47,294 bases of DNA. Origin: Parcubacteria bacterium C7867-007. Its GTDB lineage: Bacteria > Patescibacteriota > Minisyncoccia > Phycocordibacterales > Phycocordibacteraceae. Both the position numbers and the translations under genes were made by a program. Where the stretch lies: the NCBI GenBank assembly GCA_001189195.1, contig LFCQ01000006.1, positions 122,841 through 170,134 on the forward strand, read 5' to 3'. The notes below the pieces were generated by a model, which searched no databases, was not told the DNA's origin, and worked only from the letters and a program-made list of their open reading frames with translations. Positions 1-47,294 of the stretch are shown one piece after another (within the stretch, counting starts at the first letter, position 1; each line of letters starts with the position of its first letter).

Positions 1-204
1 TTGGTTCCTCTCGACATACTTTGGCTATCGGACAACGGTACGATAGTCACCCTAGAACAGAATGTTGAACCATCCTCCTACCCGCATGTCTTTTATCCTG
101 ATATGCCGGTGCGATACGTGATGGAAATGCGTGCAGGACAGGCGGCGGCGCGAGGATGGACAGTCGGCACTACCGTGCAGCTCCCCTTGCCATACGGGAA
201 ATAA
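1..204 (+). CDS. DUF192 domain protein (5'-partial)
   Basis: PLDILW...RYVMEMRAG...G..VG pattern typical of the DUF192 C-terminal half; runs off the window start. Confidence 0.75.
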   Translation: MVPLDILWLSDNGTIVTLEQNVEPSSYPHVFYPDMPVRYVMEMRAGQAAARGWTVGTTVQLPLPYGK

Positions 205-312
205 ATTCTCGAGTGCAGTGTCCACAGTCTGATTCGATGAAGCAGCGGTACAATTCATATACGTCGACATCATCCTCGTTCTTCGGCGCCTATTATCTCT
301 TACCCAAACCCT

Positions 313-2685
313 ATGGCTAAAACCACGAAGTCCGCAGTGCTCTCTTCAAAGAAAAAAGTAGTATCTGCAAAAGTAGCGGTACCCGCAGAGAGCAAGGAGA
401 CGAAGCGATACCGCGAACTAATTCCTAAGATAGAGAAGCGCGACGGACGGATGGCAGATTTCTCATTTGAGAAGATTGTTTCGGTAACCCATAAGGCAAT
501 GGCTGCGGCCAATGAAGGAGGAGAGGATGATGCAGTGCTCGTAGCACACCAGGTAGCAGGCGAACTCGCTCGCTTTGCAAAGAAGTACAAGAATTTCCTT
601 CCAACCGTGGAGGGAATTCAGGATGCGGTTGAGAAGCAGCTCATGTTGAATGATTTCACCGGTTCTGCAAAAGCGTACATTCTATACCGCGACAAGCGGA
701 ACCAGATGCGCACAGAGCATATTGAGATTCCAGACGATGTACGTCGCCTCGCAGATGAGAGTAAGACGTACTTCAAGGGAAACGCTCTTGGAGAATTCGT
801 ATACCTTCGTAGCTATTCGAAGTGGAGTCCTGCAGAGGGTCGTCGTGAGACCTGGGTAGAGACAGTAGACCGCTACATCGGATTCATGAAAAAGAATCTT
901 GGAAAGAAACTTAGTGATAAGGAATACGCAGAGCTTCGTGAAGCAATTCTCAAGCAGGAAGTGATGCCATCAATGCGTCTTATGCAGTTCGCAGGTGAAG
1001 CGGTAGAGCGTTGCAATGTTGCAGCGTATAACTGCTCGTTCATTGCACCATCGAAGATCGCAGACTTTGCAGAGATTATGTACATCTCCATGTGTGGTAC
1101 TGGTGTTGGGTACTCTGTTGAGAGCGCAAACGTACAGGCGCTTCCACAGATCGGGGCACAGACTGGTGAGAAACTCCCAACACATGTGGTGGGGGACTCA
1201 AAAGAAGGTTGGTGCGATGCTCTCACACTTGGTCTCAAGACCTGGTTTGCAGGCAACGATGTAGACTTCGATTTCTCTCAGGTTCGTCCCGCAGGTGCAC
1301 GCCTTAAGACTATGGGTGGAAAGGCATCAGGCCCTGAACCACTTCGTAGTCTCCTCGCCTTCTCTCGTGAGCGTATCTTGAGCCGTCAGGGCCGTCGTCT
1401 TCGTAACATCGATGTACACGACATGATCTGCAAGATCGGTGAGTGTGTGGTGGCAGGTGGAGTACGCCGCAGCGCCATGATTTCCCTCTCAGATCTTGAT
1501 GATGATCTTGTTCGTGATGCTAAGAAGGGTGAGTTCTGGAACACCAACCCTCAGCGCTCCATCGCAAACAACTCAGCTATTTATAACGAGAAGCCAACAA
1601 ACGCAGAGTTCATGGATGAATGGGTTGCGCTTATGAAATCAGGTTCAGGTGAGCGCGGTATCTTCAACCGTGGCGCACTTGCACAGCAGCTCCCAGAGCG
1701 TCGTGTTGAGTTCTGGAACAAGACCGGATACATCAAGGCAGATAAGGTGGTGGGTCCTGCAGGAACCAATCCCTGTGGTGAGATCATTCTTAAGTCCAAA
1801 CAGTTCTGCAACCTCACTGAAGTAATTGCGCGTGCAGGGGACACAAAGGAATCACTCGTACGCAAGGCGCGTCTCGCAACCATCCTTGGTACCTATCAGT
1901 CCACCCTCACCAGCCTCAACTATCTTTCTAAGGAGTGGACCGAGAACTGCGAAGCAGAGCGTCTCCTTGGTGTATCTGTCACTGGCCAGTGGGACTCAAA
2001 GGCATCACGTACAGCAGACACTCTTAAGGCAATGCGTCTTGAGACCATCAAGACTAACAAGAAGTATGCAGAGAAGATGGGTGTGAGTGCGTCTATGGCA
2101 ATCACCTGTGTGAAGCCATCAGGTACCGTATCGCAGACCTTCGATGTCTCTTCTGGCATGCATCCTCGTCACTCACCGTACTATGTTCGTCGTATTCGTA
2201 TTAGTGCAACCGATTCCCTCTTTAAGTTCATGCGTGATGCAGGTGTACCGTTCTTCCCTGAAGTGGGGCAGAACCCAGAGACGGCAAACACCTATGTACT
2301 CGAGTTCCCGGTGAAAGCTCCAGAAGGTGCTATCTCCAAGAACGACATCACGGCACTTGATCAGCTTGAGCACTGGAAGCTCGTGAAGCAAAACTATACT
2401 GAGCACAATCCATCCGTAACGGTATCTGTGGGAGATGATGAATGGATCAAGGTTGCTAACTGGGTATATGAGAACTGGGAGATTGTTGGAGGACTCTCAT
2501 TCCTCCCTCGTGATAACCACGTATATCGTCTTGCTCCATACGAGCCAATTACCAAGGCAGAGTACGAAACTCGTATGAAAAACTTCCCAACCGTTGATTA
2601 TGCAAAACTCATGCTCTACGAGCGCGCTGATGAGACGGAGCTCAAGAAAGAAATGGCCTGTGTGGCGGGTATTTGCGAGATTTAA
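313..2685 (+). CDS. nrdJ: Class II (adenosylcobalamin-dependent) ribonucleotide reductase with N-terminal ATP-cone
   Basis: ATP-cone (IEKRDGR), MPSMR, NCSF, GGVRRSAMI, TNPCGEI, CNLTE, TCVKPSGTVS, C-terminal CVAGIC redox pair; no NrdB nearby. Confidence 0.92.
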   Translation: MAKTTKSAVLSSKKKVVSAKVAVPAESKETKRYRELIPKIEKRDGRMADFSFEKIVSVTHKAMAAANEGGEDDAVLVAHQVAGELARFAKKYKNFLPTVEGIQDAVEKQLMLNDFTGSAKAYILYRDKRNQMRTEHIEIPDDVRRLADESKTYFKGNALGEFVYLRSYSKWSPAEGRRETWVETVDRYIGFMKKNLGKKLSDKEYAELREAILKQEVMPSMRLMQFAGEAVERCNVAAYNCSFIAPSKIADFAEIMYISMCGTGVGYSVESANVQALPQIGAQTGEKLPTHVVGDSKEGWCDALTLGLKTWFAGNDVDFDFSQVRPAGARLKTMGGKASGPEPLRSLLAFSRERILSRQGRRLRNIDVHDMICKIGECVVAGGVRRSAMISLSDLDDDLVRDAKKGEFWNTNPQRSIANNSAIYNEKPTNAEFMDEWVALMKSGSGERGIFNRGALAQQLPERRVEFWNKTGYIKADKVVGPAGTNPCGEIILKSKQFCNLTEVIARAGDTKESLVRKARLATILGTYQSTLTSLNYLSKEWTENCEAERLLGVSVTGQWDSKASRTADTLKAMRLETIKTNKKYAEKMGVSASMAITCVKPSGTVSQTFDVSSGMHPRHSPYYVRRIRISATDSLFKFMRDAGVPFFPEVGQNPETANTYVLEFPVKAPEGAISKNDITALDQLEHWKLVKQNYTEHNPSVTVSVGDDEWIKVANWVYENWEIVGGLSFLPRDNHVYRLAPYEPITKAEYETRMKNFPTVDYAKLMLYERADETELKKEMACVAGICEI

Positions 2686-2690
2686 TCTAA

Positions 2691-2742
2691 GACGAACCAA
2701 ACAAAGAAGCACCCAATTGGGTGCTTCTTTGTTTGGTTCGTC
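2691..2742. terminator. 52-bp perfect palindrome / bidirectional terminator
   Basis: gacgaaccaaacaaagaagcacccaa|ttgggtgcttctttgtttggttcgtc between convergent genes. Confidence 0.75.
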
Positions 2743-2763
2743 CCTAGTCCACTAGCTAAAATA

Positions 2764-3075
2764 CTATTTTTGAACCTTTGTTACGCTTGTCCTTGATCTA
2801 GAAAGCATCAAAGCGCTAACAGCGATAATAATGGAAACGCACACTAAGGCGCCTGCCGCCAAATCATCTCGTGATTTAATTCTGCGCTCAGACTCACCAA
2901 GTTCTTTGACGTGTTTAGAAAACGCCTCCAACTTTTCTGTGCAGTCAGGACCGCGCTTCTCCACTGGAGTATTAATACAGACGCTAACATCTTGGGATGG
3001 AGTAAGTGCATACGTCTGACCAGTAGTCATTAGTCCGACACTTATGAACGTAAGTAGCAGAAGTCTTTTTAGCAT
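2764..3075 (-). CDS. Hypothetical exported protein with C-terminal TM helix
   Basis: Signal-peptide-like N-terminus, hydrophobic C-terminal helix plus basic tail; TGA-TAGGAT 6 nt before the ATG. Confidence 0.55.
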   Translation of the reverse strand: MLKRLLLLTFISVGLMTTGQTYALTPSQDVSVCINTPVEKRGPDCTEKLEAFSKHVKELGESERRIKSRDDLAAGALVCVSIIIAVSALMLSRSRTSVTKVQK

Positions 3076-3151
3076 CTAGTAATCCTATCATTAGGTACGT
3101 GGCTATAATCCACGCGGCGAGTAAAGAAGAAATCGCTTTATTTTTCAGATA

Positions 3152-3160
3152 TGGTATAAT
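3152..3160 (+). promoter_or_regulatory. Extended -10 promoter of rnpB
   Basis: TGGTATAAT ending 6 nt before the RNase P P1 helix. Confidence 0.65.
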
Positions 3161-3166
3161 CCCACC

Positions 3167-3492
3167 TAGACCGATCCAGACGATCGCTCTGAGTTTCTCA
3201 GGGAGGAAAGTCCGAACTCAGGCTAGCAATAGCAGCAGGGTAGCGGGTAACGCCCGTCCGTAGTGATACGCGAGGTGCGAGCAGAGACGCTCGAAGAGAA
3301 ATCCTAGAGCATCTGACCTCGGTCAGATGAATCCACTTGGCGACTTGTGGGGTGAAACGGCTAAATCCTTACCTCTGTGCAAGGCCGTGCCCAGTAATGG
3401 GAGCGCCGCTTGAGCCGTCTGGTAACAGGCGGCCCAGATAGATGATCGTCCGTACTTCGGTACGACAGAATTCGGCTTATCGGATCGGTCTA
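3167..3492 (+). ncRNA. rnpB: RNase P RNA
   Basis: GAGGAAAGTCCGAAC and ACAGAATTCGGCTTA (P4 strands with compensatory changes), GGGGTGAAACGG, TGCAAG, AGATAGATGATCG; terminal P1 tagaccgatcc/ggatcggtcta. Confidence 0.95.
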
Positions 3493-3499
3493 AATACAT

Positions 3500-3537
3500 G
3501 AAGAAACCTGCCCTCTGGGTGGGTTTCTTCGCTTTTT
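3500..3537 (+). terminator. Intrinsic terminator after rnpB
   Basis: gaagaaacctgccc-tct-gggtgggtttcttc followed by gctttt. Confidence 0.6.
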
Positions 3538-3667
3538 ATACGAACGTGTTCTGGTGTTCTATCCCCACTCTTTGCATACGGACCTCCTCGAAGAAGGGGC
3601 GGGACGTATACTTATATAGGTATTATTAGGTTTATCAGGGTTAATCCCGTAATTACGGTGTAACAAT

Positions 3668-6118
3668 ATGCAAACAGATACAGCTCACACAGCGGTATCC
3701 GTCGCGCCTCACCCTCGGCGCTTTTCGTTCGATACGCTAGCTATCTGGGCTCTCACGCTCACGGCTGCGCTTTCGGCGATAGCGTTCATTCCGGTGGCCA
3801 CGGTACCGTTCCTTTATACGAAAGTGTCGATCATAGCCCTTGGTGGTTTGATCGCATTGGTGTTCTTCGTTCTCGCTCGTCTTACGCGCGGCAACATCAT
3901 TGTTCCCCCGGTCGCACTGATTGGGGCACTATGGTTCCTGCCGCTTGCGTATGCACTCTCGATGCTCTTCTCTGGCAATAACCTTGCTGCAGGTGCATTT
4001 GGAAATGAGCTTGAACCAGACACGTTCGGCTTCATACTTATCCTTGCGTCATTCGCAACACTCATTGCACTGGTGTTCCGCAGAACCAATCACTACCGCA
4101 CGTTCTTCTCAGTGGCGGGTGTGGTGCTCGCAATTGCGCTGGTAGTGCAGGTTTTGTTCGTGATCATTGCAAAGGTGTCACCAAACCTCATTTCTTCAAC
4201 CTCTAACCTTATTGGATCGTTTACTGATCTTGGTACGGTGGTTGGTCTTGGGGTGGTTATTGGTCTTCTCGCTATTCGCTTTGTGTCTCTCACCCCGCGT
4301 ATTCGTACGGCACTCTGGATCTTTGGAGGTCTTGGGCTCGTTGTGCTTGCGCTCGTGAACTCAAAGCTCATATGGATTCTTGTTACCCTTGTAGCGCTCG
4401 GTCTCTTTATCGAGGCCATCATGAAGCGTCGCGGTATGGTAGATGAAGATGATCTTGAAGGAGTGGCAACACTTGAGATGACGGCTGGTCGTGAGACCAC
4501 TGTGGCAGATTCTCGTGCACTTGCCCCTGCACTGGTAACCATTGTTATTGCCCTCTTCTTTATTATTGGAGGGAATACTATTGGTGCAGCGCTTTCAAAC
4601 GCGCTTGGCACCAACTTCCTTGATGTGCACCCATCATGGCAGTCCACCTTCGCGGTGGGAAGTCACACTTATGCGTCATCACCGCTCTTTGGCTCTGGCC
4701 CAGGAACATTTGGTGAGCAGTGGCTTAAGTATCGTCAGCCAGCATTGAATGACACGATCTTCTGGAACATAGACTTCAATGCAGGTATTGGTATGATCCC
4801 AACCTCGTTTGTGACCACCGGTATTCTTGGTGTGCTCGCGTGGCTCGGATTTATAGGTCTCTTCTTATTCACTGGTATTCGGGCACTCCTCTTCCGTACC
4901 CCAGAGGACGCATACGCACGCTTCGTTGCGGTGGCATCATTTGTGGGAAGTGTGTACCTGTTTACCGTGATGATATTCGCAACACCAGGCCCACTGGTAC
5001 TTCTGGTTGGGTTCTTCCTTGTGGGTCTCTTCATCTCATCGCTCCGCTATAGCGGTACACGCCGTGAATGGGGAATCGTATTTGCGAAGAACCCTCGTGT
5101 TGGATTCGTTATCGTATTCGGTCTCACTATCCTCTTGCTCGCTTCAGTGGTTGCAGCATATACCGTGGTGGAACGATATCTTGGAAACGTATCCTACGCA
5201 CAAGGAGTGTCTGCTCTTTCAAAGGGTGACATCACCAAAGCGAGTGAAGCAGCACAGCGAGCCATACTCTTTGGAGCAAATGACCGCACCTATCAGTTGG
5301 CAGCAGCCATTGGTATTGCGCAAATGAATCGTGTAGCAGCAGATCAATCTCTTGCACCAAGCGATGCACAGCAGCAGTTCCAGGCCGCACTCTCAACCAG
5401 TATTCAGGCTGCATCAAAGGCAGTAGAGCTCAACAGCAAGAACTACCAAAACTGGGCAGTGCTTGGCGGGGTATACCAGACGGTTGTGCCACTTAACCTT
5501 GAGGGAGCGTATGAGAAATCAAAAGAGGCTTATACACGCGCCATTGAGCTTAATCCTTCAAGTCCAACCCTCCCATTTGCACTTGCACAGCTTGAGATTG
5601 CAAAGAGAAATTATCCTGCAGCAGAAGAAGCACTTCTTCGTGCAGTGAGTCTGAAGCGTGATTACACGCAAGCAATCTATCTCTATTCGCAGCTTGCTGT
5701 GCAGCAGGGCAAGGCACGTGAAGCACTTGAGGCAGCAGAAGCAGCTGCGTATCTCGCACCAAACGATCCAAATATTCTCTTCCAAGTAGGTATTCTTCGT
5801 TCAGGAAGCGGAGATGCAGATGGTGCTATTCAGGCACTCTCACGAGCAGTTGATCTGAACAAAGAGTTCGCTAACGCGCGCTTCTTCCTGGCGGTAGCAT
5901 ATGCAACAAAGGCGCAGTACGCACCGGCACTTGCACAGCTTGAAGCGATTGCCGCGCTCTCTCCAGAGAACGCAAAGATCGTGGAAGCAGACATCGCACA
6001 GCTTCGCGCAGGAAAGAATCCATTCCCTGCCTCACGCCTTGGAGCACTTGGTGTAGCTAAGCCCCCACTTCCGGATGCTCAGACATTGCCCGCAACCACC
6101 GCGGTACCCGCGCAGTAA
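3668..6118 (+). CDS. Multi-TM membrane protein (O-antigen ligase/Wzy_C-like) with C-terminal TPR repeats
   Basis: ~12-14 hydrophobic helices, PLFGSGPGTF loop motif, TPR-type helices (AIELNP, AVDLNKEFANARFFLA). Confidence 0.7.
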   Translation: MQTDTAHTAVSVAPHPRRFSFDTLAIWALTLTAALSAIAFIPVATVPFLYTKVSIIALGGLIALVFFVLARLTRGNIIVPPVALIGALWFLPLAYALSMLFSGNNLAAGAFGNELEPDTFGFILILASFATLIALVFRRTNHYRTFFSVAGVVLAIALVVQVLFVIIAKVSPNLISSTSNLIGSFTDLGTVVGLGVVIGLLAIRFVSLTPRIRTALWIFGGLGLVVLALVNSKLIWILVTLVALGLFIEAIMKRRGMVDEDDLEGVATLEMTAGRETTVADSRALAPALVTIVIALFFIIGGNTIGAALSNALGTNFLDVHPSWQSTFAVGSHTYASSPLFGSGPGTFGEQWLKYRQPALNDTIFWNIDFNAGIGMIPTSFVTTGILGVLAWLGFIGLFLFTGIRALLFRTPEDAYARFVAVASFVGSVYLFTVMIFATPGPLVLLVGFFLVGLFISSLRYSGTRREWGIVFAKNPRVGFVIVFGLTILLLASVVAAYTVVERYLGNVSYAQGVSALSKGDITKASEAAQRAILFGANDRTYQLAAAIGIAQMNRVAADQSLAPSDAQQQFQAALSTSIQAASKAVELNSKNYQNWAVLGGVYQTVVPLNLEGAYEKSKEAYTRAIELNPSSPTLPFALAQLEIAKRNYPAAEEALLRAVSLKRDYTQAIYLYSQLAVQQGKAREALEAAEAAAYLAPNDPNILFQVGILRSGSGDADGAIQALSRAVDLNKEFANARFFLAVAYATKAQYAPALAQLEAIAALSPENAKIVEADIAQLRAGKNPFPASRLGALGVAKPPLPDAQTLPATTAVPAQ

Positions 6119-6127
6119 TACGAGGAA

Positions 6128-7810
6128 ATGGTTCGCGAATTCCTCACAAAGCTAACAGCACCCGTACGCGGCCTACATCAGGCCGCGTACCTGCTTGCCT
6201 TGCTGACGCTTGCGTCCCAGCTCCTTGCACTTACACGTGATCGCATCTTCGCTCACACCTTTGGTGCGGGTGAGGTGCTGGATATGTACTATGCGGCGTT
6301 CAAGATTCCCGACCTCGTATTTGCCCTGGTCGCATCATTGGTCTCAGCGTACGTACTTATTCCGATGATCTCGGGAATGGAGAAGAAAGAGGCGCGACGA
6401 TTGCTCTCTGAAACAGCAACCTTCTTGGTTATAACCGGAGGATTCATCTGCATCATACTTGCAATCTTCGCGCCGAACTTCGTCTTCATTTTGTTCCCAA
6501 GCTTTGCAAACTCACCCAATGCAGATCTGTTCGTAACATTAGTACGTCTTCTGTTGATACAACCGATCTTGCTCGGACTTTCAGGTATCCTTGGCAGTGT
6601 TACGCAGATCAAACGACGGTTCGTACTGTTCGCACTTTCTCCCGTACTCTATAACCTCGGTATTATCTTCGGTACCGTATTCCTCTATCCGCAGTACGGC
6701 ATCTTAGGTATTGGTATGGGTGTTCTCATTGGTGCAACAGCGCACCTGCTTCTGAACGTGCCTATAGCATTTGGTGCAAAGCTACTTCCGTACCCCCGTA
6801 TTCCTTCGTATGGAGTGATTATGTCGGTAGTGCGCAACTCAGTGCCGCGTTCGTTAGCACTTGGTATGGGGACAATCACCACTCTTGGTCTCCTTGCAAT
6901 AGCTAGTCGTCTTGGCCCGGGCTCTGTATCCGTGTTTACCCTTGCAAGCAACCTGGAGGCAGTACCTCTTTCACTCATTGGTGCTGCATATGCAACAGCC
7001 GCATTCCCGGTGCTTGCAGAACAGCATGGCAAAGGGAAGAAGGATGAGTTTCAAGCAACCATATTTGCAGCAGCACGCCACATCATTCTCTGGTCTTCAG
7101 TGATCTTGGTGCTAACTGTGGTGCTGCGTGCACATATTGTGCGCATTATTCTTGGTTCTGGTGCTTTTGATTGGGATGCAACACGTCTCACTGCAGCTAT
7201 CCTCGGCATTATGGTGCTTTCTCTCATTGCACAGGGAATAATCCTTCTTGCAGCTCGTGCCTTTTATGCGGCGCACCGGTCGTGGAACCCGTTGTTTGTA
7301 CAACTTGCAGATTGCGGCATCTCAATCCTCAGTGCTCTTGGATTCTTGCACCTTGCAAGGACCGTACCTGAAGTACGTTATTTTGTAGAGTCTCTCTTTA
7401 GGGTTACCGATGTGCCCGGTTCAGAAATACTCTTTGTTGCCTGTGGATTCACGCTTGGTCAACTCATCATGGGAGTGGTGGCGCTCATCACCCTTCGTAC
7501 AGTGGTACCTGGTGCAGCTCGAGAACTCATCCGACCCATCCTTGAGTCATTCGGTGCAGCACTGCTTGGAGGAACCGCTGCATACGGGGCTCTCTCACTC
7601 ATGGGTAACATAGCGCCACTCACCACACTTCCCGTAGTGGTTGCAGAGGGCGCTGTGGCTGGTATGGTGGGTCTAGCAGTGGCTTGTGCGGTACTCTTCA
7701 TGCTCCAGAACAAAGAGATGAAGGCACTCTGGAACTCTCTTTCTAAGCTCCGAAACCTTCGTGCTCTCAAGCCATACGCGCCAATCGGAAATGACCAAAC
7801 ACATACGTAA
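6128..7810 (+). CDS. murJ: Lipid II flippase MurJ (MviN)
   Basis: SQLLALTRDRIFAHTFGAG..DMYYAAFKIPD; RAFYA; ~14 TM. Confidence 0.88.
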   Translation: MVREFLTKLTAPVRGLHQAAYLLALLTLASQLLALTRDRIFAHTFGAGEVLDMYYAAFKIPDLVFALVASLVSAYVLIPMISGMEKKEARRLLSETATFLVITGGFICIILAIFAPNFVFILFPSFANSPNADLFVTLVRLLLIQPILLGLSGILGSVTQIKRRFVLFALSPVLYNLGIIFGTVFLYPQYGILGIGMGVLIGATAHLLLNVPIAFGAKLLPYPRIPSYGVIMSVVRNSVPRSLALGMGTITTLGLLAIASRLGPGSVSVFTLASNLEAVPLSLIGAAYATAAFPVLAEQHGKGKKDEFQATIFAAARHIILWSSVILVLTVVLRAHIVRIILGSGAFDWDATRLTAAILGIMVLSLIAQGIILLAARAFYAAHRSWNPLFVQLADCGISILSALGFLHLARTVPEVRYFVESLFRVTDVPGSEILFVACGFTLGQLIMGVVALITLRTVVPGAARELIRPILESFGAALLGGTAAYGALSLMGNIAPLTTLPVVVAEGAVAGMVGLAVACAVLFMLQNKEMKALWNSLSKLRNLRALKPYAPIGNDQTHT

Positions 7811-9587
7811 CTTTAGTATTATTGCTCACATCGACCATGGAAAATCGACCTTAGCTGATCGACTTCTTGAGCGTACCGGTACAATTGAAGCGCGTAAGAT
7901 GCGCGATCAAGTATTGGATAAAATGGATCTTGAACGTGAACGCGGTATCACCATCAAGATGCAGCCAGCACGCATGAAGTACAAAGCTAAGGATGGGGAA
8001 GACTATATTCTCAATCTTATCGATACTCCAGGGCATATCGACTTTGCCTATGAAGTCTCTCGCGCGCTCTCTGCCGTTGAGGGAGTGATTCTCCTTGTCG
8101 ACTCAACACAGGGTGTGCAGGCACAGACACTCACCACACTTGGTATGGCCAAGAAAGCAGGCTGTGTGATCATCCCGGTGCTTTCAAAGATCGACTCACC
8201 AGCAGCACGTATTGATGATGTAACCCTTGAGCTCGCAGAGCTTCTAGATGTACCACCAGAAACCGTTATGGCTGTCTCAGGGCGTACCGGGGAAGGTGTT
8301 GAGGCTCTTCTGGAAGAGATTATTCGATTAGTACCTGCACCACGCCCGAGTGAAGGTGATTCGGCACGTGCGCTTATCTTTGACTTCTCATACTCTACAC
8401 ATCGCGGTATTGCCGTATTTGCTCGTGTGTTTGATGGCACCCTTAAGAAAGGGGATTTGCTTCGCTTTGCTGCAGCCGGTACGCGGTTCACCGCACTTGA
8501 GACCGGTATATTTATGCCAGACGAAGTATCTACCGAATCTCTCTCTGCAGGAGAGATCGGATACATTGTTACCGGAGTGAAAGAAGCAGGAGTGGTGGCT
8601 GTGGGAGACACTATTTATGCAGACCGAGCCAATATCCCACCCCTTGAAGGTTTTGATCGTCCGCGACCAGTGGTGTGGGCATCAGTGTATCCAGAAAGTC
8701 AGGATGATCTAACTATGCTCCGTCAGGCACTTGAGCGTCTGCGCCTTTCAGACTCCTCACTATCTTTTGAAGAGGAGTCATCAGGTGTGCTTGGCCGGGG
8801 GTTCCGTTGTGGTTTCCTAGGAATGCTTCACCTTGAAATTGTTACCGAACGCTTAAAGCGCGAATTCAATCTCACCCTTATTGTTACCATTCCAACTATT
8901 GCCTACACTGTTACCAATAAGCAGGGAAAGAAGGAAACTATATACACTCCCTCAAAGTTCCCCGCCTTTGGTGATGTTGCAGAAATTGCTGAACCTTGGG
9001 TTAAGGTCATCCTTATCACCCCTGCAGAATCTCTTTCAGGGATGATTCAACTCTTTCATGATCACGAAGGGGCAGTGATGGATACCCAGACTCATCTTGA
9101 TGGTCGCATCGAACTTGCGGCAGAGATGCCACTTCGGGAGCTTATGCGTGGCTTCTTTGACCGCGTGAAGAACGTTTCTTCAGGGTATGCATCTCTTTCA
9201 TACGAATTCCTTGATGAGCGTCTTGCGGATGTGGTGAAGCTAGAGATATTTGTAGCAGATGAACCAGTACCCGCCTTTGCTCGTGTGGTGTCTCGACGTC
9301 GTGTTGAACAGGATGGTGAACGAATGGTTGAGAAACTCCATGAGATTCTTCCTCGTCAGATGTTCGTACTTAAGATTCAGGCACATGCGCTTGGTCGTAT
9401 TGTCTCTTCTAAGTCTATCTCTGCACTCCGCAAGGACGTCACAGGATATCTCTATGGAGGAGACATCACACGTCGTATGAAACTTCTTGAGAAACAGAAG
9501 AAGGGAAAGAAGGTGCGTGGGGTACACGCAAAGATGGAAATACCCCAGGAGGTATTCATGAAAATGGTGCAGGATAGTGGGCAATAG
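7791..9587 (+). CDS. lepA: Elongation factor 4
   Basis: IRNFSIIAHIDHGKSTLADR, ERERGITIK, LIDTPGH, GFRCGFLGMLH, YGGDITRRMKLLEKQK; ATG at 7791 overlaps the end of murJ. Confidence 0.97.
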   Translation: MTKHIRNFSIIAHIDHGKSTLADRLLERTGTIEARKMRDQVLDKMDLERERGITIKMQPARMKYKAKDGEDYILNLIDTPGHIDFAYEVSRALSAVEGVILLVDSTQGVQAQTLTTLGMAKKAGCVIIPVLSKIDSPAARIDDVTLELAELLDVPPETVMAVSGRTGEGVEALLEEIIRLVPAPRPSEGDSARALIFDFSYSTHRGIAVFARVFDGTLKKGDLLRFAAAGTRFTALETGIFMPDEVSTESLSAGEIGYIVTGVKEAGVVAVGDTIYADRANIPPLEGFDRPRPVVWASVYPESQDDLTMLRQALERLRLSDSSLSFEEESSGVLGRGFRCGFLGMLHLEIVTERLKREFNLTLIVTIPTIAYTVTNKQGKKETIYTPSKFPAFGDVAEIAEPWVKVILITPAESLSGMIQLFHDHEGAVMDTQTHLDGRIELAAEMPLRELMRGFFDRVKNVSSGYASLSYEFLDERLADVVKLEIFVADEPVPAFARVVSRRRVEQDGERMVEKLHEILPRQMFVLKIQAHALGRIVSSKSISALRKDVTGYLYGGDITRRMKLLEKQKKGKKVRGVHAKMEIPQEVFMKMVQDSGQ

Positions 9588-9617
9588 GGAGGTGGAGTGT
9601 CTTGGTATACTCAGAGT

Positions 9618-9971
9618 ATGTCCAGACACAAGACAGTACCAATCAAGGAATATCTGATTGCAGGAAGTCTCATTCTTGTGATTATCTGGTTCGTCTTCCT
9701 CATCATGGGTATTGCGCGTAAAGAAGAGATCGCACGCCATGCGGTAAAGGATACACATGCACAACTTGCCGCTCTCGATGAACGCCGTGCCACTCTCCAA
9801 CAGAACCTCGATGATCTCTCAACAGACCGAGGGCAAGAGGCAGTATTGCGCCAAACATATGGTGTGGCTAAACCTGGAGAGCAGGTGATTATTGTAGTTC
9901 CTCCCAAAGCGACACCCCCACCTCCACCGCTCCCATGGTGGAAGGAAGCCCTTATCTGGCTCAAGTTCTAA
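9618..9971 (+). CDS. Septum formation initiator (FtsB/DivIC family)
   Basis: Single TM, coiled coil, E..LRQTYGVAKPGEQVI motif. Confidence 0.75.
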   Translation: MSRHKTVPIKEYLIAGSLILVIIWFVFLIMGIARKEEIARHAVKDTHAQLAALDERRATLQQNLDDLSTDRGQEAVLRQTYGVAKPGEQVIIVVPPKATPPPPPLPWWKEALIWLKF

Positions 9972-9972
9972 C

Positions 9973-10000
9973 TTGACAGAACCTACATAAGTACTATAAT
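9973..10000 (+). promoter_or_regulatory. Consensus sigma70 promoter
   Basis: TTGACA-16 nt-TATAAT upstream of the 10027 ORF. Confidence 0.6.
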
Positions 10001-10026
10001 ACATACAGCAAAACAAGGGGGCTACC

Positions 10027-10479
10027 ATGTTGCTGTTCCTTCTACCGTTGGTGTTGATCCTCGTCGCCGCACGGTTTGCCTTCCAGAATCGCTGGTGGCA
10101 CGCCATTCCCGAGCGCCGGATCATCTTCCTCCTCTCGGTCGTGATCGTCATCATGCTCTACTTCATGGGTTTCTACTGGCGCTTCAAGCCGGTGACTTCT
10201 GAAGAGCTGATGGTCTTCGCCGCAGCGTGCTTCATTGGCCTGATCGCCGTGGAGCTGTGGGGAGTGATCCGCAGGGTCACGCCGCGTCTGCTGCGAGGGA
10301 TCCGCGCCAGGCCTCAGGTCTTGATCCTGGTGATCGTGGTGGGATTGCATCTGATTGCACTCCTTCCAGGATCCGATCCGAGCCTGATCTCTCTGATGAT
10401 CGGCATCGACTTCGTGTTGCTTGCTCTCTATCTCATCATCACGAGGGGTCTCAGGATCAAGCCACGGGGCTGGCCATAA
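10027..10479 (+). CDS. Hypothetical membrane protein (~5 TM)
   Basis: Hydrophobic ORF with own promoter, AGGGGG RBS and downstream terminator (10506-10532); GC-richer codon usage than neighbours. Confidence 0.6.
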   Translation: MLLFLLPLVLILVAARFAFQNRWWHAIPERRIIFLLSVVIVIMLYFMGFYWRFKPVTSEELMVFAAACFIGLIAVELWGVIRRVTPRLLRGIRARPQVLILVIVVGLHLIALLPGSDPSLISLMIGIDFVLLALYLIITRGLRIKPRGWP

Positions 10480-10580
10480 CAAACGGGGTGGGACCCGAAA
10501 ATCCCAGCCGCTCTTGTACAGAGCGGCTTTTTCGTTATCCCCATAACCAAAATGTTATACTGGGTACATAATCAAACTCT

Positions 10581-10823
10581 ATGGAAAAGAACATCACTAT
10601 TTACAGCACCCCAACCTGTCATTTCTGCCAGATGGCTAAAGAATTCCTCACTGAGCACAGTATTCCGTACACTGAGCACAACGTTGCTTCAGACCTTGAG
10701 AAGCGCCAGGAAATGATTGAGAAGAGCGGACAGATGGGCGTGCCCGTTATCATGGTGGGTGATGATCTTATTGTCGGATTCGACAAGGAGAAGCTCTCTT
10801 CACTCGTTGGAATTGCTGCGTAG
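10581..10823 (+). CDS. Glutaredoxin-like protein (NrdH/YruB family)
   Basis: IYSTPTCHFC, SGQMGVPVI, IVGFD. Confidence 0.9.
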   Translation: MEKNITIYSTPTCHFCQMAKEFLTEHSIPYTEHNVASDLEKRQEMIEKSGQMGVPVIMVGDDLIVGFDKEKLSSLVGIAA

Positions 10824-10834
10824 CACAGAGCAAG

Positions 10835-10871
10835 TATAAAAGGGTCCGGCTTTTAGTCGGACCCTTTTATA
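10835..10871. terminator. Intrinsic terminator hairpin
   Basis: tataaaagggtccggc-tttta-gtcggacccttttata. Confidence 0.65.
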
Positions 10872-10889
10872 TGCTACCCTCGCTGTACC

Positions 10890-10961
10890 GCCTTCATAGC
10901 TCAATGGATAGAGCATCTCACTCCTAACGAGACGATCTTGGTTCGATTCCAGGTGAAGGCA
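10890..10961 (+). tRNA. tRNA-Arg(CCT)
   Basis: Acceptor GCCTTCA/TGAAGGC, D arm GCTC/GAGC, anticodon loop CT-CCT-AA, TTCGATT; CCA not encoded. Confidence 0.92.
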
Positions 10962-11006
10962 CTGTAAGAAGCAGGAATGAGGGTCGTCTCCATATATACT
11001 ACGTAT

Positions 11007-11708
11007 ATGAAACGAACCAGCGCGATGGTGAATATAGGGGCAATTGTCTTCGCAGTAATTCTGTGTGGCGGTGCACTATTCCTCTTTTTCCGTCAGTCTA
11101 CAAATACCAACATCTCTGAACCTCTTGCGACGTCGACTGTGGGCATGATTTCAACGAGTACTGAACCTGCTACAAAACCAGGTATATCTGTCCCCACTAC
11201 CCGACCCTTTGGTTCCATAACCCTTAAACTAGGAGAGACTGCACGTTTTGCTGGCCTCTCCATCACTCCTATTTCAATTGTTGAAGATAGCCGCTGTCCG
11301 CTAGATGTGGTGTGTATCCAAGCCGGAACCGTTCGTGTATCAGTGCGTGTTGCAGCAGCAGCAGGAACCAACACTCAAACTCTAACCCTGAATCAAACAT
11401 TCACCACGGAAGCAGAGTCAATCACTCTGACAGAAGTTAAGCCAGCAAAGCGTCAGGGAGATATGAAATCCTCTGACTACGCTCTCACATTTAATGTACA
11501 AAAGCGTACTGTACCAAAACCCTGTTACGTGGGAGGTTGTTCATCTCAGATCTGTACGGATAAGCCAGATATGGTTTCCACCTGTGAATACCGTGCTGAA
11601 TATGGCTGCTACCGCTCCGCAACCTGCGAACGCCAGATAAACGGTATGTGTGGTTGGACACAAACTCCAGCACTGCAGGCCTGTATTGCCAATCCTCCTC
11701 AGCTATAA
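11007..11708 (+). CDS. Membrane-anchored protein with EDSRCP..C motif and C-terminal cysteine-cluster domain
   Basis: N-terminal TM, Thr-rich linker, EDSRCPLDVVCIQAG, C..GGCSSQIC...STCEY...C...C...CGW. Confidence 0.65.
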   Translation: MKRTSAMVNIGAIVFAVILCGGALFLFFRQSTNTNISEPLATSTVGMISTSTEPATKPGISVPTTRPFGSITLKLGETARFAGLSITPISIVEDSRCPLDVVCIQAGTVRVSVRVAAAAGTNTQTLTLNQTFTTEAESITLTEVKPAKRQGDMKSSDYALTFNVQKRTVPKPCYVGGCSSQICTDKPDMVSTCEYRAEYGCYRSATCERQINGMCGWTQTPALQACIANPPQL

Positions 11709-11743
11709 GAAATAGGGAGCACCCAGTGATATAATTGGGGTAT

Positions 11744-12166
11744 ATGAAAACACTAATTCATCGTACAAGTCGTCGGCTCTATGATCCGTCACTCGGTATC
11801 TTCTTTATCCGCCTCATGGTCGGTCTCATCTTCCTCACCCATGGATGGAATAAGGTGGTGGCTCTTTCACAAACCATGGCTATGTTCTCGAACCTCGGTA
11901 TGTGGCCACTCGTAGGGGTGTTCATTGGTTGGCTTGAGGTTATCGGTGGTCTCGCGCTTATCCTTGGCTTTGCAACACGCTTCTTTGGTGTCATCTTCGC
12001 TATTGAAATGATTGCAGCTGCACTCCTTGTTGGTGCTGCACGAGGTTTCAGTGGTATGGAGTTTGAACTTCTCCTCGCAGCATGTTCACTTGGTATCGTG
12101 TTCATCGGTTCTGGAAAGTACTCGGTATATAAGATGGAACGTCATCTTAATCCGGACGTGGGGTAG
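11744..12166 (+). CDS. DoxX family membrane protein
   Basis: RLMVGLIFLTHGWNK, EVIGGLALILGFATR, GSGKYSV. Confidence 0.88.
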   Translation: MKTLIHRTSRRLYDPSLGIFFIRLMVGLIFLTHGWNKVVALSQTMAMFSNLGMWPLVGVFIGWLEVIGGLALILGFATRFFGVIFAIEMIAAALLVGAARGFSGMEFELLLAACSLGIVFIGSGKYSVYKMERHLNPDVG

Positions 12167-12168
12167 GC

Positions 12169-12486
12169 ATGGCGCTCACTGAAGAAGATAATGTAGTGCT
12201 TGCGCGCCTTGAGGAGTTGCTCGAGGAGAATCTTAAACTTGCAGAGGATACTAATCGTATCCTTCGTGAGGTACGTCGTACCGGTCTTATTTCCTTCTGG
12301 GCGAAGGTAATCCTGTGGACCATTGTACTTATCCTCCCACTCTTCCTCATTGGTCCTCTTCTAAGTGCTCTTAAGCCATACTTCAACGCAACGGTTCCAG
12401 ATGGTTCAGCAGCACTCCTTGGTGTGCCATCCCCAGAGCAGATTCAGCAAGCTGTGGAGCTGTTTAAAGCCCAAAATGGGTCGTAG
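12169..12486 (+). CDS. Hypothetical single-TM protein
   Basis: LLEENLKLAEDTNRIL coiled-coil followed by a TM helix; abuts doxX. Confidence 0.65.
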   Translation: MALTEEDNVVLARLEELLEENLKLAEDTNRILREVRRTGLISFWAKVILWTIVLILPLFLIGPLLSALKPYFNATVPDGSAALLGVPSPEQIQQAVELFKAQNGS

Positions 12487-12532
12487 CGTCAGAGATGAAA
12501 TACGGCACCTGCTATGGTAGGATAGCCGTATT

Positions 12533-12605
12533 GCTTGGGTAGCTCAGTTGGTAGAGCGTTCCCCTGAAGAGGGAAGGGTCCCCGGTTCAAATCCGGGCCC
12601 AAGCA
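12533..12605 (+). tRNA. tRNA-Phe(GAA)
   Basis: GCTTGGG/CCCAAGC acceptor, TTCCC-CTGAAGA-GGGAA anticodon arm, CCCGG-TTCAAAT-CCGGG. Confidence 0.95.
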
Positions 12606-12612
12606 CATTTGG

Positions 12613-13674
12613 TTGAAGCAACACGAGCGCCGTCTTGCGAGCGTAGTATTTGTAGGGGGTTTTGTTGGTGATCTGCTCACGTTCACGCTCATTGACCTAT
12701 CATTGGCAAACCTAGTGTTTATAACGTATCTCACGCTTGCTGCGGTGAGCACGTTCTTGGCCCATACCGTCTCTTCACGATTTGATACCGATGATGCGCT
12801 TTGGCGTCGGATTGTTTCCGTGCTCGCCCCCCTCGCAGCTCAGTATGCAATTGGTGCGCTACTTTCAGGTATTCTTATCTTCTACACAAAGAGTGCGACA
12901 CTGGGAGTTTCGTGGCCGTTCCTCCTCCTGCTTGCCCTGGTATTTATTGGGAATGAATTCTTCCGTGGATATCGTGCACATTTGGCATTCCAAACCGTTC
13001 TCTTCTTCTTTACGCTCTATGCCTATGCAATCTTTGCGCTCCCTCTTGCCCTTGGAACACTTGGTCCCGTCACGTTCCTTCAAAGCACCGCTCTTGCAGT
13101 ACTAGCATTTGCTGCTTTTCTCGGCCTCCTTGCATGGATAGGGTGGCAACGCTTTGCAAAGACCTTCCATATGATTGTGGGTGGCTCCATTCTTGTACTC
13201 GTCGTTCTTGTCGGCTCCTATTTCACCTCACTTATTCCTCCCATACCACTAACACTGCGTGATAGTGGTATCTATTATTCTGTTAAACACATACAAGGAG
13301 GGTATGAGGTTCTTGCAGAGAGTGAACGACAGTGGTGGGAACTCTATAAAACACAAATCATCCACCATGTACCAGGAACACCACTGTTTGCGTTCAGTTC
13401 AGTGTTTGCCCCTGGATCATTCACCGCCAAGGTATCTCATGTATGGGAGCGCTATGATGAAAATACTAAGAAGTGGATCAGGCAGAGTATGATCACCTTC
13501 CCACTCTCAGGTGGCAGGGAGGGAGGATACCGGGGATACTCAGAAGTCTCAAACGTTCAACCGGGTGCATGGCGCGTATCTATAAAAACAATATCCGGCC
13601 AAACGATTGGACGGATACGGTTTGATGTTGAGAACGTTGGAACTGCACCAACCCTACACACAGAGACTCGTTAG
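12613..13674 (+). CDS. DUF2914 domain membrane protein
   Basis: 7-8 TM N-terminal part, IPPIPL, FSSVFAP, GGREGGYRGYS, GAWRVSI; start uncertain (TTG). Confidence 0.8.
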   Translation: MKQHERRLASVVFVGGFVGDLLTFTLIDLSLANLVFITYLTLAAVSTFLAHTVSSRFDTDDALWRRIVSVLAPLAAQYAIGALLSGILIFYTKSATLGVSWPFLLLLALVFIGNEFFRGYRAHLAFQTVLFFFTLYAYAIFALPLALGTLGPVTFLQSTALAVLAFAAFLGLLAWIGWQRFAKTFHMIVGGSILVLVVLVGSYFTSLIPPIPLTLRDSGIYYSVKHIQGGYEVLAESERQWWELYKTQIIHHVPGTPLFAFSSVFAPGSFTAKVSHVWERYDENTKKWIRQSMITFPLSGGREGGYRGYSEVSNVQPGAWRVSIKTISGQTIGRIRFDVENVGTAPTLHTETR

Positions 13675-14210
13675 GTTGATTTAACTTTAAGCTTTGTTTG
13701 ACGAGACTTATCAAGCTTTGGCATGACGATGGTGAGAAGACCATCTTTAGCTCCAGCTGATGCATTATCTACATCCACTTCCTGAGGAAGAAGGATGGTA
13801 CGAGAGAACGAACCCCAGAAGAGTTCACGGATGAAATAGTCTTCGTCCGTTACGGCATCACGTTCCTCACGAGCACCCTCAATAACCACCATATCGCGGC
13901 TCAGTGAAAGACTTATCTCATCAGGACGTACTCCTGCAATGAAGGTACGAATAACAATTTCACTAGGTGTTTGATATACATCAACCGGTAGCTCCCCATC
14001 ACTGTGCTTTTCATCAAGAGCATCAAGAGTGTTGTGTGCGCGTGTTGCAGGCATGGTTGAGATAGGAGAAGAAGGTGTTGCGGACATGGTAGAAGATGAC
14101 ATCTTACGAATGGGTTGCTGCTGAGGAACAAAATCGTCCTCGAACGCATCATAGTCGTCCGCGATCGGTACCGATCCGGAGAGTCGCTCGAAGAAAGATC
14201 GTTTTTTCAT
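13671..14210 (-). CDS. Hsp20/alpha-crystallin small heat-shock protein
   Basis: LPVDVYQT, RELFWGSFSRTILLP, DGLLTIVMPK. Confidence 0.92.
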   Translation of the reverse strand: MKKRSFFERLSGSVPIADDYDAFEDDFVPQQQPIRKMSSSTMSATPSSPISTMPATRAHNTLDALDEKHSDGELPVDVYQTPSEIVIRTFIAGVRPDEISLSLSRDMVVIEGAREERDAVTDEDYFIRELFWGSFSRTILLPQEVDVDNASAGAKDGLLTIVMPKLDKSRQTKLKVKST

Positions 14211-14228
14211 AAGAATGAGATAAGTATG

Positions 14229-14939
14229 TTAGCAAACGTTCTTGGCTGCGTGCCGATAGCGGAAATATTTCAAGACCTCAAAGAGTGCAAAGAAGACGAT
14301 TGCACCGGTCCAAACGATGAAGAAGGCAAGCAGCGTATGTGAACCGCCTCCATAGATTATAAAAAAGTTAAACAGGGCATGCAATGCAATCGCAAGGATA
14401 AGTCCTCCTAGTGCAGAGAGGGCACGCAGCCAGCGTGGAAGGGTATACGTGAATGCAAGTGCAAATCCAATAACAGAAGAGGCAATTACATGAAGAAGGG
14501 TTGAACCAACAAAGCGCAGATTATCGGTAGCGAGGCCTGCAAGGTATTGACCTGCACCAAATGGCTCAAGCAGGAAGAGTACGTTTTCAAGTGCTGCAAA
14601 CCCTAGAGCCACAGTGAGCATATAGATCACCAAATCAATAGATTCATTCACTTCACGACGCCAAAGTACAAAGATTGAGGCAAGAGCAAACTTAACGGTC
14701 TCTTCTATAGTGGACCACGCAATAATTTGCGGTAGCCCATCAGGCAAGAGAGAGGCGGCAATAGTTTCAAGAGGTAGGACAATAGGAACAGCAAACATAC
14801 CTGCTATAAACGCGATGGTTATGAGTGTGCGAGGCTCAGGGCAACGCTCATCTTCTTTGAGAAGGAAATGAAGCCATATAAGAGCGGGGAGTACGCCGCC
14901 GAGAAAGGCGTATCCAACCGTAACCATCGAAGGAAGCAT
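14229..14939 (-). CDS. PrsW family intramembrane metalloprotease
   Basis: IEETVK, GFAALEN, TLLH, ALHALFN motifs; start chosen 6 nt after TATAAT. Confidence 0.88.
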   Translation of the reverse strand: MLPSMVTVGYAFLGGVLPALIWLHFLLKEDERCPEPRTLITIAFIAGMFAVPIVLPLETIAASLLPDGLPQIIAWSTIEETVKFALASIFVLWRREVNESIDLVIYMLTVALGFAALENVLFLLEPFGAGQYLAGLATDNLRFVGSTLLHVIASSVIGFALAFTYTLPRWLRALSALGGLILAIALHALFNFFIIYGGGSHTLLAFFIVWTGAIVFFALFEVLKYFRYRHAAKNVC

Positions 14940-14974
14940 GTATTGATTATACAATACGGCGTGTGTTGTAGTCC

Positions 14975-17119
14975 TTACGCGCTAGGCCATTGCGCCACAA
15001 TCAACATCCCTTCTGTTTCTGGAAGACTTTGCCAGATCTCTTCAGTAACAAATGGCATAAATGGATGCAGGAGAATAAGAAGGTCCTTAAGAAGAGCACG
15101 CAGTACCGCCTTACGTGATGCGGCAGCGGCTGCATCATCGCCGCTCAAGATAGGCTTAGACTCCTCAATGATAGTTGATGCAAGCTCGCTCCATGCGTAC
15201 TGGTACAGTTTATCGGCTGCAAGATAGAGACGATATGCCTCCATATCCTTTGTCACATCAGCTGCAAGATTTGCGAATGATGCCTCTAGGGTAAAGTCAG
15301 CCTCCGTACGTGGAGCTTCAAGATCTACGTCCTCAGTGTTTTCAAGAATGAAACGAGTGATGTTCCAGAGTTTATTTGCAAAGTGCTTGTACCCCTTTAT
15401 GCGGTCCTCTGAAAGCTTCATATCTGTACCGGGAGTATTACCGATCACTAGAGAGATGCGTGCTGCATCTGCACCAAACTTATTGATTACTTCTATAGGA
15501 TCAATTCCGTTACCAAGAGACTTCGAGAACTTACGTCCCTGCGCATCCCGAACGAGACCGTGAAGGTATACCGTCCTAAACGGAATCTCACCAAGCACGA
15601 ACTGGCTCATAAGTATCATGCGCGCCACCCAGAAGAATAGAATCTCATACGCAGTTTCAAGTACATCGGTAGGGTGGAAGCGCGCTAGGTCTGGTGCCTC
15701 ATTTGGCCACCCAAGCGTTGAGAAGGTCCAAGAACCAGATGAGAACCATGTATCAAGGGTGTCTTCGTCCTGAACCCATCCCTCTGCTTTCCAGTCTCCT
15801 GCAGGTGCATCTCCCACCACAGATTCTTCACCACGGGTCCATACCGGAACTCGATGTCCATACCAGATCTGACGACTAATACACCAATCACGAAGGTTTT
15901 CGATCCAGTGATAGTACGTTTTGTCGTAGTGGTCAGGAAGAATATTGATTGCTCCTGAACGAACGGGTTCCAGCATCAATTCCTTTAGCGATTTATTGCC
16001 ACGTTCCTTAATGGGCTTGTTAACATCAATAAACCACTGCAGCTTTGGAAGCGGTTCAATAACACCACCAGTACGTTCTGCGGTTGAGATGTTCTGTGTG
16101 ATGGAAACTTCGCTTTCTAACAGATTCTGCTCCTTAAGCCACTCCACCACTTTCTCGCGTGCCTCAGCAACTTTTAGTCCATGTAGTGGACCCTCAACCA
16201 TAATCTTTGCACGCTCATCAATAACTTGAGGATGAGGAAGATTATTTCTTTCACCTATCTCCCAATCTATATGTGCATGTGCTGGTGTAACACCAAGTGC
16301 ACCGGTGCCAAACTCAGGCTCAACACTTTCGTCTGCAACAATCTTTATGTGTAGGGGTGAACCACAGAATTCAAGGTCATATTCATTTCCAATAAACTCC
16401 TTGTATCTTGGATCATTGGGGTGTACTGCTACGGCTGTATCACCAACCTTTGTTTCAGGACGGCTTGTTGCAATCGTGATAGGAAAGTCCTTCGCATACT
16501 TGAATGTATACAATTTTCCTGGACGTTCCTCGTGCACAATCTCATCATCTGAAATAGTAGTCTGTCCCTTAGGATCCCAGTTCACGATGCGTAGACCTTT
16601 ATAGATGAGTCCTGCATCATACATATCCTTGAACATCTGATTCACGGCACGATTACGCGCCTCATCAAATGTAAATGCTTCACGGGACCAGTCGCATGAT
16701 GCTCCCGTTGCACGAATCTGTTTGCGGATCGTGTCTCGACTCCCCTCAACAAACTCATCAATACGACGAACAAGTTCTTCACGACCCAGATCATGGCGAC
16801 TTTTTCCTTCGTTCTTTGAGATGTCCTTCTCAACGCGTGCTTGGGTGGCGATAGCAGCATGGTCAGTACCAGGAAGGAACAGCGCTTCATACCCTTGAAG
16901 GCGACGGAAACGAATCATGATGTCCTGAATCGTGCAGCCAAGCATGTGGCCCATATGGAGTACCCCGGTAGCATTTGGGGGAGGCATCATGATGGTGAAC
17001 GGACCCTTGGTCGCATTCGGAAGATTGTCTGGGTTGAAATAGCCACTTTCTTCCCATGCCTTATATAGGCGGGCCTCGGTCTCAGCAGGTTCGTATGGCT
17101 TTTTAAACTTCTCGTCCAT
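14975..17119 (-). CDS. valS: Valine--tRNA ligase (short form)
   Basis: PPPNATGVLHMGH, GTDHAAIATQ, DWCISRQIW, DTWFSS, KFSKS; ends at AQWP without the C-terminal coiled coil. Confidence 0.95.
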   Translation of the reverse strand: MDEKFKKPYEPAETEARLYKAWEESGYFNPDNLPNATKGPFTIMMPPPNATGVLHMGHMLGCTIQDIMIRFRRLQGYEALFLPGTDHAAIATQARVEKDISKNEGKSRHDLGREELVRRIDEFVEGSRDTIRKQIRATGASCDWSREAFTFDEARNRAVNQMFKDMYDAGLIYKGLRIVNWDPKGQTTISDDEIVHEERPGKLYTFKYAKDFPITIATSRPETKVGDTAVAVHPNDPRYKEFIGNEYDLEFCGSPLHIKIVADESVEPEFGTGALGVTPAHAHIDWEIGERNNLPHPQVIDERAKIMVEGPLHGLKVAEAREKVVEWLKEQNLLESEVSITQNISTAERTGGVIEPLPKLQWFIDVNKPIKERGNKSLKELMLEPVRSGAINILPDHYDKTYYHWIENLRDWCISRQIWYGHRVPVWTRGEESVVGDAPAGDWKAEGWVQDEDTLDTWFSSGSWTFSTLGWPNEAPDLARFHPTDVLETAYEILFFWVARMILMSQFVLGEIPFRTVYLHGLVRDAQGRKFSKSLGNGIDPIEVINKFGADAARISLVIGNTPGTDMKLSEDRIKGYKHFANKLWNITRFILENTEDVDLEAPRTEADFTLEASFANLAADVTKDMEAYRLYLAADKLYQYAWSELASTIIEESKPILSGDDAAAAASRKAVLRALLKDLLILLHPFMPFVTEEIWQSLPETEGMLIVAQWPSA

Positions 17120-17148
17120 TACATGGAATATAGCAAAAAAGAGCCAAT

Positions 17149-18342
17149 TTAGCTCTTTTTTGAAAGTGAACGGTTACCGTTTGCGGTGAGTGCATCAACC
17201 TCTATAAACTCCTTGTGCAGATAACTGTAGTACGCAGCGATGCCAATCATCACGGCGTTATCTCCTGTTAGAAACTTTGGAGGAACGAATAACTTCACCT
17301 CAGGATGATCTTCCGGAAGATGTTCTTGGAAGTATCGACGGATATGAGTACTTGCAGACACCCCTCCACCAATGGCAAGAGACTTGGCACCTGTTTCGAT
17401 AAGCGCTTTAGATGTTTTTGTGTACAGTACGTCACTCACTGCATCTTCGAACGCATGGGCAAGCTGTTGCTTATCAAGTTCAGACAGTTCTTTATCTTTA
17501 ACCAGATACAGCACAGATGTCTTAAGGCCGCTAAAGGAGAAGTCACAATCCTTTGTATCAATCATTGGACGAGGAAGCGTGTATGGATTTGATCCACCAT
17601 CCTCACGATTCCTCTCAGCCAACTTAGAAATTTCTGGCCCTCCTGGATACGGGAGATGCATCATGCGTGCCACCTTATCAAAAGCTTCTCCCACCGCATC
17701 ATCACGTGTCTGGCCAACAAGCCTATACTCTCGCCAGGTGTTTGCTCCAACTATCTCTGTATGTCCTCCAGAAATGAGAAGAGCAAGTAGGGGAAGCTGC
17801 ACATCCTTCAAATCGAATACTCGTGCGTTGCTATCCGGTACTTCTGTAACGAGGGCAGAGAGTGTATGACCCTCCATATGATTTGTTGAAATGAGTGGTT
17901 TGTCCCAGAGTACGGCAAGAGCTCGTGCAAAGTTAACTCCAACCCACAGAGCAGGTTCAAGACCAGGACCCGCCGTTACGGCAATGGCATCAATATCTGG
18001 AGTCTCCATCTCAGAAAGGGAAGTCATAAAGGCTTCACCCAGATCGGGCTCACGTTCAAGAATCTTTAGTATTCGTTCCCGAACATCAGCAGGAATAGCT
18101 TGTGTATCTTCACGAAGCATTTCAGCCTCACTTAGAGTAGCCTCAAGAATAGGCACCAGATTCTTTGCGTGCTCACGCTTCGCAAGGGCCGGGAATACTC
18201 CACCGTACGGTCGGTGTATCTCTATCTGCGAGAGAAGCGTATTGCCCAGAATGGTGAACTGCGCGGCAGTATCATCACCGGTGCATTCCAGTATGGCTAT
18301 CGCTGTCTCGTCGCACGAGGTCTCAATCGCTAGTAGTTTCAT
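17149..18342 (-). CDS. tsaD: tRNA N6-adenosine threonylcarbamoyltransferase
   Basis: LAIETSCDET, GPGL, NHMEGH, SGGHT, DDAVGEAFDKVAR, FSFSGLKT, DNAVMIG. Confidence 0.95.
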   Translation of the reverse strand: MKLLAIETSCDETAIAILECTGDDTAAQFTILGNTLLSQIEIHRPYGGVFPALAKREHAKNLVPILEATLSEAEMLREDTQAIPADVRERILKILEREPDLGEAFMTSLSEMETPDIDAIAVTAGPGLEPALWVGVNFARALAVLWDKPLISTNHMEGHTLSALVTEVPDSNARVFDLKDVQLPLLALLISGGHTEIVGANTWREYRLVGQTRDDAVGEAFDKVARMMHLPYPGGPEISKLAERNREDGGSNPYTLPRPMIDTKDCDFSFSGLKTSVLYLVKDKELSELDKQQLAHAFEDAVSDVLYTKTSKALIETGAKSLAIGGGVSASTHIRRYFQEHLPEDHPEVKLFVPPKFLTGDNAVMIGIAAYYSYLHKEFIEVDALTANGNRSLSKKS

Positions 18343-19180
18343 CTTCGATAAGTGTCCACGGGAATGGTCCTTCACGTGGGATAAGGAAGCCAGAAGAGCT
18401 TGGGTGTCCGTTGCCACCGAACTTTGCAGCAATCTTGCTCACGTCAACAGTTCCGTCTCCGCGAATAGATACACCGTAGCCATTTGGATGTGCGGCAACA
18501 ACCAGTGCAATAGGCCCCTTTTTATCAGAGAGTAAATGGCCAACCATTGATTTCAGTGACTTTAACGGATGTGCAGTTGCGTAGTAGCATTCATACCCCT
18601 CGAACGAAACTAGTTTTGCTCGATCTACAGACTTGAGAGCAAGTAGTTCAAAGTATTCAGCGTACGTACGTGTCTTCTCAAAGAAGGCGTCACGAGTTTC
18701 GGGGTCATCAAGCTTCTTTGCAGTCTCGTCCCATGCCTCAAACGTAAAGGGATGTACTTCAAGGTATGTGATCACTGCACGAGTGTCTGGGAGTGCAAAG
18801 CGGAAGAGATCGTCATCCTGCACATGTGCAAGTAGGGTTGGTATTGGAGTGTCAGGATGGAAGTAACGCCATGCAATACCTGAACCAGATAGATCACTTT
18901 CATATACGTACTCAGGCATAGACTGAATCACATCAGCAACACCTTCGTGATGATCAAGCACCGTCACCTTTGAAGCAATTGAGACAAATTTATCCATCAC
19001 GTCTTTCGTGTAGCAGAAGTCTATGAAGTATAGATGTGCACCCTCAAGACCCTCTGGAAGCGGACTGCCACGATGAAGGGGGATATATTCAGCACTATCT
19101 CCAAACTTCTTCCACGCTGCATAGGCACCACCAAAGCCATCCGGGCAGCTGCCATGATAGAGAATTACTGTTCGTTCCAT
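18323..19180 (-). CDS. DHH/DHHA1 phosphoesterase (nanoRNase-like)
   Basis: YHGSCPDG, LDHH, FGGNGH motifs. Confidence 0.85.
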   Translation of the reverse strand: MERTVILYHGSCPDGFGGAYAAWKKFGDSAEYIPLHRGSPLPEGLEGAHLYFIDFCYTKDVMDKFVSIASKVTVLDHHEGVADVIQSMPEYVYESDLSGSGIAWRYFHPDTPIPTLLAHVQDDDLFRFALPDTRAVITYLEVHPFTFEAWDETAKKLDDPETRDAFFEKTRTYAEYFELLALKSVDRAKLVSFEGYECYYATAHPLKSLKSMVGHLLSDKKGPIALVVAAHPNGYGVSIRGDGTVDVSKIAAKFGGNGHPSSSGFLIPREGPFPWTLIEDETTSD

Positions 19181-19254
19181 ATATACGTTATAGCGTATTT
19201 GGGGTGTGTGGGCGAATTGATCCGACCCGGACTGCGAGCAGCCGGGTCGGTGTA

Positions 19255-19377
19255 TCAATGCATGGGTCGAGTGAGACCCTTCCAGAGAAGGAGACCGAAA
19301 ACGACGGTCACAGCCCCGATGGTGAAGACAGGAATTGATACCGTGTCTTCGATAACTTTATTTATGAATTGCCCCAT
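19255..19377 (-). CDS. Small single-TM protein (40 aa, below the ORF-track cut-off)
   Basis: MGQFINKVIEDTVSIPVFTIGAVTVVFGLLLWKGLTRPMH; AGGAAAGGAAA RBS upstream, GC hairpin (19222-19250) downstream. Confidence 0.55.
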   Translation of the reverse strand: MGQFINKVIEDTVSIPVFTIGAVTVVFGLLLWKGLTRPMH

Positions 19378-19412
19378 GGCAGTTTCCTTTCCTGTATATA
19401 TTGTACTGCTAA

Positions 19413-19448
19413 AACAATACACACCTGCGTATGCAGGTGTGTATTGTT
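19413..19448 (-). terminator. Terminator after tRNA-Val
   Basis: aacaatacacacctgc-gtat-gcaggtgtgtattgtt, 16-bp stem. Confidence 0.7.
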
Positions 19449-19453
19449 GCGGG

Positions 19454-19526
19454 TGCGCGATGCAGGATTCGAACCTGCTACCTTTTCTACGTCAAAGAAA
19501 CGCTCTACCAATTGAGCTAATCGCGC
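19454..19526 (-). tRNA. tRNA-Val(GAC)
   Basis: Reverse complement GCGCGATTAGCTCAATTGGTAGAGCG-TTTCT-TTGACGT-AGAAA...GCAGG-TTCGAAT-CCTGC-ATCGCGCA. Confidence 0.95.
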
Positions 19527-19648
19527 ATGTGGGGCAGGATAACGTATTTTGTGCAATCCCGCCACCAAAACTTCACTGATCTGATTCTTAACTAAGTTAC
19601 GCATACTCCGCGAAGAAGAACGTAATTTGCAGAGTATACTTAAGATAT

Positions 19649-20215
19649 ATGAAAAATACGCATGCATGGGCGATTATCGGAGTCGTGTTCGTAGTTGCAC
19701 TCGGTTCTATCTGGTATATGGTCCAGAAAGTAGGTGAGTATCCTGACGTATCAGACACCGCAACTACCACGGGTGATGCCATGATGGATTCAAAGGGTGG
19801 GGCAATGGGTGGTGCAGTATCAAAGCCTGCAACAGGAGGAACCGTTACTCCAGGTGCAACAGATTCTCGCCCTAAGATCACCAAACTTACTCCTGCAAGT
19901 GGTCGTATTGGAACAGTCGCTGCTATCAGTGGTATGAACTTCGATGCAACATCGAACGTTATCACCTTCGGTCCCTCAAAGGGTCTCCATCATGAGGATG
20001 GTACTCCAGACAATCAGGTAGCGGGCATTCCTTCTGCAGATGGCAAGACCCTTACCTTTAAGGTCCCAACCTCAAAGCCAGGAGGCAATCTTTGTGACAT
20101 AAACAACAAGTGTGAGATACATCCAACACAGCAGACTGAGCCAGGTACCTATGCTGTTCGAGTCATAAACAAGAATGGTCTCAGCAATGAGATGATGTTT
20201 ACGGTGGTTGAATAA
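19649..20215 (+). CDS. Membrane-anchored IPT/TIG (Ig-like) domain protein
   Basis: N-terminal TM, low-complexity linker, PKITKLTPASGRIGTVAAISGMNF...PGTYAVRVINKNGLSN. Confidence 0.75.
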   Translation: MKNTHAWAIIGVVFVVALGSIWYMVQKVGEYPDVSDTATTTGDAMMDSKGGAMGGAVSKPATGGTVTPGATDSRPKITKLTPASGRIGTVAAISGMNFDATSNVITFGPSKGLHHEDGTPDNQVAGIPSADGKTLTFKVPTSKPGGNLCDINNKCEIHPTQQTEPGTYAVRVINKNGLSNEMMFTVVE

Positions 20216-20229
20216 ACCTTCCTTGTTTA

Positions 20230-20262
20230 ATAGAAAAACCCGCCAATGGCGGGTTTTTCTAT
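20230..20262. terminator. Bidirectional terminator
   Basis: atagaaaaacccgcca-a-tggcgggtttttctat. Confidence 0.75.
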
Positions 20263-20266
20263 ATGC

Positions 20267-20294
20267 GTGATCCTAACGGGAAATAATTGGAACC
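20267..20294 (-). repeat. Degenerate copy of the tRNA-Glu 3' end (att-like site)
   Basis: gtgatcctaacgggaaataattggaacc versus gtgaccctacggggaatcgaacc at 21196. Confidence 0.5.
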
Positions 20295-20381
20295 GGTTTC
20301 TGAGGCAGATACAGGATTTTAGGGTATTGAAACAGCAAAAACCCCAGACGGATTGTCTGGGGTTGCGAACGTACGTGCAGC

Positions 20382-21134
20382 TTATCGCTTGAGCCCTTTC
20401 GAACCCCACGGCCGCCTTACGAGCGACCAAAGGTAGTAGGGAGTGCTGATCGTGGCGCTCGCCGCTTTGAACTGTTCCCAAAACATGGATTCAGATCTCG
20501 GGAAGGTGTAGTGCGGAGGGAAACTAGTGACCTGAAGTTCGGAGAAAGGCCCTTTGTTCAGGTAGGGAATCGTCTTCCCAATGAAACCCCAAACATTCTC
20601 CGCAATCTTCTCAGGAGAAGTGCGCTCCTCGGGAGCGTAGAGCTGAGTCATGTTCTTGCAGGTTCGATACCTGAAGTCTGGGAATAGGGTTTCGTCAGGC
20701 CCGCAATTGTGGTGCGGAACCTTTCGGTATTCACCGCCCCAAGTATCTTCTCTAATTTCACTGCGGGGGACTTTTTCAAAGACGCCGATTGATGTCTTCA
20801 TGACGAGCTCGCGAACTGGAAGGAATTCGTAGTCGAACACAGCATCCCAGTGTCCCTCGACAGAATTAGAAGGTTCATTCCAATCACAGGCGTCCTCGTT
20901 GTAAGCGAGGGTCACGATAAGGCACGTATTCGGGTAATGGAAGAACAAACGTGTGTCGCGAGCCTGAGTTACAGACACGTGATACTTCACTTCGTCGGTC
21001 TGCTCAGTGGTGACGCGGGAGAAGAGCACGAAGCCCTTCTTATTCATTTCCGCGATCACTTGTTCGAAATAGGTTTCATCAACCAGATTCGTCATAGCTT
21101 TCTCCAAGTGCAGATGCAGCTTTGCCCGCTGCAT
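20382..21134 (-). CDS. Hypothetical protein (250 aa)
   Basis: Long ORF with protein-like composition; downstream hairpin aaccccagac..gtctggggtt (~20340-20364). Confidence 0.6.
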   Translation of the reverse strand: MQRAKLHLHLEKAMTNLVDETYFEQVIAEMNKKGFVLFSRVTTEQTDEVKYHVSVTQARDTRLFFHYPNTCLIVTLAYNEDACDWNEPSNSVEGHWDAVFDYEFLPVRELVMKTSIGVFEKVPRSEIREDTWGGEYRKVPHHNCGPDETLFPDFRYRTCKNMTQLYAPEERTSPEKIAENVWGFIGKTIPYLNKGPFSELQVTSFPPHYTFPRSESMFWEQFKAASATISTPYYLWSLVRRPWGSKGLKR

Positions 21135-21196
21135 AAGGCCGACACACTGTATGTCTGTATTTATAGTAGCACTTTTATATTAAAAGTCAATATTTG

Positions 21197-21268
21197 TGAC
21201 CCTACGGGGAATCGAACCCCGATTTCAGCCGTGAAAGGGCCGCGTCCTAACCGTTAGACGATAGGGCC
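21197..21268 (-). tRNA. tRNA-Glu(TTC)
   Basis: Reverse complement GGCCCTATCGTCTAACGGTTAGGACG-CGGCC-CTTTCAC-GGCTG...CGGGG-TTCGATT-CCCCG-TAGGGTCA. Confidence 0.95.
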
Positions 21269-21341
21269 TTGTATGAAGGCAGCACCTGCCTATCCTAGCA
21301 TTTTTCACCCCAAAAATGCTAGGATACCAAAGTTAATCAAG

Positions 21342-21428
21342 GGAGAGGTGTCAGAGTGGTCGAATGAACCGGTTTCGAAAACCGGCAGGGGTGAAAACTC
21401 CTCGGGAGTTCGAATCTCCCCCTCTCCG
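21342..21428 (+). tRNA. tRNA-Ser(CGA)
   Basis: GGAGAGG/CCTCTCC acceptor, CCGGT-TTCGAAA-ACCGG anticodon arm, long variable arm, GGGAG-TTCGAAT-CTCCC, G discriminator. Confidence 0.95.
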
Positions 21429-21537
21429 CCGGATTGAGCGCTAGTGTTTAGCGTCCGTTTCCCCTCAAAGGGCGATGGGACGCCGAACTAGCGCCAAAAG
21501 AAATGACAGCCGACACTGGTCGGAGTAGTCTTTTAAG

Positions 21538-22779
21538 ATGTCTGATGAATATAAGAATCATCACTACGTTCCGCAGTGGTACCAGAAGAAATTCATGCTC
21601 CCAGGCGAGCACGAGCTATTTCATCTCGATATGAAGCCGGATACCTTTGCCGACCCGCGCGGCATAGTCCATACGAGGAAAGCGGTTAAACGACAAGGTA
21701 GCAAAATGTGTTTTGTCGAAGAGGATCTATACACCACGAGGATTAGGGGCATTGAAACAAAGGATATCGAGAAGCACTTCTTCGGCACTATTGATACAAA
21801 AGGTCGCCCAGCAGTTGAGTACTTCGAGAATTTTGGCTATCCATTGAAAGACTGGGGTACGTCTCTTGAAGACATCATGCGTTATATGAGTACGCAAAAA
21901 CTCAGGACTCCGAAGGGTCTTTCGTTCCTGAGCGAGCAAATTGGTACTTCAGATAGGGACGCAACTCTACGGACGATGCTACGACTCCGGAACATCCATG
22001 GTGCCATTTGGATGGAATGCGTGTGGCTCATCGCTGATGCATCGCAATCGGACACTAAGTTCATTGTCTCCGATCATCCAGTCACGGTATATAACCGTGA
22101 ATGCGGTCCGCGCTCTGATTGGTGTCGCGGGTCGAATGATCCCGAAATATGGCTTCAAGGAACTCACACGGTTTTCCCGCTTTCAATCGACAAGGTGCTT
22201 ATCCTCACGAACCTCTCGTGGGTCAGGAATCCATATCAAAAAGCGACGAACTTCCGACCTAACCCGAATCCTTTTCGCAACGCCATTTTCAAGTTCACTG
22301 ATGTTCAGGTGTTACGGCACTTGAGCGAACAGGAAGTACGCGAGATAAATTTCATCATTAAGAGCCGCGCGGCACGGTACATTGCCGCTGCGAAAGAAGA
22401 ATGGCTCTACCCTGAGCGACATGTGTCAAAATCGAACTGGAATACCTACGGCAATGGGTACTTGCTCATGCCAGATCCGCGCCCAATTCATTGGGGTGGA
22501 ACCATTATGTGGGGTGGTGGTCCAGGTGGATCGGGAGCAATGGACGAATATGGAAGATTGCCAGGTGATCCCGATTTTGAATCGGAAACCAATAAGGGTA
22601 CAGAACATCAAACACTTCCTTGGTTCCAAGGAGAGTTTGCGAATATGATCGGTCCGTATCGACGCGGACGCTCTATGCAAGCATTACAGATGGATAACGA
22701 ACGCGATAGTGACGAATTCCATCAGTATCATCTTGGACTTCAGAAAAAGCGTTACAAGAATCGCAACAGAAAGAACTAA
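21538..22779 (+). CDS. DUF4238 domain protein
   Basis: N-terminal NHHYVPQWYQKKF, DLYT, IEKHFFGTID, FIVSDHPV, VFPLS motifs. Confidence 0.8.
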   Translation: MSDEYKNHHYVPQWYQKKFMLPGEHELFHLDMKPDTFADPRGIVHTRKAVKRQGSKMCFVEEDLYTTRIRGIETKDIEKHFFGTIDTKGRPAVEYFENFGYPLKDWGTSLEDIMRYMSTQKLRTPKGLSFLSEQIGTSDRDATLRTMLRLRNIHGAIWMECVWLIADASQSDTKFIVSDHPVTVYNRECGPRSDWCRGSNDPEIWLQGTHTVFPLSIDKVLILTNLSWVRNPYQKATNFRPNPNPFRNAIFKFTDVQVLRHLSEQEVREINFIIKSRAARYIAAAKEEWLYPERHVSKSNWNTYGNGYLLMPDPRPIHWGGTIMWGGGPGGSGAMDEYGRLPGDPDFESETNKGTEHQTLPWFQGEFANMIGPYRRGRSMQALQMDNERDSDEFHQYHLGLQKKRYKNRNRKN

Positions 22780-22882
22780 CAATTCCTTTCAAGCGAAGCT
22801 GTTTGTCCACAAGTATCCGCGCTTCTCATCTAGCACATGTTTCAATGTATCTATGGTCACCCCCGAAGGGGTAACCGTGGAT

Positions 22883-23032
22883 CTACTTTTTCTTACCTGT
22901 GTCGCCGTATCCCGGCTTGGGGACACGTTCGACGACATGGGTGTTCGGCTGTGAACGAGCTTCCTTCACAGTAGTGAATTCACCTGTCTTCGCATCACGA
23001 CCCTTGAGAGTGGTTTTTGGTTCCTTGCTCAT
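22883..23032 (-). CDS. Small basic protein (49 aa, GRDAKTGEF motif)
   Basis: MSKEPKTTLKGRDAKTGEFTTVKEARSQPNTHVVERVPKPGYGDTGKKK; followed by a cUUCGg-capped hairpin (~22852-22880). Confidence 0.7.
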   Translation of the reverse strand: MSKEPKTTLKGRDAKTGEFTTVKEARSQPNTHVVERVPKPGYGDTGKKK

Positions 23033-23183
23033 GGCAGTCATTGTAGTTGGTTAATAAGTTCGACGTCGACCTCGCCGGGTCTGTAGCAGCAAGAACGTCG
23101 AACCTATTCCTTCAGGAGTGCCCATAGGTACACTGATTTTAAGGAACAATTTGAATATATTTTATCAAGCGTATTGAAAGATG

Positions 23184-24506
23184 CTACTCCTCCAGCTTTA
23201 GCATCTTCTGGCTCAAGACCAACCGACTCTTAATACAGAGCAACAACTCACGCTTCTCCGTCACACTACCTTCCTTCAAGAGATACATCGCATACCCACG
23301 CAGATCGATCTCCTCATCCGGCTCAACACCTGATGCTCCAGCAAAGCTCCGCTGGAACTTCCGCATACGTTCGACCTCAGCCTCAAATTTTTGCCTCATC
23401 GTAATACGGTTCAGATCGATATTATCCATGATCTTTACGAGTTGTTCGATCAACTCTTCCTCTCGGATATACCCGCCCTTACATGCGAGGTCTCGCGCCT
23501 TGGTACATCCGTAATAGACATAGCGGTTCGAGGTGCCGTCTTTTAACTTTTTAAATTTCTCGTCAGCAGAGATACCCGAGCCGCAGTCTCCGCACATCAT
23601 GAGCTTGGTAAAGGCGAACTCCTTTATGTCAGAACGCACGATGCGGTCTCGCTTTAGTTGCTCTTGAGCGCGGTCAAACATCTCCTTGGTAATAAGCGGC
23701 TCATGCTTGCCCTGATACCAGTTGCCGGATTTTTCCGGGTACTCGAAGACACCATAGTAGAAAGGATTTTGCAGAACGAGGTACACGCTAGATAGCGTCA
23801 TATTCTTATTCGCACGGCTCGTGAAGTTCAAGTCAAACTTAAGCCATTGGTGGATACGCCTGCCGCTCCATTTCTCATTCACGCACTTTTCGAAGATCTG
23901 TTTGATGACTGGTGCGCGGAGCGGGTCGATAGCCGCGTGGCACTTCTTGTCGGCATACTTCTCGTTGCTGTATCCCACCGGTGCAACACCTGGGCGCAGA
24001 CCCATCTCACAGCGCGTCCTCAGACCACGCTTTACGTTCACGCCTCGATTGTCGTTCTCAAGCTTTGCCTGTGAACCCAGAATCATGAGAAGGAACTTCT
24101 CACTCGGGCTATTACTAAATCGCTGGCCAAACGTGCGTATCTCATGGAGCTTACCTGCATCCATAAGATCAACGATCTTGCCTAGATCACCGGCGTTACG
24201 CGAGATACGGTCTGGTGCCCAGGTAAGGATACCGTTGAATTTCCCTGCATTCAGTTCTTCGATGATCTCGTTGAAGATTGGTCGCTGACCCGTCTCCTTA
24301 GCCGAGTGCGATTCGCGCTTCATGGTCACAACCTCCAGTCCTTCGCGATCCGCGAGTTGGAGCATTTCCTTGATCTGACTGTCTATGGATAGTATCTGCC
24401 GTTCCTCGCTCTCTGTACTCTTACGGGCATACAGACAGTACGTGACCCTAATAGGAGCCTCTATTTGTTTAGCCGGAAATCCCGTCGGCGCTTGTATCGT
24501 ATTCAT
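23184..24506 (-). CDS. Large serine recombinase (resolvase, recombinase and zinc-ribbon domains)
   Basis: YCLYARKSTE (catalytic Ser), SIDSQ, DRISRN, NPFYYG, GKHEPLIT, CGDCG...YYGC. Confidence 0.93.
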   Translation of the reverse strand: MNTIQAPTGFPAKQIEAPIRVTYCLYARKSTESEERQILSIDSQIKEMLQLADREGLEVVTMKRESHSAKETGQRPIFNEIIEELNAGKFNGILTWAPDRISRNAGDLGKIVDLMDAGKLHEIRTFGQRFSNSPSEKFLLMILGSQAKLENDNRGVNVKRGLRTRCEMGLRPGVAPVGYSNEKYADKKCHAAIDPLRAPVIKQIFEKCVNEKWSGRRIHQWLKFDLNFTSRANKNMTLSSVYLVLQNPFYYGVFEYPEKSGNWYQGKHEPLITKEMFDRAQEQLKRDRIVRSDIKEFAFTKLMMCGDCGSGISADEKFKKLKDGTSNRYVYYGCTKARDLACKGGYIREEELIEQLVKIMDNIDLNRITMRQKFEAEVERMRKFQRSFAGASGVEPDEEIDLRGYAMYLLKEGSVTEKRELLLCIKSRLVLSQKMLKLEE

Positions 24507-24525
24507 ATACTTAAGGCACCTGGGT

Positions 24526-24765
24526 TTAGTCCAAGAACTTTGGGTTCGGATTTATGCCTACTACTTCTCGCGTATCCTGTTTTATAATCCTTCCACAATC
24601 AGCGCAGACATATAGCCCGTCCCAGTCGCTACCGATGAGCGGTTCCATCTCATCCCCGTTCTTGTCGCATGGATAGAATCCTCCGTATGCAGCCATATTG
24701 CGACATATACAAATCCAAACCTCCTCATCTCCTGATTCGTAACTAATATATTCCTTGGTTTCCAT
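24526..24765 (-). CDS. Small Cys-rich (putative Zn-binding) protein
   Basis: WICICRN...GFYPCD...YVCADCGRII; 20 nt upstream of and co-oriented with the recombinase. Confidence 0.65.
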   Translation of the reverse strand: METKEYISYESGDEEVWICICRNMAAYGGFYPCDKNGDEMEPLIGSDWDGLYVCADCGRIIKQDTREVVGINPNPKFLD

Positions 24766-24912
24766 AGGTTTGGTTCAAATTTTTAATCAAGGGAAAGGCT
24801 CCAAAAGCCTCCTCTGCCCTCATATCTAATGGATGACGGAGATTCCCTCAGGTGTCTAGAGCGTCCGACTTACCCTCTAGAGACAACCGATATTAGGCTA
24901 TAAAATGTCCTT

Positions 24913-26289
24913 ATGGACAGTAAGGCTAACCTTAAATCCTATCAGCACTACGCAGACCTCTACGATCGCTTCACCGTCGAACGGTGCCGCGAGCTTGAAG
25001 CACTCTCTATTCGCGAGATAACCGACGAGGAACTACCGGAAGGCATCACTAAGGAGCGAGCCGGAGCAATAATGAAATGGGCGTGCGACATGCGTGTGCG
25101 TTTTACTGCTGGAGAACGATATCTTAAGCGCGAAGAAACCATCCGTGATTGGATGGACAGAGATCGGAAGAAAGACGAGCTGTATGAGTCAGCTGAAGCT
25201 CCTGAAGACATCCGATGCCTCACATGCCGTAACCGCATGAAGCCAACTTGCAAGGACTTGTGGGATTTGGATGACAAAGAGCGTGTCTTATTCATGTACG
25301 ACTGTCCGAATCAGTGCATGCCACGTCGGGCATTTTTTAATGATGGAGAGGAATGGCGCACCAAGCCAAAGCTTTGTGTGAATTGCACCGAGCCTGTTAT
25401 CACAACCTCCGAAGAACGTCCTAACGGATATGCCACAGTCAATACCTGTACTGAATGCGGTCACTTACAGACTGATGAGCACGAATGGCACAAAGAAGAA
25501 GATGTATATGACGAGAACTTTGCCAAAGACCGTGACCGCTTCTGTCTCACCGAGGAAGAAGGAAAGAAATTCCAGGAGGAAAAATGGAACTTAGAACGAT
25601 TAGGAAAGTTTAATAAGGAGTGGGAGGAGAAACAAGAACGCTTAAAGAAGAGACTTGATGAGAACCCAAAGGGCTTCCATCTTGAAGGCGCAGGGTACAC
25701 CTGTGCCATCTGTCGGACCGATACTCCTGAAGGCGACAATTGGTATGACGACCACGGCATTAAATGCCTAGTCTGCCAGAAAGCTATTGATGAGGGCGAG
25801 ATACCGGCAACGGTAGCAAGTGACAAGGAAAGTTGGTATTCGAAGTACGATCTTGAGGATCGGTTCAGTCTTAAAGGGGCGACGCTTCGCACATGGCTTA
25901 AGGAAGGAATTATCAAGTCCCGCATTGTTTCTCATTACGGCAAAGGCACCCACTACGAACTGTTCCTCATTGAGGATAATAAAGAATTTCTACCGCCTAA
26001 GGAGTTAACTAAATCCCAGTTCGGAAATGAGATAATCAATGGAGAGAAACGACAACGGCTTTACCCATGGTACCGCTTTGTCGATCCTTTTGAGCATCTG
26101 AAGGACTATGGAATTATTAAGCATATGCGTGTCGTACCAGAAGATGAGATGAGAGAGCGTGAGGAAGCAAAGAAAAAGAAGGAAGAGGAACGAACGAAGA
26201 GATGGGAGGAAAAGCGAGCACGAAGAAAGCTAATAAAGAAAGCTCCAAGGAAAAGAAAGAAGACCAATCCTCCAAAGGAGGATGTCTAG
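24913..26289 (+). CDS. Multi-CxxC protein with possible MerR/Xis-type HTH and basic tail
   Basis: CLTC, CPNQC, CVNC, CTEC, CAIC, CLVC; YSKYDLEDRFSLKGATLRTWLKEGII. Confidence 0.7.
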   Translation: MDSKANLKSYQHYADLYDRFTVERCRELEALSIREITDEELPEGITKERAGAIMKWACDMRVRFTAGERYLKREETIRDWMDRDRKKDELYESAEAPEDIRCLTCRNRMKPTCKDLWDLDDKERVLFMYDCPNQCMPRRAFFNDGEEWRTKPKLCVNCTEPVITTSEERPNGYATVNTCTECGHLQTDEHEWHKEEDVYDENFAKDRDRFCLTEEEGKKFQEEKWNLERLGKFNKEWEEKQERLKKRLDENPKGFHLEGAGYTCAICRTDTPEGDNWYDDHGIKCLVCQKAIDEGEIPATVASDKESWYSKYDLEDRFSLKGATLRTWLKEGIIKSRIVSHYGKGTHYELFLIEDNKEFLPPKELTKSQFGNEIINGEKRQRLYPWYRFVDPFEHLKDYGIIKHMRVVPEDEMREREEAKKKKEEERTKRWEEKRARRKLIKKAPRKRKKTNPPKEDV

Positions 26290-26413
26290 GTGCCCAAAAC
26301 CTGACCGTCAGTTACCTCGTGCTTAGATATCGCCCTCGAGACGCGTCGATAGTGATATACTTATATTTAGGAAGGTTGTCTTGACTACCCTTATTCTCTC
26401 CTAACTATAAAAT

Positions 26414-26644
26414 ATGAAACCATCCAAATTGATGCATGTGATCAGTGTTATAACAGGTTTCGCAGGAGTTATTACGTTTATAGCCATTGGCTTCGCTTCA
26501 TTCGGTAAAGGCGACGAGCTTGTATTTGGCGTTACGAAAATAGATGCCTTGCTCTGTGTTGTGGTTCTTCTACTTATCGCAACCTGGCTCCAGATCGCAA
26601 CCATTCATCACATGATGCTTGAAAAGAAAGGGGAACTTGTCTAA
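26414..26644 (+). CDS. Small 2-TM membrane protein
   Basis: Two hydrophobic helices, His/Met tail (IHHMM); TTGACT...TAAAAT upstream. Confidence 0.6.
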   Translation: MKPSKLMHVISVITGFAGVITFIAIGFASFGKGDELVFGVTKIDALLCVVVLLLIATWLQIATIHHMMLEKKGELV

Positions 26645-26675
26645 GTGATAGACCTGCCCCGTTTCTACAAATAAT

Positions 26676-27308
26676 ATGTGCTTTTCAGCAACCGCGAGTT
26701 TTGTGGCAGGAGCGGCCTTAACTGGTACGGGTGTCCTGACTATCAAAAAGGCAGAAACTAAAGCGGAAATACCTTTCGCCAGTATTCCGTTCTTGTTTGG
26801 AATCCAACAACTTATTGAAGGCGTGGTGTGGTTGTCTTTCGGAAATGCTGCCGTCAACGTTTTGGCCACCTACTCTTTCTCGTTGTTTTCTCACGTACTC
26901 TGGCCGATACTCGTACCGTTCTCTGTCTTGCTACTTGAGACTAATCCCATACGGAAGAAAATCCTATGGATTTTCTCTATAATCGGATTAATCGTTGGAC
27001 TGTACCTCTTGTACTTCATAGTTACCGAGCCAATTACATCTAAGATTGTAAACAGAAGCATTGCCTACAATTCTCCGCATCTTTTCTTGTATCCAATGCT
27101 GTTCTTCTACTTCCTAGCCACCTGCGTGAGTTGTTTCTTCTCAAGCCATAAAATCATTAACCTATTCGGCATAGTCGCACTCGCTTCTGCCGCAATTGCC
27201 ACGTGGTTCTTTACCGAAACCTTCCTGTCTGTATGGTGTTTCTTTGCCGCAATTCTAAGTGTGCTCGTGTATTGGTTCTTTAAAAAGAAACCTACTAGAG
27301 TCTCTTGA
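26676..27308 (+). CDS. DUF6629-type membrane protein
   Basis: MCFSATASF, QQLIEGVVW, SVWCFFAA motifs. Confidence 0.8.
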   Translation: MCFSATASFVAGAALTGTGVLTIKKAETKAEIPFASIPFLFGIQQLIEGVVWLSFGNAAVNVLATYSFSLFSHVLWPILVPFSVLLLETNPIRKKILWIFSIIGLIVGLYLLYFIVTEPITSKIVNRSIAYNSPHLFLYPMLFFYFLATCVSCFFSSHKIINLFGIVALASAAIATWFFTETFLSVWCFFAAILSVLVYWFFKKKPTRVS

Positions 27309-27747
27309 GAATCTCATTCATCTGGTCGATTTCCTGTTGCTGGCTTTCAATAATGCCTTGGCAGAGCTGCTGAATTTCAGGATCAGTGATGTTCGCTTTC
27401 TCGCACATAAGAACAGCACCTGAGTGATGGGGAATCATAGACTGAAGGAAACCCTTATCTCCCACAAAAGTCTGATACCGAATCATCAGGAAGGACACCA
27501 CGAGAACAATTATTCCGATAAGAATCACAAGCTTGTTAAGTTTTTTGTCCTTGTACATCATGCCCATGAGCATCATCTCTAGAATGAGCATCGGCGCGGA
27601 CATCATAAAGCCCATGTACAGGAAATTGATATTCGGAACGGCGTTTGCAAACGTGTTTACCATGGCGAACATAAGGACGAACATGGCGACAACATGGAGT
27701 CCGGCCATGAGGGCTAGTAGCTGGTATGGTGAGTGTTTCATATTCAT
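27295..27747 (-). CDS. DUF305 domain (CopM-like) membrane protein
   Basis: Met-rich 3-TM N-terminus, FLQSMIPHHSGAVLMC, IIESQQQEIDQM; start may be 27741. Confidence 0.85.
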   Translation of the reverse strand: MNMKHSPYQLLALMAGLHVVAMFVLMFAMVNTFANAVPNINFLYMGFMMSAPMLILEMMLMGMMYKDKKLNKLVILIGIIVLVVSFLMIRYQTFVGDKGFLQSMIPHHSGAVLMCEKANITDPEIQQLCQGIIESQQQEIDQMNEILKRL

Positions 27748-27786
27748 AAGTATACCCCGGCCATTTTTATAGAGTACAATTTTCGT

Positions 27787-28122
27787 ATGCTCAGCATACT
27801 TTTCTTAAAGATAGGTCTCGGGGTAACTTTTGTGCTTACAGGCTTGCTAATATTAAGTAGTAAAGATCGGTGGGTACATATGTTGCCAGGGTGGTTCGCT
27901 AGTCGTTTGTCTTCTACGCGTGGTTTTATGATAGTGACTGCTATTGCCGACATTACTCTTGGGGTGTGGCTCTTAACTGGAATCTTTACAGCCATTGCGG
28001 CTATTCTAGCGGCCATACACCTTCTAGGTGTCCTTATAATTTCAGGCAAGCATGAATTCCATGAGGTCTATCGTGACATAGGGCTCTTATTTGCTGCTGT
28101 GGCCTTGGTATTTTCGGTGTAA
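27787..28122 (+). CDS. DoxX-like membrane protein
   Basis: LKIGLGVTFV, DITLGVWLLTG, YRDIGLL. Confidence 0.7.
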   Translation: MLSILFLKIGLGVTFVLTGLLILSSKDRWVHMLPGWFASRLSSTRGFMIVTAIADITLGVWLLTGIFTAIAAILAAIHLLGVLIISGKHEFHEVYRDIGLLFAAVALVFSV

Positions 28123-28154
28123 ATGACTAGAGGAGTCTAGCTACCAGAACCCTC

Positions 28155-28184
28155 TTGATTAGGTATACCCCTTAGGGGTATCAT
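28155..28184 (+). promoter_or_regulatory. csoR-copA promoter with CsoR-type operator
   Basis: TTGATT (-35), TATCAT (-10); palindrome ATACCCC-TTA-GGGGTAT at 28165-28181 matches the C-tract/G-tract CsoR/RcnR operator type. Confidence 0.8.
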
Positions 28185-28190
28185 AAACTT

Positions 28191-28457
28191 ATGAAGTTAG
28201 AAACTAAGAAGCCAATACAGAATCGTCTTCGCCGCATCGAAGGCCAGATCCGAGGCCTCCAAAAGATGGTTGAGGAAGATACGTACTGCATCGACGTCAT
28301 CACGCAGACCTCTGCCATCAAAAGCGCGCTTTCAAGCGTCGAAGATCTGTTGCTTGAGAACCATCTCGATACCTGCGCTTCTGACCAAATGAAATCTGGG
28401 AACGTCACTAAGGCAAAACAAGAGATTCTTGCGGTATATCGGCTTAAACGTAAATAA
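28191..28457 (+). CDS. csoR: Copper-sensing transcriptional repressor (CsoR/RcnR family)
   Basis: [29 protein letters not shown] (C-H-C Cu ligands). Confidence 0.92.
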
Positions 28458-28459
28458 AT

Positions 28460-30754
28460 ATGAACGACTCTCAGACCTACCGTATCAAAGGAATGCACTG
28501 CGCCTCTTGCGCAGGAATCATAGAGCGTACGGTTAAAAAGGTTGATGGCGTAGAACACATTGAAGTGAACTATGGTACTGAAACTGCGAAGATAGCTTTT
28601 GACTCAACGAAAACTGACCCCCATCAGCTTTCAGGCCACATCAAACCACTAGGGTATACGCTAGTCGTACCCACAGCTGAATCAATGGACATGTCTGCGG
28701 ACGAACACGCCTCACATACAGGTCTGAACCAATCGAAGACAGAAAAGCTAGCTGAACTTAAAGAGATGCGATGGAAGATTCTTTCAGTTATACCCCTGGC
28801 AGTTTTCAGCATATTCGTGATGGGTTGGGAAATTCTCGCGCAATTTGGCGTGACAGGAGCTATCCCTGAAATCCTGTACGAGTTCTTCCATCACCTGCTC
28901 CCGATCTTTGCTACATATGTGCTTATAGTAGTCGGACAGCCGTACCTCCTTGGCTTCTACCGCTTCCTTCGCTATGGCAAGGCGAATATGGATACTCTGA
29001 TCGGTATCGGTACCTCCGTTGCCTTCGTGTACAGTTTTATACTTACTGCTTTTGAAGAGCCATTAAGAGCTTTCCTGAACGTCGACCAAACGTATTACGA
29101 TGTAACCATCGTCGTTATCGTGTTCATCGCGCTCGGCAAATATTTAGAAGCTCAGTCAAAACTTAGAACCGGAGACGCAATTGAAAAGCTGCTTGGTCTT
29201 CAAGCAAAGACCGCTCTGGTGATGAGAGACGGCAAGGAAGTCGAAGTGCCAATTGACCAAGTTACCCATGGGGACCTTATCGTCGTGAAGCCAGGCGGCA
29301 AGATTCCGGTTGATGGCGTAATTGTCGAAGGAAATTCGTACATCGACGAATCTATGGTTACGGGAGAACCCATGGCTGTTGAGAAGAAGACTGGAGACAA
29401 TGTGGTCGCTGGAACTCTTAATACGAAGGGCCACTTTGTATTCAAAGCGACTAAAGTCGGCTCTGAAACGCTCCTTGCAAGCATTATAAGAATGGTCGGC
29501 GAAGCTCAAGGCAGCAAGGCACCGATCCAAGGACTTGCCGATAAGATCTCTAGCGTCTTTGTGCCTGTAGTTCTTGTGTTCGCCGTACTTGTCTTTATTG
29601 CATGGCTCGTGCTCGGCATTCCAACACTCGGTCTCGCACAAGCACTTTCTCTCGGCCTCACGTCATTTGTCGGCATTCTTGTTATCGCATGCCCATGCGC
29701 GCTCGGGCTTGCCACACCTATTGCCGTTATTGTCGGTGTTGGAAAGGGAGCCCAGGAAGGCATCCTCATTAAGGACGCGGCAACGCTTCAAAAGCTCAGG
29801 AGCGTAAATACTATTGTCGTAGACAAGACGGGTACGATTACGAAAGGAAAGCCCGAAGTGATTGAGCTACAGACCTTTCAAGGAAAATCAGAGCAGGAAG
29901 TTATGCGTATCCTCGCATCGCTTGAGAGTAAATCAGAGCACCCGCTTGCAAGTGCGATACTCGCGTATGCTGAGGGAAATTCTATTCGTTCGTCCGCCTC
30001 AGAGCAATTCGAGATAATCGAGGGAAAGGGGCTCAAGGGGACGATAGGAAATACCGAATACTTTGCAGGTAACGCAAAGCTTATTAATGATCTCGATATT
30101 CCGTTCGATAGTGGGGTCTTAGCTTCCCATACCAGCGAGGGAAGAACACCTGTCTTTCTTGCTACGAGCAAAGAAGTGCTCGGGCTGGTATTTATTGCAG
30201 ACGCTATAAAGCCTGAAGCAATAGATGCCGTTAAGAGGCTTCATAAGATGGGTATTAAGACGGTCATGCTCACGGGTGATAATCGGCAAGCGGCAGAAGC
30301 GATTGCGAAGCAGGTTGGTATAGACGAGGTCGTGGCAGAAGTCTTGCCAGGAGAGAAGCTCGACAAGATTAAAGAACTCCAAGCAGAAGGCCGAATAGTC
30401 GCCATGGCTGGTGACGGCGTGAACGATGCCCCCGCACTTGCTCAAGCTGACGTAGGTATCGCTATGGGAACGGGTACCGATGTCGCTATCGAAACGGCTG
30501 GCATAACGCTTCTTGGTGGAGACATCGGCAAACTGGTGAAGGCTATTCGACTTTCACGATTCACCATGAACGGAATTAAGCAAAATTTGTTCTGGGCATT
30601 TGCTTACAACATCATCGGTATTCCAATTGCAGCAGGAATACTCTTCCCGTTCTTTGGATTGCTTTTGTCGCCGGTGATTGCGGGACTCGCCATGGCGCTC
30701 TCGAGCGTTTCGGTGGTGCTCAACTCGCTTCGCTTAAAAACTGTAAAACTGTAA
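28460..30754 (+). CDS. copA: Copper-exporting P1B-1 ATPase
   Basis: [39 protein letters not shown] and MALSS TM motifs. Confidence 0.95.
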
Positions 30755-30757
30755 CCC

Positions 30758-31774
30758 ATGGAAACCTATACTTTTCACGTCCAGGGAATGCACTGCAAGT
30801 CTTGCATCGCGCTTACAGAGGGCGAGCTTATGGATCTGCCCGAGGTTACCCACGCGGAGTCCTCGCTTAAAACCCACACGGTTGATGTTGTGGGAGAGTT
30901 TGGTGGACGTACTCAAGACGAGATCGTGGCGTATCTCACCGAACCGCTCAAGAGGCATGGCTATAGTCTCCATCTTGAGAAACAAGCGCATAAGGTCAAG
31001 TGGGCAGACTTTACCTATGCCATACCAGTAGCCGCAGTCTTCATTGCGCTGTTCATCGTTCTACAAAAGCTCGGCATCGTTAATCTGGCTGGTTCTGGGG
31101 AAATGACCTATGCAACCGCGTTTGTCATTGGACTCGTCGCTTCAGTATCGACCTGCATGGCAGTAGTTGGCGGGCTCGTACTCTCCATGTCAGCGAGCTA
31201 TGCAAAGGAAGGACAAGGAGTGCGACCGCAAATACTATTCCATGTTGGCCGTCTCGTATCCTTCTTCGTTCTCGGCGGTGTGATTGGCGCGCTTGGCTCA
31301 GCTTTCCAGCTCGGAGGTACTGGCACATTTGTCCTCAGCTTTATAGTAGCCGTGATCCTGCTCATACTCGGACTTAACCTGCTTGACGTGTTCCCATGGA
31401 CGAAGAAATTGCTACCAACCCTTCCAGCTTCGTTCAGTAAGCATGTTACTCGTTTCAAGGGAGTAAACAGTACGCTTACGCCTCTTCTTATAGGTGCGGC
31501 GACATTCATTCTCCCGTGCGGCTTTACCCAATCGATGCAGCTCTACAGTCTTACGACAGGCAGCTTCCTTCAAGGCGCGCTTACCATGACAGTCTTCGCT
31601 TTAGGAACGCTTCCGATCCTCGCGCTCCTCAGCTTCAGTTCGCTCAGTATCAAGAAGCTGCAGACGGGTGTGTTCTATAAGACGGCGGGGCTCGTCGTTA
31701 TATTCTTCGGACTTTTTAACCTCATGAATAGCTTGGTCGCCGTCGGCCTAATTCCGCCATTATTTAGCTTCTAA
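30758..31774 (+). CDS. HMA domain + DsbD_2/TauE-like membrane protein
   Basis: GMHCKSC; STCMAVVGG; LPCGFTQ; FALGTLP. Confidence 0.88.
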   Translation: METYTFHVQGMHCKSCIALTEGELMDLPEVTHAESSLKTHTVDVVGEFGGRTQDEIVAYLTEPLKRHGYSLHLEKQAHKVKWADFTYAIPVAAVFIALFIVLQKLGIVNLAGSGEMTYATAFVIGLVASVSTCMAVVGGLVLSMSASYAKEGQGVRPQILFHVGRLVSFFVLGGVIGALGSAFQLGGTGTFVLSFIVAVILLILGLNLLDVFPWTKKLLPTLPASFSKHVTRFKGVNSTLTPLLIGAATFILPCGFTQSMQLYSLTTGSFLQGALTMTVFALGTLPILALLSFSSLSIKKLQTGVFYKTAGLVVIFFGLFNLMNSLVAVGLIPPLFSF

Positions 31775-31788
31775 CGTATACTATTCTT

Positions 31789-32178
31789 ATGAAGAAATTA
31801 CCTATTGTCGCTTCAGTGCTCCTCGCTGCTCTAATCATTGGCGGGGCAATAGCCTTTGGTGGAAAGTCCACATCGTCTAATCAAATGGTTCAGAATGTCT
31901 CGATGGAGGGGGAGAAGCAAATAATCGAGATTGATGCGAAAGGGGGCTACTCGCCCAAGCTCACTACAGCGAAAGCCGGCGTACCAACCATTCTTCGTTT
32001 GAAGACGAATGGCACTTATGATTGCTCGTCTGCGGTGTCGGTGCCAGCCCTCGGATTCCAGAAGACATTAGAAGCGACTGGCGTCACTGATATCGAAGTG
32101 TCTTCTCAACTGGCGCAAGGAACCCTCGAGGGAGTCTGCGCGATGGGAATGTATAACTTCTCAGTGAAATTTCTCTAA
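31789..32178 (+). CDS. Cupredoxin-like (CupA-type) protein
   Basis: N-terminal TM, GGYSP, AKAGVP, YDCS, CAMGMY. Confidence 0.85.
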   Translation: MKKLPIVASVLLAALIIGGAIAFGGKSTSSNQMVQNVSMEGEKQIIEIDAKGGYSPKLTTAKAGVPTILRLKTNGTYDCSSAVSVPALGFQKTLEATGVTDIEVSSQLAQGTLEGVCAMGMYNFSVKFL

Positions 32179-32186
32179 CAAAAAGT

Positions 32187-32636
32187 ATGCGTTCTCAATC
32201 GATTACAACTCGAGAAAAAAAATCACGATTGCAAACTGTACTCAAGAAGTTTAGTGCAATCTTGATTGGAAGTTTTCTTACGCTTGGAATATTGCTTTGC
32301 TTTAGTTTCGTATCAGGTATCTCAAATCATTCCATAGCTGAAGTACCGGACCATTCCTGCACTTCTTCTGAAGGATCAAGCCCATGTGACTCAATCAGCG
32401 AACATATTTCATATTGGCAAACAATTTCAACGGCAGTTTTCACTGACAATTTTCTTCTACTTTTAGTTAGTGCCGCATTGTTATTTTTGTGGATTTCTCA
32501 TCGCACTAAATTTACACACAAGGGCTACGCCCTATTCCATCCGACTAAGCCGAGTATAAACCTTGGTCTGATACTCTCACGCAACCCCCTTCAAGAGGCA
32601 TTCGCATCGGGCACCATTCATAGTAAGGCTTTTTAA
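32187..32636 (+). CDS. Hypothetical 2-TM protein with Cys/His loop
   Basis: TM - HSC(x8)C..ISEHISYWQ - TM - LQEAFASGTIHSKAF; AT-rich. Confidence 0.6.
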   Translation: MRSQSITTREKKSRLQTVLKKFSAILIGSFLTLGILLCFSFVSGISNHSIAEVPDHSCTSSEGSSPCDSISEHISYWQTISTAVFTDNFLLLLVSAALLFLWISHRTKFTHKGYALFHPTKPSINLGLILSRNPLQEAFASGTIHSKAF

Positions 32637-32676
32637 TTACACCGAGTCGTATTGATTAGCGTTAATTTAACTACTT

Positions 32677-33078
32677 ATGGACATAAAGACGAATACTAAA
32701 ATAGTAATTTCAGCAGTCGTGGGTATTATTCTGGGTGCTGGAGGTGTGATGGCCTTTTCTCAAAAGAATGAGATTGCCATGCCATCAATTTCTGGTGACG
32801 CAGTGGTTGGTCATAACACACAACAAGATCCTATGATGTCTTCACTAGCAGGAAAGAAAGGAGAGAGCTTTGATCGTGAGTTTATTATTCAGATGATTGC
32901 GCATCATCAAGGAGCAATTCAGATGGCAGAAATGGCACTTGAAACCTCAAAACGACCTGAAATTAAAGAACTTTCAACGGAAATTATCGCTGCTCAGAAG
33001 ATGGAAATTCAGAAAATGCAGGAATGGCATCTGGCGTGGTTTGGTTCGTCAGTACCAGTAACCCCTACGGGGCAATAA
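32677..33078 (+). CDS. DUF305 domain (CopM-like) protein
   Basis: FDREFIIQMIAHHQGAIQMA, IIAAQKMEIQKM. Confidence 0.88.
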   Translation: MDIKTNTKIVISAVVGIILGAGGVMAFSQKNEIAMPSISGDAVVGHNTQQDPMMSSLAGKKGESFDREFIIQMIAHHQGAIQMAEMALETSKRPEIKELSTEIIAAQKMEIQKMQEWHLAWFGSSVPVTPTGQ

Positions 33079-33095
33079 TTGTAGTTAACAAATGT

Positions 33096-33848
33096 ATGGA
33101 AACAGATAATAAAATAGAAGTCGCATCTGCGCTGAGTAAGTACTCAACACCAATCTCAGTGTTAGTGGGTGCAATTATTATTGCAGCTGCGCTTACTTTC
33201 GGTGATGGAAAACTTCCTCAGCAGGACGTAGCAGCGAATCCAGGCCAGGCCCAGCCAGACGCTGCGGCACTTCAAAAGCAATTAGAAAATATTGCACCTA
33301 TCACTGCTGAAGACCATATTCGAGGGAATCCAGATGCACCTGTAAAAATTGTTGAGTACTCAGATACGGAATGCCCATTCTGCAAGAGATTTCACCCTAC
33401 GATGCAACAAGTAATGAGTGAATATGGTGCAGACGGCAAAGTTGCGTGGGTGTATCGGCATTTCCCTCTTGACCAGCTTCATAAGAAGGCTAGGAAAGAA
33501 GCCATTGCGCTTGAGTGTGCTGGAGATCAAGGTGGCGATGATGCTTTCTGGAAATATACAGATCGACTCTACGAAGTGACACCCTCAAACGACGGCCTTG
33601 ATCCATCGGAACTTCCAAAGATCGCTAGTGAGGTCGGACTTAATGTCACCACCTTCAACACATGTCTTGCAAGTGGAAAGTTCGATGCACATGTTGAAGC
33701 AGACGCACAAAATGCTATTGCAACCGGCGGAAGCGGAACCCCGTGGAGTATAGTTATCGGCAAGAATGGCAAGAAGTACCCACTTTCGGGTGCCCAGCCG
33801 TATGAATCAGTAAAGCAGATAATTGACCTCGCTTCACAAGGCAAATAA
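33096..33848 (+). CDS. DsbA family thioredoxin-fold oxidoreductase
   Basis: GNPDAPVKIVEYSDTECPFCKRFH, YRHFPL, GTP, GAQP. Confidence 0.92.
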   Translation: METDNKIEVASALSKYSTPISVLVGAIIIAAALTFGDGKLPQQDVAANPGQAQPDAAALQKQLENIAPITAEDHIRGNPDAPVKIVEYSDTECPFCKRFHPTMQQVMSEYGADGKVAWVYRHFPLDQLHKKARKEAIALECAGDQGGDDAFWKYTDRLYEVTPSNDGLDPSELPKIASEVGLNVTTFNTCLASGKFDAHVEADAQNAIATGGSGTPWSIVIGKNGKKYPLSGAQPYESVKQIIDLASQGK

Positions 33849-33850
33849 AG

Positions 33851-34393
33851 ATGCTGTTCCAAGCGTTGCAAAAGGTATTGCGGAGGCCGACATACATGCT
33901 ACTTGCTCTGACGGTAAGTCTGGCGGTCTTTGCACTCGCTGTGTTACTGCCAAACGCTAGTTTAATTGGTATCATCGTCAGCTCGCCTAACATATTGCTC
34001 TCCCAAAAGCTTGGAATACCATTTAGTTTGTTAGGTTCTATTATTACTAACTTCACTATCCTTTCTGCGATCTCGACAATTGCTATCGCAACTCTGTTCG
34101 GAATAAATGTTGCCATGGTGCTTTATTTCCTGAGGCGGAAAATTAGCGAAGTAAAGAAGATCGGAATTACTACTGGGTTCTTGGGTGTTACCAGTGGGAT
34201 TATCGGCATTGGATGTGCCGCTTGCGGATCACTCCTGCTTACAAGTATTCTCTCGCTGTTCGGTGCATCAAGCATACTCGCATTCCTGCCCCTCGCAGGC
34301 GGTGAATTCGGTATCCTTGGCGTCATCTTACTCGTGATATCTGCTCACAGTATAGCCAACCAAATCCAGCATCCTGCAATCTGTAAAATTTAA
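33851..34393 (+). CDS. 4-TM membrane protein with CxxC
   Basis: GIGCAACGS motif and C-terminal Cys; 2 nt after dsbA. Confidence 0.7.
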   Translation: MLFQALQKVLRRPTYMLLALTVSLAVFALAVLLPNASLIGIIVSSPNILLSQKLGIPFSLLGSIITNFTILSAISTIAIATLFGINVAMVLYFLRRKISEVKKIGITTGFLGVTSGIIGIGCAACGSLLLTSILSLFGASSILAFLPLAGGEFGILGVILLVISAHSIANQIQHPAICKI

Positions 34394-34402
34394 CTCAACT
34401 AT

Positions 34403-34942
34403 ATGGAAAATAGTCAGCCTAATGAATATGTAAGTAGCAAAGAACGGAGAGAACGTAAACAGCAAGCAAAACTGGAAGCAAAAAATTCAGTGCTTCAAAA
34501 GCGGCGCGCAGCAAAAGTTATCCGATGGATCGGTTGGAGTTTGGTTGGCGCGGCGATTATTGGAAGTTTAGTTTGGTTCGTACTATCCCAGCCTAAGACC
34601 TCTGATTCTGAAATCATCTCTCGCACTGGTATTCACTGGCATCCGGAGCTAGAGATCTATGTCAAAGGCGCGAAGGTGGAATTTCCCGCCAATATAGGCA
34701 TTGGAGTAGCACATCAGCCTGTCCATACTCACGAAGATGCTGTAGAAGGAGTTGTACATCTTGAATTCGAAGGACTAGTTCGTAAAAGCGACACTACGCT
34801 AGGACAGTTCTTTAAGAGCTGGGGCAAAGATATTCGCTCACTTGGAGCGAATGTAACGATGACTGTCAATGGTCAGGAAAATATCGATCTTGAGAATTAT
34901 CAAATGCAGGACAAGGATGAAATTGTGTTGAGGTATGAGTAA
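34403..34942 (+). CDS. Membrane-anchored His-motif protein
   Basis: Basic N-terminus, TM, IHWHP, PANIGI, PVHTHE, VVHLE, TLGQFF. Confidence 0.7.
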   Translation: MENSQPNEYVSSKERRERKQQAKLEAKNSVLQKRRAAKVIRWIGWSLVGAAIIGSLVWFVLSQPKTSDSEIISRTGIHWHPELEIYVKGAKVEFPANIGIGVAHQPVHTHEDAVEGVVHLEFEGLVRKSDTTLGQFFKSWGKDIRSLGANVTMTVNGQENIDLENYQMQDKDEIVLRYE

Positions 34943-35001
34943 TACGGAACGACAATGCTCTCGTACTCCACTGAGTATCAAAACGCTAACAGCTTAAGAA
35001 T

Positions 35002-35778
35002 ATGAAACTGAAAAAGATAGCTTTGATTGGGCTCTTTGTTGTGCTGGTAGGAATTACAGGACTCATGCTTTTACAAAGCATGAAAAGTACTTTGGGAACG
35101 CAAACAGAGTCTCAGACTGAAGATGAGGTTGTTCTGGAAGTACCTGCACAGATAGCCGATCAAGAAGTCTTAATCAGTCGAGTTACGATGCCTAGTAACG
35201 GATGGGTTGTGGCACGGGGTATCGAAGATGGAAAACTCGGTCAGATTATAGAAATAAGCCCGTTTCTTGAAAAGGGTGAGTATAAAAAGGTAATTATTCC
35301 CCTCGGCGAATTCTATAATGGCGAAGAACTCATTGCCGTTATTTATGAGGATCAAAATGCTGACGGTATCTTCAATGGCCTCGATCTCCCCAAACTGGAT
35401 TCAAAAGGTCTTATGATAGCTCGCAGTGTAAAGACCGGAGAAGAAGTCGAAGGTCTTTCTGAGGCAGGTATGAGTGGGATGCTACATAATATGCCTGGAA
35501 TGGCAGACATGATCCAGATTCGATATACGAATACTGGCTTCGTTCCCAAGAATATTGAGGTGCCCGCAGGTTCTCTCGTTGAGTTCATTAATGAAAGTGA
35601 CCGGGAAATGTGGGTAGCATCCGATACTCATCCAACCCATGAACGACTCGCAACGTTCGACCAGTTTAGATCCTATCCTAAAGGCGGAGTGTATCGATAT
35701 CTTTTTGATAAGCCGGGAACCTGGCCGTATCACGATCACATCAGTCCAGCAGATGAGGGGATAATCACCGTACGCTAA
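35002..35778 (+). CDS. Membrane-anchored two-domain protein with C-terminal cupredoxin
   Basis: Met-rich linker, GFVPKNIEV, WVASDTHPTH, FDKPGTWPYHDH. Confidence 0.75.
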   Translation: MKLKKIALIGLFVVLVGITGLMLLQSMKSTLGTQTESQTEDEVVLEVPAQIADQEVLISRVTMPSNGWVVARGIEDGKLGQIIEISPFLEKGEYKKVIIPLGEFYNGEELIAVIYEDQNADGIFNGLDLPKLDSKGLMIARSVKTGEEVEGLSEAGMSGMLHNMPGMADMIQIRYTNTGFVPKNIEVPAGSLVEFINESDREMWVASDTHPTHERLATFDQFRSYPKGGVYRYLFDKPGTWPYHDHISPADEGIITVR

Positions 35779-35846
35779 TAAGCCACGATAATACTTGACT
35801 TTATTACTAAATATGATAAAGTACAATTCAATTAGGATTCTAAGTT

Positions 35847-36458
35847 ATGATTTCCGCACTGAAAACAGTAGGATTCTTTATCCTAACCGCCCTTATCTTC
35901 TTACTGTCATTTGCAGTGCTATTTGCATTTGATTTGGTTCCAGAGAGCAAATCCGAACTTACAGCGAGTGCTGAAAAAGTGGTGGACGTTCCAGCTGTAG
36001 TTGAAAGGGTTGAAGAACCTGCTCGTATCGTTGCTACAGACATTGGGTTAGACGCTTCTATCGTCAACCCGACAAGCAAAGATATAGCCGTGCTGGATAA
36101 AGCGCTCCTCTCAGGAGCGGTGCGCTACCCTGAAACGGCGCTTTTGGGAGAAGATGGGACAGCACTTTTGTTTGGGCACTCCAGCTATCTGCCTTTAGTA
36201 AAAAACAAGAACTATCAAATCTTTAACGATGTTCAAGAGCTTGAGAAAGGCAATATTGTGAGCGTGTACTCAGGCACGCGCGAGTATCGCTACGAGGTGG
36301 TGAGTGTTGAGCAAGCGAAAGCAACAGCTGATCGTATCAATCTCGAACAGAATGGTCGCTTTCTGAAGCTAGTTACATGTAACACCTTCGGTGCGAAAGA
36401 AGATCGGTTTGTCGTGACCGCCAAGTTCGTTGGAGTATATGAAACACAAAGCTCTTAA
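35847..36458 (+). CDS. Sortase
   Basis: N-terminal TM, FGHSS, LKLVTC, R (EDRFVV) catalytic triad. Confidence 0.88.
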   Translation: MISALKTVGFFILTALIFLLSFAVLFAFDLVPESKSELTASAEKVVDVPAVVERVEEPARIVATDIGLDASIVNPTSKDIAVLDKALLSGAVRYPETALLGEDGTALLFGHSSYLPLVKNKNYQIFNDVQELEKGNIVSVYSGTREYRYEVVSVEQAKATADRINLEQNGRFLKLVTCNTFGAKEDRFVVTAKFVGVYETQSS

Positions 36459-36584
36459 CTTTTAAGATATATCTGTGGCGTCGGCAGGTCGGTTTCAAGG
36501 CGGAATCAACTTTGCATATTGAGTTATTAGCTTCTAAAGCAAATAACTAACTCCAGGACGTGTGATACTTTTAGTACGTAATCT

Positions 36585-37457
36585 ATGAACAGACACTCCC
36601 ACGACAGTCAGGGAAACATAAAGATTGCGCTCTTTCTCAATATTGGTTTTACGATTATTGAGCTTATCGGAGGTCTACTTACGAACAGTCTCGCTATACT
36701 CTCGGACGCGCTTCATGACTTTGGAGACACTATTGTTCTCTCGCTCGCGTGGTATGCCGAGAAGAAATCAAAGCAGGGTCCAGACGAGAAGCGCACCTAC
36801 GGGTATGCCCGACTTTCCGTATTCTCCGCACTTGTTTCAGGTGCTGTCCTAATCGGTGGTTCTCTTTTCATCATCTCTCAAGCCATTCCGCGTCTCTTAA
36901 ACCTTGAAGCAGTGAATGCGCCAGGCATGATGGTACTTGCTGTCATTGGAATTATCTTTAACGGCATTGGCGCACTTCGTTTAAAGAAGGGAGAAGGTAT
37001 CAGCGAACGAGTGCTTTCATGGCATCTCTTTGAAGACGTGTTTGGATGGACGGCGATACTTATTGGTGGCGGGTTGATCTATCTCTTCGACCTGCCGATT
37101 CTGGACCCCGTACTCACGATTGGCTTCACGCTCTTTATCCTCTGGGGAGTTATCCGCTCAATGGGAGAAGTGAGCAACATTCTGCTTGAAGGCGTACCGC
37201 AGCAGGTACACCTGAAGGCGCTCAAGACCGACATACTCCAGTTTGAGGGTATACTCGGTCTCCACGATGTCCATGTTTGGTCTCTTGAAGGCAAGACCAA
37301 TGTATTGAGTGGGCATATCATCATAAAGCCGCAGAGCGTTGATGAGGGACGAGCCATACAACAGAACGTAAAAGCCATGCTCAAGGAGAAACACGATATT
37401 GAGCATGCAACGATAGAATTGGAGACCGATGGAAGTTGCGAAGAGAAGAATTGCTAA
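36585..37457 (+). CDS. czcD: Cation diffusion facilitator (Zn/Co/Cd efflux)
   Basis: NSLAILSDALHD, TYGYAR, WHLFED, LLEGVP, HDVHVWSL, HATIELE. Confidence 0.9.
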   Translation: MNRHSHDSQGNIKIALFLNIGFTIIELIGGLLTNSLAILSDALHDFGDTIVLSLAWYAEKKSKQGPDEKRTYGYARLSVFSALVSGAVLIGGSLFIISQAIPRLLNLEAVNAPGMMVLAVIGIIFNGIGALRLKKGEGISERVLSWHLFEDVFGWTAILIGGGLIYLFDLPILDPVLTIGFTLFILWGVIRSMGEVSNILLEGVPQQVHLKALKTDILQFEGILGLHDVHVWSLEGKTNVLSGHIIIKPQSVDEGRAIQQNVKAMLKEKHDIEHATIELETDGSCEEKNC

Positions 37458-37752
37458 GTGCTATTTATAGGCCGTACTTAAGCCATATTCTAGTCCACAT
37501 TTCTTCATAAAAGCATCATTGACCCGCCATTCTCCCACGCTATACTAGTGGAACTGGTTAGATACGGTTGTACTCAAGAAAAGCCTATACAGGCTTTTTT
37601 GTATTATGAAGAAACGCTGAACGTCCCTTTGTTTTCCTATTTTACCTTCCAACTTTTCCACCCGTTCTATAGCTAACGCTAAGAAAAGGGGTACATACAA
37701 AGTTTATGGTTCGGTAGCAGCGGTATTCGCTCTATCTCTTTTTATACATACT

Positions 37753-38739
37753 GTGTCGCCACAGTCCGTGGACAGCGTCTTTCCTTTTCCACATACCGCA
37801 CATGCTCAAGGAGCAGAAGATGTAATCCTCCATGACCCTTCCATAGACCTTCTTGAGGCAGCTATAAACTCTGACCCAAACCCGGATAAGGGTGATCATG
37901 AAATGGAGGTCGCAGGAGGCATGGCGCTTCTTCCACACGGAGACCTTCCCGAAGGCGAAGCTGAAGTTTCAAGCTCGAAAGCTTCTAAACCTAAGAAGAC
38001 AGGTATTGCTATCTACACAGTGCAGGAAGGCGACTCGCTCTCTGAGATTGCTGAAGAATATGGCGTATCCACAAAGACCATTCTCTGGGCGAACGATATT
38101 CGTGATGCAAGCACCATTCGTATTGGGGATGATCTCATCATTCTTCCGGTCTCTGGGGTGCAGCATAAAGTTGCAAGCGGAGATACCCTTCAATCTATCG
38201 CCAAGAAGTATGGCTCTGACGTAAGCGATATTGCGCTCTACAACGGAATAAGCGAGTCCAAGGGGCTTATTGCAGGTTCTGAGATCATCGTACCTGGTGG
38301 TGCATTCCCCTCGGCTCCTTTAAAGAAAGTGGCGAACTCAGCTTCATCTAAGAAAAGCACTCCTGCGGCTAAGTATTCTAGTCCGTCTAGCTCATCAGGT
38401 AAGTTAGGAAACCCACTTCCAGGTGGAGTAATCACTCAGGTAAATCACGGATATAACGCTGTGGACATAGACGGAGAAACTGGAGACCCTATTTATGCTT
38501 CAGCAAGCGGCTCGGTCATCATTGCCAAGGGTGGAGGAGGATATAACGGTGGCTATGGAAATTATATCGTAATTGAGCATGGCGCAGGTGTTCAGACTCT
38601 CTACGCACATATGTCGAGTCTCGCTGTATCAGGCGGAACGGTTGATAAGGGTGAGGTTATCGGATATGTGGGGAACACGGGTAAATCAACGGGCTCGCAT
38701 CTGCATTTTGAAGTCCGCGGAGCAATTAATCCCCTATAA
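37753..38739 (+). CDS. LysM x2 + M23 peptidase (true start probably upstream)
   Basis: YTVQEGDSLSEIA, HKVASGDTLQSIA, HGYNAVD, TLYAHM, STGSHLHFEV. Confidence 0.9.
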   Translation: MSPQSVDSVFPFPHTAHAQGAEDVILHDPSIDLLEAAINSDPNPDKGDHEMEVAGGMALLPHGDLPEGEAEVSSSKASKPKKTGIAIYTVQEGDSLSEIAEEYGVSTKTILWANDIRDASTIRIGDDLIILPVSGVQHKVASGDTLQSIAKKYGSDVSDIALYNGISESKGLIAGSEIIVPGGAFPSAPLKKVANSASSKKSTPAAKYSSPSSSSGKLGNPLPGGVITQVNHGYNAVDIDGETGDPIYASASGSVIIAKGGGGYNGGYGNYIVIEHGAGVQTLYAHMSSLAVSGGTVDKGEVIGYVGNTGKSTGSHLHFEVRGAINPL

Positions 38740-38825
38740 TCTTGCTCTGTCGGTAAGCTCTTCGCAATTGCCAAAAGTCTGATAGGGTCTTGGGCGATAG
38801 CGCATATGGGGCTATCATGTTCCTG

Positions 38826-39030
38826 TTAGCCAAGACCTAACCCCTAGGATTCCAATCCTAGGATATGGTCGAAAATCCTAGTAGAGATCAAAGGACTCCC
38901 AGTCAGAGTCACTCTACTAGGTCATATCTGGAAACAGGTATGGGTCTGGCCGAAAGGTTGGATCGCGATGGCTGGGAGCCTTTTGATTATCTCTTGGGGC
39001 TCTCTGCTACTTAAAAACCTAGTAGAAAAT
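38826..39030 (+). ncRNA. Candidate structured RNA / 5' leader
   Basis: Multiple stems including an 18-bp helix, two GAAA-tetraloop hairpins and G-U pairs; family not recognised. Confidence 0.55.
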
Positions 39031-39038
39031 AATTACGT

Positions 39039-39518
39039 ATGGATACGCCAACAGCGTCCGCAAAGAAACCTCTTCTTAAGAAGTGGTGGGTCTGGGTACT
39101 TATCGTACTCGGCATCTTTATTATCATAGGTTCGATAGGCGGCTCTGATTCTTCAAGTTCAGGAAGCCAGAGCGCGAAGGAGGAAGTGAAGGTCGAGCCA
39201 GCTCTTACGGTCACGGCTTTCAAAATGGCTGCCGAGTACAAGGAAAACGAAGTCGCTGCAGACGCAAAGTACAAGGGCAAGCTCGTCGAAATATCAGGCA
39301 GCGTAGATACCATCGGCAAAGATGTTCTCGATACGCCGTTTATCGCCTTCTCAACTGAAAATCAGTACGAGATCATCAATCGAATTCAGTGTATGTTTGG
39401 AAAGAACGATGTGGAAGTGCTCTCAAGTGTCTCCAAGGGTCAGAAGATTACCCTTCGCGGTACTGTCTCCGGTGCTCTCGGAAACATCATTGTTAAAGAT
39501 TGCGAAATCATAGAGTAG
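39039..39518 (+). CDS. Membrane-anchored OB-fold protein (tRNA_anti-like)
   Basis: KKWWVW + TM, YKENEVAADAKYKGKLVEISGSV, KGQKITLRG, VKDC. Confidence 0.8.
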   Translation: MDTPTASAKKPLLKKWWVWVLIVLGIFIIIGSIGGSDSSSSGSQSAKEEVKVEPALTVTAFKMAAEYKENEVAADAKYKGKLVEISGSVDTIGKDVLDTPFIAFSTENQYEIINRIQCMFGKNDVEVLSSVSKGQKITLRGTVSGALGNIIVKDCEIIE

Positions 39519-41036
39519 CTAGAACCGGCTGTTAAATCCGAGTGGATACCACGGCCCTTCGCCATCGTCCCAGATGCTGTTTCTTCCGAGGTCGATAACA
39601 GTGATACGTGGTGTCGCTCTTCCATAGTGCTCAAGCCCATGATGGGCGAGAATCGTAAATGCATCGACTAGGTCGTCGTGCCGCTCTATGCCAAACCCTA
39701 CGAGCTGCCGGATCAGCTCCTCGCATCCATGCTTCGGGAACTTAATCTTTCCGTTCTGGATGAGCGCAGAAACCGTCATGAGTCGGGAACGTTTGTCGCC
39801 TGATACTTTTACTCCCTTGGCCCCGTATACGTCATGGGCGAGCTGGTCGAGGACCGCTTTCTGGTATCCGACCTCCTCAACCAAAATCTCGACTCGGTTG
39901 TATATCTTTTTGTTGGCGTGATACACCGCTTTGATCTGGTCGATAGTCTGCGGAAACGTAAGACGCTTGTTGATAGGGTTTGGTAGAACGTACAGACAAA
40001 ACTTATCTTCGTGCCCGCTTATGATGCCGGAGACCATCGCCGTGTAATCAGCGGTCTCTTTCTGCGAGATGGCGAGGTCGATACCTACTCCTATATCGAT
40101 AAAGTTTCGTGTTGATTCGGGAATCCCATCGTAGTAGTGAATCCAGTCAGGGTGTATGACCTGATCTTCGTCTGGGACGATATTCAGGAGGTACTCTCGC
40201 TGCCAAGCATACGGATTGCCGCTTTTCTTCCGCTCTACTTCTATATCGGCCATGGTCGGGTATTTCCCCGGCCAAGCGATCTTTTGTGATTCCGAGAGTA
40301 ATGGAAACATCTTGAATACACCTTCACGCTGACCTTCATCAATATCCTTCTTGAGATGCATCACGAGTGAATCCTCATGGAGTAGGTTTCCGATAACGAT
40401 AAGGCGCGTATTCAGTCCGCCGCCTGGTATCACTTCGCCTGTGAGCCAGTGATAGGTTTTCTGCCTTGATTCATAGGTCCGAACGGATTGCAGGTCTTCG
40501 ATGTCGTCGCAGATGATGAGATCCGGGCGATGCTGATTGTGCCGAAGTCCGCGAATACTCTGTTCCATGGACGCGACCGTAATACGTGCGCCAGTATTCG
40601 AGAATACCAAGGACGACGAACCCCATTCGTCGCTTTCTTCTTCAAAGGGCCCCAAGTCACTCTTGAGTAAAGAGTTGCTCTCAAGCTCACGCTTCAAGTT
40701 CATCATGTGCTGCTTGGCCTGAGTACGGGTTTGGAAGAACATTAGTACGAACTTCTTTTGCTGGATACCAAGAATTGACCACAGCGAGTACGAGAACGTG
40801 ACGAGCGTAGATTTACCCGAACCACGGAACGCGACGATGACGGCAAGTTTGTTCTCGCTGTCCTCGGTTATGCGGAAGATGTCTTTCTGGAACTCCGCTA
40901 TCGGGTACTGGACGTAGTGCGAGAAGTACACGTAGAAAAACATGAGGTGCGATTGCCGCGTGACGTGCTGGCGCACCGCGCGGTTCTTCGTGAGTTCCTC
41001 GAATGCATCGTCATCAAGAGGGCTGTTCTGGCTCAT
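39519..41036 (-). CDS. Phage terminase large subunit-like protein
   Basis: Walker A AFRGSGKST, IRGLR, Walker B IICDDIED, IGN coupling motif, QREY, RNase H-like GIDLAIS...DYTA, VEEVGYQ, DKRSR, HDDLVDA. Confidence 0.9.
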   Translation of the reverse strand: MSQNSPLDDDAFEELTKNRAVRQHVTRQSHLMFFYVYFSHYVQYPIAEFQKDIFRITEDSENKLAVIVAFRGSGKSTLVTFSYSLWSILGIQQKKFVLMFFQTRTQAKQHMMNLKRELESNSLLKSDLGPFEEESDEWGSSSLVFSNTGARITVASMEQSIRGLRHNQHRPDLIICDDIEDLQSVRTYESRQKTYHWLTGEVIPGGGLNTRLIVIGNLLHEDSLVMHLKKDIDEGQREGVFKMFPLLSESQKIAWPGKYPTMADIEVERKKSGNPYAWQREYLLNIVPDEDQVIHPDWIHYYDGIPESTRNFIDIGVGIDLAISQKETADYTAMVSGIISGHEDKFCLYVLPNPINKRLTFPQTIDQIKAVYHANKKIYNRVEILVEEVGYQKAVLDQLAHDVYGAKGVKVSGDKRSRLMTVSALIQNGKIKFPKHGCEELIRQLVGFGIERHDDLVDAFTILAHHGLEHYGRATPRITVIDLGRNSIWDDGEGPWYPLGFNSRF

Positions 41037-41421
41037 GAGGCTTAAGCGTTAAGTTCGCAAGCGACAACGCCTTATGGACGAGTTCTTTCTGCTCGTCCGA
41101 AAGTTCCTGAATTGTGTTCACGGTCCCTTCGATCTGCACTTTGGTGCGATACGAAGGATGGTTGTGTTTCAGCCATCCCATAACTGCGGTCATATTCCGG
41201 TCTTTGATAGCACCGATGAGCTGACCTTCTGCTAGATCGTTCACCATGAGTCTGCCTTCGAGCAGAGCGTCGTCCACGCTCTTTGCGAAGTCCGCATTCT
41301 CCGCTCGCCATCGGTATAAGGTCACACGGCTGATGCCGACCTTCTCGCATCCGACCTGAAGGATTGGTGTCTTGCGGAGTTGTTCAAGAAGCGCGGCTTT
41401 TGAGGCGTCCGACTTTTTCAT
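41014..41421 (-). CDS. Terminase small subunit-like HTH protein
   Basis: LLEQLRKTPILQVGCEKVGISRVTLYRWRAENADF HTH; AVMGWLK; overlaps the TerL start. Confidence 0.72.
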   Translation of the reverse strand: MKKSDASKAALLEQLRKTPILQVGCEKVGISRVTLYRWRAENADFAKSVDDALLEGRLMVNDLAEGQLIGAIKDRNMTAVMGWLKHNHPSYRTKVQIEGTVNTIQELSDEQKELVHKALSLANLTLKPHEPEQPS

Positions 41422-42689
41422 ACCTTCACAGCCTTCTGGCCAGTTAGCCTCTCATAGCGGCGAATGATGAGATCTACGAAGATTGGCTCGCGCTCAATCA
41501 GGTATGCAGACCGCTTCAACTGCTCGCACGCAATCAAAAGACTGCCTGAACCACCAAAGCAGTCGAGGATGATGTCAGAGGGCTTGGTACAGCGCCTCAG
41601 CGCCCTCTCATGGAGCACAGGCGGCTTCTCGGTCGGGTGTTGATATCCAGTCCCATTCAGCCGCTTTACGAGCCAGATATCGAGGAGGTCATAGATGTCT
41701 TCAAGAGTCTGATTTCCCGTGCCGATCTCCTTGTTCAGGATTTCGGAGAGATTCAGCACCTTGTCCGAGAGGTACGGCTTGCCGATTGTGCCGTACACGC
41801 ACGGCTCGTACTGCTTGTTGAACGCGCTATGCGGCGTAGGTGAGGAGTTATTCTTAATCCAGAGGCACACCCGCTTGTTCGCGATGCCGGATTCCTGATA
41901 CAGGCTCTGCAAGAGCCAGATGTACCGCTGGTCGCAGTAGGTGAAAACGTGCGCGTCTTTCTTGGTAACAGCAATCGCGTTCTTGAGACAGGAAGCGAGA
42001 AATGCTTTGTATGCCTTGTCGGTGAGGGAATCATCGACAGTGCCGCCATACGACTTCTTGCCGCCTACGCCTTTGTCGTACGAAAGCCCGATGTTGTATG
42101 GCGGGTCGGTCAGGATGGTGTCGGCTTTCTTTCCGGCCATGAGTCGTGCAAACGTATCAGGGTCGGTACTGTCCCCGCAGATGAGACGGTGCGAGCCGAG
42201 CTGGTATAAATCGCCGGTCTTTGCTTTTGGTTTCTTAATCTTTGCTAACTCCTTCTCGACATCAAACTCATCATGCTCGACCTCAAGATCGTCGAAGAGA
42301 TGCGACAGATCGGTATCATCGAAGCCGCTCGCAAGCAGGGTCTCGACATCGAACTCGTCCACGAGTTTTTGCCAGTCCCAGTCTCCGTGGATACGGTTAG
42401 AACCGAGGAGGTACTGGTCGTACTCTTTCTTCGTGAGCTTGCGGTTCGGCACACGGACCGAAATAGTCTCTTTCTCGCGTCCGAGGAGTTTCAAAACCAT
42501 GAGCCGCTGGTGCCCAGCGATCACGGTGTTGTTCTTGTCGATCACAGGAAGTTCTACGAGATCGAACTTCCTGAGACTCTTCTTCAAGTCTTCGATCTGT
42601 TTTGCGCTCATAGTGCGCGGGTTTCTGATATTAGGCACAAGGTCGGCGATCTTGCGGTTCTGGGTAGTCCAGGAGAGTTTTGCTGGCAT
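41418..42689 (-). CDS. ParB-like domain + N6/N4 DNA methyltransferase (beta order)
   Basis: NPRTM...IAGHQR (ParB-like), HRLICGDST, TDPPYN, HPTEKP, LDCFGGSGS. Confidence 0.92.
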   Translation of the reverse strand: MPAKLSWTTQNRKIADLVPNIRNPRTMSAKQIEDLKKSLRKFDLVELPVIDKNNTVIAGHQRLMVLKLLGREKETISVRVPNRKLTKKEYDQYLLGSNRIHGDWDWQKLVDEFDVETLLASGFDDTDLSHLFDDLEVEHDEFDVEKELAKIKKPKAKTGDLYQLGSHRLICGDSTDPDTFARLMAGKKADTILTDPPYNIGLSYDKGVGGKKSYGGTVDDSLTDKAYKAFLASCLKNAIAVTKKDAHVFTYCDQRYIWLLQSLYQESGIANKRVCLWIKNNSSPTPHSAFNKQYEPCVYGTIGKPYLSDKVLNLSEILNKEIGTGNQTLEDIYDLLDIWLVKRLNGTGYQHPTEKPPVLHERALRRCTKPSDIILDCFGGSGSLLIACEQLKRSAYLIEREPIFVDLIIRRYERLTGQKAVKV

Positions 42690-42849
42690 ATGAGTAAAAT
42701 GATGAATAAGCAGATTGCTCTGTACATCCAGCAAACCAACAATTTCATTTGCTCGACACGCCCGTTATCGTGAACGGAAAGAGAAATACCGCTCGTAATT
42801 GAGCCGTATTTCAAATCTTATCCACCGTCACGATGGCGTCCGGATGGCC

Positions 42850-43494
42850 TTAGGTGCGATGGATGAACACTTCGGGATTTAACATGTATCCAGATCCGCG
42901 ACGAGCGATAACAATCCGCTCCTTAATACCGAGCTGCTTCCTTGCCTCACCGTTGATGCCTTGCACCATCTTTCGTATAGCGTCCGTGCTATTACGACCG
43001 AGTTCTTCTCTCAGAGTTTCGGTAGCTATAGGCTGACGAGCACTCATTAGACGTACAAAGAGCCGTCTTCGCCCCTTGTCTTCAAACGCATATACGCGCC
43101 GCACATTAGAAACGGTCTTGGAAAGAATGGCCTGACGAGCATCAAAGGTGAGATCCGTGTCGGGAATCCGTACGGTTGTCACCAACTTAGCAGCTGTTAC
43201 CTCTGGCTTTGATTCAACCTCGGTCTGGGTAAAGATTCTGCTAGGGTATTCAACCGTTGGAATTGAATAGAAGCTCACCGACTCTCGCAGACGAGCCATT
43301 GTCTCAAGGGTAGGCCGCATAGACTCTGCCAAAGCCTGTATTGTTTTAAACATTGGCGCATATGACTCATTTATACGATCAGCTAGCTGGGTCATTTGGG
43401 CTATTGCCGGGGCAACGCGCATCATCGCTCGCTGCTGCTCTTCAAAAGCTCGCGCGAGGCTATTCTCGGAGATGGTTAGTAATGCGCCTGTCAT
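42850..43494 (-). CDS. Hypothetical protein with C-terminal winged-HTH (OmpR/PhoB-like)
   Basis: ETLREELG...AIRKMVQGIN...IVIARRGSGYML; helical low-complexity N-terminus. Confidence 0.6.
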   Translation of the reverse strand: MTGALLTISENSLARAFEEQQRAMMRVAPAIAQMTQLADRINESYAPMFKTIQALAESMRPTLETMARLRESVSFYSIPTVEYPSRIFTQTEVESKPEVTAAKLVTTVRIPDTDLTFDARQAILSKTVSNVRRVYAFEDKGRRRLFVRLMSARQPIATETLREELGRNSTDAIRKMVQGINGEARKQLGIKERIVIARRGSGYMLNPEVFIHRT

Positions 43495-43653
43495 ACCTAA
43501 ATATTACGCTACATAGTGGGGATAGGGCAACGAATGTAACGCGTACAAACTGGCCCTTTGGTGTTACATTTTATATCAATGAGGAACCCGTCCGACCCCC
43601 ATCGTTTTGCCGAATCTCAGATTAGCCGTAGGGCCCTTGTGGGGCTTGGTATC

Positions 43654-43680
43654 CTGGGGTTCTAGTCCGACCCTGCCCGC
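43654..43680 (+). repeat. Degenerate tRNA-Ser 3'-end copy (possible attR)
   Basis: ctggggttctagtccgaccctgcccgc versus cgggagttcgaatctccccctctccgc (21403-21429), 18/27 identical ungapped by hand; followed by hairpin ~43692-43719. Confidence 0.4.
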
Positions 43681-43728
43681 ACTCAAACAGTCATGGCCCA
43701 CCAGAAATGGCGGGCCATGTGAATACAA

Positions 43729-44013
43729 TCAATGGTCTTTCTCGATGAGCTCTCCGGTCTGAAGAAGTGGATGCCAGGTGATGGTGTGTGACGTGGGTGT
43801 ACGCACGGTACCGTCCACAACCGAACCTTGCAGTTCAATCGCCCCATTTACATCAGGACGGCTGATGGAGAACACACTGAAGATCACCTCCTCACCATCT
43901 ACTTGAGTGAACCTGAGAAGCAGTTCTTTGGTCTTTATGTCGAGAAACCGTTCCAGCATACGGTTCAGGCCCGAACGATTAGGACCGAACTTGAGTTTTG
44001 TTTTGCGGATCAT
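43729..44013 (-). CDS. Hypothetical protein
   Basis: 94-aa ORF with GGGAG RBS and downstream hairpin. Confidence 0.55.
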   Translation of the reverse strand: MIRKTKLKFGPNRSGLNRMLERFLDIKTKELLLRFTQVDGEEVIFSVFSISRPDVNGAIELQGSVVDGTVRTPTSHTITWHPLLQTGELIEKDH

Positions 44014-44105
44014 GACCAGCTCCCGTTTTCTGGTTGAATAGTGCCCTAAGAGGCTAATAACGCAAGGAACACGAAGATGTTGGGTTGCTAGGCTACACTA
44101 GTAGC

Positions 44106-44669
44106 ATGATTTCTTCTGTGGAGTGGCTACAACTTGTATTCAGTGTTTTGTTTGTTCTTCTGGCCATTAGGTTCATTTGGGGAATGATGCGTATTGGTAC
44201 GGTATCGCCATTTATACGAACACGTACTCAAGTGGCAGAGGAAGTTGCTGCAGTATTTGGAACCCTTCCCACAGGAAGTACTCTCATTGATCCAGGGTGT
44301 GGAGATGGGCGTGTACTATTTGCTATAGCGAAACAGAATCCACACACTCACTTCATTGGTATTGAGCTTCGACTTCTTCCATACCTGCTCGCTCTGCATA
44401 AAAGGAAGAGGGAAAAGAACACAACAATTGATTTTGTACATGGGAACTTCTCTCAGCACGATCTATCCTGCGCAACACATATGTATACCTATCTGTACCC
44501 GCATGTGATGGATGACTTGCTACCAAAACTGGAAAAGGAACTGCAGCCCGGTACCCAACTCATTTCACTTGATTTCTCGTTTTCTATGAAGGAGGCAGTA
44601 CGTACCATTCCACTCTTAAGTGCTGAAGAAGGGAAGCTGGGCAGACTCTTATATGTGTATCAATTCTGA
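44106..44669 (+). CDS. Class I SAM-dependent methyltransferase with N-terminal TM
   Basis: SPF, LIDPGCGDGRVL, GIE, YTYL, KLEKELQPG. Confidence 0.85.
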   Translation: MISSVEWLQLVFSVLFVLLAIRFIWGMMRIGTVSPFIRTRTQVAEEVAAVFGTLPTGSTLIDPGCGDGRVLFAIAKQNPHTHFIGIELRLLPYLLALHKRKREKNTTIDFVHGNFSQHDLSCATHMYTYLYPHVMDDLLPKLEKELQPGTQLISLDFSFSMKEAVRTIPLLSAEEGKLGRLLYVYQF

Positions 44670-44808
44670 TATCTAGTCATATATAGCTAGACAGATTAAG
44701 CCGTGTTGCCCTTTGCGTACAGGTACGTATACTGAGACTATCGGTCGAATCATTGCCAGCCAACCCTGGGCTGGCCTTTGCCTTTCAAAGGCCTCCCGAA
44801 AAACACCT

Positions 44809-44949
44809 ATGATTGAAGATGAAATCAAGCCTGTAGATGGAGAGGAAACTACTCCTGACATGGCAGAAGACGCTGAAGTTGTTGCTGAGGAAACTCCAGC
44901 AGTAGCAGAGGAGGGAATGGATAAGGGCGATGAGGAGGTTGTTGCGTAA
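44809..44949 (+). CDS. Small acidic low-complexity protein (46 aa)
   Basis: MIEDEIKPVDGEETTPDMAEDAEVVAEE...; TATACT promoter at ~44729 and palindromic terminator downstream. Confidence 0.55.
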   Translation: MIEDEIKPVDGEETTPDMAEDAEVVAEETPAVAEEGMDKGDEEVVA

Positions 44950-44969
44950 GCACTTCAACTCACACCCAC

Positions 44970-45009
44970 ATATAAAAACACCGCGAGCATGCTCGCGGTG
45001 TTTTTATAT
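44970..45009. terminator. 40-bp perfect palindrome / bidirectional terminator
   Basis: atataaaaacaccgcgagca|tgctcgcggtgtttttatat between convergent genes. Confidence 0.75.
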
Positions 45010-45016
45010 ATACCCG

Positions 45017-45940
45017 CTACTGCATCTTCACCCAGAGGTATATATCCTCAAGAGCCTTCACGGCATCCCCTGCAGCAATGTTGTTCTGATGATAGAGCTC
45101 ATCGGTACAATCCCCTGCAGCCCAGATACCCTCTACGCTTGTGTGCTGATTCTTAGGATCCGTTACGATACGTCCCACAGGATCAAGATCCACAAGACCT
45201 GCTGCAAAGCTCGTGCTTGGCATCACTCCGATTTCCACAAATACACCAGAGACAGGCAGAGTGGTTTCAACGCCGGTGGTACGCTCTTTGATCACAAGAC
45301 CTGTTACAAACTTCTCACCCTTGATCTCAATTGGTTCACTGTTGCAGATAGCCTTCATGTTCGGATGTGCTAGCACTTTTTCAATGGTGATAGCGTCACC
45401 CTTAAGCTCTCCATGGCGATGGATAAGGGTTACTGACTTCGCATACGCGAGGAGCTGTGCGGCAGTCTCAAGCCCTGCGTTTCCACCACCCACCACCGCA
45501 ACATCCATGCCCGAAAAAAGAGGACCGTCACAAGAAGCACAGTATGTGAGACCTTTATGCTCAAAGGTTTCAGCACCAGGAACCTGTAGTTTGCGACGTG
45601 ATGCACCTGAAGCAATGAGTACGGCTTTTGCATCAAACGCATCTCCTTTCGCTGTTACTGCACGGAATCCACCAGCAATCTTTTCAAGCATCGCAACATT
45701 AGAGCCTTCGTGAATAGAAACCACATCACCTGCATATGTCTCAAGGTGTTTCTTAAGAGACTTCTTTAAATCTTCCCCTGAGATAACGGGAGTACCAATC
45801 CAGTTCTCGATGCCCTCAGAAACGATAGATTGGCCTCCAAACTCTTCTGTTATAAGAACACTGCTAAGACGCTTACGCGCCGCATATACGCCTGCAGCAA
45901 CGCCTGCAGGTCCCCCTCCAATGATGATCAAGTCTTTCAT
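45017..45940 (-). CDS. trxB: Thioredoxin reductase / AhpF-like FAD oxidoreductase
   Basis: IIGGGPAG, YCASCDG, VVGGGNAG, GIWAAGD. Confidence 0.88.
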   Translation of the reverse strand: MKDLIIIGGGPAGVAAGVYAARKRLSSVLITEEFGGQSIVSEGIENWIGTPVISGEDLKKSLKKHLETYAGDVVSIHEGSNVAMLEKIAGGFRAVTAKGDAFDAKAVLIASGASRRKLQVPGAETFEHKGLTYCASCDGPLFSGMDVAVVGGGNAGLETAAQLLAYAKSVTLIHRHGELKGDAITIEKVLAHPNMKAICNSEPIEIKGEKFVTGLVIKERTTGVETTLPVSGVFVEIGVMPSTSFAAGLVDLDPVGRIVTDPKNQHTSVEGIWAAGDCTDELYHQNNIAAGDAVKALEDIYLWVKMQ

Positions 45941-45991
45941 GTACGAAGTATAGCAATGTAAAAGAAAAGCGCCCTGTGGAGGGCGCGTTTC

Positions 45992-47275
45992 TTATTTCTT
46001 GTGGCGGCGGAGGAAGCTTGGAATGGCACCCCAGGCGTCATCCTCATCCTCTATAACAGGAGGAGTGATAGGTTGTGCTGTGTCGCGTACCTTTGGCATT
46101 GCAGTAACTATAGGTTCTTCACGTTCACGGCGAGGAGGAAGGATAGGACCTTCGTCACTAACAGGTTCAGGCATCGGGGTTGGAAGGGGCACTACTGGTT
46201 CCTCACGGCGACCAAGTACGTCATTGAAAATCTTTCCACGACTCTCCTCCTGTTCCTTTGCAGGCATGGTGAAGAGAGAACGTTCGAAACCTCCGCTAAA
46301 TGCGCTTCCGCCATCCTGTTCTGGGAATCCTGTAGCGATAACAATGATGCGGATCTGGCCCTTCTTGAGTTTCTCATCGCGCATGATACCGAAGATAACC
46401 TTTGCTGTTTTATCAACGGACTCACCGATAACCTTAGCTGCTTCCTGCACCTCAAGGATACCCAGATCCTCAGAGCCTGCGACCACGAAGAGGATACCCT
46501 TAGCACCCGTGATAGAGACGTCGAGAAGTGGGGAATTAACCGCAGCTGCTGCAGCATCCTTTGCTCGGTTGTCGCCATCGGCAATACCAATACCCATGAG
46601 TGCTGGACCTGCACCCTCCATAATTGCTTTGATGTCGTTAAAGTCTGTATTGATTTCACCGGGAGTGGTGATGATATCTGAAACACCTTCCACTGCCTGA
46701 CGAAGGATTTCATCACAGAGTGCAAATGCATTCTTAGCAGATGTCTGTGCTTCTACAATTGAAAGAAGTTTGTCGTTTGGAATGATGAGATACGCATCCA
46801 CCTCCTTCTTAAGAAGTGCGAGACCATGTTCAGCGATTTCAGTGCGCTGCTGACCCTCGAAGGTGAAGGGCTTTGTTACAACAGCAACAGTGAGAGCACC
46901 GAGCTCCTTTGCAATCTTTGCAACAACACCCGCTGCACCGGTTCCGGTACCTCCACCCATACCGCAGGTGATGAAGACCATGTCTGAACCCTGGAGTGCT
47001 TCCTGGATTTCCTGACGAGTCTCATCTGCCGCACGGCGACCGAGTTCAGGATTCATGCCTGCACCCAGACCACGGGTCAGATTCTTGCCAATATGGATCT
47101 TTCGCTTTGCGAGGCTACGGTGTAGATCCTGGGCATCAGTGTTGATAGCGATGAATTCTACGCCCTTAACCTTGGAGTTGATCATGTGATTCACAGCATT
47201 GTTGCCAGAACCACCAACACCCACCACACGAATGCGGGCGAAGGTTTCTATTTCAGGAGTAACGCGCTTGGACAT
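45992..47275 (-). CDS. ftsZ: Cell division protein FtsZ
   Basis: [33 protein letters not shown]-terminal IPSFLRR. Confidence 0.97.
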
Positions 47276-47294
47276 GTAGTGGTACGGATAAATT

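Follow-up and report, generated by a model that had tools for sequence, protein, structure and literature searches.

A 22-kb copper-resistance island in a bacterium with a tiny genome belongs to a widespread family of elements that carry a packaging enzyme and an integrase but no shell genes. Sequence comparison supports its membership in a recurrent class of integrative elements of the CPR/Patescibacteria, apparently an undescribed one; no description of this terminase-island family was found in the literature searched. The gene order is beyond chance because it recurs in dozens of independent genomes. The architecture, the recurrence, the insertion polymorphism, the selection acting on backbone genes and the lack of any recognisable virion gene were observed directly. 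Coordinates are positions in the window, the whole stretch of 47,294 nt that was analysed, in which the element occupies 21432-43681 (22.25 kb).

The element is inserted between tRNA-Ser and host genes (Table 1). The tRNA-cluster homology of six genus relatives ends at 21430. The left edge at 21432 is the onset of homology to the closest related element (G065; integrase-distal end), and homology to the same element sets in sharply at the right edge, 43681. An earlier interpretation made from the letters alone (the sequence-only reading) had placed the boundaries at 21430-43680, which is right to within 2 nt. In the six relatives, FtsZ-TrxB is followed by 2-4 kb and then by tRNA-Ser-tRNA-Glu-tRNA-Val at a site without the insertion, and the distance from TrxB to tRNA-Ser in the window is 23.6 kb. 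In G063 the gene immediately following tRNA-Ser is the counterpart of the window's host gene at 44085-44669; the site is empty. The possibility that the region is syntenic core can be set aside, the insertion being absent at the syntenic site in these six relatives. CTAG-centred palindromes related to that of the left end lie beside tRNA-Ser at 7 of 11 other tRNA-Ser-adjacent ends and at none of six empty sites. Two GGTCGGAC motifs are located inside the right-end non-coding region.

Table 1. Features of the element and of its tRNA flank (positions in the window).
Feature	Position	Strand	Evidence and remarks
tRNA-Ser(CGA)	21342..21430	+	Intact host flank of integration site; ARAGORN, Rfam tRNA
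Element left end next to tRNA	21432..21500	.	Imperfect hairpin/palindrome with GCGCTAG, starts at 21432
DUF4238 protein, 413 aa	21538..22779	+	Pfam PF14022, 1.1e-15; cargo slot between element end and integrase
Large serine recombinase (integrase), 440 aa	23184..24506	-	Pfam Resolvase, Recombinase, Zn_ribbon_recom; phrog_95, 1e-62
Cys-rich ORF, 79 aa	24526..24765	-	19 nt upstream of integrase gene; no family
Cys-rich (zinc-ribbon-like), highly charged protein, 458 aa	24913..26289	+	Homologues in 12/85 loci
Copper/metal and envelope cargo	26414..38739	+ (DUF305 -)	Pfam; in order: 76-aa ORF, DUF6629, DUF305 (-), DoxX-like, CsoR, CopA P-type ATPase, HMA-DsbD_2, cupredoxin, DUF305, DsbA-like thioredoxin, two unknowns, DUF7282-cupredoxin, sortase, CDF transporter, LysM-M23 peptidase
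LOOT RNA (Rfam RF03000)	38834..38964	+	cmscan 77.5 bits, gathering score 46.4; 74 nt upstream of next gene
tRNA_anti-like (OB-fold) protein	39039..39518	+	Pfam PF12869, 1.3e-22; phrog_8545, 2.6e-25
TerL, 505 aa	39519..41036	-	phrog_38, 2.7e-75; Terminase_6C; TIGR01630 above its cut-off
TerS-like small HTH protein, 135 aa	41014..41421	-	PHROG terS families 4044 and 309, 2e-8
ParB-like domain fused to N6/N4 DNA methyltransferase, 438 aa	41418..42734	-	phrog_498, 9e-98; PF01555 (N6_N4_Mtase); PADLOC MTase_II
DNA-binding protein, 214 aa	42850..43494	-	First gene of backbone operon; C-terminal OmpR-type winged helix; Atlas structure match Trans_reg_C
Right-end non-coding region	43495..43681	.	~79% identity to G065 element; blastn, alignment with L026

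The backbone runs in the order regulator, ParB-methylase, TerS, TerL, 14.6 kb of cargo and large serine integrase, and Pfam and PHROGs placed all genes listed in the sequence-only reading where it had put them. The 214-aa protein belongs to a cluster common to nine other loci, at the same place upstream of the methylase, whose N-terminus is ParB-like (phrog_620, 2.4e-24). The TerS-like ORF overlaps the frames of both neighbours, which suggests translational coupling. Walker A and B of TerL align to T7 gp19 (PDB 4bij); these motifs and the acidic residues of the nuclease do not vary across 22 sequences. In a set of 82 they are conserved to at least 98%, a level that 99 TerL positions reach. The serine recombinase is distantly CcrB/XisF-like, below NCBIfam cut-offs. 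The Cys-rich 79-aa ORF, which had been counted as backbone, is specific to this copy: none of the 85 TerL loci, the six stretches from genus relatives, L111 and the 80 metagenome loci has a homologue at E <1.

TerL is under purifying selection, and the relaxed selection that would mark a decaying copy was not seen. Its pN/pS values (0.122/0.776) are similar to those of FtsZ (0.146/0.763), and the ratios are 0.16 for TerL, 0.05 for the methylase, 0.09 for the integrase and 0.22 for TerS, with 0.19 for FtsZ and 0.26 for TrxB. Since the catalytic residues are kept and selection is purifying, the terminase looks functional. Between this genome (G000) and G065, identity is 95% for the methylase and 91% for the integrase, compared with 80% for FtsZ and 71% for TrxB. 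Among the backbone genes the methylase has changed least (pN 0.03), and its pS is 0.56 against 0.76-0.79 for host genes. The synonymous sites of TerL and integrase are saturated like those of host genes, which possibly fits long residence as well as transfer. Signs of transfer are the methylase and integrase identities above those of host genes and the copper cargo on an independent metagenome contig (L133), where it stands in the same order beside a TerL of 85% identity. The two species, G000 and G065, carry the element at the same locus.

The cargo bracketed by the backbone had been described as about 14.6 kb of mostly plus-strand genes; it spans 24913-39518 (14,606 bp), with only the DUF305 gene at 27295-27747 on the minus strand. 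The 458-aa protein has no match in Pfam, PHROG, PADLOC or NCBIfam, and its Atlas leads are weak (HTH_17, score 0.78). The DUF4238 gene is not found at the corresponding position of the G065 element and, like the 79-aa ORF, does not belong to the backbone of the family. LOOT, an orphan Rfam RNA, is part of many elements of this family, being detected in 38 of the 85 TerL loci by a covariance model built in this analysis. The tRNA_anti-like protein resembles phage superinfection-exclusion (Sie) proteins, and its gene is convergent with TerL and abuts it. The same cluster occurs in 22 other loci, typically immediately after TerL. A Sie-like gene together with defence cargo is typical of prophages and satellites.

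The family was defined by 85 loci in other CPR genomes, with TerL 52-82% identical to that of the window, and by a wider set that adds 7 IMG/VR contigs and 80 metagenome contigs (TerL identity 49-85%). TerS is present in 84/85 genome loci, ParB-methylase in 80/85 and a same-strand downstream integrase, counted at >=50% identity, in 59/85. The gap between TerL and integrase is <300 bp in 26 of these 59 loci, so that the integrase follows TerL directly; 12 of the 26 loci without integrase have <3.2 kb of sequence past TerL. The 80 metagenome contigs hold TerS in 75 cases, methylase in 69 and integrase in 45. The methylase is always directly upstream of TerS-TerL. The family backbone consists of a co-oriented small regulator, ParB-DNA-methylase, TerS, TerL and large serine integrase. 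Insertion is at the 3' end of tRNA genes, frequently tRNA-Ser, which points at the integrase end in 11 loci; in L030 and L059 it lies 115-122 bp past the integrase. Other loci have tRNA-Asp, Glu, His, Gln or Trp in this position. A 7.4-kb contig, L109, contains only MTase-TerS-TerL-Int-tRNA-Asp.

Cargo slots lie after TerL and after the integrase, and a LOOT RNA leader with a superinfection-exclusion-like gene commonly follows TerL. Three genus relatives, G005, G003 and G017, share this frame but carry different cargo, encoded on the opposite strand. Cargo elsewhere in the family includes type I and III restriction enzymes, an Eco57I-type methylase with SNF2/PLD helicase, Thoeris ThsB TIR, SNase and other nucleases, DGRs and the Sie-like gene. 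Several loci have, immediately behind TerL, a conserved 302-317-aa ORF that is a DGR target (131-nt VR/TR pair, 86% identity). In 34/85 loci a LexA_DNA_bind and Peptidase_S24 repressor is divergent from the operon, a phage-type switch. The G017 TerL is decayed, with a 391-aa ORF matching only query residues 17-294, and an IS (rve) is present in the G017 cargo. A terminase-bearing class had been proposed; TerL is present in the 165 loci found through TerL searches, and the wider family includes variants without it, namely the genus relatives G062 and G031, which have MTase-TerS in elements otherwise similar.

No portal, capsid, tail, primase/rep, relaxase or T4SS family was matched among 30 ORFs scanned between 21538 and 47275 (Pfam, PHROGs, PADLOC, NCBIfam), in agreement with the sequence-only reading. 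The capsid and portal families PF05065, PF04860 and PF05133 were found in 2/50, 4/50 (3 above cut-off) and 0/50 carrier genomes, and none matched in this genome, which is 99% complete. Because only 2-4 of the 50 carriers have recognisable capsid or portal genes, helpers would have to be exogenous. Portal or capsid genes beside close TerL homologues, which would have spoken against a class of this kind, were not recognised at any of the 85 genome loci or on any of the 7 IMG/VR and 80 metagenome contigs. TerL has a serine integrase or variable cargo as its neighbour there, and clusters of portal or capsid size are not conserved next to it. In the 165 loci, 148 same-strand ORFs of at least 250 aa start within 6 kb after TerL, and 80 of them are integrases. 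A PHROG scan of 10 of the 63 such ORFs without a window homologue returned no structural family. Pfam and PHROG models could, however, miss CPR virion proteins that have diverged far.

Among 50,697 phage records, no TerL comes closer than 23-27% identity. Only nine TerL relatives came out of a profile search through 2.9 million IMG/VR contigs, and the seven closest of them are short contigs; those extending past TerL show the same capsid-less layout. With phage TerLs so distant and the IMG/VR relatives few and capsid-less, the searches yielded no phage whose packaging machine is related. In the sole run holding this genome, a contig bridges the integrated junction, and neither the proposed attP junction nor an empty-site or circle form was found in its Logan contigs, which cannot show rare forms. 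No terminal-repeat (circular) contig occurs among the 80 metagenome contigs. Neither helper phage, excised circle, attP junction nor particle-derived DNA was found in the sequence data examined.

The element is perhaps best read as a helper-dependent, satellite-like integrative island with its own terminase, a new class, and this reading is given about an even chance of being correct. Induction, packaging and helper dependence are what we infer in it. The backbone operon would be derepressed and the integrase would excise the element; its own TerS/TerL would recognise and cut the element DNA and pump it into procapsids of a co-infecting CPR phage. The methylase would protect the DNA in the next host, where the integrase would re-insert it at the tRNA site. 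The TerL-less G062 and G031, which have MTase-TerS, point to a satellite-like logic, as in TerS-only satellites. Points against this reading are the failure to find a helper or an excised or packaged form, the scarcity of resident prophages, the lack of a recognised replication module and the TerL-integrase distance, which ranges from <0.3 kb to about 15 kb (loci and window) and shows no headful constraint. The sequence-only reading had suggested an undescribed CPR element class using its terminase to cut, package or translocate DNA through helper capsids or another route; the class is recurrent and apparently undescribed, but no helper phage was found for the packaging part.

An alternative considered unlikely is that the terminase module is kept for interference or addiction and not for the island's own transfer, the island moving only rarely via its integrase. 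TerS/TerL would then act on incoming phage DNA, by competition or by cleavage, so that packaging interference serves as defence, or the nuclease-ATPase and adjacent methylase would stabilise the island like a restriction-modification or addiction pair. The cargo dominated by defence and resistance genes, the strong conservation and fixed position of the methylase, the lack of a helper or packaged form among the findings, and the same locus in two species with saturated TerL and integrase divergence agree with this. However, a methylase directly upstream of terS is the ordinary arrangement of phage packaging modules, and no PADLOC model matches TerL, TerS, integrase or regulator. The TerL-less variants that keep TerS and methylase fit packaging redirection better than a nuclease-methylase pair, and a LexA-type switch and an integrase tightly linked at tRNA sites are traits of a mobile way of life. 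Capsid-free transfer would be a new mode, in which the terminase excises, linearises or translocates element DNA for export or release, with uptake by other CPR cells via competence/type IV pili, cell-cell contact or vesicles. The TerLs characterised so far all act on a portal-capped procapsid. Beside this TerL no other docking partner is conserved, the backbone has no membrane or secretion component, and since variants without TerL exist, the wider group cannot depend on it as the engine of transfer. These points make capsid-free transfer improbable, even though this TerL clade is never beside recognised virion genes in the contigs examined, has about 25% identity to any sequenced phage TerL, comes from carriers of which 46-48/50 are without recognisable capsid or portal genes, and sits in elements of unconstrained size.

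A prophage remnant, in which a temperate CPR phage would have shed the modules for structure, lysis and replication and later acquired cargo, is very unlikely. The map from regulator-MTase-TerS-TerL to integrase-att may correspond to that of a temperate siphovirus minus everything between TerL and int, and decay is seen in one relative, G017. As a one-off stripped prophage, the alternative offered by the sequence-only reading, the element does not fit, as the same layout is found in 59/85 loci from many CPR lineages, with the integrase directly after TerL in 26. No intact relative with a portal or capsid was recognised in the 85, 7 and 80 contigs, and purifying selection acts on the backbone as strongly as on FtsZ, with all catalytic residues kept. 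The chance is slighter still that the element is a complete virus whose capsid and portal, too divergent for Pfam and PHROG models, are among the unknown ORFs. CPR phage proteins are poorly represented in libraries, and ORFs without family exist in the window (the 458-aa protein and ORFs of 149, 180 and 179 aa) and elsewhere (clusters c5, c9 and c17). Yet the 458-aa protein, the only unexplained window ORF of capsid or portal size, is Cys-rich and charged with zinc-ribbon/HTH-like Atlas leads, the conserved 302-317-aa ORF is a DGR target, and no unknown cluster is conserved family-wide apart from small regulators. The minimal members (L109, and L059 and L030 with the tRNA close behind the integrase) leave no room for virion genes.

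Among known systems, cf-PICIs are integrated islands encoding TerS and TerL, as this family does, for which a helper phage supplies the rest of the virion (PMC10085698). They add major capsid protein, portal, protease and head-tail connectors as well as a primase-replicase, none of which was recognised in the window element, whereas this family has a large serine integrase and ParB-methylase and resides in CPR. Classical PICIs/SaPIs and TerS-only satellites (PICMI, VEIMEs, PICI-like tycheposons; PMC9618062 and 10.1101/2020.12.28.424599) resemble the family in integrating at specific sites, often tRNA genes, and in having a divergent switch under repressor control, a TerS able to redirect packaging, accessory or defence cargo and no virion genes. 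The TerL-less G062 and G031 are most like them. These satellites have mostly tyrosine integrases, replication modules and no TerL; in contrast, this family has TerL in the 165 loci that TerL searches found, ParB-methylase, no recognisable replication gene and much larger cargo (about 16 kb in the window counting DUF4238). No replication module was recognised in the element, unlike PICI, P4 and PLE.

Temperate Caudoviricetes prophages with phiC31/Bxb1-type integration share the methylase-TerS-TerL order, the LexA/CI-type S24 repressor of many family members and a large serine recombinase with Resolvase, Recombinase and Zn-ribbon domains. The element differs from them in having no recognised portal, capsid, tail, lysis or replication genes, an integrase often directly after TerL and a TerL so distant from those of sequenced phages. 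In SCCmec-type and other serine-recombinase islands, a large serine recombinase likewise delivers a cargo island to a defined site in the chromosome. SCCmec-type islands insert in orfX/rlmH and have no terminase or packaging genes, whereas the present family uses the 3' end of a tRNA gene and carries a terminase.

The genome of Parcubacteria bacterium C7867-007 (702 kb in 8 contigs, 99% complete) carries an integrated element beside tRNA-Ser(CGA). The ORFs from 21.5 to 47.3 kb of the window were scanned with Pfam and PHROGs, with PADLOC and NCBIfam in addition, and all genes named by the sequence-only reading were recovered in the Pfam and PHROG scans. Both TerS and TerL are encoded by the element according to these two databases. 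The reading frames of the methylase and TerS overlap by 4 nt, and those of TerS and TerL by 23 nt. The N-terminal resolvase catalytic, recombinase, and zinc beta-ribbon domains are all present by Pfam in the large serine recombinase, hereafter called the integrase. As for the regulatory switch, the window copy has the integrase and the winged-helix regulator and lacks a divergent repressor. The promoter and terminator scan of the backbone gave no excess over the shuffled expectation.

Features of the element and its surroundings, in window coordinates
Feature	Position	Strand	Remarks
250-aa gene	20382-21134	-	
tRNA-Ser(CGA)	21342-21430	+	
Large serine recombinase	23184-24506	-	PF00239 7e-18, PF07508 6e-15, PF13408 4e-8
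Cys-rich 79-aa ORF	24526-24765	-	14.6 kb from right-side genes
LOOT RNA	38834-38964	+	Rfam RF03000
TerL	39519-41036	-	phrog_38, 2.7e-75; Terminase_6C
TerS-like HTH protein	41014-41421	-	Pfam/PHROG
ParB-like/N6_N4 DNA methylase	41418-42734	-	Pfam, PHROG
214-aa protein	42850-43494	-	C-terminus matches OmpR-type winged helices (Atlas structure search)
GC-rich hairpin	about 43690-43720		
94-aa ORF	43729-44013	-	no family
Host methyltransferase-like gene	44085-44669		
790-aa gene	313-2685		outside the element

Between the minus-strand gene groups lies a plus-strand cargo that encodes CsoR, CopA, an HMA-DsbD_2 protein, two cupredoxins, and two DUF305 proteins, together with a DsbA-like thioredoxin, a sortase, a CDF transporter, and a LysM-M23 peptidase. 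The last cargo gene encodes a tRNA_anti-like protein with matches to superinfection-exclusion families of phages (Sie-like). Portal, capsid, tail, holin, primase, Rep, relaxase, and T4SS families were not found in the window ORFs by Pfam, PHROGs, PADLOC, and NCBIfam, and the methylase was the sole PADLOC match. Likewise, the element gave no tail, holin, or endolysin family, its sole cell-wall hydrolase being the LysM-M23 peptidase within the cargo, and no relaxase, coupling protein, or T4SS gene was seen among the scanned ORFs (Pfam, PHROGs, NCBIfam). Primase, helicase, and Rep families were absent from the element backbone and from the protein clusters conserved near TerL (c4, c5, c9, c10, and c17). 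The Cys-rich 79-aa ORF was considered as the recombination directionality factor of the family and rejected, since it has a homologue in no related locus; for the same reason, it is not part of the backbone.

Six relatives within the genus share the order FtsZ-TrxB, a gap of 2-4 kb, tRNA-Ser, tRNA-Glu, tRNA-Val, and then the genes found at 13-18 kb in the window, where the distance from TrxB to tRNA-Ser is 23.6 kb. Nucleotide homology to all six ends at 21430, the final base of tRNA-Ser. The empty tRNA-Ser site that the sequence-only reading proposed to seek in relatives was found in genome G063, in which the homologue of the host methyltransferase-like gene directly follows the tRNA. The closest related element, in genome G065 (methylase 95%, integrase 91%, and TerL about 80% identical), also lies downstream of FtsZ-TrxB. 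DNA homology between G065 and the window starts sharply at 43681 and, at the other end, at 21432, the matching sequence sitting just beyond the integrase gene in G065. These homology breaks define the element as 21432-43681, or 22,250 bp. Additional cargo, in the form of a DUF4238 gene, separates the left end from the integrase and is missing from the G065 copy. The 94-aa ORF and the GC-rich hairpin are both outside the G065-element homology, between the right end of the element and the conserved host methyltransferase-like gene. Neither is present at the empty site of G063, so they may represent a separate small insertion. No homologue of the 250-aa gene immediately to the left of the tRNA-Glu/tRNA-Ser pair occurs in the 40 other genus genomes, which indicates variable DNA on both sides of the tRNA cluster.

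Long direct repeats flanking the element as att sites were not found, as expected for a serine integrase. A 16-nt repeat at 21333 and 24783 was rejected as att, being within the chance expectation by our own estimate. The tRNA gene points toward the integrase end in many family loci. It is tRNA-Ser in 11 loci, in two of which (L030 and L059) it lies just 115-122 bp past the integrase, and tRNA-Asp, Glu, His, Gln, or Trp in others. A CTAG-centred palindrome (e.g., TCGTGCTAGCACGA) was found beside tRNA-Ser in 7 of the 11 other ends compared and in none of six empty sites in the genus, and the tRNA-Ser-side end in the window has a related GCGCTAG hairpin motif. The right-end motif GGTCGGAC was rejected as a family-wide pac or operator site; it occurs in 15 of the 85 loci at scattered positions and is therefore not conserved.

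A TerL search of 60 genus relatives gave strong matches in three genomes (G005, G003, and G017). Their gene order is (methylase)-TerS-TerL, 7-10 kb of opposite-strand genes, and the serine integrase, and the three cargoes are unrelated: G005 has helicase-like AAA_11/AAA_12 proteins, G003 has a 1,994-aa PPDK_N/PEP-utilizers protein, and G017 has an Eco57I-type methylase, an SNF2/PLD helicase, and an IS. This IS carries an rve integrase core (L015 3412-4224), and the G017 TerL is a shortened 391-aa ORF (L015 421-1272) that matches residues 17-294 only. The G017 copy is probably decaying.

TerL was also scanned in one genome per species across 185,579 species, giving at least 195 loci. The best 80 of these and 5 loci from IMG/VR were kept, with TerL 52-82% identical. 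The co-occurrence of this TerL clade with the ParB-methylase and the serine integrase, which the sequence-only reading proposed to search for, was borne out within these 85 loci. TerS was present in 84 and the methylase in 80, in constant order and strand; an integrase homologue lay within 10 kb in 63, and a same-strand integrase (at least 50% identity) was located downstream of TerL in 59. The TerL-integrase gap among the 59 was below 300 bp (n=26), 0.3-1.5 kb (n=12), 1.5-5 kb (n=9), or at least 5 kb (n=12). In 12 of the 26 loci lacking a downstream integrase, less than 3.2 kb of sequence follows TerL. At least 553 relatives were detected in metagenomes, and the 80 contigs kept showed TerS in 75, the methylase in 69, and the integrase in 45.

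The size of the element varies widely across the family. The cargo clusters include CopA, CsoR, multicopper oxidase, DNA methylases, ResIII and type I HsdR enzymes, ThsB TIR, SNase nucleases, and reverse transcriptase with bAvd. The Sie-like gene, immediately after TerL on the opposite strand, is among the conserved neighbours. One metagenome contig (L133 1-12056) has an 85%-identical TerL followed by copper cargo in the order of the window (CopA 85%, DsbD_2 88%, and DsbA-like 85% identical), with the CDF transporter absent. At locus L075, TerL is directly followed by a 317-aa ORF whose end forms a 131-nt repeat, with a second copy at 86% identity 519 nt further downstream; the repeats are the VR/TR pair of a diversity-generating retroelement. 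Such a retroelement lies directly past TerL at L075 11613-14528 (317-aa target, bAvd, and reverse transcriptase) and also in L096, L101, L107, L108, and L202. The cargo of L030 contains a 65%-identical homologue of the 790-aa window gene (14490-16826). A LexA_DNA_bind/Peptidase_S24 repressor is divergent from the operon in 34 of the 85 loci. Several unrelated families of small proteins occupy the first position of the operon, among them a 136-aa family (c5) in 24 loci, a 286-aa family in 8, and the winged-helix family of the window in 9 others.

A full-length LOOT RNA was identified in the window (77.5 bits against a gathering score of 46.4, model positions 1-121), 74 nt upstream of the Sie-like gene. 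By a covariance model built from 11 copies, 38 of the 85 loci contain LOOT, as does G005, and its distance past TerL is 0.1-6 kb in every case. A same-strand gene starts 3-400 nt downstream in 33 of the 38, being Sie-like in 15 and otherwise varied, including nucleases. This position just upstream of a variable accessory gene resembles a 5' leader and suggests that LOOT acts in cis as a leader, not as a free-standing sRNA. LOOT is present in 15 of 41 genus genomes, which exceeds the number with this TerL clade, and exclusivity to the clade was rejected since genus genomes without this TerL have LOOT. The genus contexts examined are mostly related methylase/TerS/integrase elements, some without TerL. 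They include LexA-like, methylase, TerS, then LOOT, cargo, and integrase in G062; LOOT, methylase, and TerS in G031; and a 22%-identical TerL in G015. The full-text literature searched gave only a passing mention of LOOT. In three loci, namely L118 (G062:C40:1-12200), L129 (G031:C1:34000-46200), and L130 (G018:C25), LOOT accompanies a LexA-like/ParB-methylase/TerS module, to which L118 adds an integrase at 68% identity. The family HMM detects no TerL in them, which indicates that TerL-less variants of the element exist.

Whole-genome HMM scans for virion genes were performed on 50 carrier genomes, including that of C7867-007, with positive controls in known lysogens. HK97 capsid (PF05065) was found in 2 of the 50, Phage_portal (PF04860) in 4, of which 3 were above the cut-off, and SPP1_portal (PF05133) in none; the C7867-007 genome gave no match to any of the three. 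Pfam and PHROGs found no capsid, portal, protease, or head-tail connector gene in the element itself, and no portal- or capsid-sized cluster is conserved near TerL in the family loci. Across the 165 loci, 148 same-strand ORFs of at least 250 aa begin within 6 kb past TerL; of these, 80 encode integrases and another 5 have a match among the other proteins of the window. Ten of the remaining 63 were scanned in PHROGs and gave helicases, methylases, and unknowns, with no structural protein; these 10 included all ORFs of at least 250 aa that start within 300 nt of the TerL end, bar three homologues of scanned ones. The entire 7.4-kb contig L109 consists of methylase, TerS, TerL, integrase, and tRNA-Asp. 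An IMG/VR locus (L114, 49% identical) encodes ParB-methylase, methylase, TerS, TerL, a second TerL paralogue, and serine integrase; the tandem paralogues (563 and 532 aa, both phrog_38) lie between TerS and the integrase at 3035-6318. The sequence-only reading had recognised no portal or capsid, and none was recognised by HMM beside close TerL homologues in the examined loci. The element and its family thus appear capsid-less as far as HMMs detect, and very divergent virion proteins could escape such detection.

The Walker A (FRGSGKS) and Walker B (DLIICDD) motifs and the RNase-H-like nuclease residues D320, E387, D454, D455, and D458 are invariant in an alignment of 22 TerL sequences, and the ATPase motifs align to T7 gp19. 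Across 82 sequences, the catalytic residues are at least 98% conserved, a level reached by 99 positions in all. The pN/pS values between the window and G065 were 0.122/0.776 for TerL, 0.140/0.634 for TerS, 0.030/0.563 for the methylase, and 0.070/0.751 for the integrase, compared with 0.146/0.763 for FtsZ and 0.203/0.787 for TrxB as host genes. Relaxed selection, which the sequence-only reading had named as a sign against its proposal, was not seen, and by these substitution patterns TerL is not decaying. Synonymous divergence did not establish a recent transfer, as the methylase alone has a clearly lower pS than host genes; synonymous sites of TerL and the integrase are saturated, so divergence gives no timing of transfer. 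No close phage TerL was found, the best of 692 matching phage records being 23-27% identical. A profile scan of IMG/VR gave 9 related contigs, of which 7 reach at least 49% identity.

The layout combines the control and packaging region of a temperate phage with an integrase and has no virion-building or replication genes. A helper-dependent, satellite-like island is the most economical reading, to which we give about an even chance. Derepression would switch on a single operon, triggered in many members by RecA-stimulated self-cleavage of the S24 repressor and in the window copy via the winged-helix regulator. The operon products would then methylate, excise, and package the island into the capsids of another phage. 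TerL-bearing members would bring the whole enzyme, and TerS-only relatives would redirect the terminase of the helper. The latter fits a known satellite strategy. A helper phage, an excised form, and packaged DNA were not seen in the phage-record, IMG/VR, Logan, and metagenome-contig data, and none of the 80 metagenome contigs was circular or terminally redundant. The attP junctions proposed for checking did not appear either: no excised form (empty site or circle) was present in the Logan contigs of the sole run with the flank, probably the source run, and such contigs miss rare forms. Contigs from that run bridge the integrated junction (21399-37163), and loose contig ends near tRNAs appear to derive from tRNAs of other organisms.

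Tentatively, the elements may instead not be parasites of tailed phages and may form a self-contained mobile class of the CPR, in which the regulator-methylase-TerS-TerL-integrase operon excises and cuts the island and moves its DNA out of cells or into them without a virion, or doubles as a methylation-guarded nuclease that renders the island addictive. This is consistent with the neighbours of the TerL clade, which in the 85 genome and IMG/VR loci and in 80 of at least 553 metagenome contigs were always an integrase or cargo and never a recognised portal. Taken separately, a defence or addiction role of the terminase-methylase pair is unlikely, and capsid-independent transfer of the element is less likely still. 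That the element is a prophage remnant is very improbable; virion genes are missing as in a stripped prophage, and TerL changes at rates like those of FtsZ. Least probable is a virus with unrecognised structural genes, which would call for virion proteins divergent enough to escape the HMMs, and the scanned ORFs next to TerL gave none by PHROGs.

The CPR, or Patescibacteria, make up a large part of bacterial diversity and have tiny genomes and few known phages. To our knowledge, they have no known conjugative plasmids, and their route of adaptive gene exchange is thus an open question. The cargo types (metal resistance, restriction, Thoeris-type defence, and diversity-generating retroelements) belong to the accessory genes by which close relatives differ. 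If the island is a satellite, it would represent a new architecture, with a full terminase and a methylase and neither capsid nor replication genes, and would imply a hidden pool of helper phages for the CPR. If it is not, its terminase would be the first to function outside a virion, and a self-contained capsid-free class would also provide a native gene-transfer vehicle for ultrasmall bacteria. The compact serine integrase and its attachment site at the tRNA, perhaps together with a pac site, could serve as genetic tools for cultivated Saccharibacteria, and the family supplies a genomic context for the orphan LOOT RNA.

The sequence-only reading had suggested an undescribed class, and in agreement, no description of a methylase-TerS-TerL-serine-integrase island, in the CPR or elsewhere, was found in the parts of the full-text literature covered by the search. 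The cf-PICIs encode TerS and TerL with capsid, portal, and connector genes (PMC10085698); the element shares TerS and TerL, whereas the capsid, portal, protease, and connectors were not found in it. PICIs, VEIMEs, and PICI-like tycheposons resemble the family in TerS, tRNA integration, and cargo, but they mostly have tyrosine integrases, autonomous replication, and no TerL (10.1101/2020.12.28.424599, PMC9618062). A primase-replicase and an origin are carried by PICI/SaPI satellites, whereas no primase or Rep gene was found in the element. Tycheposons, defined by a tycheposon-clade tyrosine recombinase and a replication module at a tRNA (10.1101/2020.12.28.424599), share tRNA integration, but the recombinase of the element is of the large serine type and no replication gene accompanies it. 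In EPIPs of mycobacteria, a serine integrase and TerS occur together with several genes for the head and tail (PMC12822802). A tailed-phage prophage (Caudoviricetes) is resembled in the ATPase and nuclease domains of TerL, but the virion, tail, and lysis genes were not found by HMM, and the relaxase, coupling protein, and T4SS of an ICE or IME were not found in the element. The family is proposed here as a new class of helper-dependent integrative element, and there is a real chance that it stands further from the known systems.

Follow-up and report, generated by a model that had tools for sequence, protein, structure and literature searches.

An intergenic region of Parcubacteria bacterium C7867-007 carries a LOOT RNA (Rfam RF03000), so far an orphan motif from metagenomes filed as a small RNA, and we think it probable that this RNA is a bistable cis-acting 5' leader of the OB-fold gene downstream of it, which is also the most likely reading for the LOOT family of Patescibacteria. 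It is the combination of a covarying strand that the Rfam model leaves out (A') with a repeat close to the start codon (x2) that makes a bistable cis-regulatory leader the most likely role of LOOT. Two competing pairings are conserved and covary in this family, and their energies are near-equal. The window analysed here is a stretch of 47,294 nt from contig LFCQ01000006.1 of assembly GCA_001189195.1, and all coordinates are window positions (Table 1); the genome harbouring it has 702,407 bases in 8 contigs and is 99% complete.

Table 1. Features of the LOOT locus and its neighbouring genes, in window positions
Feature	Position	Strand	Sequence	Remarks
M23/LysM peptidase gene	37753-38739	+		Upstream neighbour of the intergenic region
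-10-like hexamer	38813-38818	+	TATCAT	Probable leader promoter
LOOT core (P1, P2, P3, P4)	38834-38964	+		Rfam RF03000 model
P1	38834-38870	+	GACC/GGUC (outer stem)	Outer stem plus hairpin 38843-38862
P1 internal loop	38836-38841 / 38864-38868	+	CCUAAC / UAUGG	
P1 hairpin arms	38843-38850 / 38855-38862	+	CCUAGGAU / AUCCUAGG	
x	38877-38886	+	CCUAGUAGAG	5' strand of the P2 outer stem
A	38887-38904	+	AUCAAAGGACUCCCAGUC	Apical P2; also the 5' strand of the long-range helix
Local 5-bp hairpin	38894-38898 / 38906-38910	+	GACUC / GAGUC	Rfam inner P2 stem; overlaps A
x'	38912-38921	+	CUCUACUAGG	3' strand of the P2 outer stem; partner either x or x2
P3 hairpin	38922-38943	+		GAAA loop at 38931-38934; several G-U pairs
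P4 hairpin	38944-38963	+		GAAA loop at 38952-38955; G-U-rich
A'	38970-38987	+	GGCUGGGAGCCUUUUGAU	3' strand of the long-range helix; GC-rich core, then UUUU; outside the Rfam model
A2	38996-39009	+		Downstream segment; local hairpin possible with A' (38969-38982), seen in the tail fold and in constrained fold I
x2	39018-39026	+	CCUAGUAGA	Second copy of the P2 5' strand; ends 12 nt upstream of the ATG at 39039
Downstream ORF	39039-39518	+		159 aa; membrane-anchored tRNA_anti-like OB-fold protein; presumed regulated gene

A LOOT RNA upstream of an OB-fold gene

A cmscan search of positions 38300-39500 against Rfam 15 matched the plus strand to RF03000 over the full length of the model (positions 1-121 of 121) with a score of 77.5 bits, relative to a gathering score of 46.4, and an E-value of 1.3e-14; a genome-wide search gave the identical match, which is the one LOOT copy in this genome. 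Matches to other Rfam families were at chance level only (c-di-GMP-I-GGC, 13 bits; sR3, 11.9 bits). P1, the outer part of P2, P3 and P4 align to the RF03000 consensus with tetraloops on P3 and P4, and x:x' is the accepted outer stem of P2; the inner P2 stem was flagged as non-canonical by cmscan, but the local 5-bp hairpin is nonetheless present. The initial annotation of this region recognised no Rfam family and had itself stated that membership of a known one would count against its proposal. The element is an ordinary LOOT member, and the claim of a new RNA fails.

In its core the element is identical in kind to RF03000: P1 carries CCUAA...AUGG, P2 is long, and P3 and P4 are capped by a GAAA and a GNRA loop, respectively. 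It differs from the model in what it adds, namely A', A2, x2, the upstream -10 box and a fixed distance to the ORF; the model itself ends at P4 and lacks the A:A' helix. These additions belong to the LOOT family generally and not to this copy alone. The structural insight of the initial annotation is correct in this respect and extends to the whole family. Of the features it listed at this locus, the TATCAT hexamer, the hairpin within P1, the two GAAA-capped hairpins with their G-U pairs and the second copy of the P2 strand 12 nt before the ATG are all there, and roughly half of the loci have such a second copy near the start codon. Its view that the G-U pairs favour a function at the RNA level and on the plus strand also held, as the plus strand of 38826-39045 folds at -82.3 kcal/mol with z = -5.27 (none of 200 shuffles equal to it) and the minus strand reaches only z = -2.36 (3 of 200 shuffles equally good). 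The structured element is real and strand-specific. The product of the 159-aa ORF downstream matches PF12869 in Pfam (E = 1.3e-22).

Rfam lists RF03000 under the type Gene; sRNA. A figure legend of the Rfam 14 paper names LOOT as a metagenome-based RNA, from the Weinberg/Breaker alignment collection (PMC7779021), a table in the Rfam 15 paper includes it with 2 added covarying pairs (PMC11701678), and in the CaCoFold paper it figures as an extreme case with 28 cross-covariations (PMC7657543). The main text of the discovery paper (PMC5737381) does not mention LOOT, and its supplement may already treat the flanks or a gene association. Where these sources name LOOT they do so in the context of structure prediction or databases, and those passages give it no function.

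A long helix outside the Rfam model

The helix that the initial annotation described as 18 positions with one mismatch consists here of 17 pairs, 2 of them G-U, and one A-C mismatch. The covariation check on homologues that it had called for was run on two structure-blind MAFFT alignments, and the helix is conserved and covaries in both. The set for the first alignment comprised 72 hits from relatives, reduced to 67 loci after removal of 5 near-duplicates; 64 non-redundant sequences were aligned after exclusion of L059, whose 3' part is aberrant, and of L055b and L070, which score below the Rfam cut-off. The second alignment holds 62 other sequences from 80 loci found by an exact P3 pattern, after removal of L145 (a chance match), L134 (a truncated locus) and 16 near-duplicates; the pattern by which this set was chosen has no overlap with A, A', x or x2.

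On the first alignment A:A' comprises 22 column pairs with 87.6% of cells paired, and 20 of the 22 pairs show compensatory change (235 cells, compared with 73 ± 7.8 after shuffling, a number reached by 0 of 500 shuffles). The covariation score was 0.521 and fell to 0.09-0.13 when the 3' partner was slid by 1-3 columns. The 62-sequence alignment gave 19 pairs, 90.0% of them paired, and a covariation of 0.512 vs 0.07-0.19 for slid partners. Since the relatives are kin, the shuffle counts overstate independence, a concern that the slid-partner controls and the second set lessen but do not remove. For the accepted Rfam helices the first alignment gave 82.1% of cells paired and a covariation of 0.532, and on these alignments the covariation of A:A' matches that of the helices already accepted for LOOT. 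An alignment-free comparison was also made, in which the mean duplex energy of A was -34.9 kcal/mol with the tail of its own locus, -23.7 with the tails of other loci and -21.2 with shuffled tails, and the locus's own tail was the best partner for A against all 66 others in 22 of 67 loci.

Among the other helices, those of P1 had 94% and 82% of cells paired, outer P2 (x:x') showed compensatory changes in 10 of 10 column pairs on the first alignment, and the inner P2 hairpin had three alignable pairs, 87.3% paired. P3 was paired in 92.2% of cells, and its GAAA letters are invariant or nearly so in the 64 and 62 sequences. P4 varies in length among homologues and is absent in L071. The closing pair of CCAAGA and UCUUGG proposed in the initial annotation fared differently: the complementarity is present (38830-38835 with 38992-38997), but it is not conserved, and no covariation was seen for leader-to-tail pairing of any kind, the leader-to-tail duplex averaging -7.51 within loci and -7.61 across loci in 60 loci.

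Two competing pairings

The initial annotation had also noted that x' can pair with x, crossing the long helix, and this idea stood up well, x:x' being the Rfam P2 stem and both pairings covarying. The competition can be followed in single columns. The CCC columns of A pair both locally (87.3%) and with A', and in the 20 sequences with a C-to-U change in these columns a G-to-A change was found in A' in 20 of 20 and in the local partner in 12 of 20. When each fold was enforced at this locus, the fold with P2 closed (fold I) had -81.8 kcal/mol and the fold with A:A' (fold II) had -82.3 kcal/mol, within 0.5 of each other. Constrained folding of 36 of 60 loci (the other 24 were left out as too few constraint pairs could be mapped from the alignment) gave means of -71.7 kcal/mol for fold I and -74.6 kcal/mol for fold II, fold I being the more stable in 16 loci and fold II in the remaining 20.

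A closed P2 and a complete A:A' helix look sterically incompatible on geometric, not computed, grounds, because linkers of 0 nt (x to A) and 7 nt (A to x') would have to bridge the 17-22 bp of that helix. By contrast, A:A' and x':x2 could form together, as the loop lengths are compatible with an H-type pseudoknot. At this locus x' is complementary both to x and to x2, and the two duplexes have energies of -14.8 kcal/mol (x:x') and -13.7 kcal/mol (x':x2).

The start-proximal repeat and the downstream genes

A locus-specific x2 copy of at least 9 nt was found in 34 of the 67 loci of the first set (cross-locus controls, 233 of 4422) and in 24 of the 62 loci of the second (controls, 74 of 3782); in 21 of these 24 loci an ATG follows 1-12 nt later. 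The copy was absent in about half of the loci (33/67 and 38/62). The x':x2 duplex had a mean of -12.3 kcal/mol within a locus and -6.8 kcal/mol across loci, lay beyond the 5th percentile of the controls in 31 of 60 loci, and ended 1-11 nt 5' of the AUG. In 60 of 67 loci an ORF of at least 35 codons that starts with ATG on the same strand begins 41-89 nt past the Rfam end (median distance 60 nt, quartiles 54-64); the divergent-side control gave 7 of 67. Two loci, L028 and L031b, had no downstream ORF, and both end in a terminator.

An SD-like core was present at 4 of 62 LOOT-linked ORFs and, with starts called crudely, at 3 of 42 ORFs in the window, and there was none upstream of the ORF at 39039-39518. 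Because the genes here are mostly without SD, it is plausible that a helix occluding positions -1 to -15 would block initiation.

Pfam searches of 70 downstream ORFs found families in 22 and none in 48, and the families are mutually unrelated. They include tRNA_anti-like (2), Imm_superinfect (3), TM2 with SHOCT, a Cap15 cyclic-dinucleotide receptor domain, N6_N4 DNA methylase (2), SNase, FemAB and DUF4352, with weak matches to DUF805, DUF559, VRR-NUC, a NucS-like domain and zinc ribbons. No shared pathway that would point to a ligand was found among the 70 ORFs, and because the downstream genes are so diverse no shared substrate can be read from them. An enrichment of membrane proteins was considered and rejected, as a hydrophobic segment in the first 80 aa was seen in 37 of 62 LOOT-linked proteins and in 22 of 42 window ORFs.

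Possible terminator-like read-outs

In 97 of 126 loci the 8 nt after the GC-rich core of A' include at least 5 T, and the U residues after the core also pair, with covariation, with a conserved A-rich stretch of A. At this locus the A and A' strands lie 65 nt apart, with x', P3 and P4 between them, and do not make a compact short-loop terminator; a terminator scan with loops of 3-8 nt found none on the plus strand at 38970-38995. As a terminator, A:A' with its loop of ~65 nt would be atypical.

In six non-redundant loci belonging to one sequence class (L014, L093, L106, L124, L135 and L141) a separate hairpin with a U run lies between A' and the start, and the 5' arm of this hairpin is A2, the segment that otherwise pairs with A'. 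In four others (L101, L131, L142 and L146) A' and its U tract were themselves scored as a small terminator hairpin. Over 126 loci the A':A2 duplex had a mean of -14.0 kcal/mol when both segments came from one locus, compared with -10.9 for segments of different loci and -9.2 for shuffled partners, and reached -12 kcal/mol or lower in 84 of the 126 loci, as did 40.5% of cross-locus pairs and 20.6% of shuffles. Judged from these predicted energies, a pairing of A' with A2 has moderate support.

Upstream signals and a candidate tertiary contact

Among 124 loci the hexamer TAHHWT peaks 25-34 nt upstream of P1; here the hexamer begins 21 nt upstream. In 68 of the 124 loci a leader motif similar to ACAAYUGAAUA is found 13-19 nt upstream; the leader of the present locus has diverged. 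A simple scan found no full sigma-70 promoter with -35 and -10 boxes here, and the conserved upstream promoter element is a -10-like box only.

Two sequences account for the internal loop of P1 in 94 of 126 loci, CCUAAA/CAUGG (56 loci) and CCUAAC/UAUGG (38 loci). In a published set of tetraloop receptors the reference 11-nt GAAA receptor is CCUAAG_UAUGG, and UCUAAA_CAUGA is among the variants tested (PMC11381326); the latter sequence forms the P1 loop in 4 loci. LOOT resembles the 11-nt receptor in its P1 internal loop and in the invariant GAAA on P3, but differs at the sixth position, which is A or C in LOOT and G in 1 of 126 loci. We hypothesize that a contact of the P3 tetraloop with P1 would reach across the base of P2 and tip the balance towards fold I.

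Distribution of LOOT

RF03000 was found in 52 of 151 related genomes (G000 included), in 50 of them above the cut-off, and was absent from all 14 control genomes. Within the genus of the window 34 of 90 genomes carry it, with up to 4 copies per genome. The exact 23-letter P3 pattern occurs in at least 119 stretches of a species-representative genome collection, 80 of which were taken further as the second set. By record title, the matches listed are almost all Patescibacteria, with labels that include Paceibacterota, Parcubacteria, Nomura-, Adler-, Zambryski-, Taylor-, Komeili-, Magasanik- and Doudnabacteria, Levyibacteriota and many MAGs called Saccharibacteria. A few pattern matches fall in bins with other labels, mostly on short contigs. 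Loci of the window's relatives reappear among the pattern records, under the titles Paceibacteria, Paceibacterota and Nomurabacteria.

Three contigs of IMG/VR contain the LOOT pattern, and all three are true LOOT. A tie of LOOT to the adjacent phage-like genes was looked for and rejected, since these three were the only IMG/VR contigs and LOOT is not specific to phage-like genes. Contigs from four sequencing runs match 38867-38989 only and continue into differing flanks. Because coverage stops at these positions with other flanks beyond, we take them to be related LOOT copies, probably DNA.

A two-state model and its alternatives

We read the LOOT leader as riboswitch-like. In fold I, which is the Rfam fold, P2 would be closed by x:x' and capped by the small local hairpin, A' would be kept in a local hairpin with A2, and the A/U-rich stretch before the AUG, x2 included, would be single-stranded, so that the gene could be expressed. 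In fold II, A' would invade the apex of P2 to form the 17-22 bp A:A' helix, closed P2 would be excluded sterically, and the freed x' could pair with x2 before the start codon and block initiation. Among the relatives, A:A' with its U tract could serve as a terminator in most loci, and in one subclass the freed A2 could form the separate canonical terminator. In both designs, we infer, A:A' would switch the gene off, and the Rfam fold would leave it on. P2 is flanked by the receptor-like loop of P1 and the GAAA of P3, and their docking would clamp fold I; this tertiary contact may be the input site, answering to a signal for which a ligand, Mg2+, temperature or a protein are candidates, with both the existence and the nature of such a signal being conjectural.

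One rival holds that LOOT is a stand-alone sRNA of ~160 nt in which A:A' with its U tract is the RNA's own terminator or closing helix, and which, with x' exposed in a three-way junction, represses the neighbouring mRNA (perhaps others too) through x2. Here the Rfam type is on its side, as are the U-rich stretch behind the GC-rich A' core in most loci, the four loci in which A' and the U tract score as a small terminator hairpin, and the two loci that have no downstream ORF; the complementarity of x' to x2 would be equally usable in trans. But an RNA acting in trans has no need of the tight ORF spacing, and x2 fits the LOOT of its own locus only, which leaves a single target ~30 nt downstream on the same strand and makes the action effectively cis. 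A single mature fold would also leave the conserved competition for P2 and the near-equal energies unexplained. We regard this rival as unlikely, though deserving of attention. Where the initial annotation had offered a translational switch or a stand-alone non-coding RNA, the comparative data favour the cis switch, and the second option is the less favoured one.

It is also conceivable, and in our judgement rather improbable, that LOOT adopts a single native fold, either a pseudoknot that accommodates P2 together with part of A:A' or a dimer held by pairing between A of one molecule and A' of another, with a structural, catalytic or protein-binding role and a link to the gene that is incidental or a matter of stability. 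Such a fold would account for the conservation of both pairings, the tetraloop and receptor-like motifs do suggest a compact tertiary architecture, and the cross-covariations that one paper counts in LOOT could reflect a more complex pairing (PMC7657543). On geometric inference, however, the short linkers speak against a coexisting long helix, and neither the x2 copies at start codons nor the separate terminators built from A2 would be explained. That the repeats act as DNA, for example as recombination or packaging sites of adjacent phage-like genes, is strongly disfavoured and, we believe, scarcely credible. Genes for a terminase large subunit, a small HTH protein and a ParB-like methylase do lie directly downstream on the other strand, and LOOT does occur on the three IMG/VR contigs, but G-U pairs work on the plus strand only, in keeping with the difference in z between the strands, the compensatory changes preserve pairing in RNA, and LOOT stands before many unrelated genes across about a third of the related genomes.

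Returning to the bistable leader, we offer as a tentative extension, possible but doubtful as a whole, that LOOT serves as the sensor domain in a new class of riboswitch-like RNAs confined to Patescibacteria (CPR). Its ON state would be the Rfam fold, clamped by the P3-P1 contact in answer to a global signal (an ion, a nucleotide messenger or temperature), and A:A' would be OFF, acting through terminators or through occlusion of SD-less starts; the controlled genes would be floating accessory genes (envelope, defence-like, nuclease) at up to four loci per genome. To our knowledge, very little is known on gene regulation in the ultrasmall and mostly uncultivated Patescibacteria. If the two-state reading is true, LOOT would shift from the small RNAs to the cis-regulatory leaders with a testable two-state model, some 25-60 nt could be added to the Rfam model, and a natural and widespread RNA switch would give a first handle on regulation in these hosts and a possible part for inducible expression. 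In a perspective article riboswitches are mentioned, in the part at issue, merely as possible engineering tools (PMC11665869).

Comparison with known regulatory RNAs

LOOT shares with riboswitches and other cis-acting leaders a conserved structured domain that lies in a 5' leader in the same orientation as the gene, helices of near-equal energy that are mutually exclusive (on the steric argument), and a single domain joined, depending on the locus, to either start-site occlusion by x':x2 or a terminator. It differs from riboswitches in that no ligand is suggested for it and the genes it would control are mutually unrelated, and in that its switching strand lies in the apical hairpin part of the sensor domain and not in the closing stem.

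Transcription attenuators of the trp type use a chain of 1:2, 2:3 and 3:4 pairings. LOOT differs from these in that no leader peptide is seen and segment 1 is located inside a large conserved structured RNA, but the subclass of loci with A, A', A2 and a fourth segment followed by a U run has the same chain.

Variation among LOOT copies

When we compared contigs from four public runs (three studies) with the window, the high-identity match was confined to the x-A-x'-P3-P4-A' core, i.e., the P2 outer stem strands x and x', stems P3 and P4, and both strands of the long-range helix A:A', and outside it the run contigs continued into other P1 and tail sequences. A nearly identical core was also common to six homologous loci (L029, L038, L052, L129, L143, and L148), each of which precedes different genes. 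Such a core in differing flanks could reflect strong constraint or, alternatively, exchange of the core as a module. One LOOT RNA, at locus L071, is missing P4 entirely but retains A:A' and x2 (the second x copy, near the start codon), so that P4 is dispensable for the proposed switch architecture. At another locus (L031), a single contig of a relative carries two LOOT copies on opposite strands, facing outward and separated by ~560 nt; no ORF lies downstream of one of the pair (L031b), and this copy ends in a canonical terminator.

Upstream of P1 we saw a conserved motif, approximately ACAAYUGAAUA, which in 68 of 124 loci lies 13-19 nt 5' of P1, between this stem and a -10-like box; the copy in the window is diverged. 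A covarying partner was sought in the downstream tail, and none was found. The motif may belong to the region where transcription starts, or it may serve as a binding site.

Translation starts of LOOT-linked genes

At the syntenic locus of a relative (L053), the OB-fold homolog has ACG, about 74 nt 3' of the LOOT end, in place of the ATG start of the window gene, with the frame otherwise kept. The real start may lie elsewhere, or translation may begin at a non-canonical codon. SD-like cores were nearly absent 5' of ORFs, both in the window (3/42) and among LOOT-linked ORFs (4/62), counts for which starts were called crudely by taking the longest ORF.

Gene neighborhood of LOOT

Features of the window discussed in this section and the preceding ones
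Feature	Position	Strand
Metal-handling gene run	26676-37457	
Leader motif copy	about 38819-38833	
Core matched by run contigs	38867-38989	
Terminase large subunit (Terminase_6C), 135-aa HTH protein, and 438-aa N6_N4 DNA methylase cluster	39519-42734	-
FtsZ	45992-47275	

The metal-handling run encodes a CsoR-type repressor, a P-type ATPase with an HMA domain, a DsbD_2/HMA protein, and a cation-diffusion facilitator, together with cupredoxin-like proteins, DUF305 proteins, a DsbA-like thioredoxin, and a sortase, and resembles an island for copper/metal resistance, carried here by a genome of 0.7 Mb. The terminase cluster could be what is left of a prophage, or else a small island related to packaging; no phage structural genes were visible from this cluster up to FtsZ. 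Genes following other LOOT leaders include methylases, nucleases, and superinfection-immunity proteins, and the leader at L026 precedes an ORF with a Cap15 cyclic-dinucleotide receptor domain (E-value 3.6e-22), the type of effector that CBASS defence systems use.

What the first reader, a model, noticed from the sequence alone, without database searches (positions are those of the whole stretch)
39519..42689. Intact, translationally coupled MTase-TerS-TerL operon ending with no portal gene
Seen: the MTase stop overlaps the TerS ATG (41418-41421) and TerS overlaps the TerL start by 23 nt. TerL keeps its ATPase motifs and nuclease acidic residues (GIDLA, HDDLVDA). Its stop abuts the convergent OB-fold gene stop with zero spacer (tag|cta), so no room or remnant exists for a portal. 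Inference: the trio is a self-contained unit. It could be a pac-type packaging hijacker (lateral-transduction or GTA-like), or a domesticated ATPase-nuclease paired with a methylase as a self/non-self or anti-phage system.
Basis: partly seen in the sequence, partly recalled or inferred. Interest (0 to 1): 0.75.

Follow-up and report, generated by a model that had tools for sequence, protein, structure and literature searches.

The report
Terminase-carrying integrative element without capsid genes
The methylase and terminase genes are real and intact, but they form one arm of a mobile island, common in tiny groundwater-type bacteria (Patescibacteria), that carries a serine integrase and cargo genes and probably borrows a helper phage's capsid to spread.

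Summary
ParB-MTase (41418-42689), TerS (41014-41421) and TerL (39519-41036) lie on the minus strand with the stated overlaps. The TerL stop abuts the stop of an OB-fold gene.

The trio is not self-contained.
- In 113 related loci, TerS precedes TerL in 105/109 and the MTase in 93/96.
- In an independent sample of 400 Patescibacteria genomes, 45 of 48 TerL loci have one clade of large serine recombinase downstream on the same strand, 0.1-15.8 kb away.
- The window's copy of that recombinase is at 23184-24506.
- The space between is cargo. Here it holds copper/metal resistance genes, an M23 peptidase, and a LOOT RNA with an OB/Sie-like gene.

No portal, capsid or tail family matched among 256 flanking ORFs scanned. 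Three portal/capsid Pfam families were searched in the 99%-complete genome with working controls, and none matched.

TerL catalytic residues are invariant in 77 sequences. pN is far below pS for all three genes against the nearest relative. About 11% of sampled genomes carry the element, patchily and at different sites.

Best reading: an integrative, satellite-like element that packages itself with its own terminase into a helper phage's capsids. That mechanism is inferred, not shown. I found no description of it in print.

The parts
21342..21430 (+). tRNA-Ser(cga), landmark at one edge of the inserted block
   Evidence: ARAGORN and Rfam tRNA. In same-genus genome G063 this tRNA directly abuts the homologue of the 44085-44669 gene (L129). 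Everything between the two in the window is therefore extra DNA.
21538..22779 (+). DUF4238 gene inside the inserted block; whether it belongs to the element is uncertain
   Evidence: Pfam DUF4238, E 1.1e-15. No homologue in the other loci.
23184..24506 (-). Large serine recombinase (integrase) of the element
   Evidence: Pfam Resolvase + Recombinase + Zn_ribbon_recom. E 2e-183 to the recombinase that follows TerL in other loci. It lies on the same strand as TerL, 15,013 nt downstream. It is the only copy in the genome.
24526..24765 (-). 79-aa ORF just upstream of the recombinase, function unknown
   Evidence: ORF only. No Pfam or PADLOC match.
24913..37457 (+). Cargo on the strand opposite to the terminase genes: copper/metal homeostasis and envelope genes
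   Evidence: Pfam: CsoR-type repressor 28191-28457; P-type ATPase with HMA domain 28460-30754; HMA-DsbD 30758-31774; cupredoxins; DUF305 twice; DsbA-like; sortase 35847-36458; cation diffusion facilitator 36585-37457. The first gene (24913-26289) has no family, but homologues sit beside 14 other elements.
37753..38739 (+). LysM + M23 peptidase (cargo)
   Evidence: Pfam Peptidase_M23, E 2e-26; LysM, E 7e-25.
38834..38964 (+). LOOT RNA (Rfam RF03000) directly upstream of the OB gene
   Evidence: 77.5 bits against a gathering score of 46.4. The same RNA precedes the OB gene in 9 of 9 other elements tested.
39039..39518 (+). OB-fold (tRNA_anti-like), Sie-like membrane protein; cargo convergent on TerL
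   Evidence: An OB-family gene follows TerL within 400 nt in 16 of 113 loci, convergent in 13 of them.
39519..41036 (-). Terminase large subunit (ATPase + RNaseH-like nuclease)
   Evidence: Against L010, pN 0.12 versus pS 0.78.
41014..41421 (-). Terminase small subunit (HTH)
   Evidence: Adjacent to TerL in 105 of 109 loci. dN/dS 0.11 against L010.
41418..42689 (-). ParB-like domain fused to an N6/N4 DNA methyltransferase (DPPY and FGGSGS motifs in the translation)
   Evidence: Upstream of TerS/TerL in 93 of 96 loci. dN/dS 0.03 against L010.
42690..42849 (-). Intergenic leader with a long imperfect hairpin
   Evidence: RNA fold -57.4 kcal/mol, z -3.4. Not matched by the leader model R1 built from other elements. 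Its role is inferred only.
42850..43494 (-). 214-aa probable winged-helix DNA-binding protein, first gene of the operon
   Evidence: No Pfam or PHROG hit. It belongs to one of four families that occupy this slot. The members printed (window, L010, L094, L068) end in (G/H)SGY(R/M)I(N/D), an OmpR-like hallmark. The L010 member has a weak Trans_reg_C hit, E 0.0035.
43552..43681 (-). Conserved non-coding stretch at the methylase-side end of the element, with two GGGTCGGAC repeats
   Evidence: 79% identical to L010, where DNA homology starts at TGCGGGCAGGG (= window 43681) although the neighbouring genes differ.

Best explanation
The MTase-TerS-TerL operon is the conserved packaging arm of a site-specific integrative mobile element that is widespread in Patescibacteria.

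The full element reads: [variable DNA-binding or regulator gene] - ParB-MTase (sometimes a second MTase) - TerS - TerL - [cargo slot, mostly on the opposite strand] - large serine recombinase. The window holds a large version, about 22 kb, between tRNA-Ser(cga) and the gene at 44085. Its cargo is a copper/metal resistance set, an M23 peptidase, and a LOOT-RNA/OB (Sie-like) cassette.

Proposed working (inferred):
1. The serine recombinase integrates and excises the element.
2. The element has no capsid, portal, tail, lysis or recognisable replication genes, so it cannot make particles.
3. When a helper phage supplies procapsids, the element's own TerS recognises element DNA.
4. Its own TerL cuts that DNA and pumps it into the helper's capsids, so the element and its cargo, and perhaps flanking host DNA, are transduced.
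5. The co-transcribed methylase marks the DNA. It either licenses the packaging cut, as adenine methylation does at the pac site of phage P1 (recalled), or protects the DNA from restriction in the next cell.
6. In a subfamily, the operon sits behind a promoter, a conserved leader and an intrinsic terminator. That arrangement resembles the antitermination control of lambdoid late operons (recalled).

Shown: the anatomy, the linkage, the conservation, the patchy distribution, and the lack of structural genes among those scanned. Inferred: the helper, encapsidation, the role of the methylase, and the regulation.
For: Linkage, in 113 loci:
- TerS adjacent in 105/109.
- MTase in 93/96.
- Serine recombinase on the same strand downstream in 46/65 loci that have at least 6.9 kb of flank.

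Independent sample of 400 phylum genomes:
- 48 TerL loci in 44 genomes.
- 45 of the 48 have the recombinase clade downstream on the same strand and contig, at 0.1-15.8 kb.
- 43 of the 44 TerL-positive genomes carry that clade.

The genes move as a unit:
- Two copies in one MAG (L082, L087) share 5.86 kb at 93% identity, from just upstream of the MTase to the recombinase, with different flanks.
- TerL and recombinase distances correlate (Mantel r 0.69, 1 of 1000 permutations, 53 loci).

Mobility:
- 3 of 36 other same-genus genomes have a TerL (43-51% identity), each at another place relative to trxB.
- G063 has the empty arrangement, tRNA-Ser next to the 44085 homologue.
- Prevalence is 44/400 genomes, in 41/321 genera counting the window's own genome.

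Selection:
- Catalytic residues are invariant in 77 sequences at 55% mean identity.
- 50/52 matches have no stops.
- dN/dS is 0.03 (MTase) and 0.11 (TerS); TerL has pN 0.12 against pS 0.78.
- Some TerLs carry inteins.

No particle genes:
- 0 of 137 downstream and 0 of 119 upstream ORFs hit a portal or capsid PHROG. The only structural-category rows were an 'endolysin' and one weak partial 'tail protein'.
- The own genome (99% complete) has no PF04860, PF05133 or PF05065 match, with positive controls.
- In a real relative, a Mu-like Mannheimia phage, the portal follows TerL directly.

Cargo typical of temperate elements: Sie-like proteins, restriction-modification genes, DGR reverse transcriptase with Avd, nucleases, metal resistance.

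Regulation: promoter-like TTGCAA-17-TAAAAT, an invariant leader, and a 21-bp hairpin with a U run, in 23 of 100 sources.
Against: - No helper phage, no encapsidated DNA and no excised circle was seen. None of 16 whole small contigs is circular, and laying the two available runs showed no joint.
- Known satellites that redirect packaging carry TerS alone or a whole capsid module (recalled). A full terminase without a portal has to dock on a foreign portal, which is demanding.
- No replication module was recognised, so concatemers for headful packaging are unexplained.
- Element sizes range from about 6 kb to over 20 kb, so there is no sign of a capsid-size constraint.
- 28 of 71 genomes with the recombinase clade have no TerL at E<=1e-60. 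One such element lacks TerL and another has unrelated genes in the TerS/TerL slot. The recombinase can therefore persist without the terminase.
- The methylase is the most conserved gene. That would also suit a methylase/nuclease self-versus-non-self system.
- Exact att sites were not found.
- ORFs in the related loci were called with my own simple ORF picker, not a gene finder.
Confidence: 0.5

Rival explanations
1. Mobile defence island. TerS (DNA recognition) and TerL (ATPase-nuclease) act as a restriction-like or abortive effector against incoming phage DNA, or as a decoy that spoils phage packaging. The co-transcribed methylase protects self DNA. The serine recombinase only moves the island.
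For: - The methylase is under the strongest constraint of the three genes (dN/dS 0.03) and is coupled to a nuclease-ATPase.
- Neighbouring cargo is rich in defence-type genes: Sie-like proteins, restriction-modification, DGR, nucleases.
- Distribution is patchy and mobile, as for defence islands.
- No helper phage is known.
Against: - PADLOC models match only the methylase, as a generic type II MTase, and none matches TerL or TerS.
- ParB-MTase next to terS/terL is an ordinary phage arrangement; PHROG 498 and 620 are phage families.
- TerL keeps the whole packaging-enzyme architecture with all motor and nuclease residues.
- Interference with a helper's packaging is also what satellites do, so this rival overlaps the main reading.
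Confidence: 0.17
2. An integrative island in which the terminase has a job other than capsid filling, for example processing or moving element DNA during excision, copying or cell-to-cell transfer in these epibiotic bacteria. No phage particle would be involved.
For: - No structural genes were found, no helper is known, there is no size constraint, and no replication genes are recognisable.
- The family is confined largely to one phylum with an unusual lifestyle.
- Variants occur with tandem TerL genes or extra nuclease-like C-terminal domains.
Against: No precedent is known to me (recalled) for a TerS/TerL pair that works without a portal. The sequence gives no hint of a membrane or pilus partner.
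Confidence: 0.15
3. Decaying prophage remnant: the last surviving genes of a dead phage, with no present function.
For: Terminase genes are common survivors in cryptic prophages (recalled). IMG/VR lists such contigs as viral.
Against: - The same gene set recurs in over 100 loci without structural genes.
- 50/52 matches are intact.
- Catalytic residues are invariant.
- dN/dS is 0.11 or below.
- No phage in GenBank is closer than about 27% identity among the records listed.
- The IMG/VR contigs carry the same island architecture beside cellular genes such as ftsZ and trxB.
Confidence: 0.04
4. GTA-like system: the terminase fills particles encoded elsewhere in the same genome.
For: GTAs can have scattered genes (recalled).
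Against: No Phage_portal, SPP1_portal or HK97 capsid family matched in the 99%-complete 702-kb genome, with working controls. The Mu-portal search had no working control. The element is mobile and patchy rather than vertically kept.
Confidence: 0.04

Closest known systems
Phage-inducible chromosomal islands (SaPIs/PICIs) and capsid-forming PICIs (features recalled, not checked here)
   Same: Integrative islands that carry phage packaging genes and accessory cargo but cannot make a whole virion. They are patchy, site-specific, and a few kb to about 20 kb long.
   Different: Here both terminase subunits plus a ParB-methylase are carried, and no capsid, portal or capsid-size genes. The integrase is a large serine recombinase rather than a tyrosine one. 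No replication module or repressor was recognised. The hosts are Patescibacteria. Helper dependence is not shown.
PICMIs, minimalist satellites of Vibrionaceae (PMC10803314; abstract and passages read)
   Same: A minimal size of about 6 kb, very few core genes, no capsid-remodelling genes, and protection-type side effects.
   Different: The PICMI core comprises int, alpA, iolg and a primase (the first three needed for excision, the primase for replication), and the authors found no terS homologue. The present element has the opposite set: packaging genes and an integrase, with no recognisable replication gene.
Terminase operons of tailed phages, e.g. Mu-like Mannheimia phage vB_MhM_3927AP2
   Same: TerL of the same broad family (PHROG 38), about 26% identity over 89% of the length. 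A TerS-like DNA-binding protein lies in front.
   Different: In the phage, the Mu-type portal and the MuF head protein follow TerL directly. In the element a cargo slot and a serine recombinase follow. The identity is low, so the packaging style (Mu packages integrated DNA by headful; recalled) cannot be transferred with confidence.
Phage ParB-domain DNA methyltransferases (PHROG 498/620)
   Same: The same two-domain protein, E 9e-98 to PHROG 498, placed just before terS.
   Different: It is carried by a capsid-less island. Its target motif and role are unknown.
Large serine recombinase integrases of temperate phages and islands (PHROG 95; Pfam Resolvase/Recombinase/Zn_ribbon_recom)
   Same: The same three domains, and an N-terminal YARKST motif with the presumed catalytic serine.
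   Different: This is a compact clade of about 440 aa, distinct from the 500-600-aa recombinases in the same genomes. The scores are bimodal: E<=1e-96 against 1e-60 to 1e-73. The att sites are not defined.

Membership tests
Terminase large subunit of tailed phages | N-terminal ATPase with Walker A and Walker B | tested here: met
   GSGKST and LIICDDIED are present. K75, D177, D178 and E180 are invariant in 77 sequences. The ATPase part matches T7-type terminase structures 8dgc and 4bij at E about 3e-6.
Terminase large subunit of tailed phages | C-terminal RNaseH-like nuclease with acidic catalytic residues | tested here: met
   Pfam Terminase_6C, E 2.6e-10. D320, E387, D455 and D458 are invariant.
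Terminase large subunit of tailed phages | Works with a portal, usually encoded next to it | tested here: not met
   No portal family among 137 downstream and 119 upstream ORFs. PF04860 and PF05133 did not match the genome. Control phage: the portal follows TerL.
Terminase large subunit of tailed phages | DNA packaging activity | not testable with these tools
   Needs biochemistry or particle sequencing.
Prophage (intact or remnant) | Capsid, portal, tail or lysis genes, or their broken remains, beside the terminase | tested here: not met
   The genes are intact and under purifying selection.
Phage satellite | Integrase and site-specific integration | tested here: met
   The serine recombinase is linked in 45/48 loci. 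An empty site exists in G063. Several elements lie near tRNA-Ser genes. Exact att sites were not found.
Phage satellite | Genes that redirect packaging to the element | tested here: met
   TerS and TerL are present. Their activity was not tested.
Phage satellite | Own replication module (primase/helicase and origin) | tested here: not met
   The shortest shared unit holds only MTase, TerS, TerL, OB and the recombinase. No primase or replication-initiator family appeared in the scans.
Phage satellite | Induction by, and transfer in particles of, a helper phage | not testable with these tools
   No helper was identified. Only the probable source run and one weak partial holder (0.06 of sampled words) were listed, both held as contigs.
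Gene transfer agent | Structural gene cluster in the same genome | tested here: not met
   with working controls. The PF06074 search had a silent control.
Known anti-phage defence systems (PADLOC v2) | Match of the effector genes to a system model | tested here: not met
   Only MTase_II/oMTase models match, and only on the methylase. TerL, TerS, the 214-aa protein, OB and the recombinase have none.
Large serine recombinase | Resolvase catalytic domain + Recombinase domain + zinc ribbon | tested here: met
   Pfam E 7e-18, 6e-15 and 4e-8.
LOOT RNA (RF03000) | Score above Rfam's gathering threshold over the full model | tested here: met
   77.5 bits against 46.4, model positions 1-121. Nine further copies score 50-88 bits.

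The most novel reading that the evidence does not exclude
Patescibacteria host a phylum-wide family of packaging-only hitchhikers. These are integrative elements whose conserved genes are just a DNA methylase, a complete terminase and a serine integrase. They would use their own terminase to load themselves into the capsids of unrelated helper phages, together with adaptive cargo such as metal resistance, phage exclusion and diversity-generating retroelements, and possibly flanking chromosome. That would make them a main route of gene exchange in these minimal, hard-to-culture bacteria. A full terminase without a portal would be a satellite strategy not described so far.
Probability: 0.3. Interest if true: 0.85.

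Novelty: new variant of a known kind. Interest (0 to 1): 0.72.

Why it matters
Patescibacteria make up a large share of bacterial diversity, have tiny genomes, and are mostly uncultured. How they exchange genes is poorly known, and few prophages have been reported in them (passages read in PMC6509639).

An element present in roughly one genome in nine, carrying cargo such as copper resistance, phage exclusion genes, restriction systems and DGRs, would be a major vehicle of adaptation.

It would also extend the known range of phage parasitism. Known satellites carry TerS alone, a whole capsid module, or no packaging genes at all. This one would carry the whole terminase and nothing else of the virion.

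Practical points:
- Virus-detection pipelines list these islands as viral contigs, which inflates counts of 'CPR phages'.
- The finding places the orphan LOOT RNA in a defined genetic context.
- The compact 440-aa serine integrase clade may be of use as a tool.

Tried and rejected
- **Direct and inverted repeats as att sites.** Repeat search over 21.1-44.2 kb and short-word blast between the two ends gave only chance-level matches.
- **att site inside the 3' end of the recombinase gene.** I first read the end of DNA similarity between L082 and L087, about 45 nt before the stop, this way. I withdrew it because the C-terminal tail is conserved at protein level across copies.
- **tRNA next to the recombinase.** Only 17 of 69 loci have any tRNA downstream within the flank, though 11 of those are tRNA-Ser. 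This is suggestive, not a rule.
- **Circular excised forms.** 0 of 16 whole small contigs have terminal overlaps.
- **Sequencing runs.** Only the probable source run and one weak holder were listed, and no RNA holder was listed. Laying them on 24400-44300 gave no joints and no loose ends at the element's edge.
- **Promoter/terminator scan of 38.7-44.1 kb.** Nothing above the shuffles.
- **Leader model R1.** It did not match the window.
- **More distant phage relatives with a portal.**
  - An alignment-based scan of IMG/VR returned only the same island architecture.
  - The most divergent listed representative, P0141, had no match in IMG/VR.
  - GenBank phages among the 25 listed reach only 22-28% identity.
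- **Unknown proteins.** The 496-aa protein that replaces TerL in G037 has no PHROG or Pfam hit, hhalign probability 0.1% against the TerL profile, and no usable Atlas hit.
- **Literature.** Eight searches found no description of this element. The terms covered Patescibacteria, CPR or Saccharibacteria with terminase, recombinase or integrase; 'phage satellite' with large terminase and serine recombinase; LOOT; and PICMI.
- **LOOT in print.** The main text of PMC5737381 does not discuss LOOT.

Full report
**1. The observation**

On the minus strand the window holds three overlapping ORFs.
- A ParB-domain/N6_N4 DNA methyltransferase runs 41418-42734. The ATG at 42689 is the start shared with the closest relative.
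- TerS runs 41014-41421.
- TerL runs 39519-41036.

The MTase stop and the TerS start share ATGA. TerS and TerL overlap by 23 nt. The TerL stop abuts the stop of a convergent OB-fold gene, TAG|CTA at 39516-39521.

Family assignments are firm. TerL matches PHROG 38 at E 2.7e-75 and Terminase_6C. TerS matches PHROGs 4044 and 309. The MTase matches N6_N4_Mtase at E 6e-30, with a ParB-like N-terminus. The OB gene matches tRNA_anti-like and a 'Sie-like' PHROG.

**2. The organism and the locus**

The window lies in a 702-kb, 8-contig genome that is 99% complete. Its relatives are labelled Paceibacteria or Patescibacteria.

TerL occurs once in the genome. Among 36 other genomes of the genus, 3 have a homologue at 43-51% identity. 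None of 24 genomes from other families of the order does. In those three genomes the gene lies far from trxB or on another contig, whereas in the window it lies 4 kb from trxB.

In genus members without the element, tsaD and trxB lie roughly 5-9 kb apart, against 26.6 kb here. In G063 the tRNA-Ser(cga) gene directly abuts the homologue of the window's 44085-44669 gene. So about 22.6 kb, from 21431 to 44084, is inserted DNA relative to that genome.

**3. The trio is one arm of a larger conserved element**

A scan of one genome per prokaryote species found 195 stretches that encode a relative. The best 80 have 51-82% identity, and most carry Patescibacteria/CPR-type labels ('Candidatus Saccharibacteria' being the commonest), while a few carry other or unclassified labels, some on long contigs. 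IMG/VR added 28 further loci.

I called ORFs with a simple longest-ORF picker and labelled them with phmmer/jackhmmer. Over 113 loci:
- TerS lies directly upstream of TerL in 105 of 109 loci with enough flank.
- An MTase lies upstream in 93 of 96, with a second MTase ORF in 28.
- A protein of about 440 aa lies downstream on the same strand in 46 of 65 loci with at least 6.9 kb of flank. In 30 loci the gap is under 135 nt.

That protein is a large serine recombinase, with Resolvase + Recombinase + Zn ribbon domains. The window has it at 23184-24506 on the TerL strand, 15,013 nt downstream (E 2e-183).

Because those loci are limited by their flanks and are not independent, I repeated the test on an even draw of 400 genomes of the phylum.
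- TerL (E<=1e-60) is in 44 of them, in 41 of 321 genera counting the window's own genome. There are 51 matches, forming 48 loci since three are tandem pairs.
- By my reading of the two place tables, 45 of the 48 loci have the recombinase clade on the same contig and strand, downstream by 0.1-15.8 kb.
- The three exceptions lie in multi-contig assemblies.

Two copies in one MAG (L082, L087) share 5.86 kb at 93% identity, from just upstream of the MTase to the recombinase, with unrelated flanks. This is a lower bound for the unit. TerL and recombinase distances co-vary (Mantel r 0.69, 53 loci). Shared host ancestry contributes to that figure.

In 70 of 89 loci a further same-strand gene precedes the MTase. 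These genes fall into four unrelated families. The window's 214-aa protein belongs to a family whose printed members end in (G/H)SGY(R/M)I(N/D), typical of OmpR-type winged helices. The L010 member has a weak Trans_reg_C hit.

**4. No virion genes**

The 137 longest unlabelled ORFs downstream of TerL were scanned against PHROGs. They were taken from 164 ORFs of at least 150 aa, lying before the recombinase or within the flank. No portal, capsid or tail family matched.

Of 219 upstream ORFs of at least 200 aa, the 119 longest (each at most 1200 aa) were scanned. None matched either, apart from one weak partial 'tail protein' row.

The genome has no match to Phage_portal, SPP1_portal or HK97 Phage_capsid, with positive controls in known genomes. 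The Mu-portal search had a silent control and says nothing.

As a control for the expectation, in a Mu-like Mannheimia phage, among the nearest GenBank relatives at 26% identity, the portal and MuF follow TerL directly.

The IMG/VR 'viral' contigs show the same island order. 16 of 25 have the recombinase downstream. One carries ftsZ, trxB and the same tRNA-Ser/tRNA-Glu neighbourhood as the window.

**5. The genes are kept by selection**

- Walker A K75, Walker B D177/D178/E180 and nuclease residues D320/E387/D455/D458 are invariant in 77 TerLs of 55% mean identity.
- 50 of 52 matches in the phylum sample have no internal stop.
- Against the nearest relative L010 (79% DNA identity), dN/dS is 0.03 for the MTase and 0.11 for TerS. 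For TerL, pN is 0.12 against a saturated pS of 0.78.
- 470 clusters at 50% identity match at E<=1e-30. Some carry LAGLIDADG or Hint inteins.

**6. Cargo**

Between TerL and the recombinase lies a slot filled mostly with opposite-strand genes.

In the window these are:
- a CsoR-type repressor;
- a copper-type P-type ATPase;
- an HMA-DsbD protein;
- cupredoxins;
- DUF305 proteins;
- a DsbA-like protein;
- a sortase;
- a cation diffusion facilitator;
- a LysM-M23 peptidase.

The OB/Sie-like gene follows, preceded by a LOOT RNA (RF03000, 77.5 bits). LOOT precedes the OB gene in 9 of 9 other elements tested.

Elsewhere the slot holds nucleases, Sie-like proteins, restriction-modification genes, DGR reverse transcriptase with Avd, transposases and ATPases.

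**7. Ends and regulation**

DNA homology with L010 begins at TGCGGGCAGGG (window 43681) and covers a conserved non-coding 130 nt with two GGGTCGGAC repeats. The genes beyond it differ. That marks the methylase-side end approximately.

The other end lies between the recombinase stop (23184) and tRNA-Ser (21430). Whether DUF4238 belongs to the element is open. I found no att repeats.

In 23 of 100 sources the MTase is preceded by four features in order:
- a promoter-like TTGCAA-17-TAAAAT;
- an almost invariant GCGTAGTAAAAAGTAGAATAGCGTA;
- a 21-bp hairpin in which 6 pairs show compensatory changes;
- a U run.

Rfam has no match. The window is not matched by this model, but it has a long hairpin in the same place (z -3.4).

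**8. How it most likely works**

The anatomy has an integrase, a complete terminase, a methylase and cargo. It has no virion genes and no recognised replication genes. That fits an integrative element that depends on a helper phage for capsids and uses its own terminase to get packaged.

It resembles PICIs in logic, but its gene set is the reverse of PICMIs. Those have excision and replication genes and no terS (PMC10803314, passages read).

The methylase may license pac cutting, as in P1, or protect the DNA after transfer (both recalled). The promoter-leader-terminator arrangement recalls lambdoid late-operon antitermination (recalled). These steps are inferences.

Points against:
- No helper, particle or circle was seen.
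- A foreign portal must be matched.
- There is no size constraint.
- The recombinase clade also occurs without this TerL: 28 of 71 positive genomes.
- G376 has an element that keeps MTase and TerS but lacks TerL. G037 has unrelated genes of 124, 66 and 496 aa in the TerS/TerL slot.

A methylase/nuclease defence role stays possible, although PADLOC matches only the methylase. A plain prophage remnant and a GTA are poorly supported (sections 4 and 5).

**9. Novelty**

Eight full-text searches found no description of such an element. Papers on CPR phages that I opened mention only ordinary phages and prophages.

I rate it a new variant of a known kind (phage-satellite-like integrative island), of above-average interest. 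The functional claim still needs a particle or excision experiment.

Noticed in passing
window 38834-38964 (+); also L082:10455-10572, L087:10461-10578, L015:10308-10426, L022:6256-6375, L025:10041-10162, L010:10100-10219, L059:10067-10184, L139:5676-5810, L067:10157-10283: LOOT RNA (Rfam RF03000, filed as an sRNA) always sits directly 5' of the OB-fold/Sie-like gene, on its strand, inside these elements. This held in 9 of 9 loci tested plus the window. It looks like a leader of that gene rather than a free-standing sRNA.
   Followed up: partly
L082:6150-6285 and 22 other loci (alignment A3, model R1): A conserved unit upstream of the methylase, with no Rfam match: a promoter-like TTGCAA-17-TAAAAT, the near-invariant GCGTAGTAAAAAGTAGAATAGCGTA, a 21-bp hairpin with a covarying inner stem, and a U run. 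It may be an attenuator or a short RNA controlling the packaging operon.
   Followed up: partly
window 24913-37457 (+): The element's cargo is a compact copper/metal homeostasis set: a CsoR-type repressor, a P-type ATPase, HMA-DsbD, cupredoxins, DUF305 proteins, a DsbA-like protein and a CDF transporter, with a sortase. A related recombinase in G435 (L160) also sits beside copper-type cargo (genes beginning with HMA-like metal-binding motifs) with no terminase within 18 kb.
   Followed up: partly
L137, L140, L143 (IMG/VR); G241:C5:87891-90960, G286:C1:69926-72824, G461:C3:269008-271994: Some elements carry two tandem TerL paralogues. Other family members are about 700 aa, with an extra C-terminal stretch that ends in a terminase-nuclease-like ...DALALTF motif. 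A few TerLs hold LAGLIDADG or Hint inteins.
   Followed up: partly
L158 (G037:C1:392000-411900), 7878-9941: This element has the same methylase, cargo and a 68%-identical recombinase. TerS and TerL are replaced by unrelated ORFs of 124 aa (weak MarR-like HTH), 66 aa and 496 aa. The 496-aa ORF has no family, fold or TerL-profile match.
   Followed up: partly
L159 (G376:C1:300000-319900), reverse strand: An element with MTase and TerS directly followed by a 194-aa opposite-strand ORF and the recombinase. TerL is missing.
   Followed up: no
L035, L039, L062, L086, L025, L158; Avd in L061: Diversity-generating-retroelement-type reverse transcriptases (PHROG 1423, E about 1e-110) recur as cargo or neighbours of these elements. 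One locus also has an Avd-like protein.
   Followed up: no
window 24913-26289 (+): A 458-aa ORF without any family has homologues in 14 other loci (E 1e-23 to 1e-86). In 12 of those 14 it lies upstream of the methylase on the opposite strand. It may be a further semi-conserved element gene.
   Followed up: no
window 21196-21430; L015, L084, L094: The divergent tRNA-Glu / tRNA-Ser(cga) pair next to trxB is a recurrent neighbourhood for these elements in unrelated genomes. 11 of the 17 nearest tRNAs found downstream of the recombinase (one per locus) are tRNA-Ser.
   Followed up: partly
window 37134-37736: In the probable source run, the assembly graph breaks into short alternative contigs here, between the CDF gene and the M23 peptidase gene, with several variant letters. 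This suggests strain-level variation inside the cargo.
   Followed up: no
L094:3582-5560 (IMG/VR contig): Between tRNA-Ser and the element's first gene lie four small minus-strand ORFs. By eye, two of them look like TIR-type proteins (N-termini such as ...FISHSW...). This was not tested.
   Followed up: no
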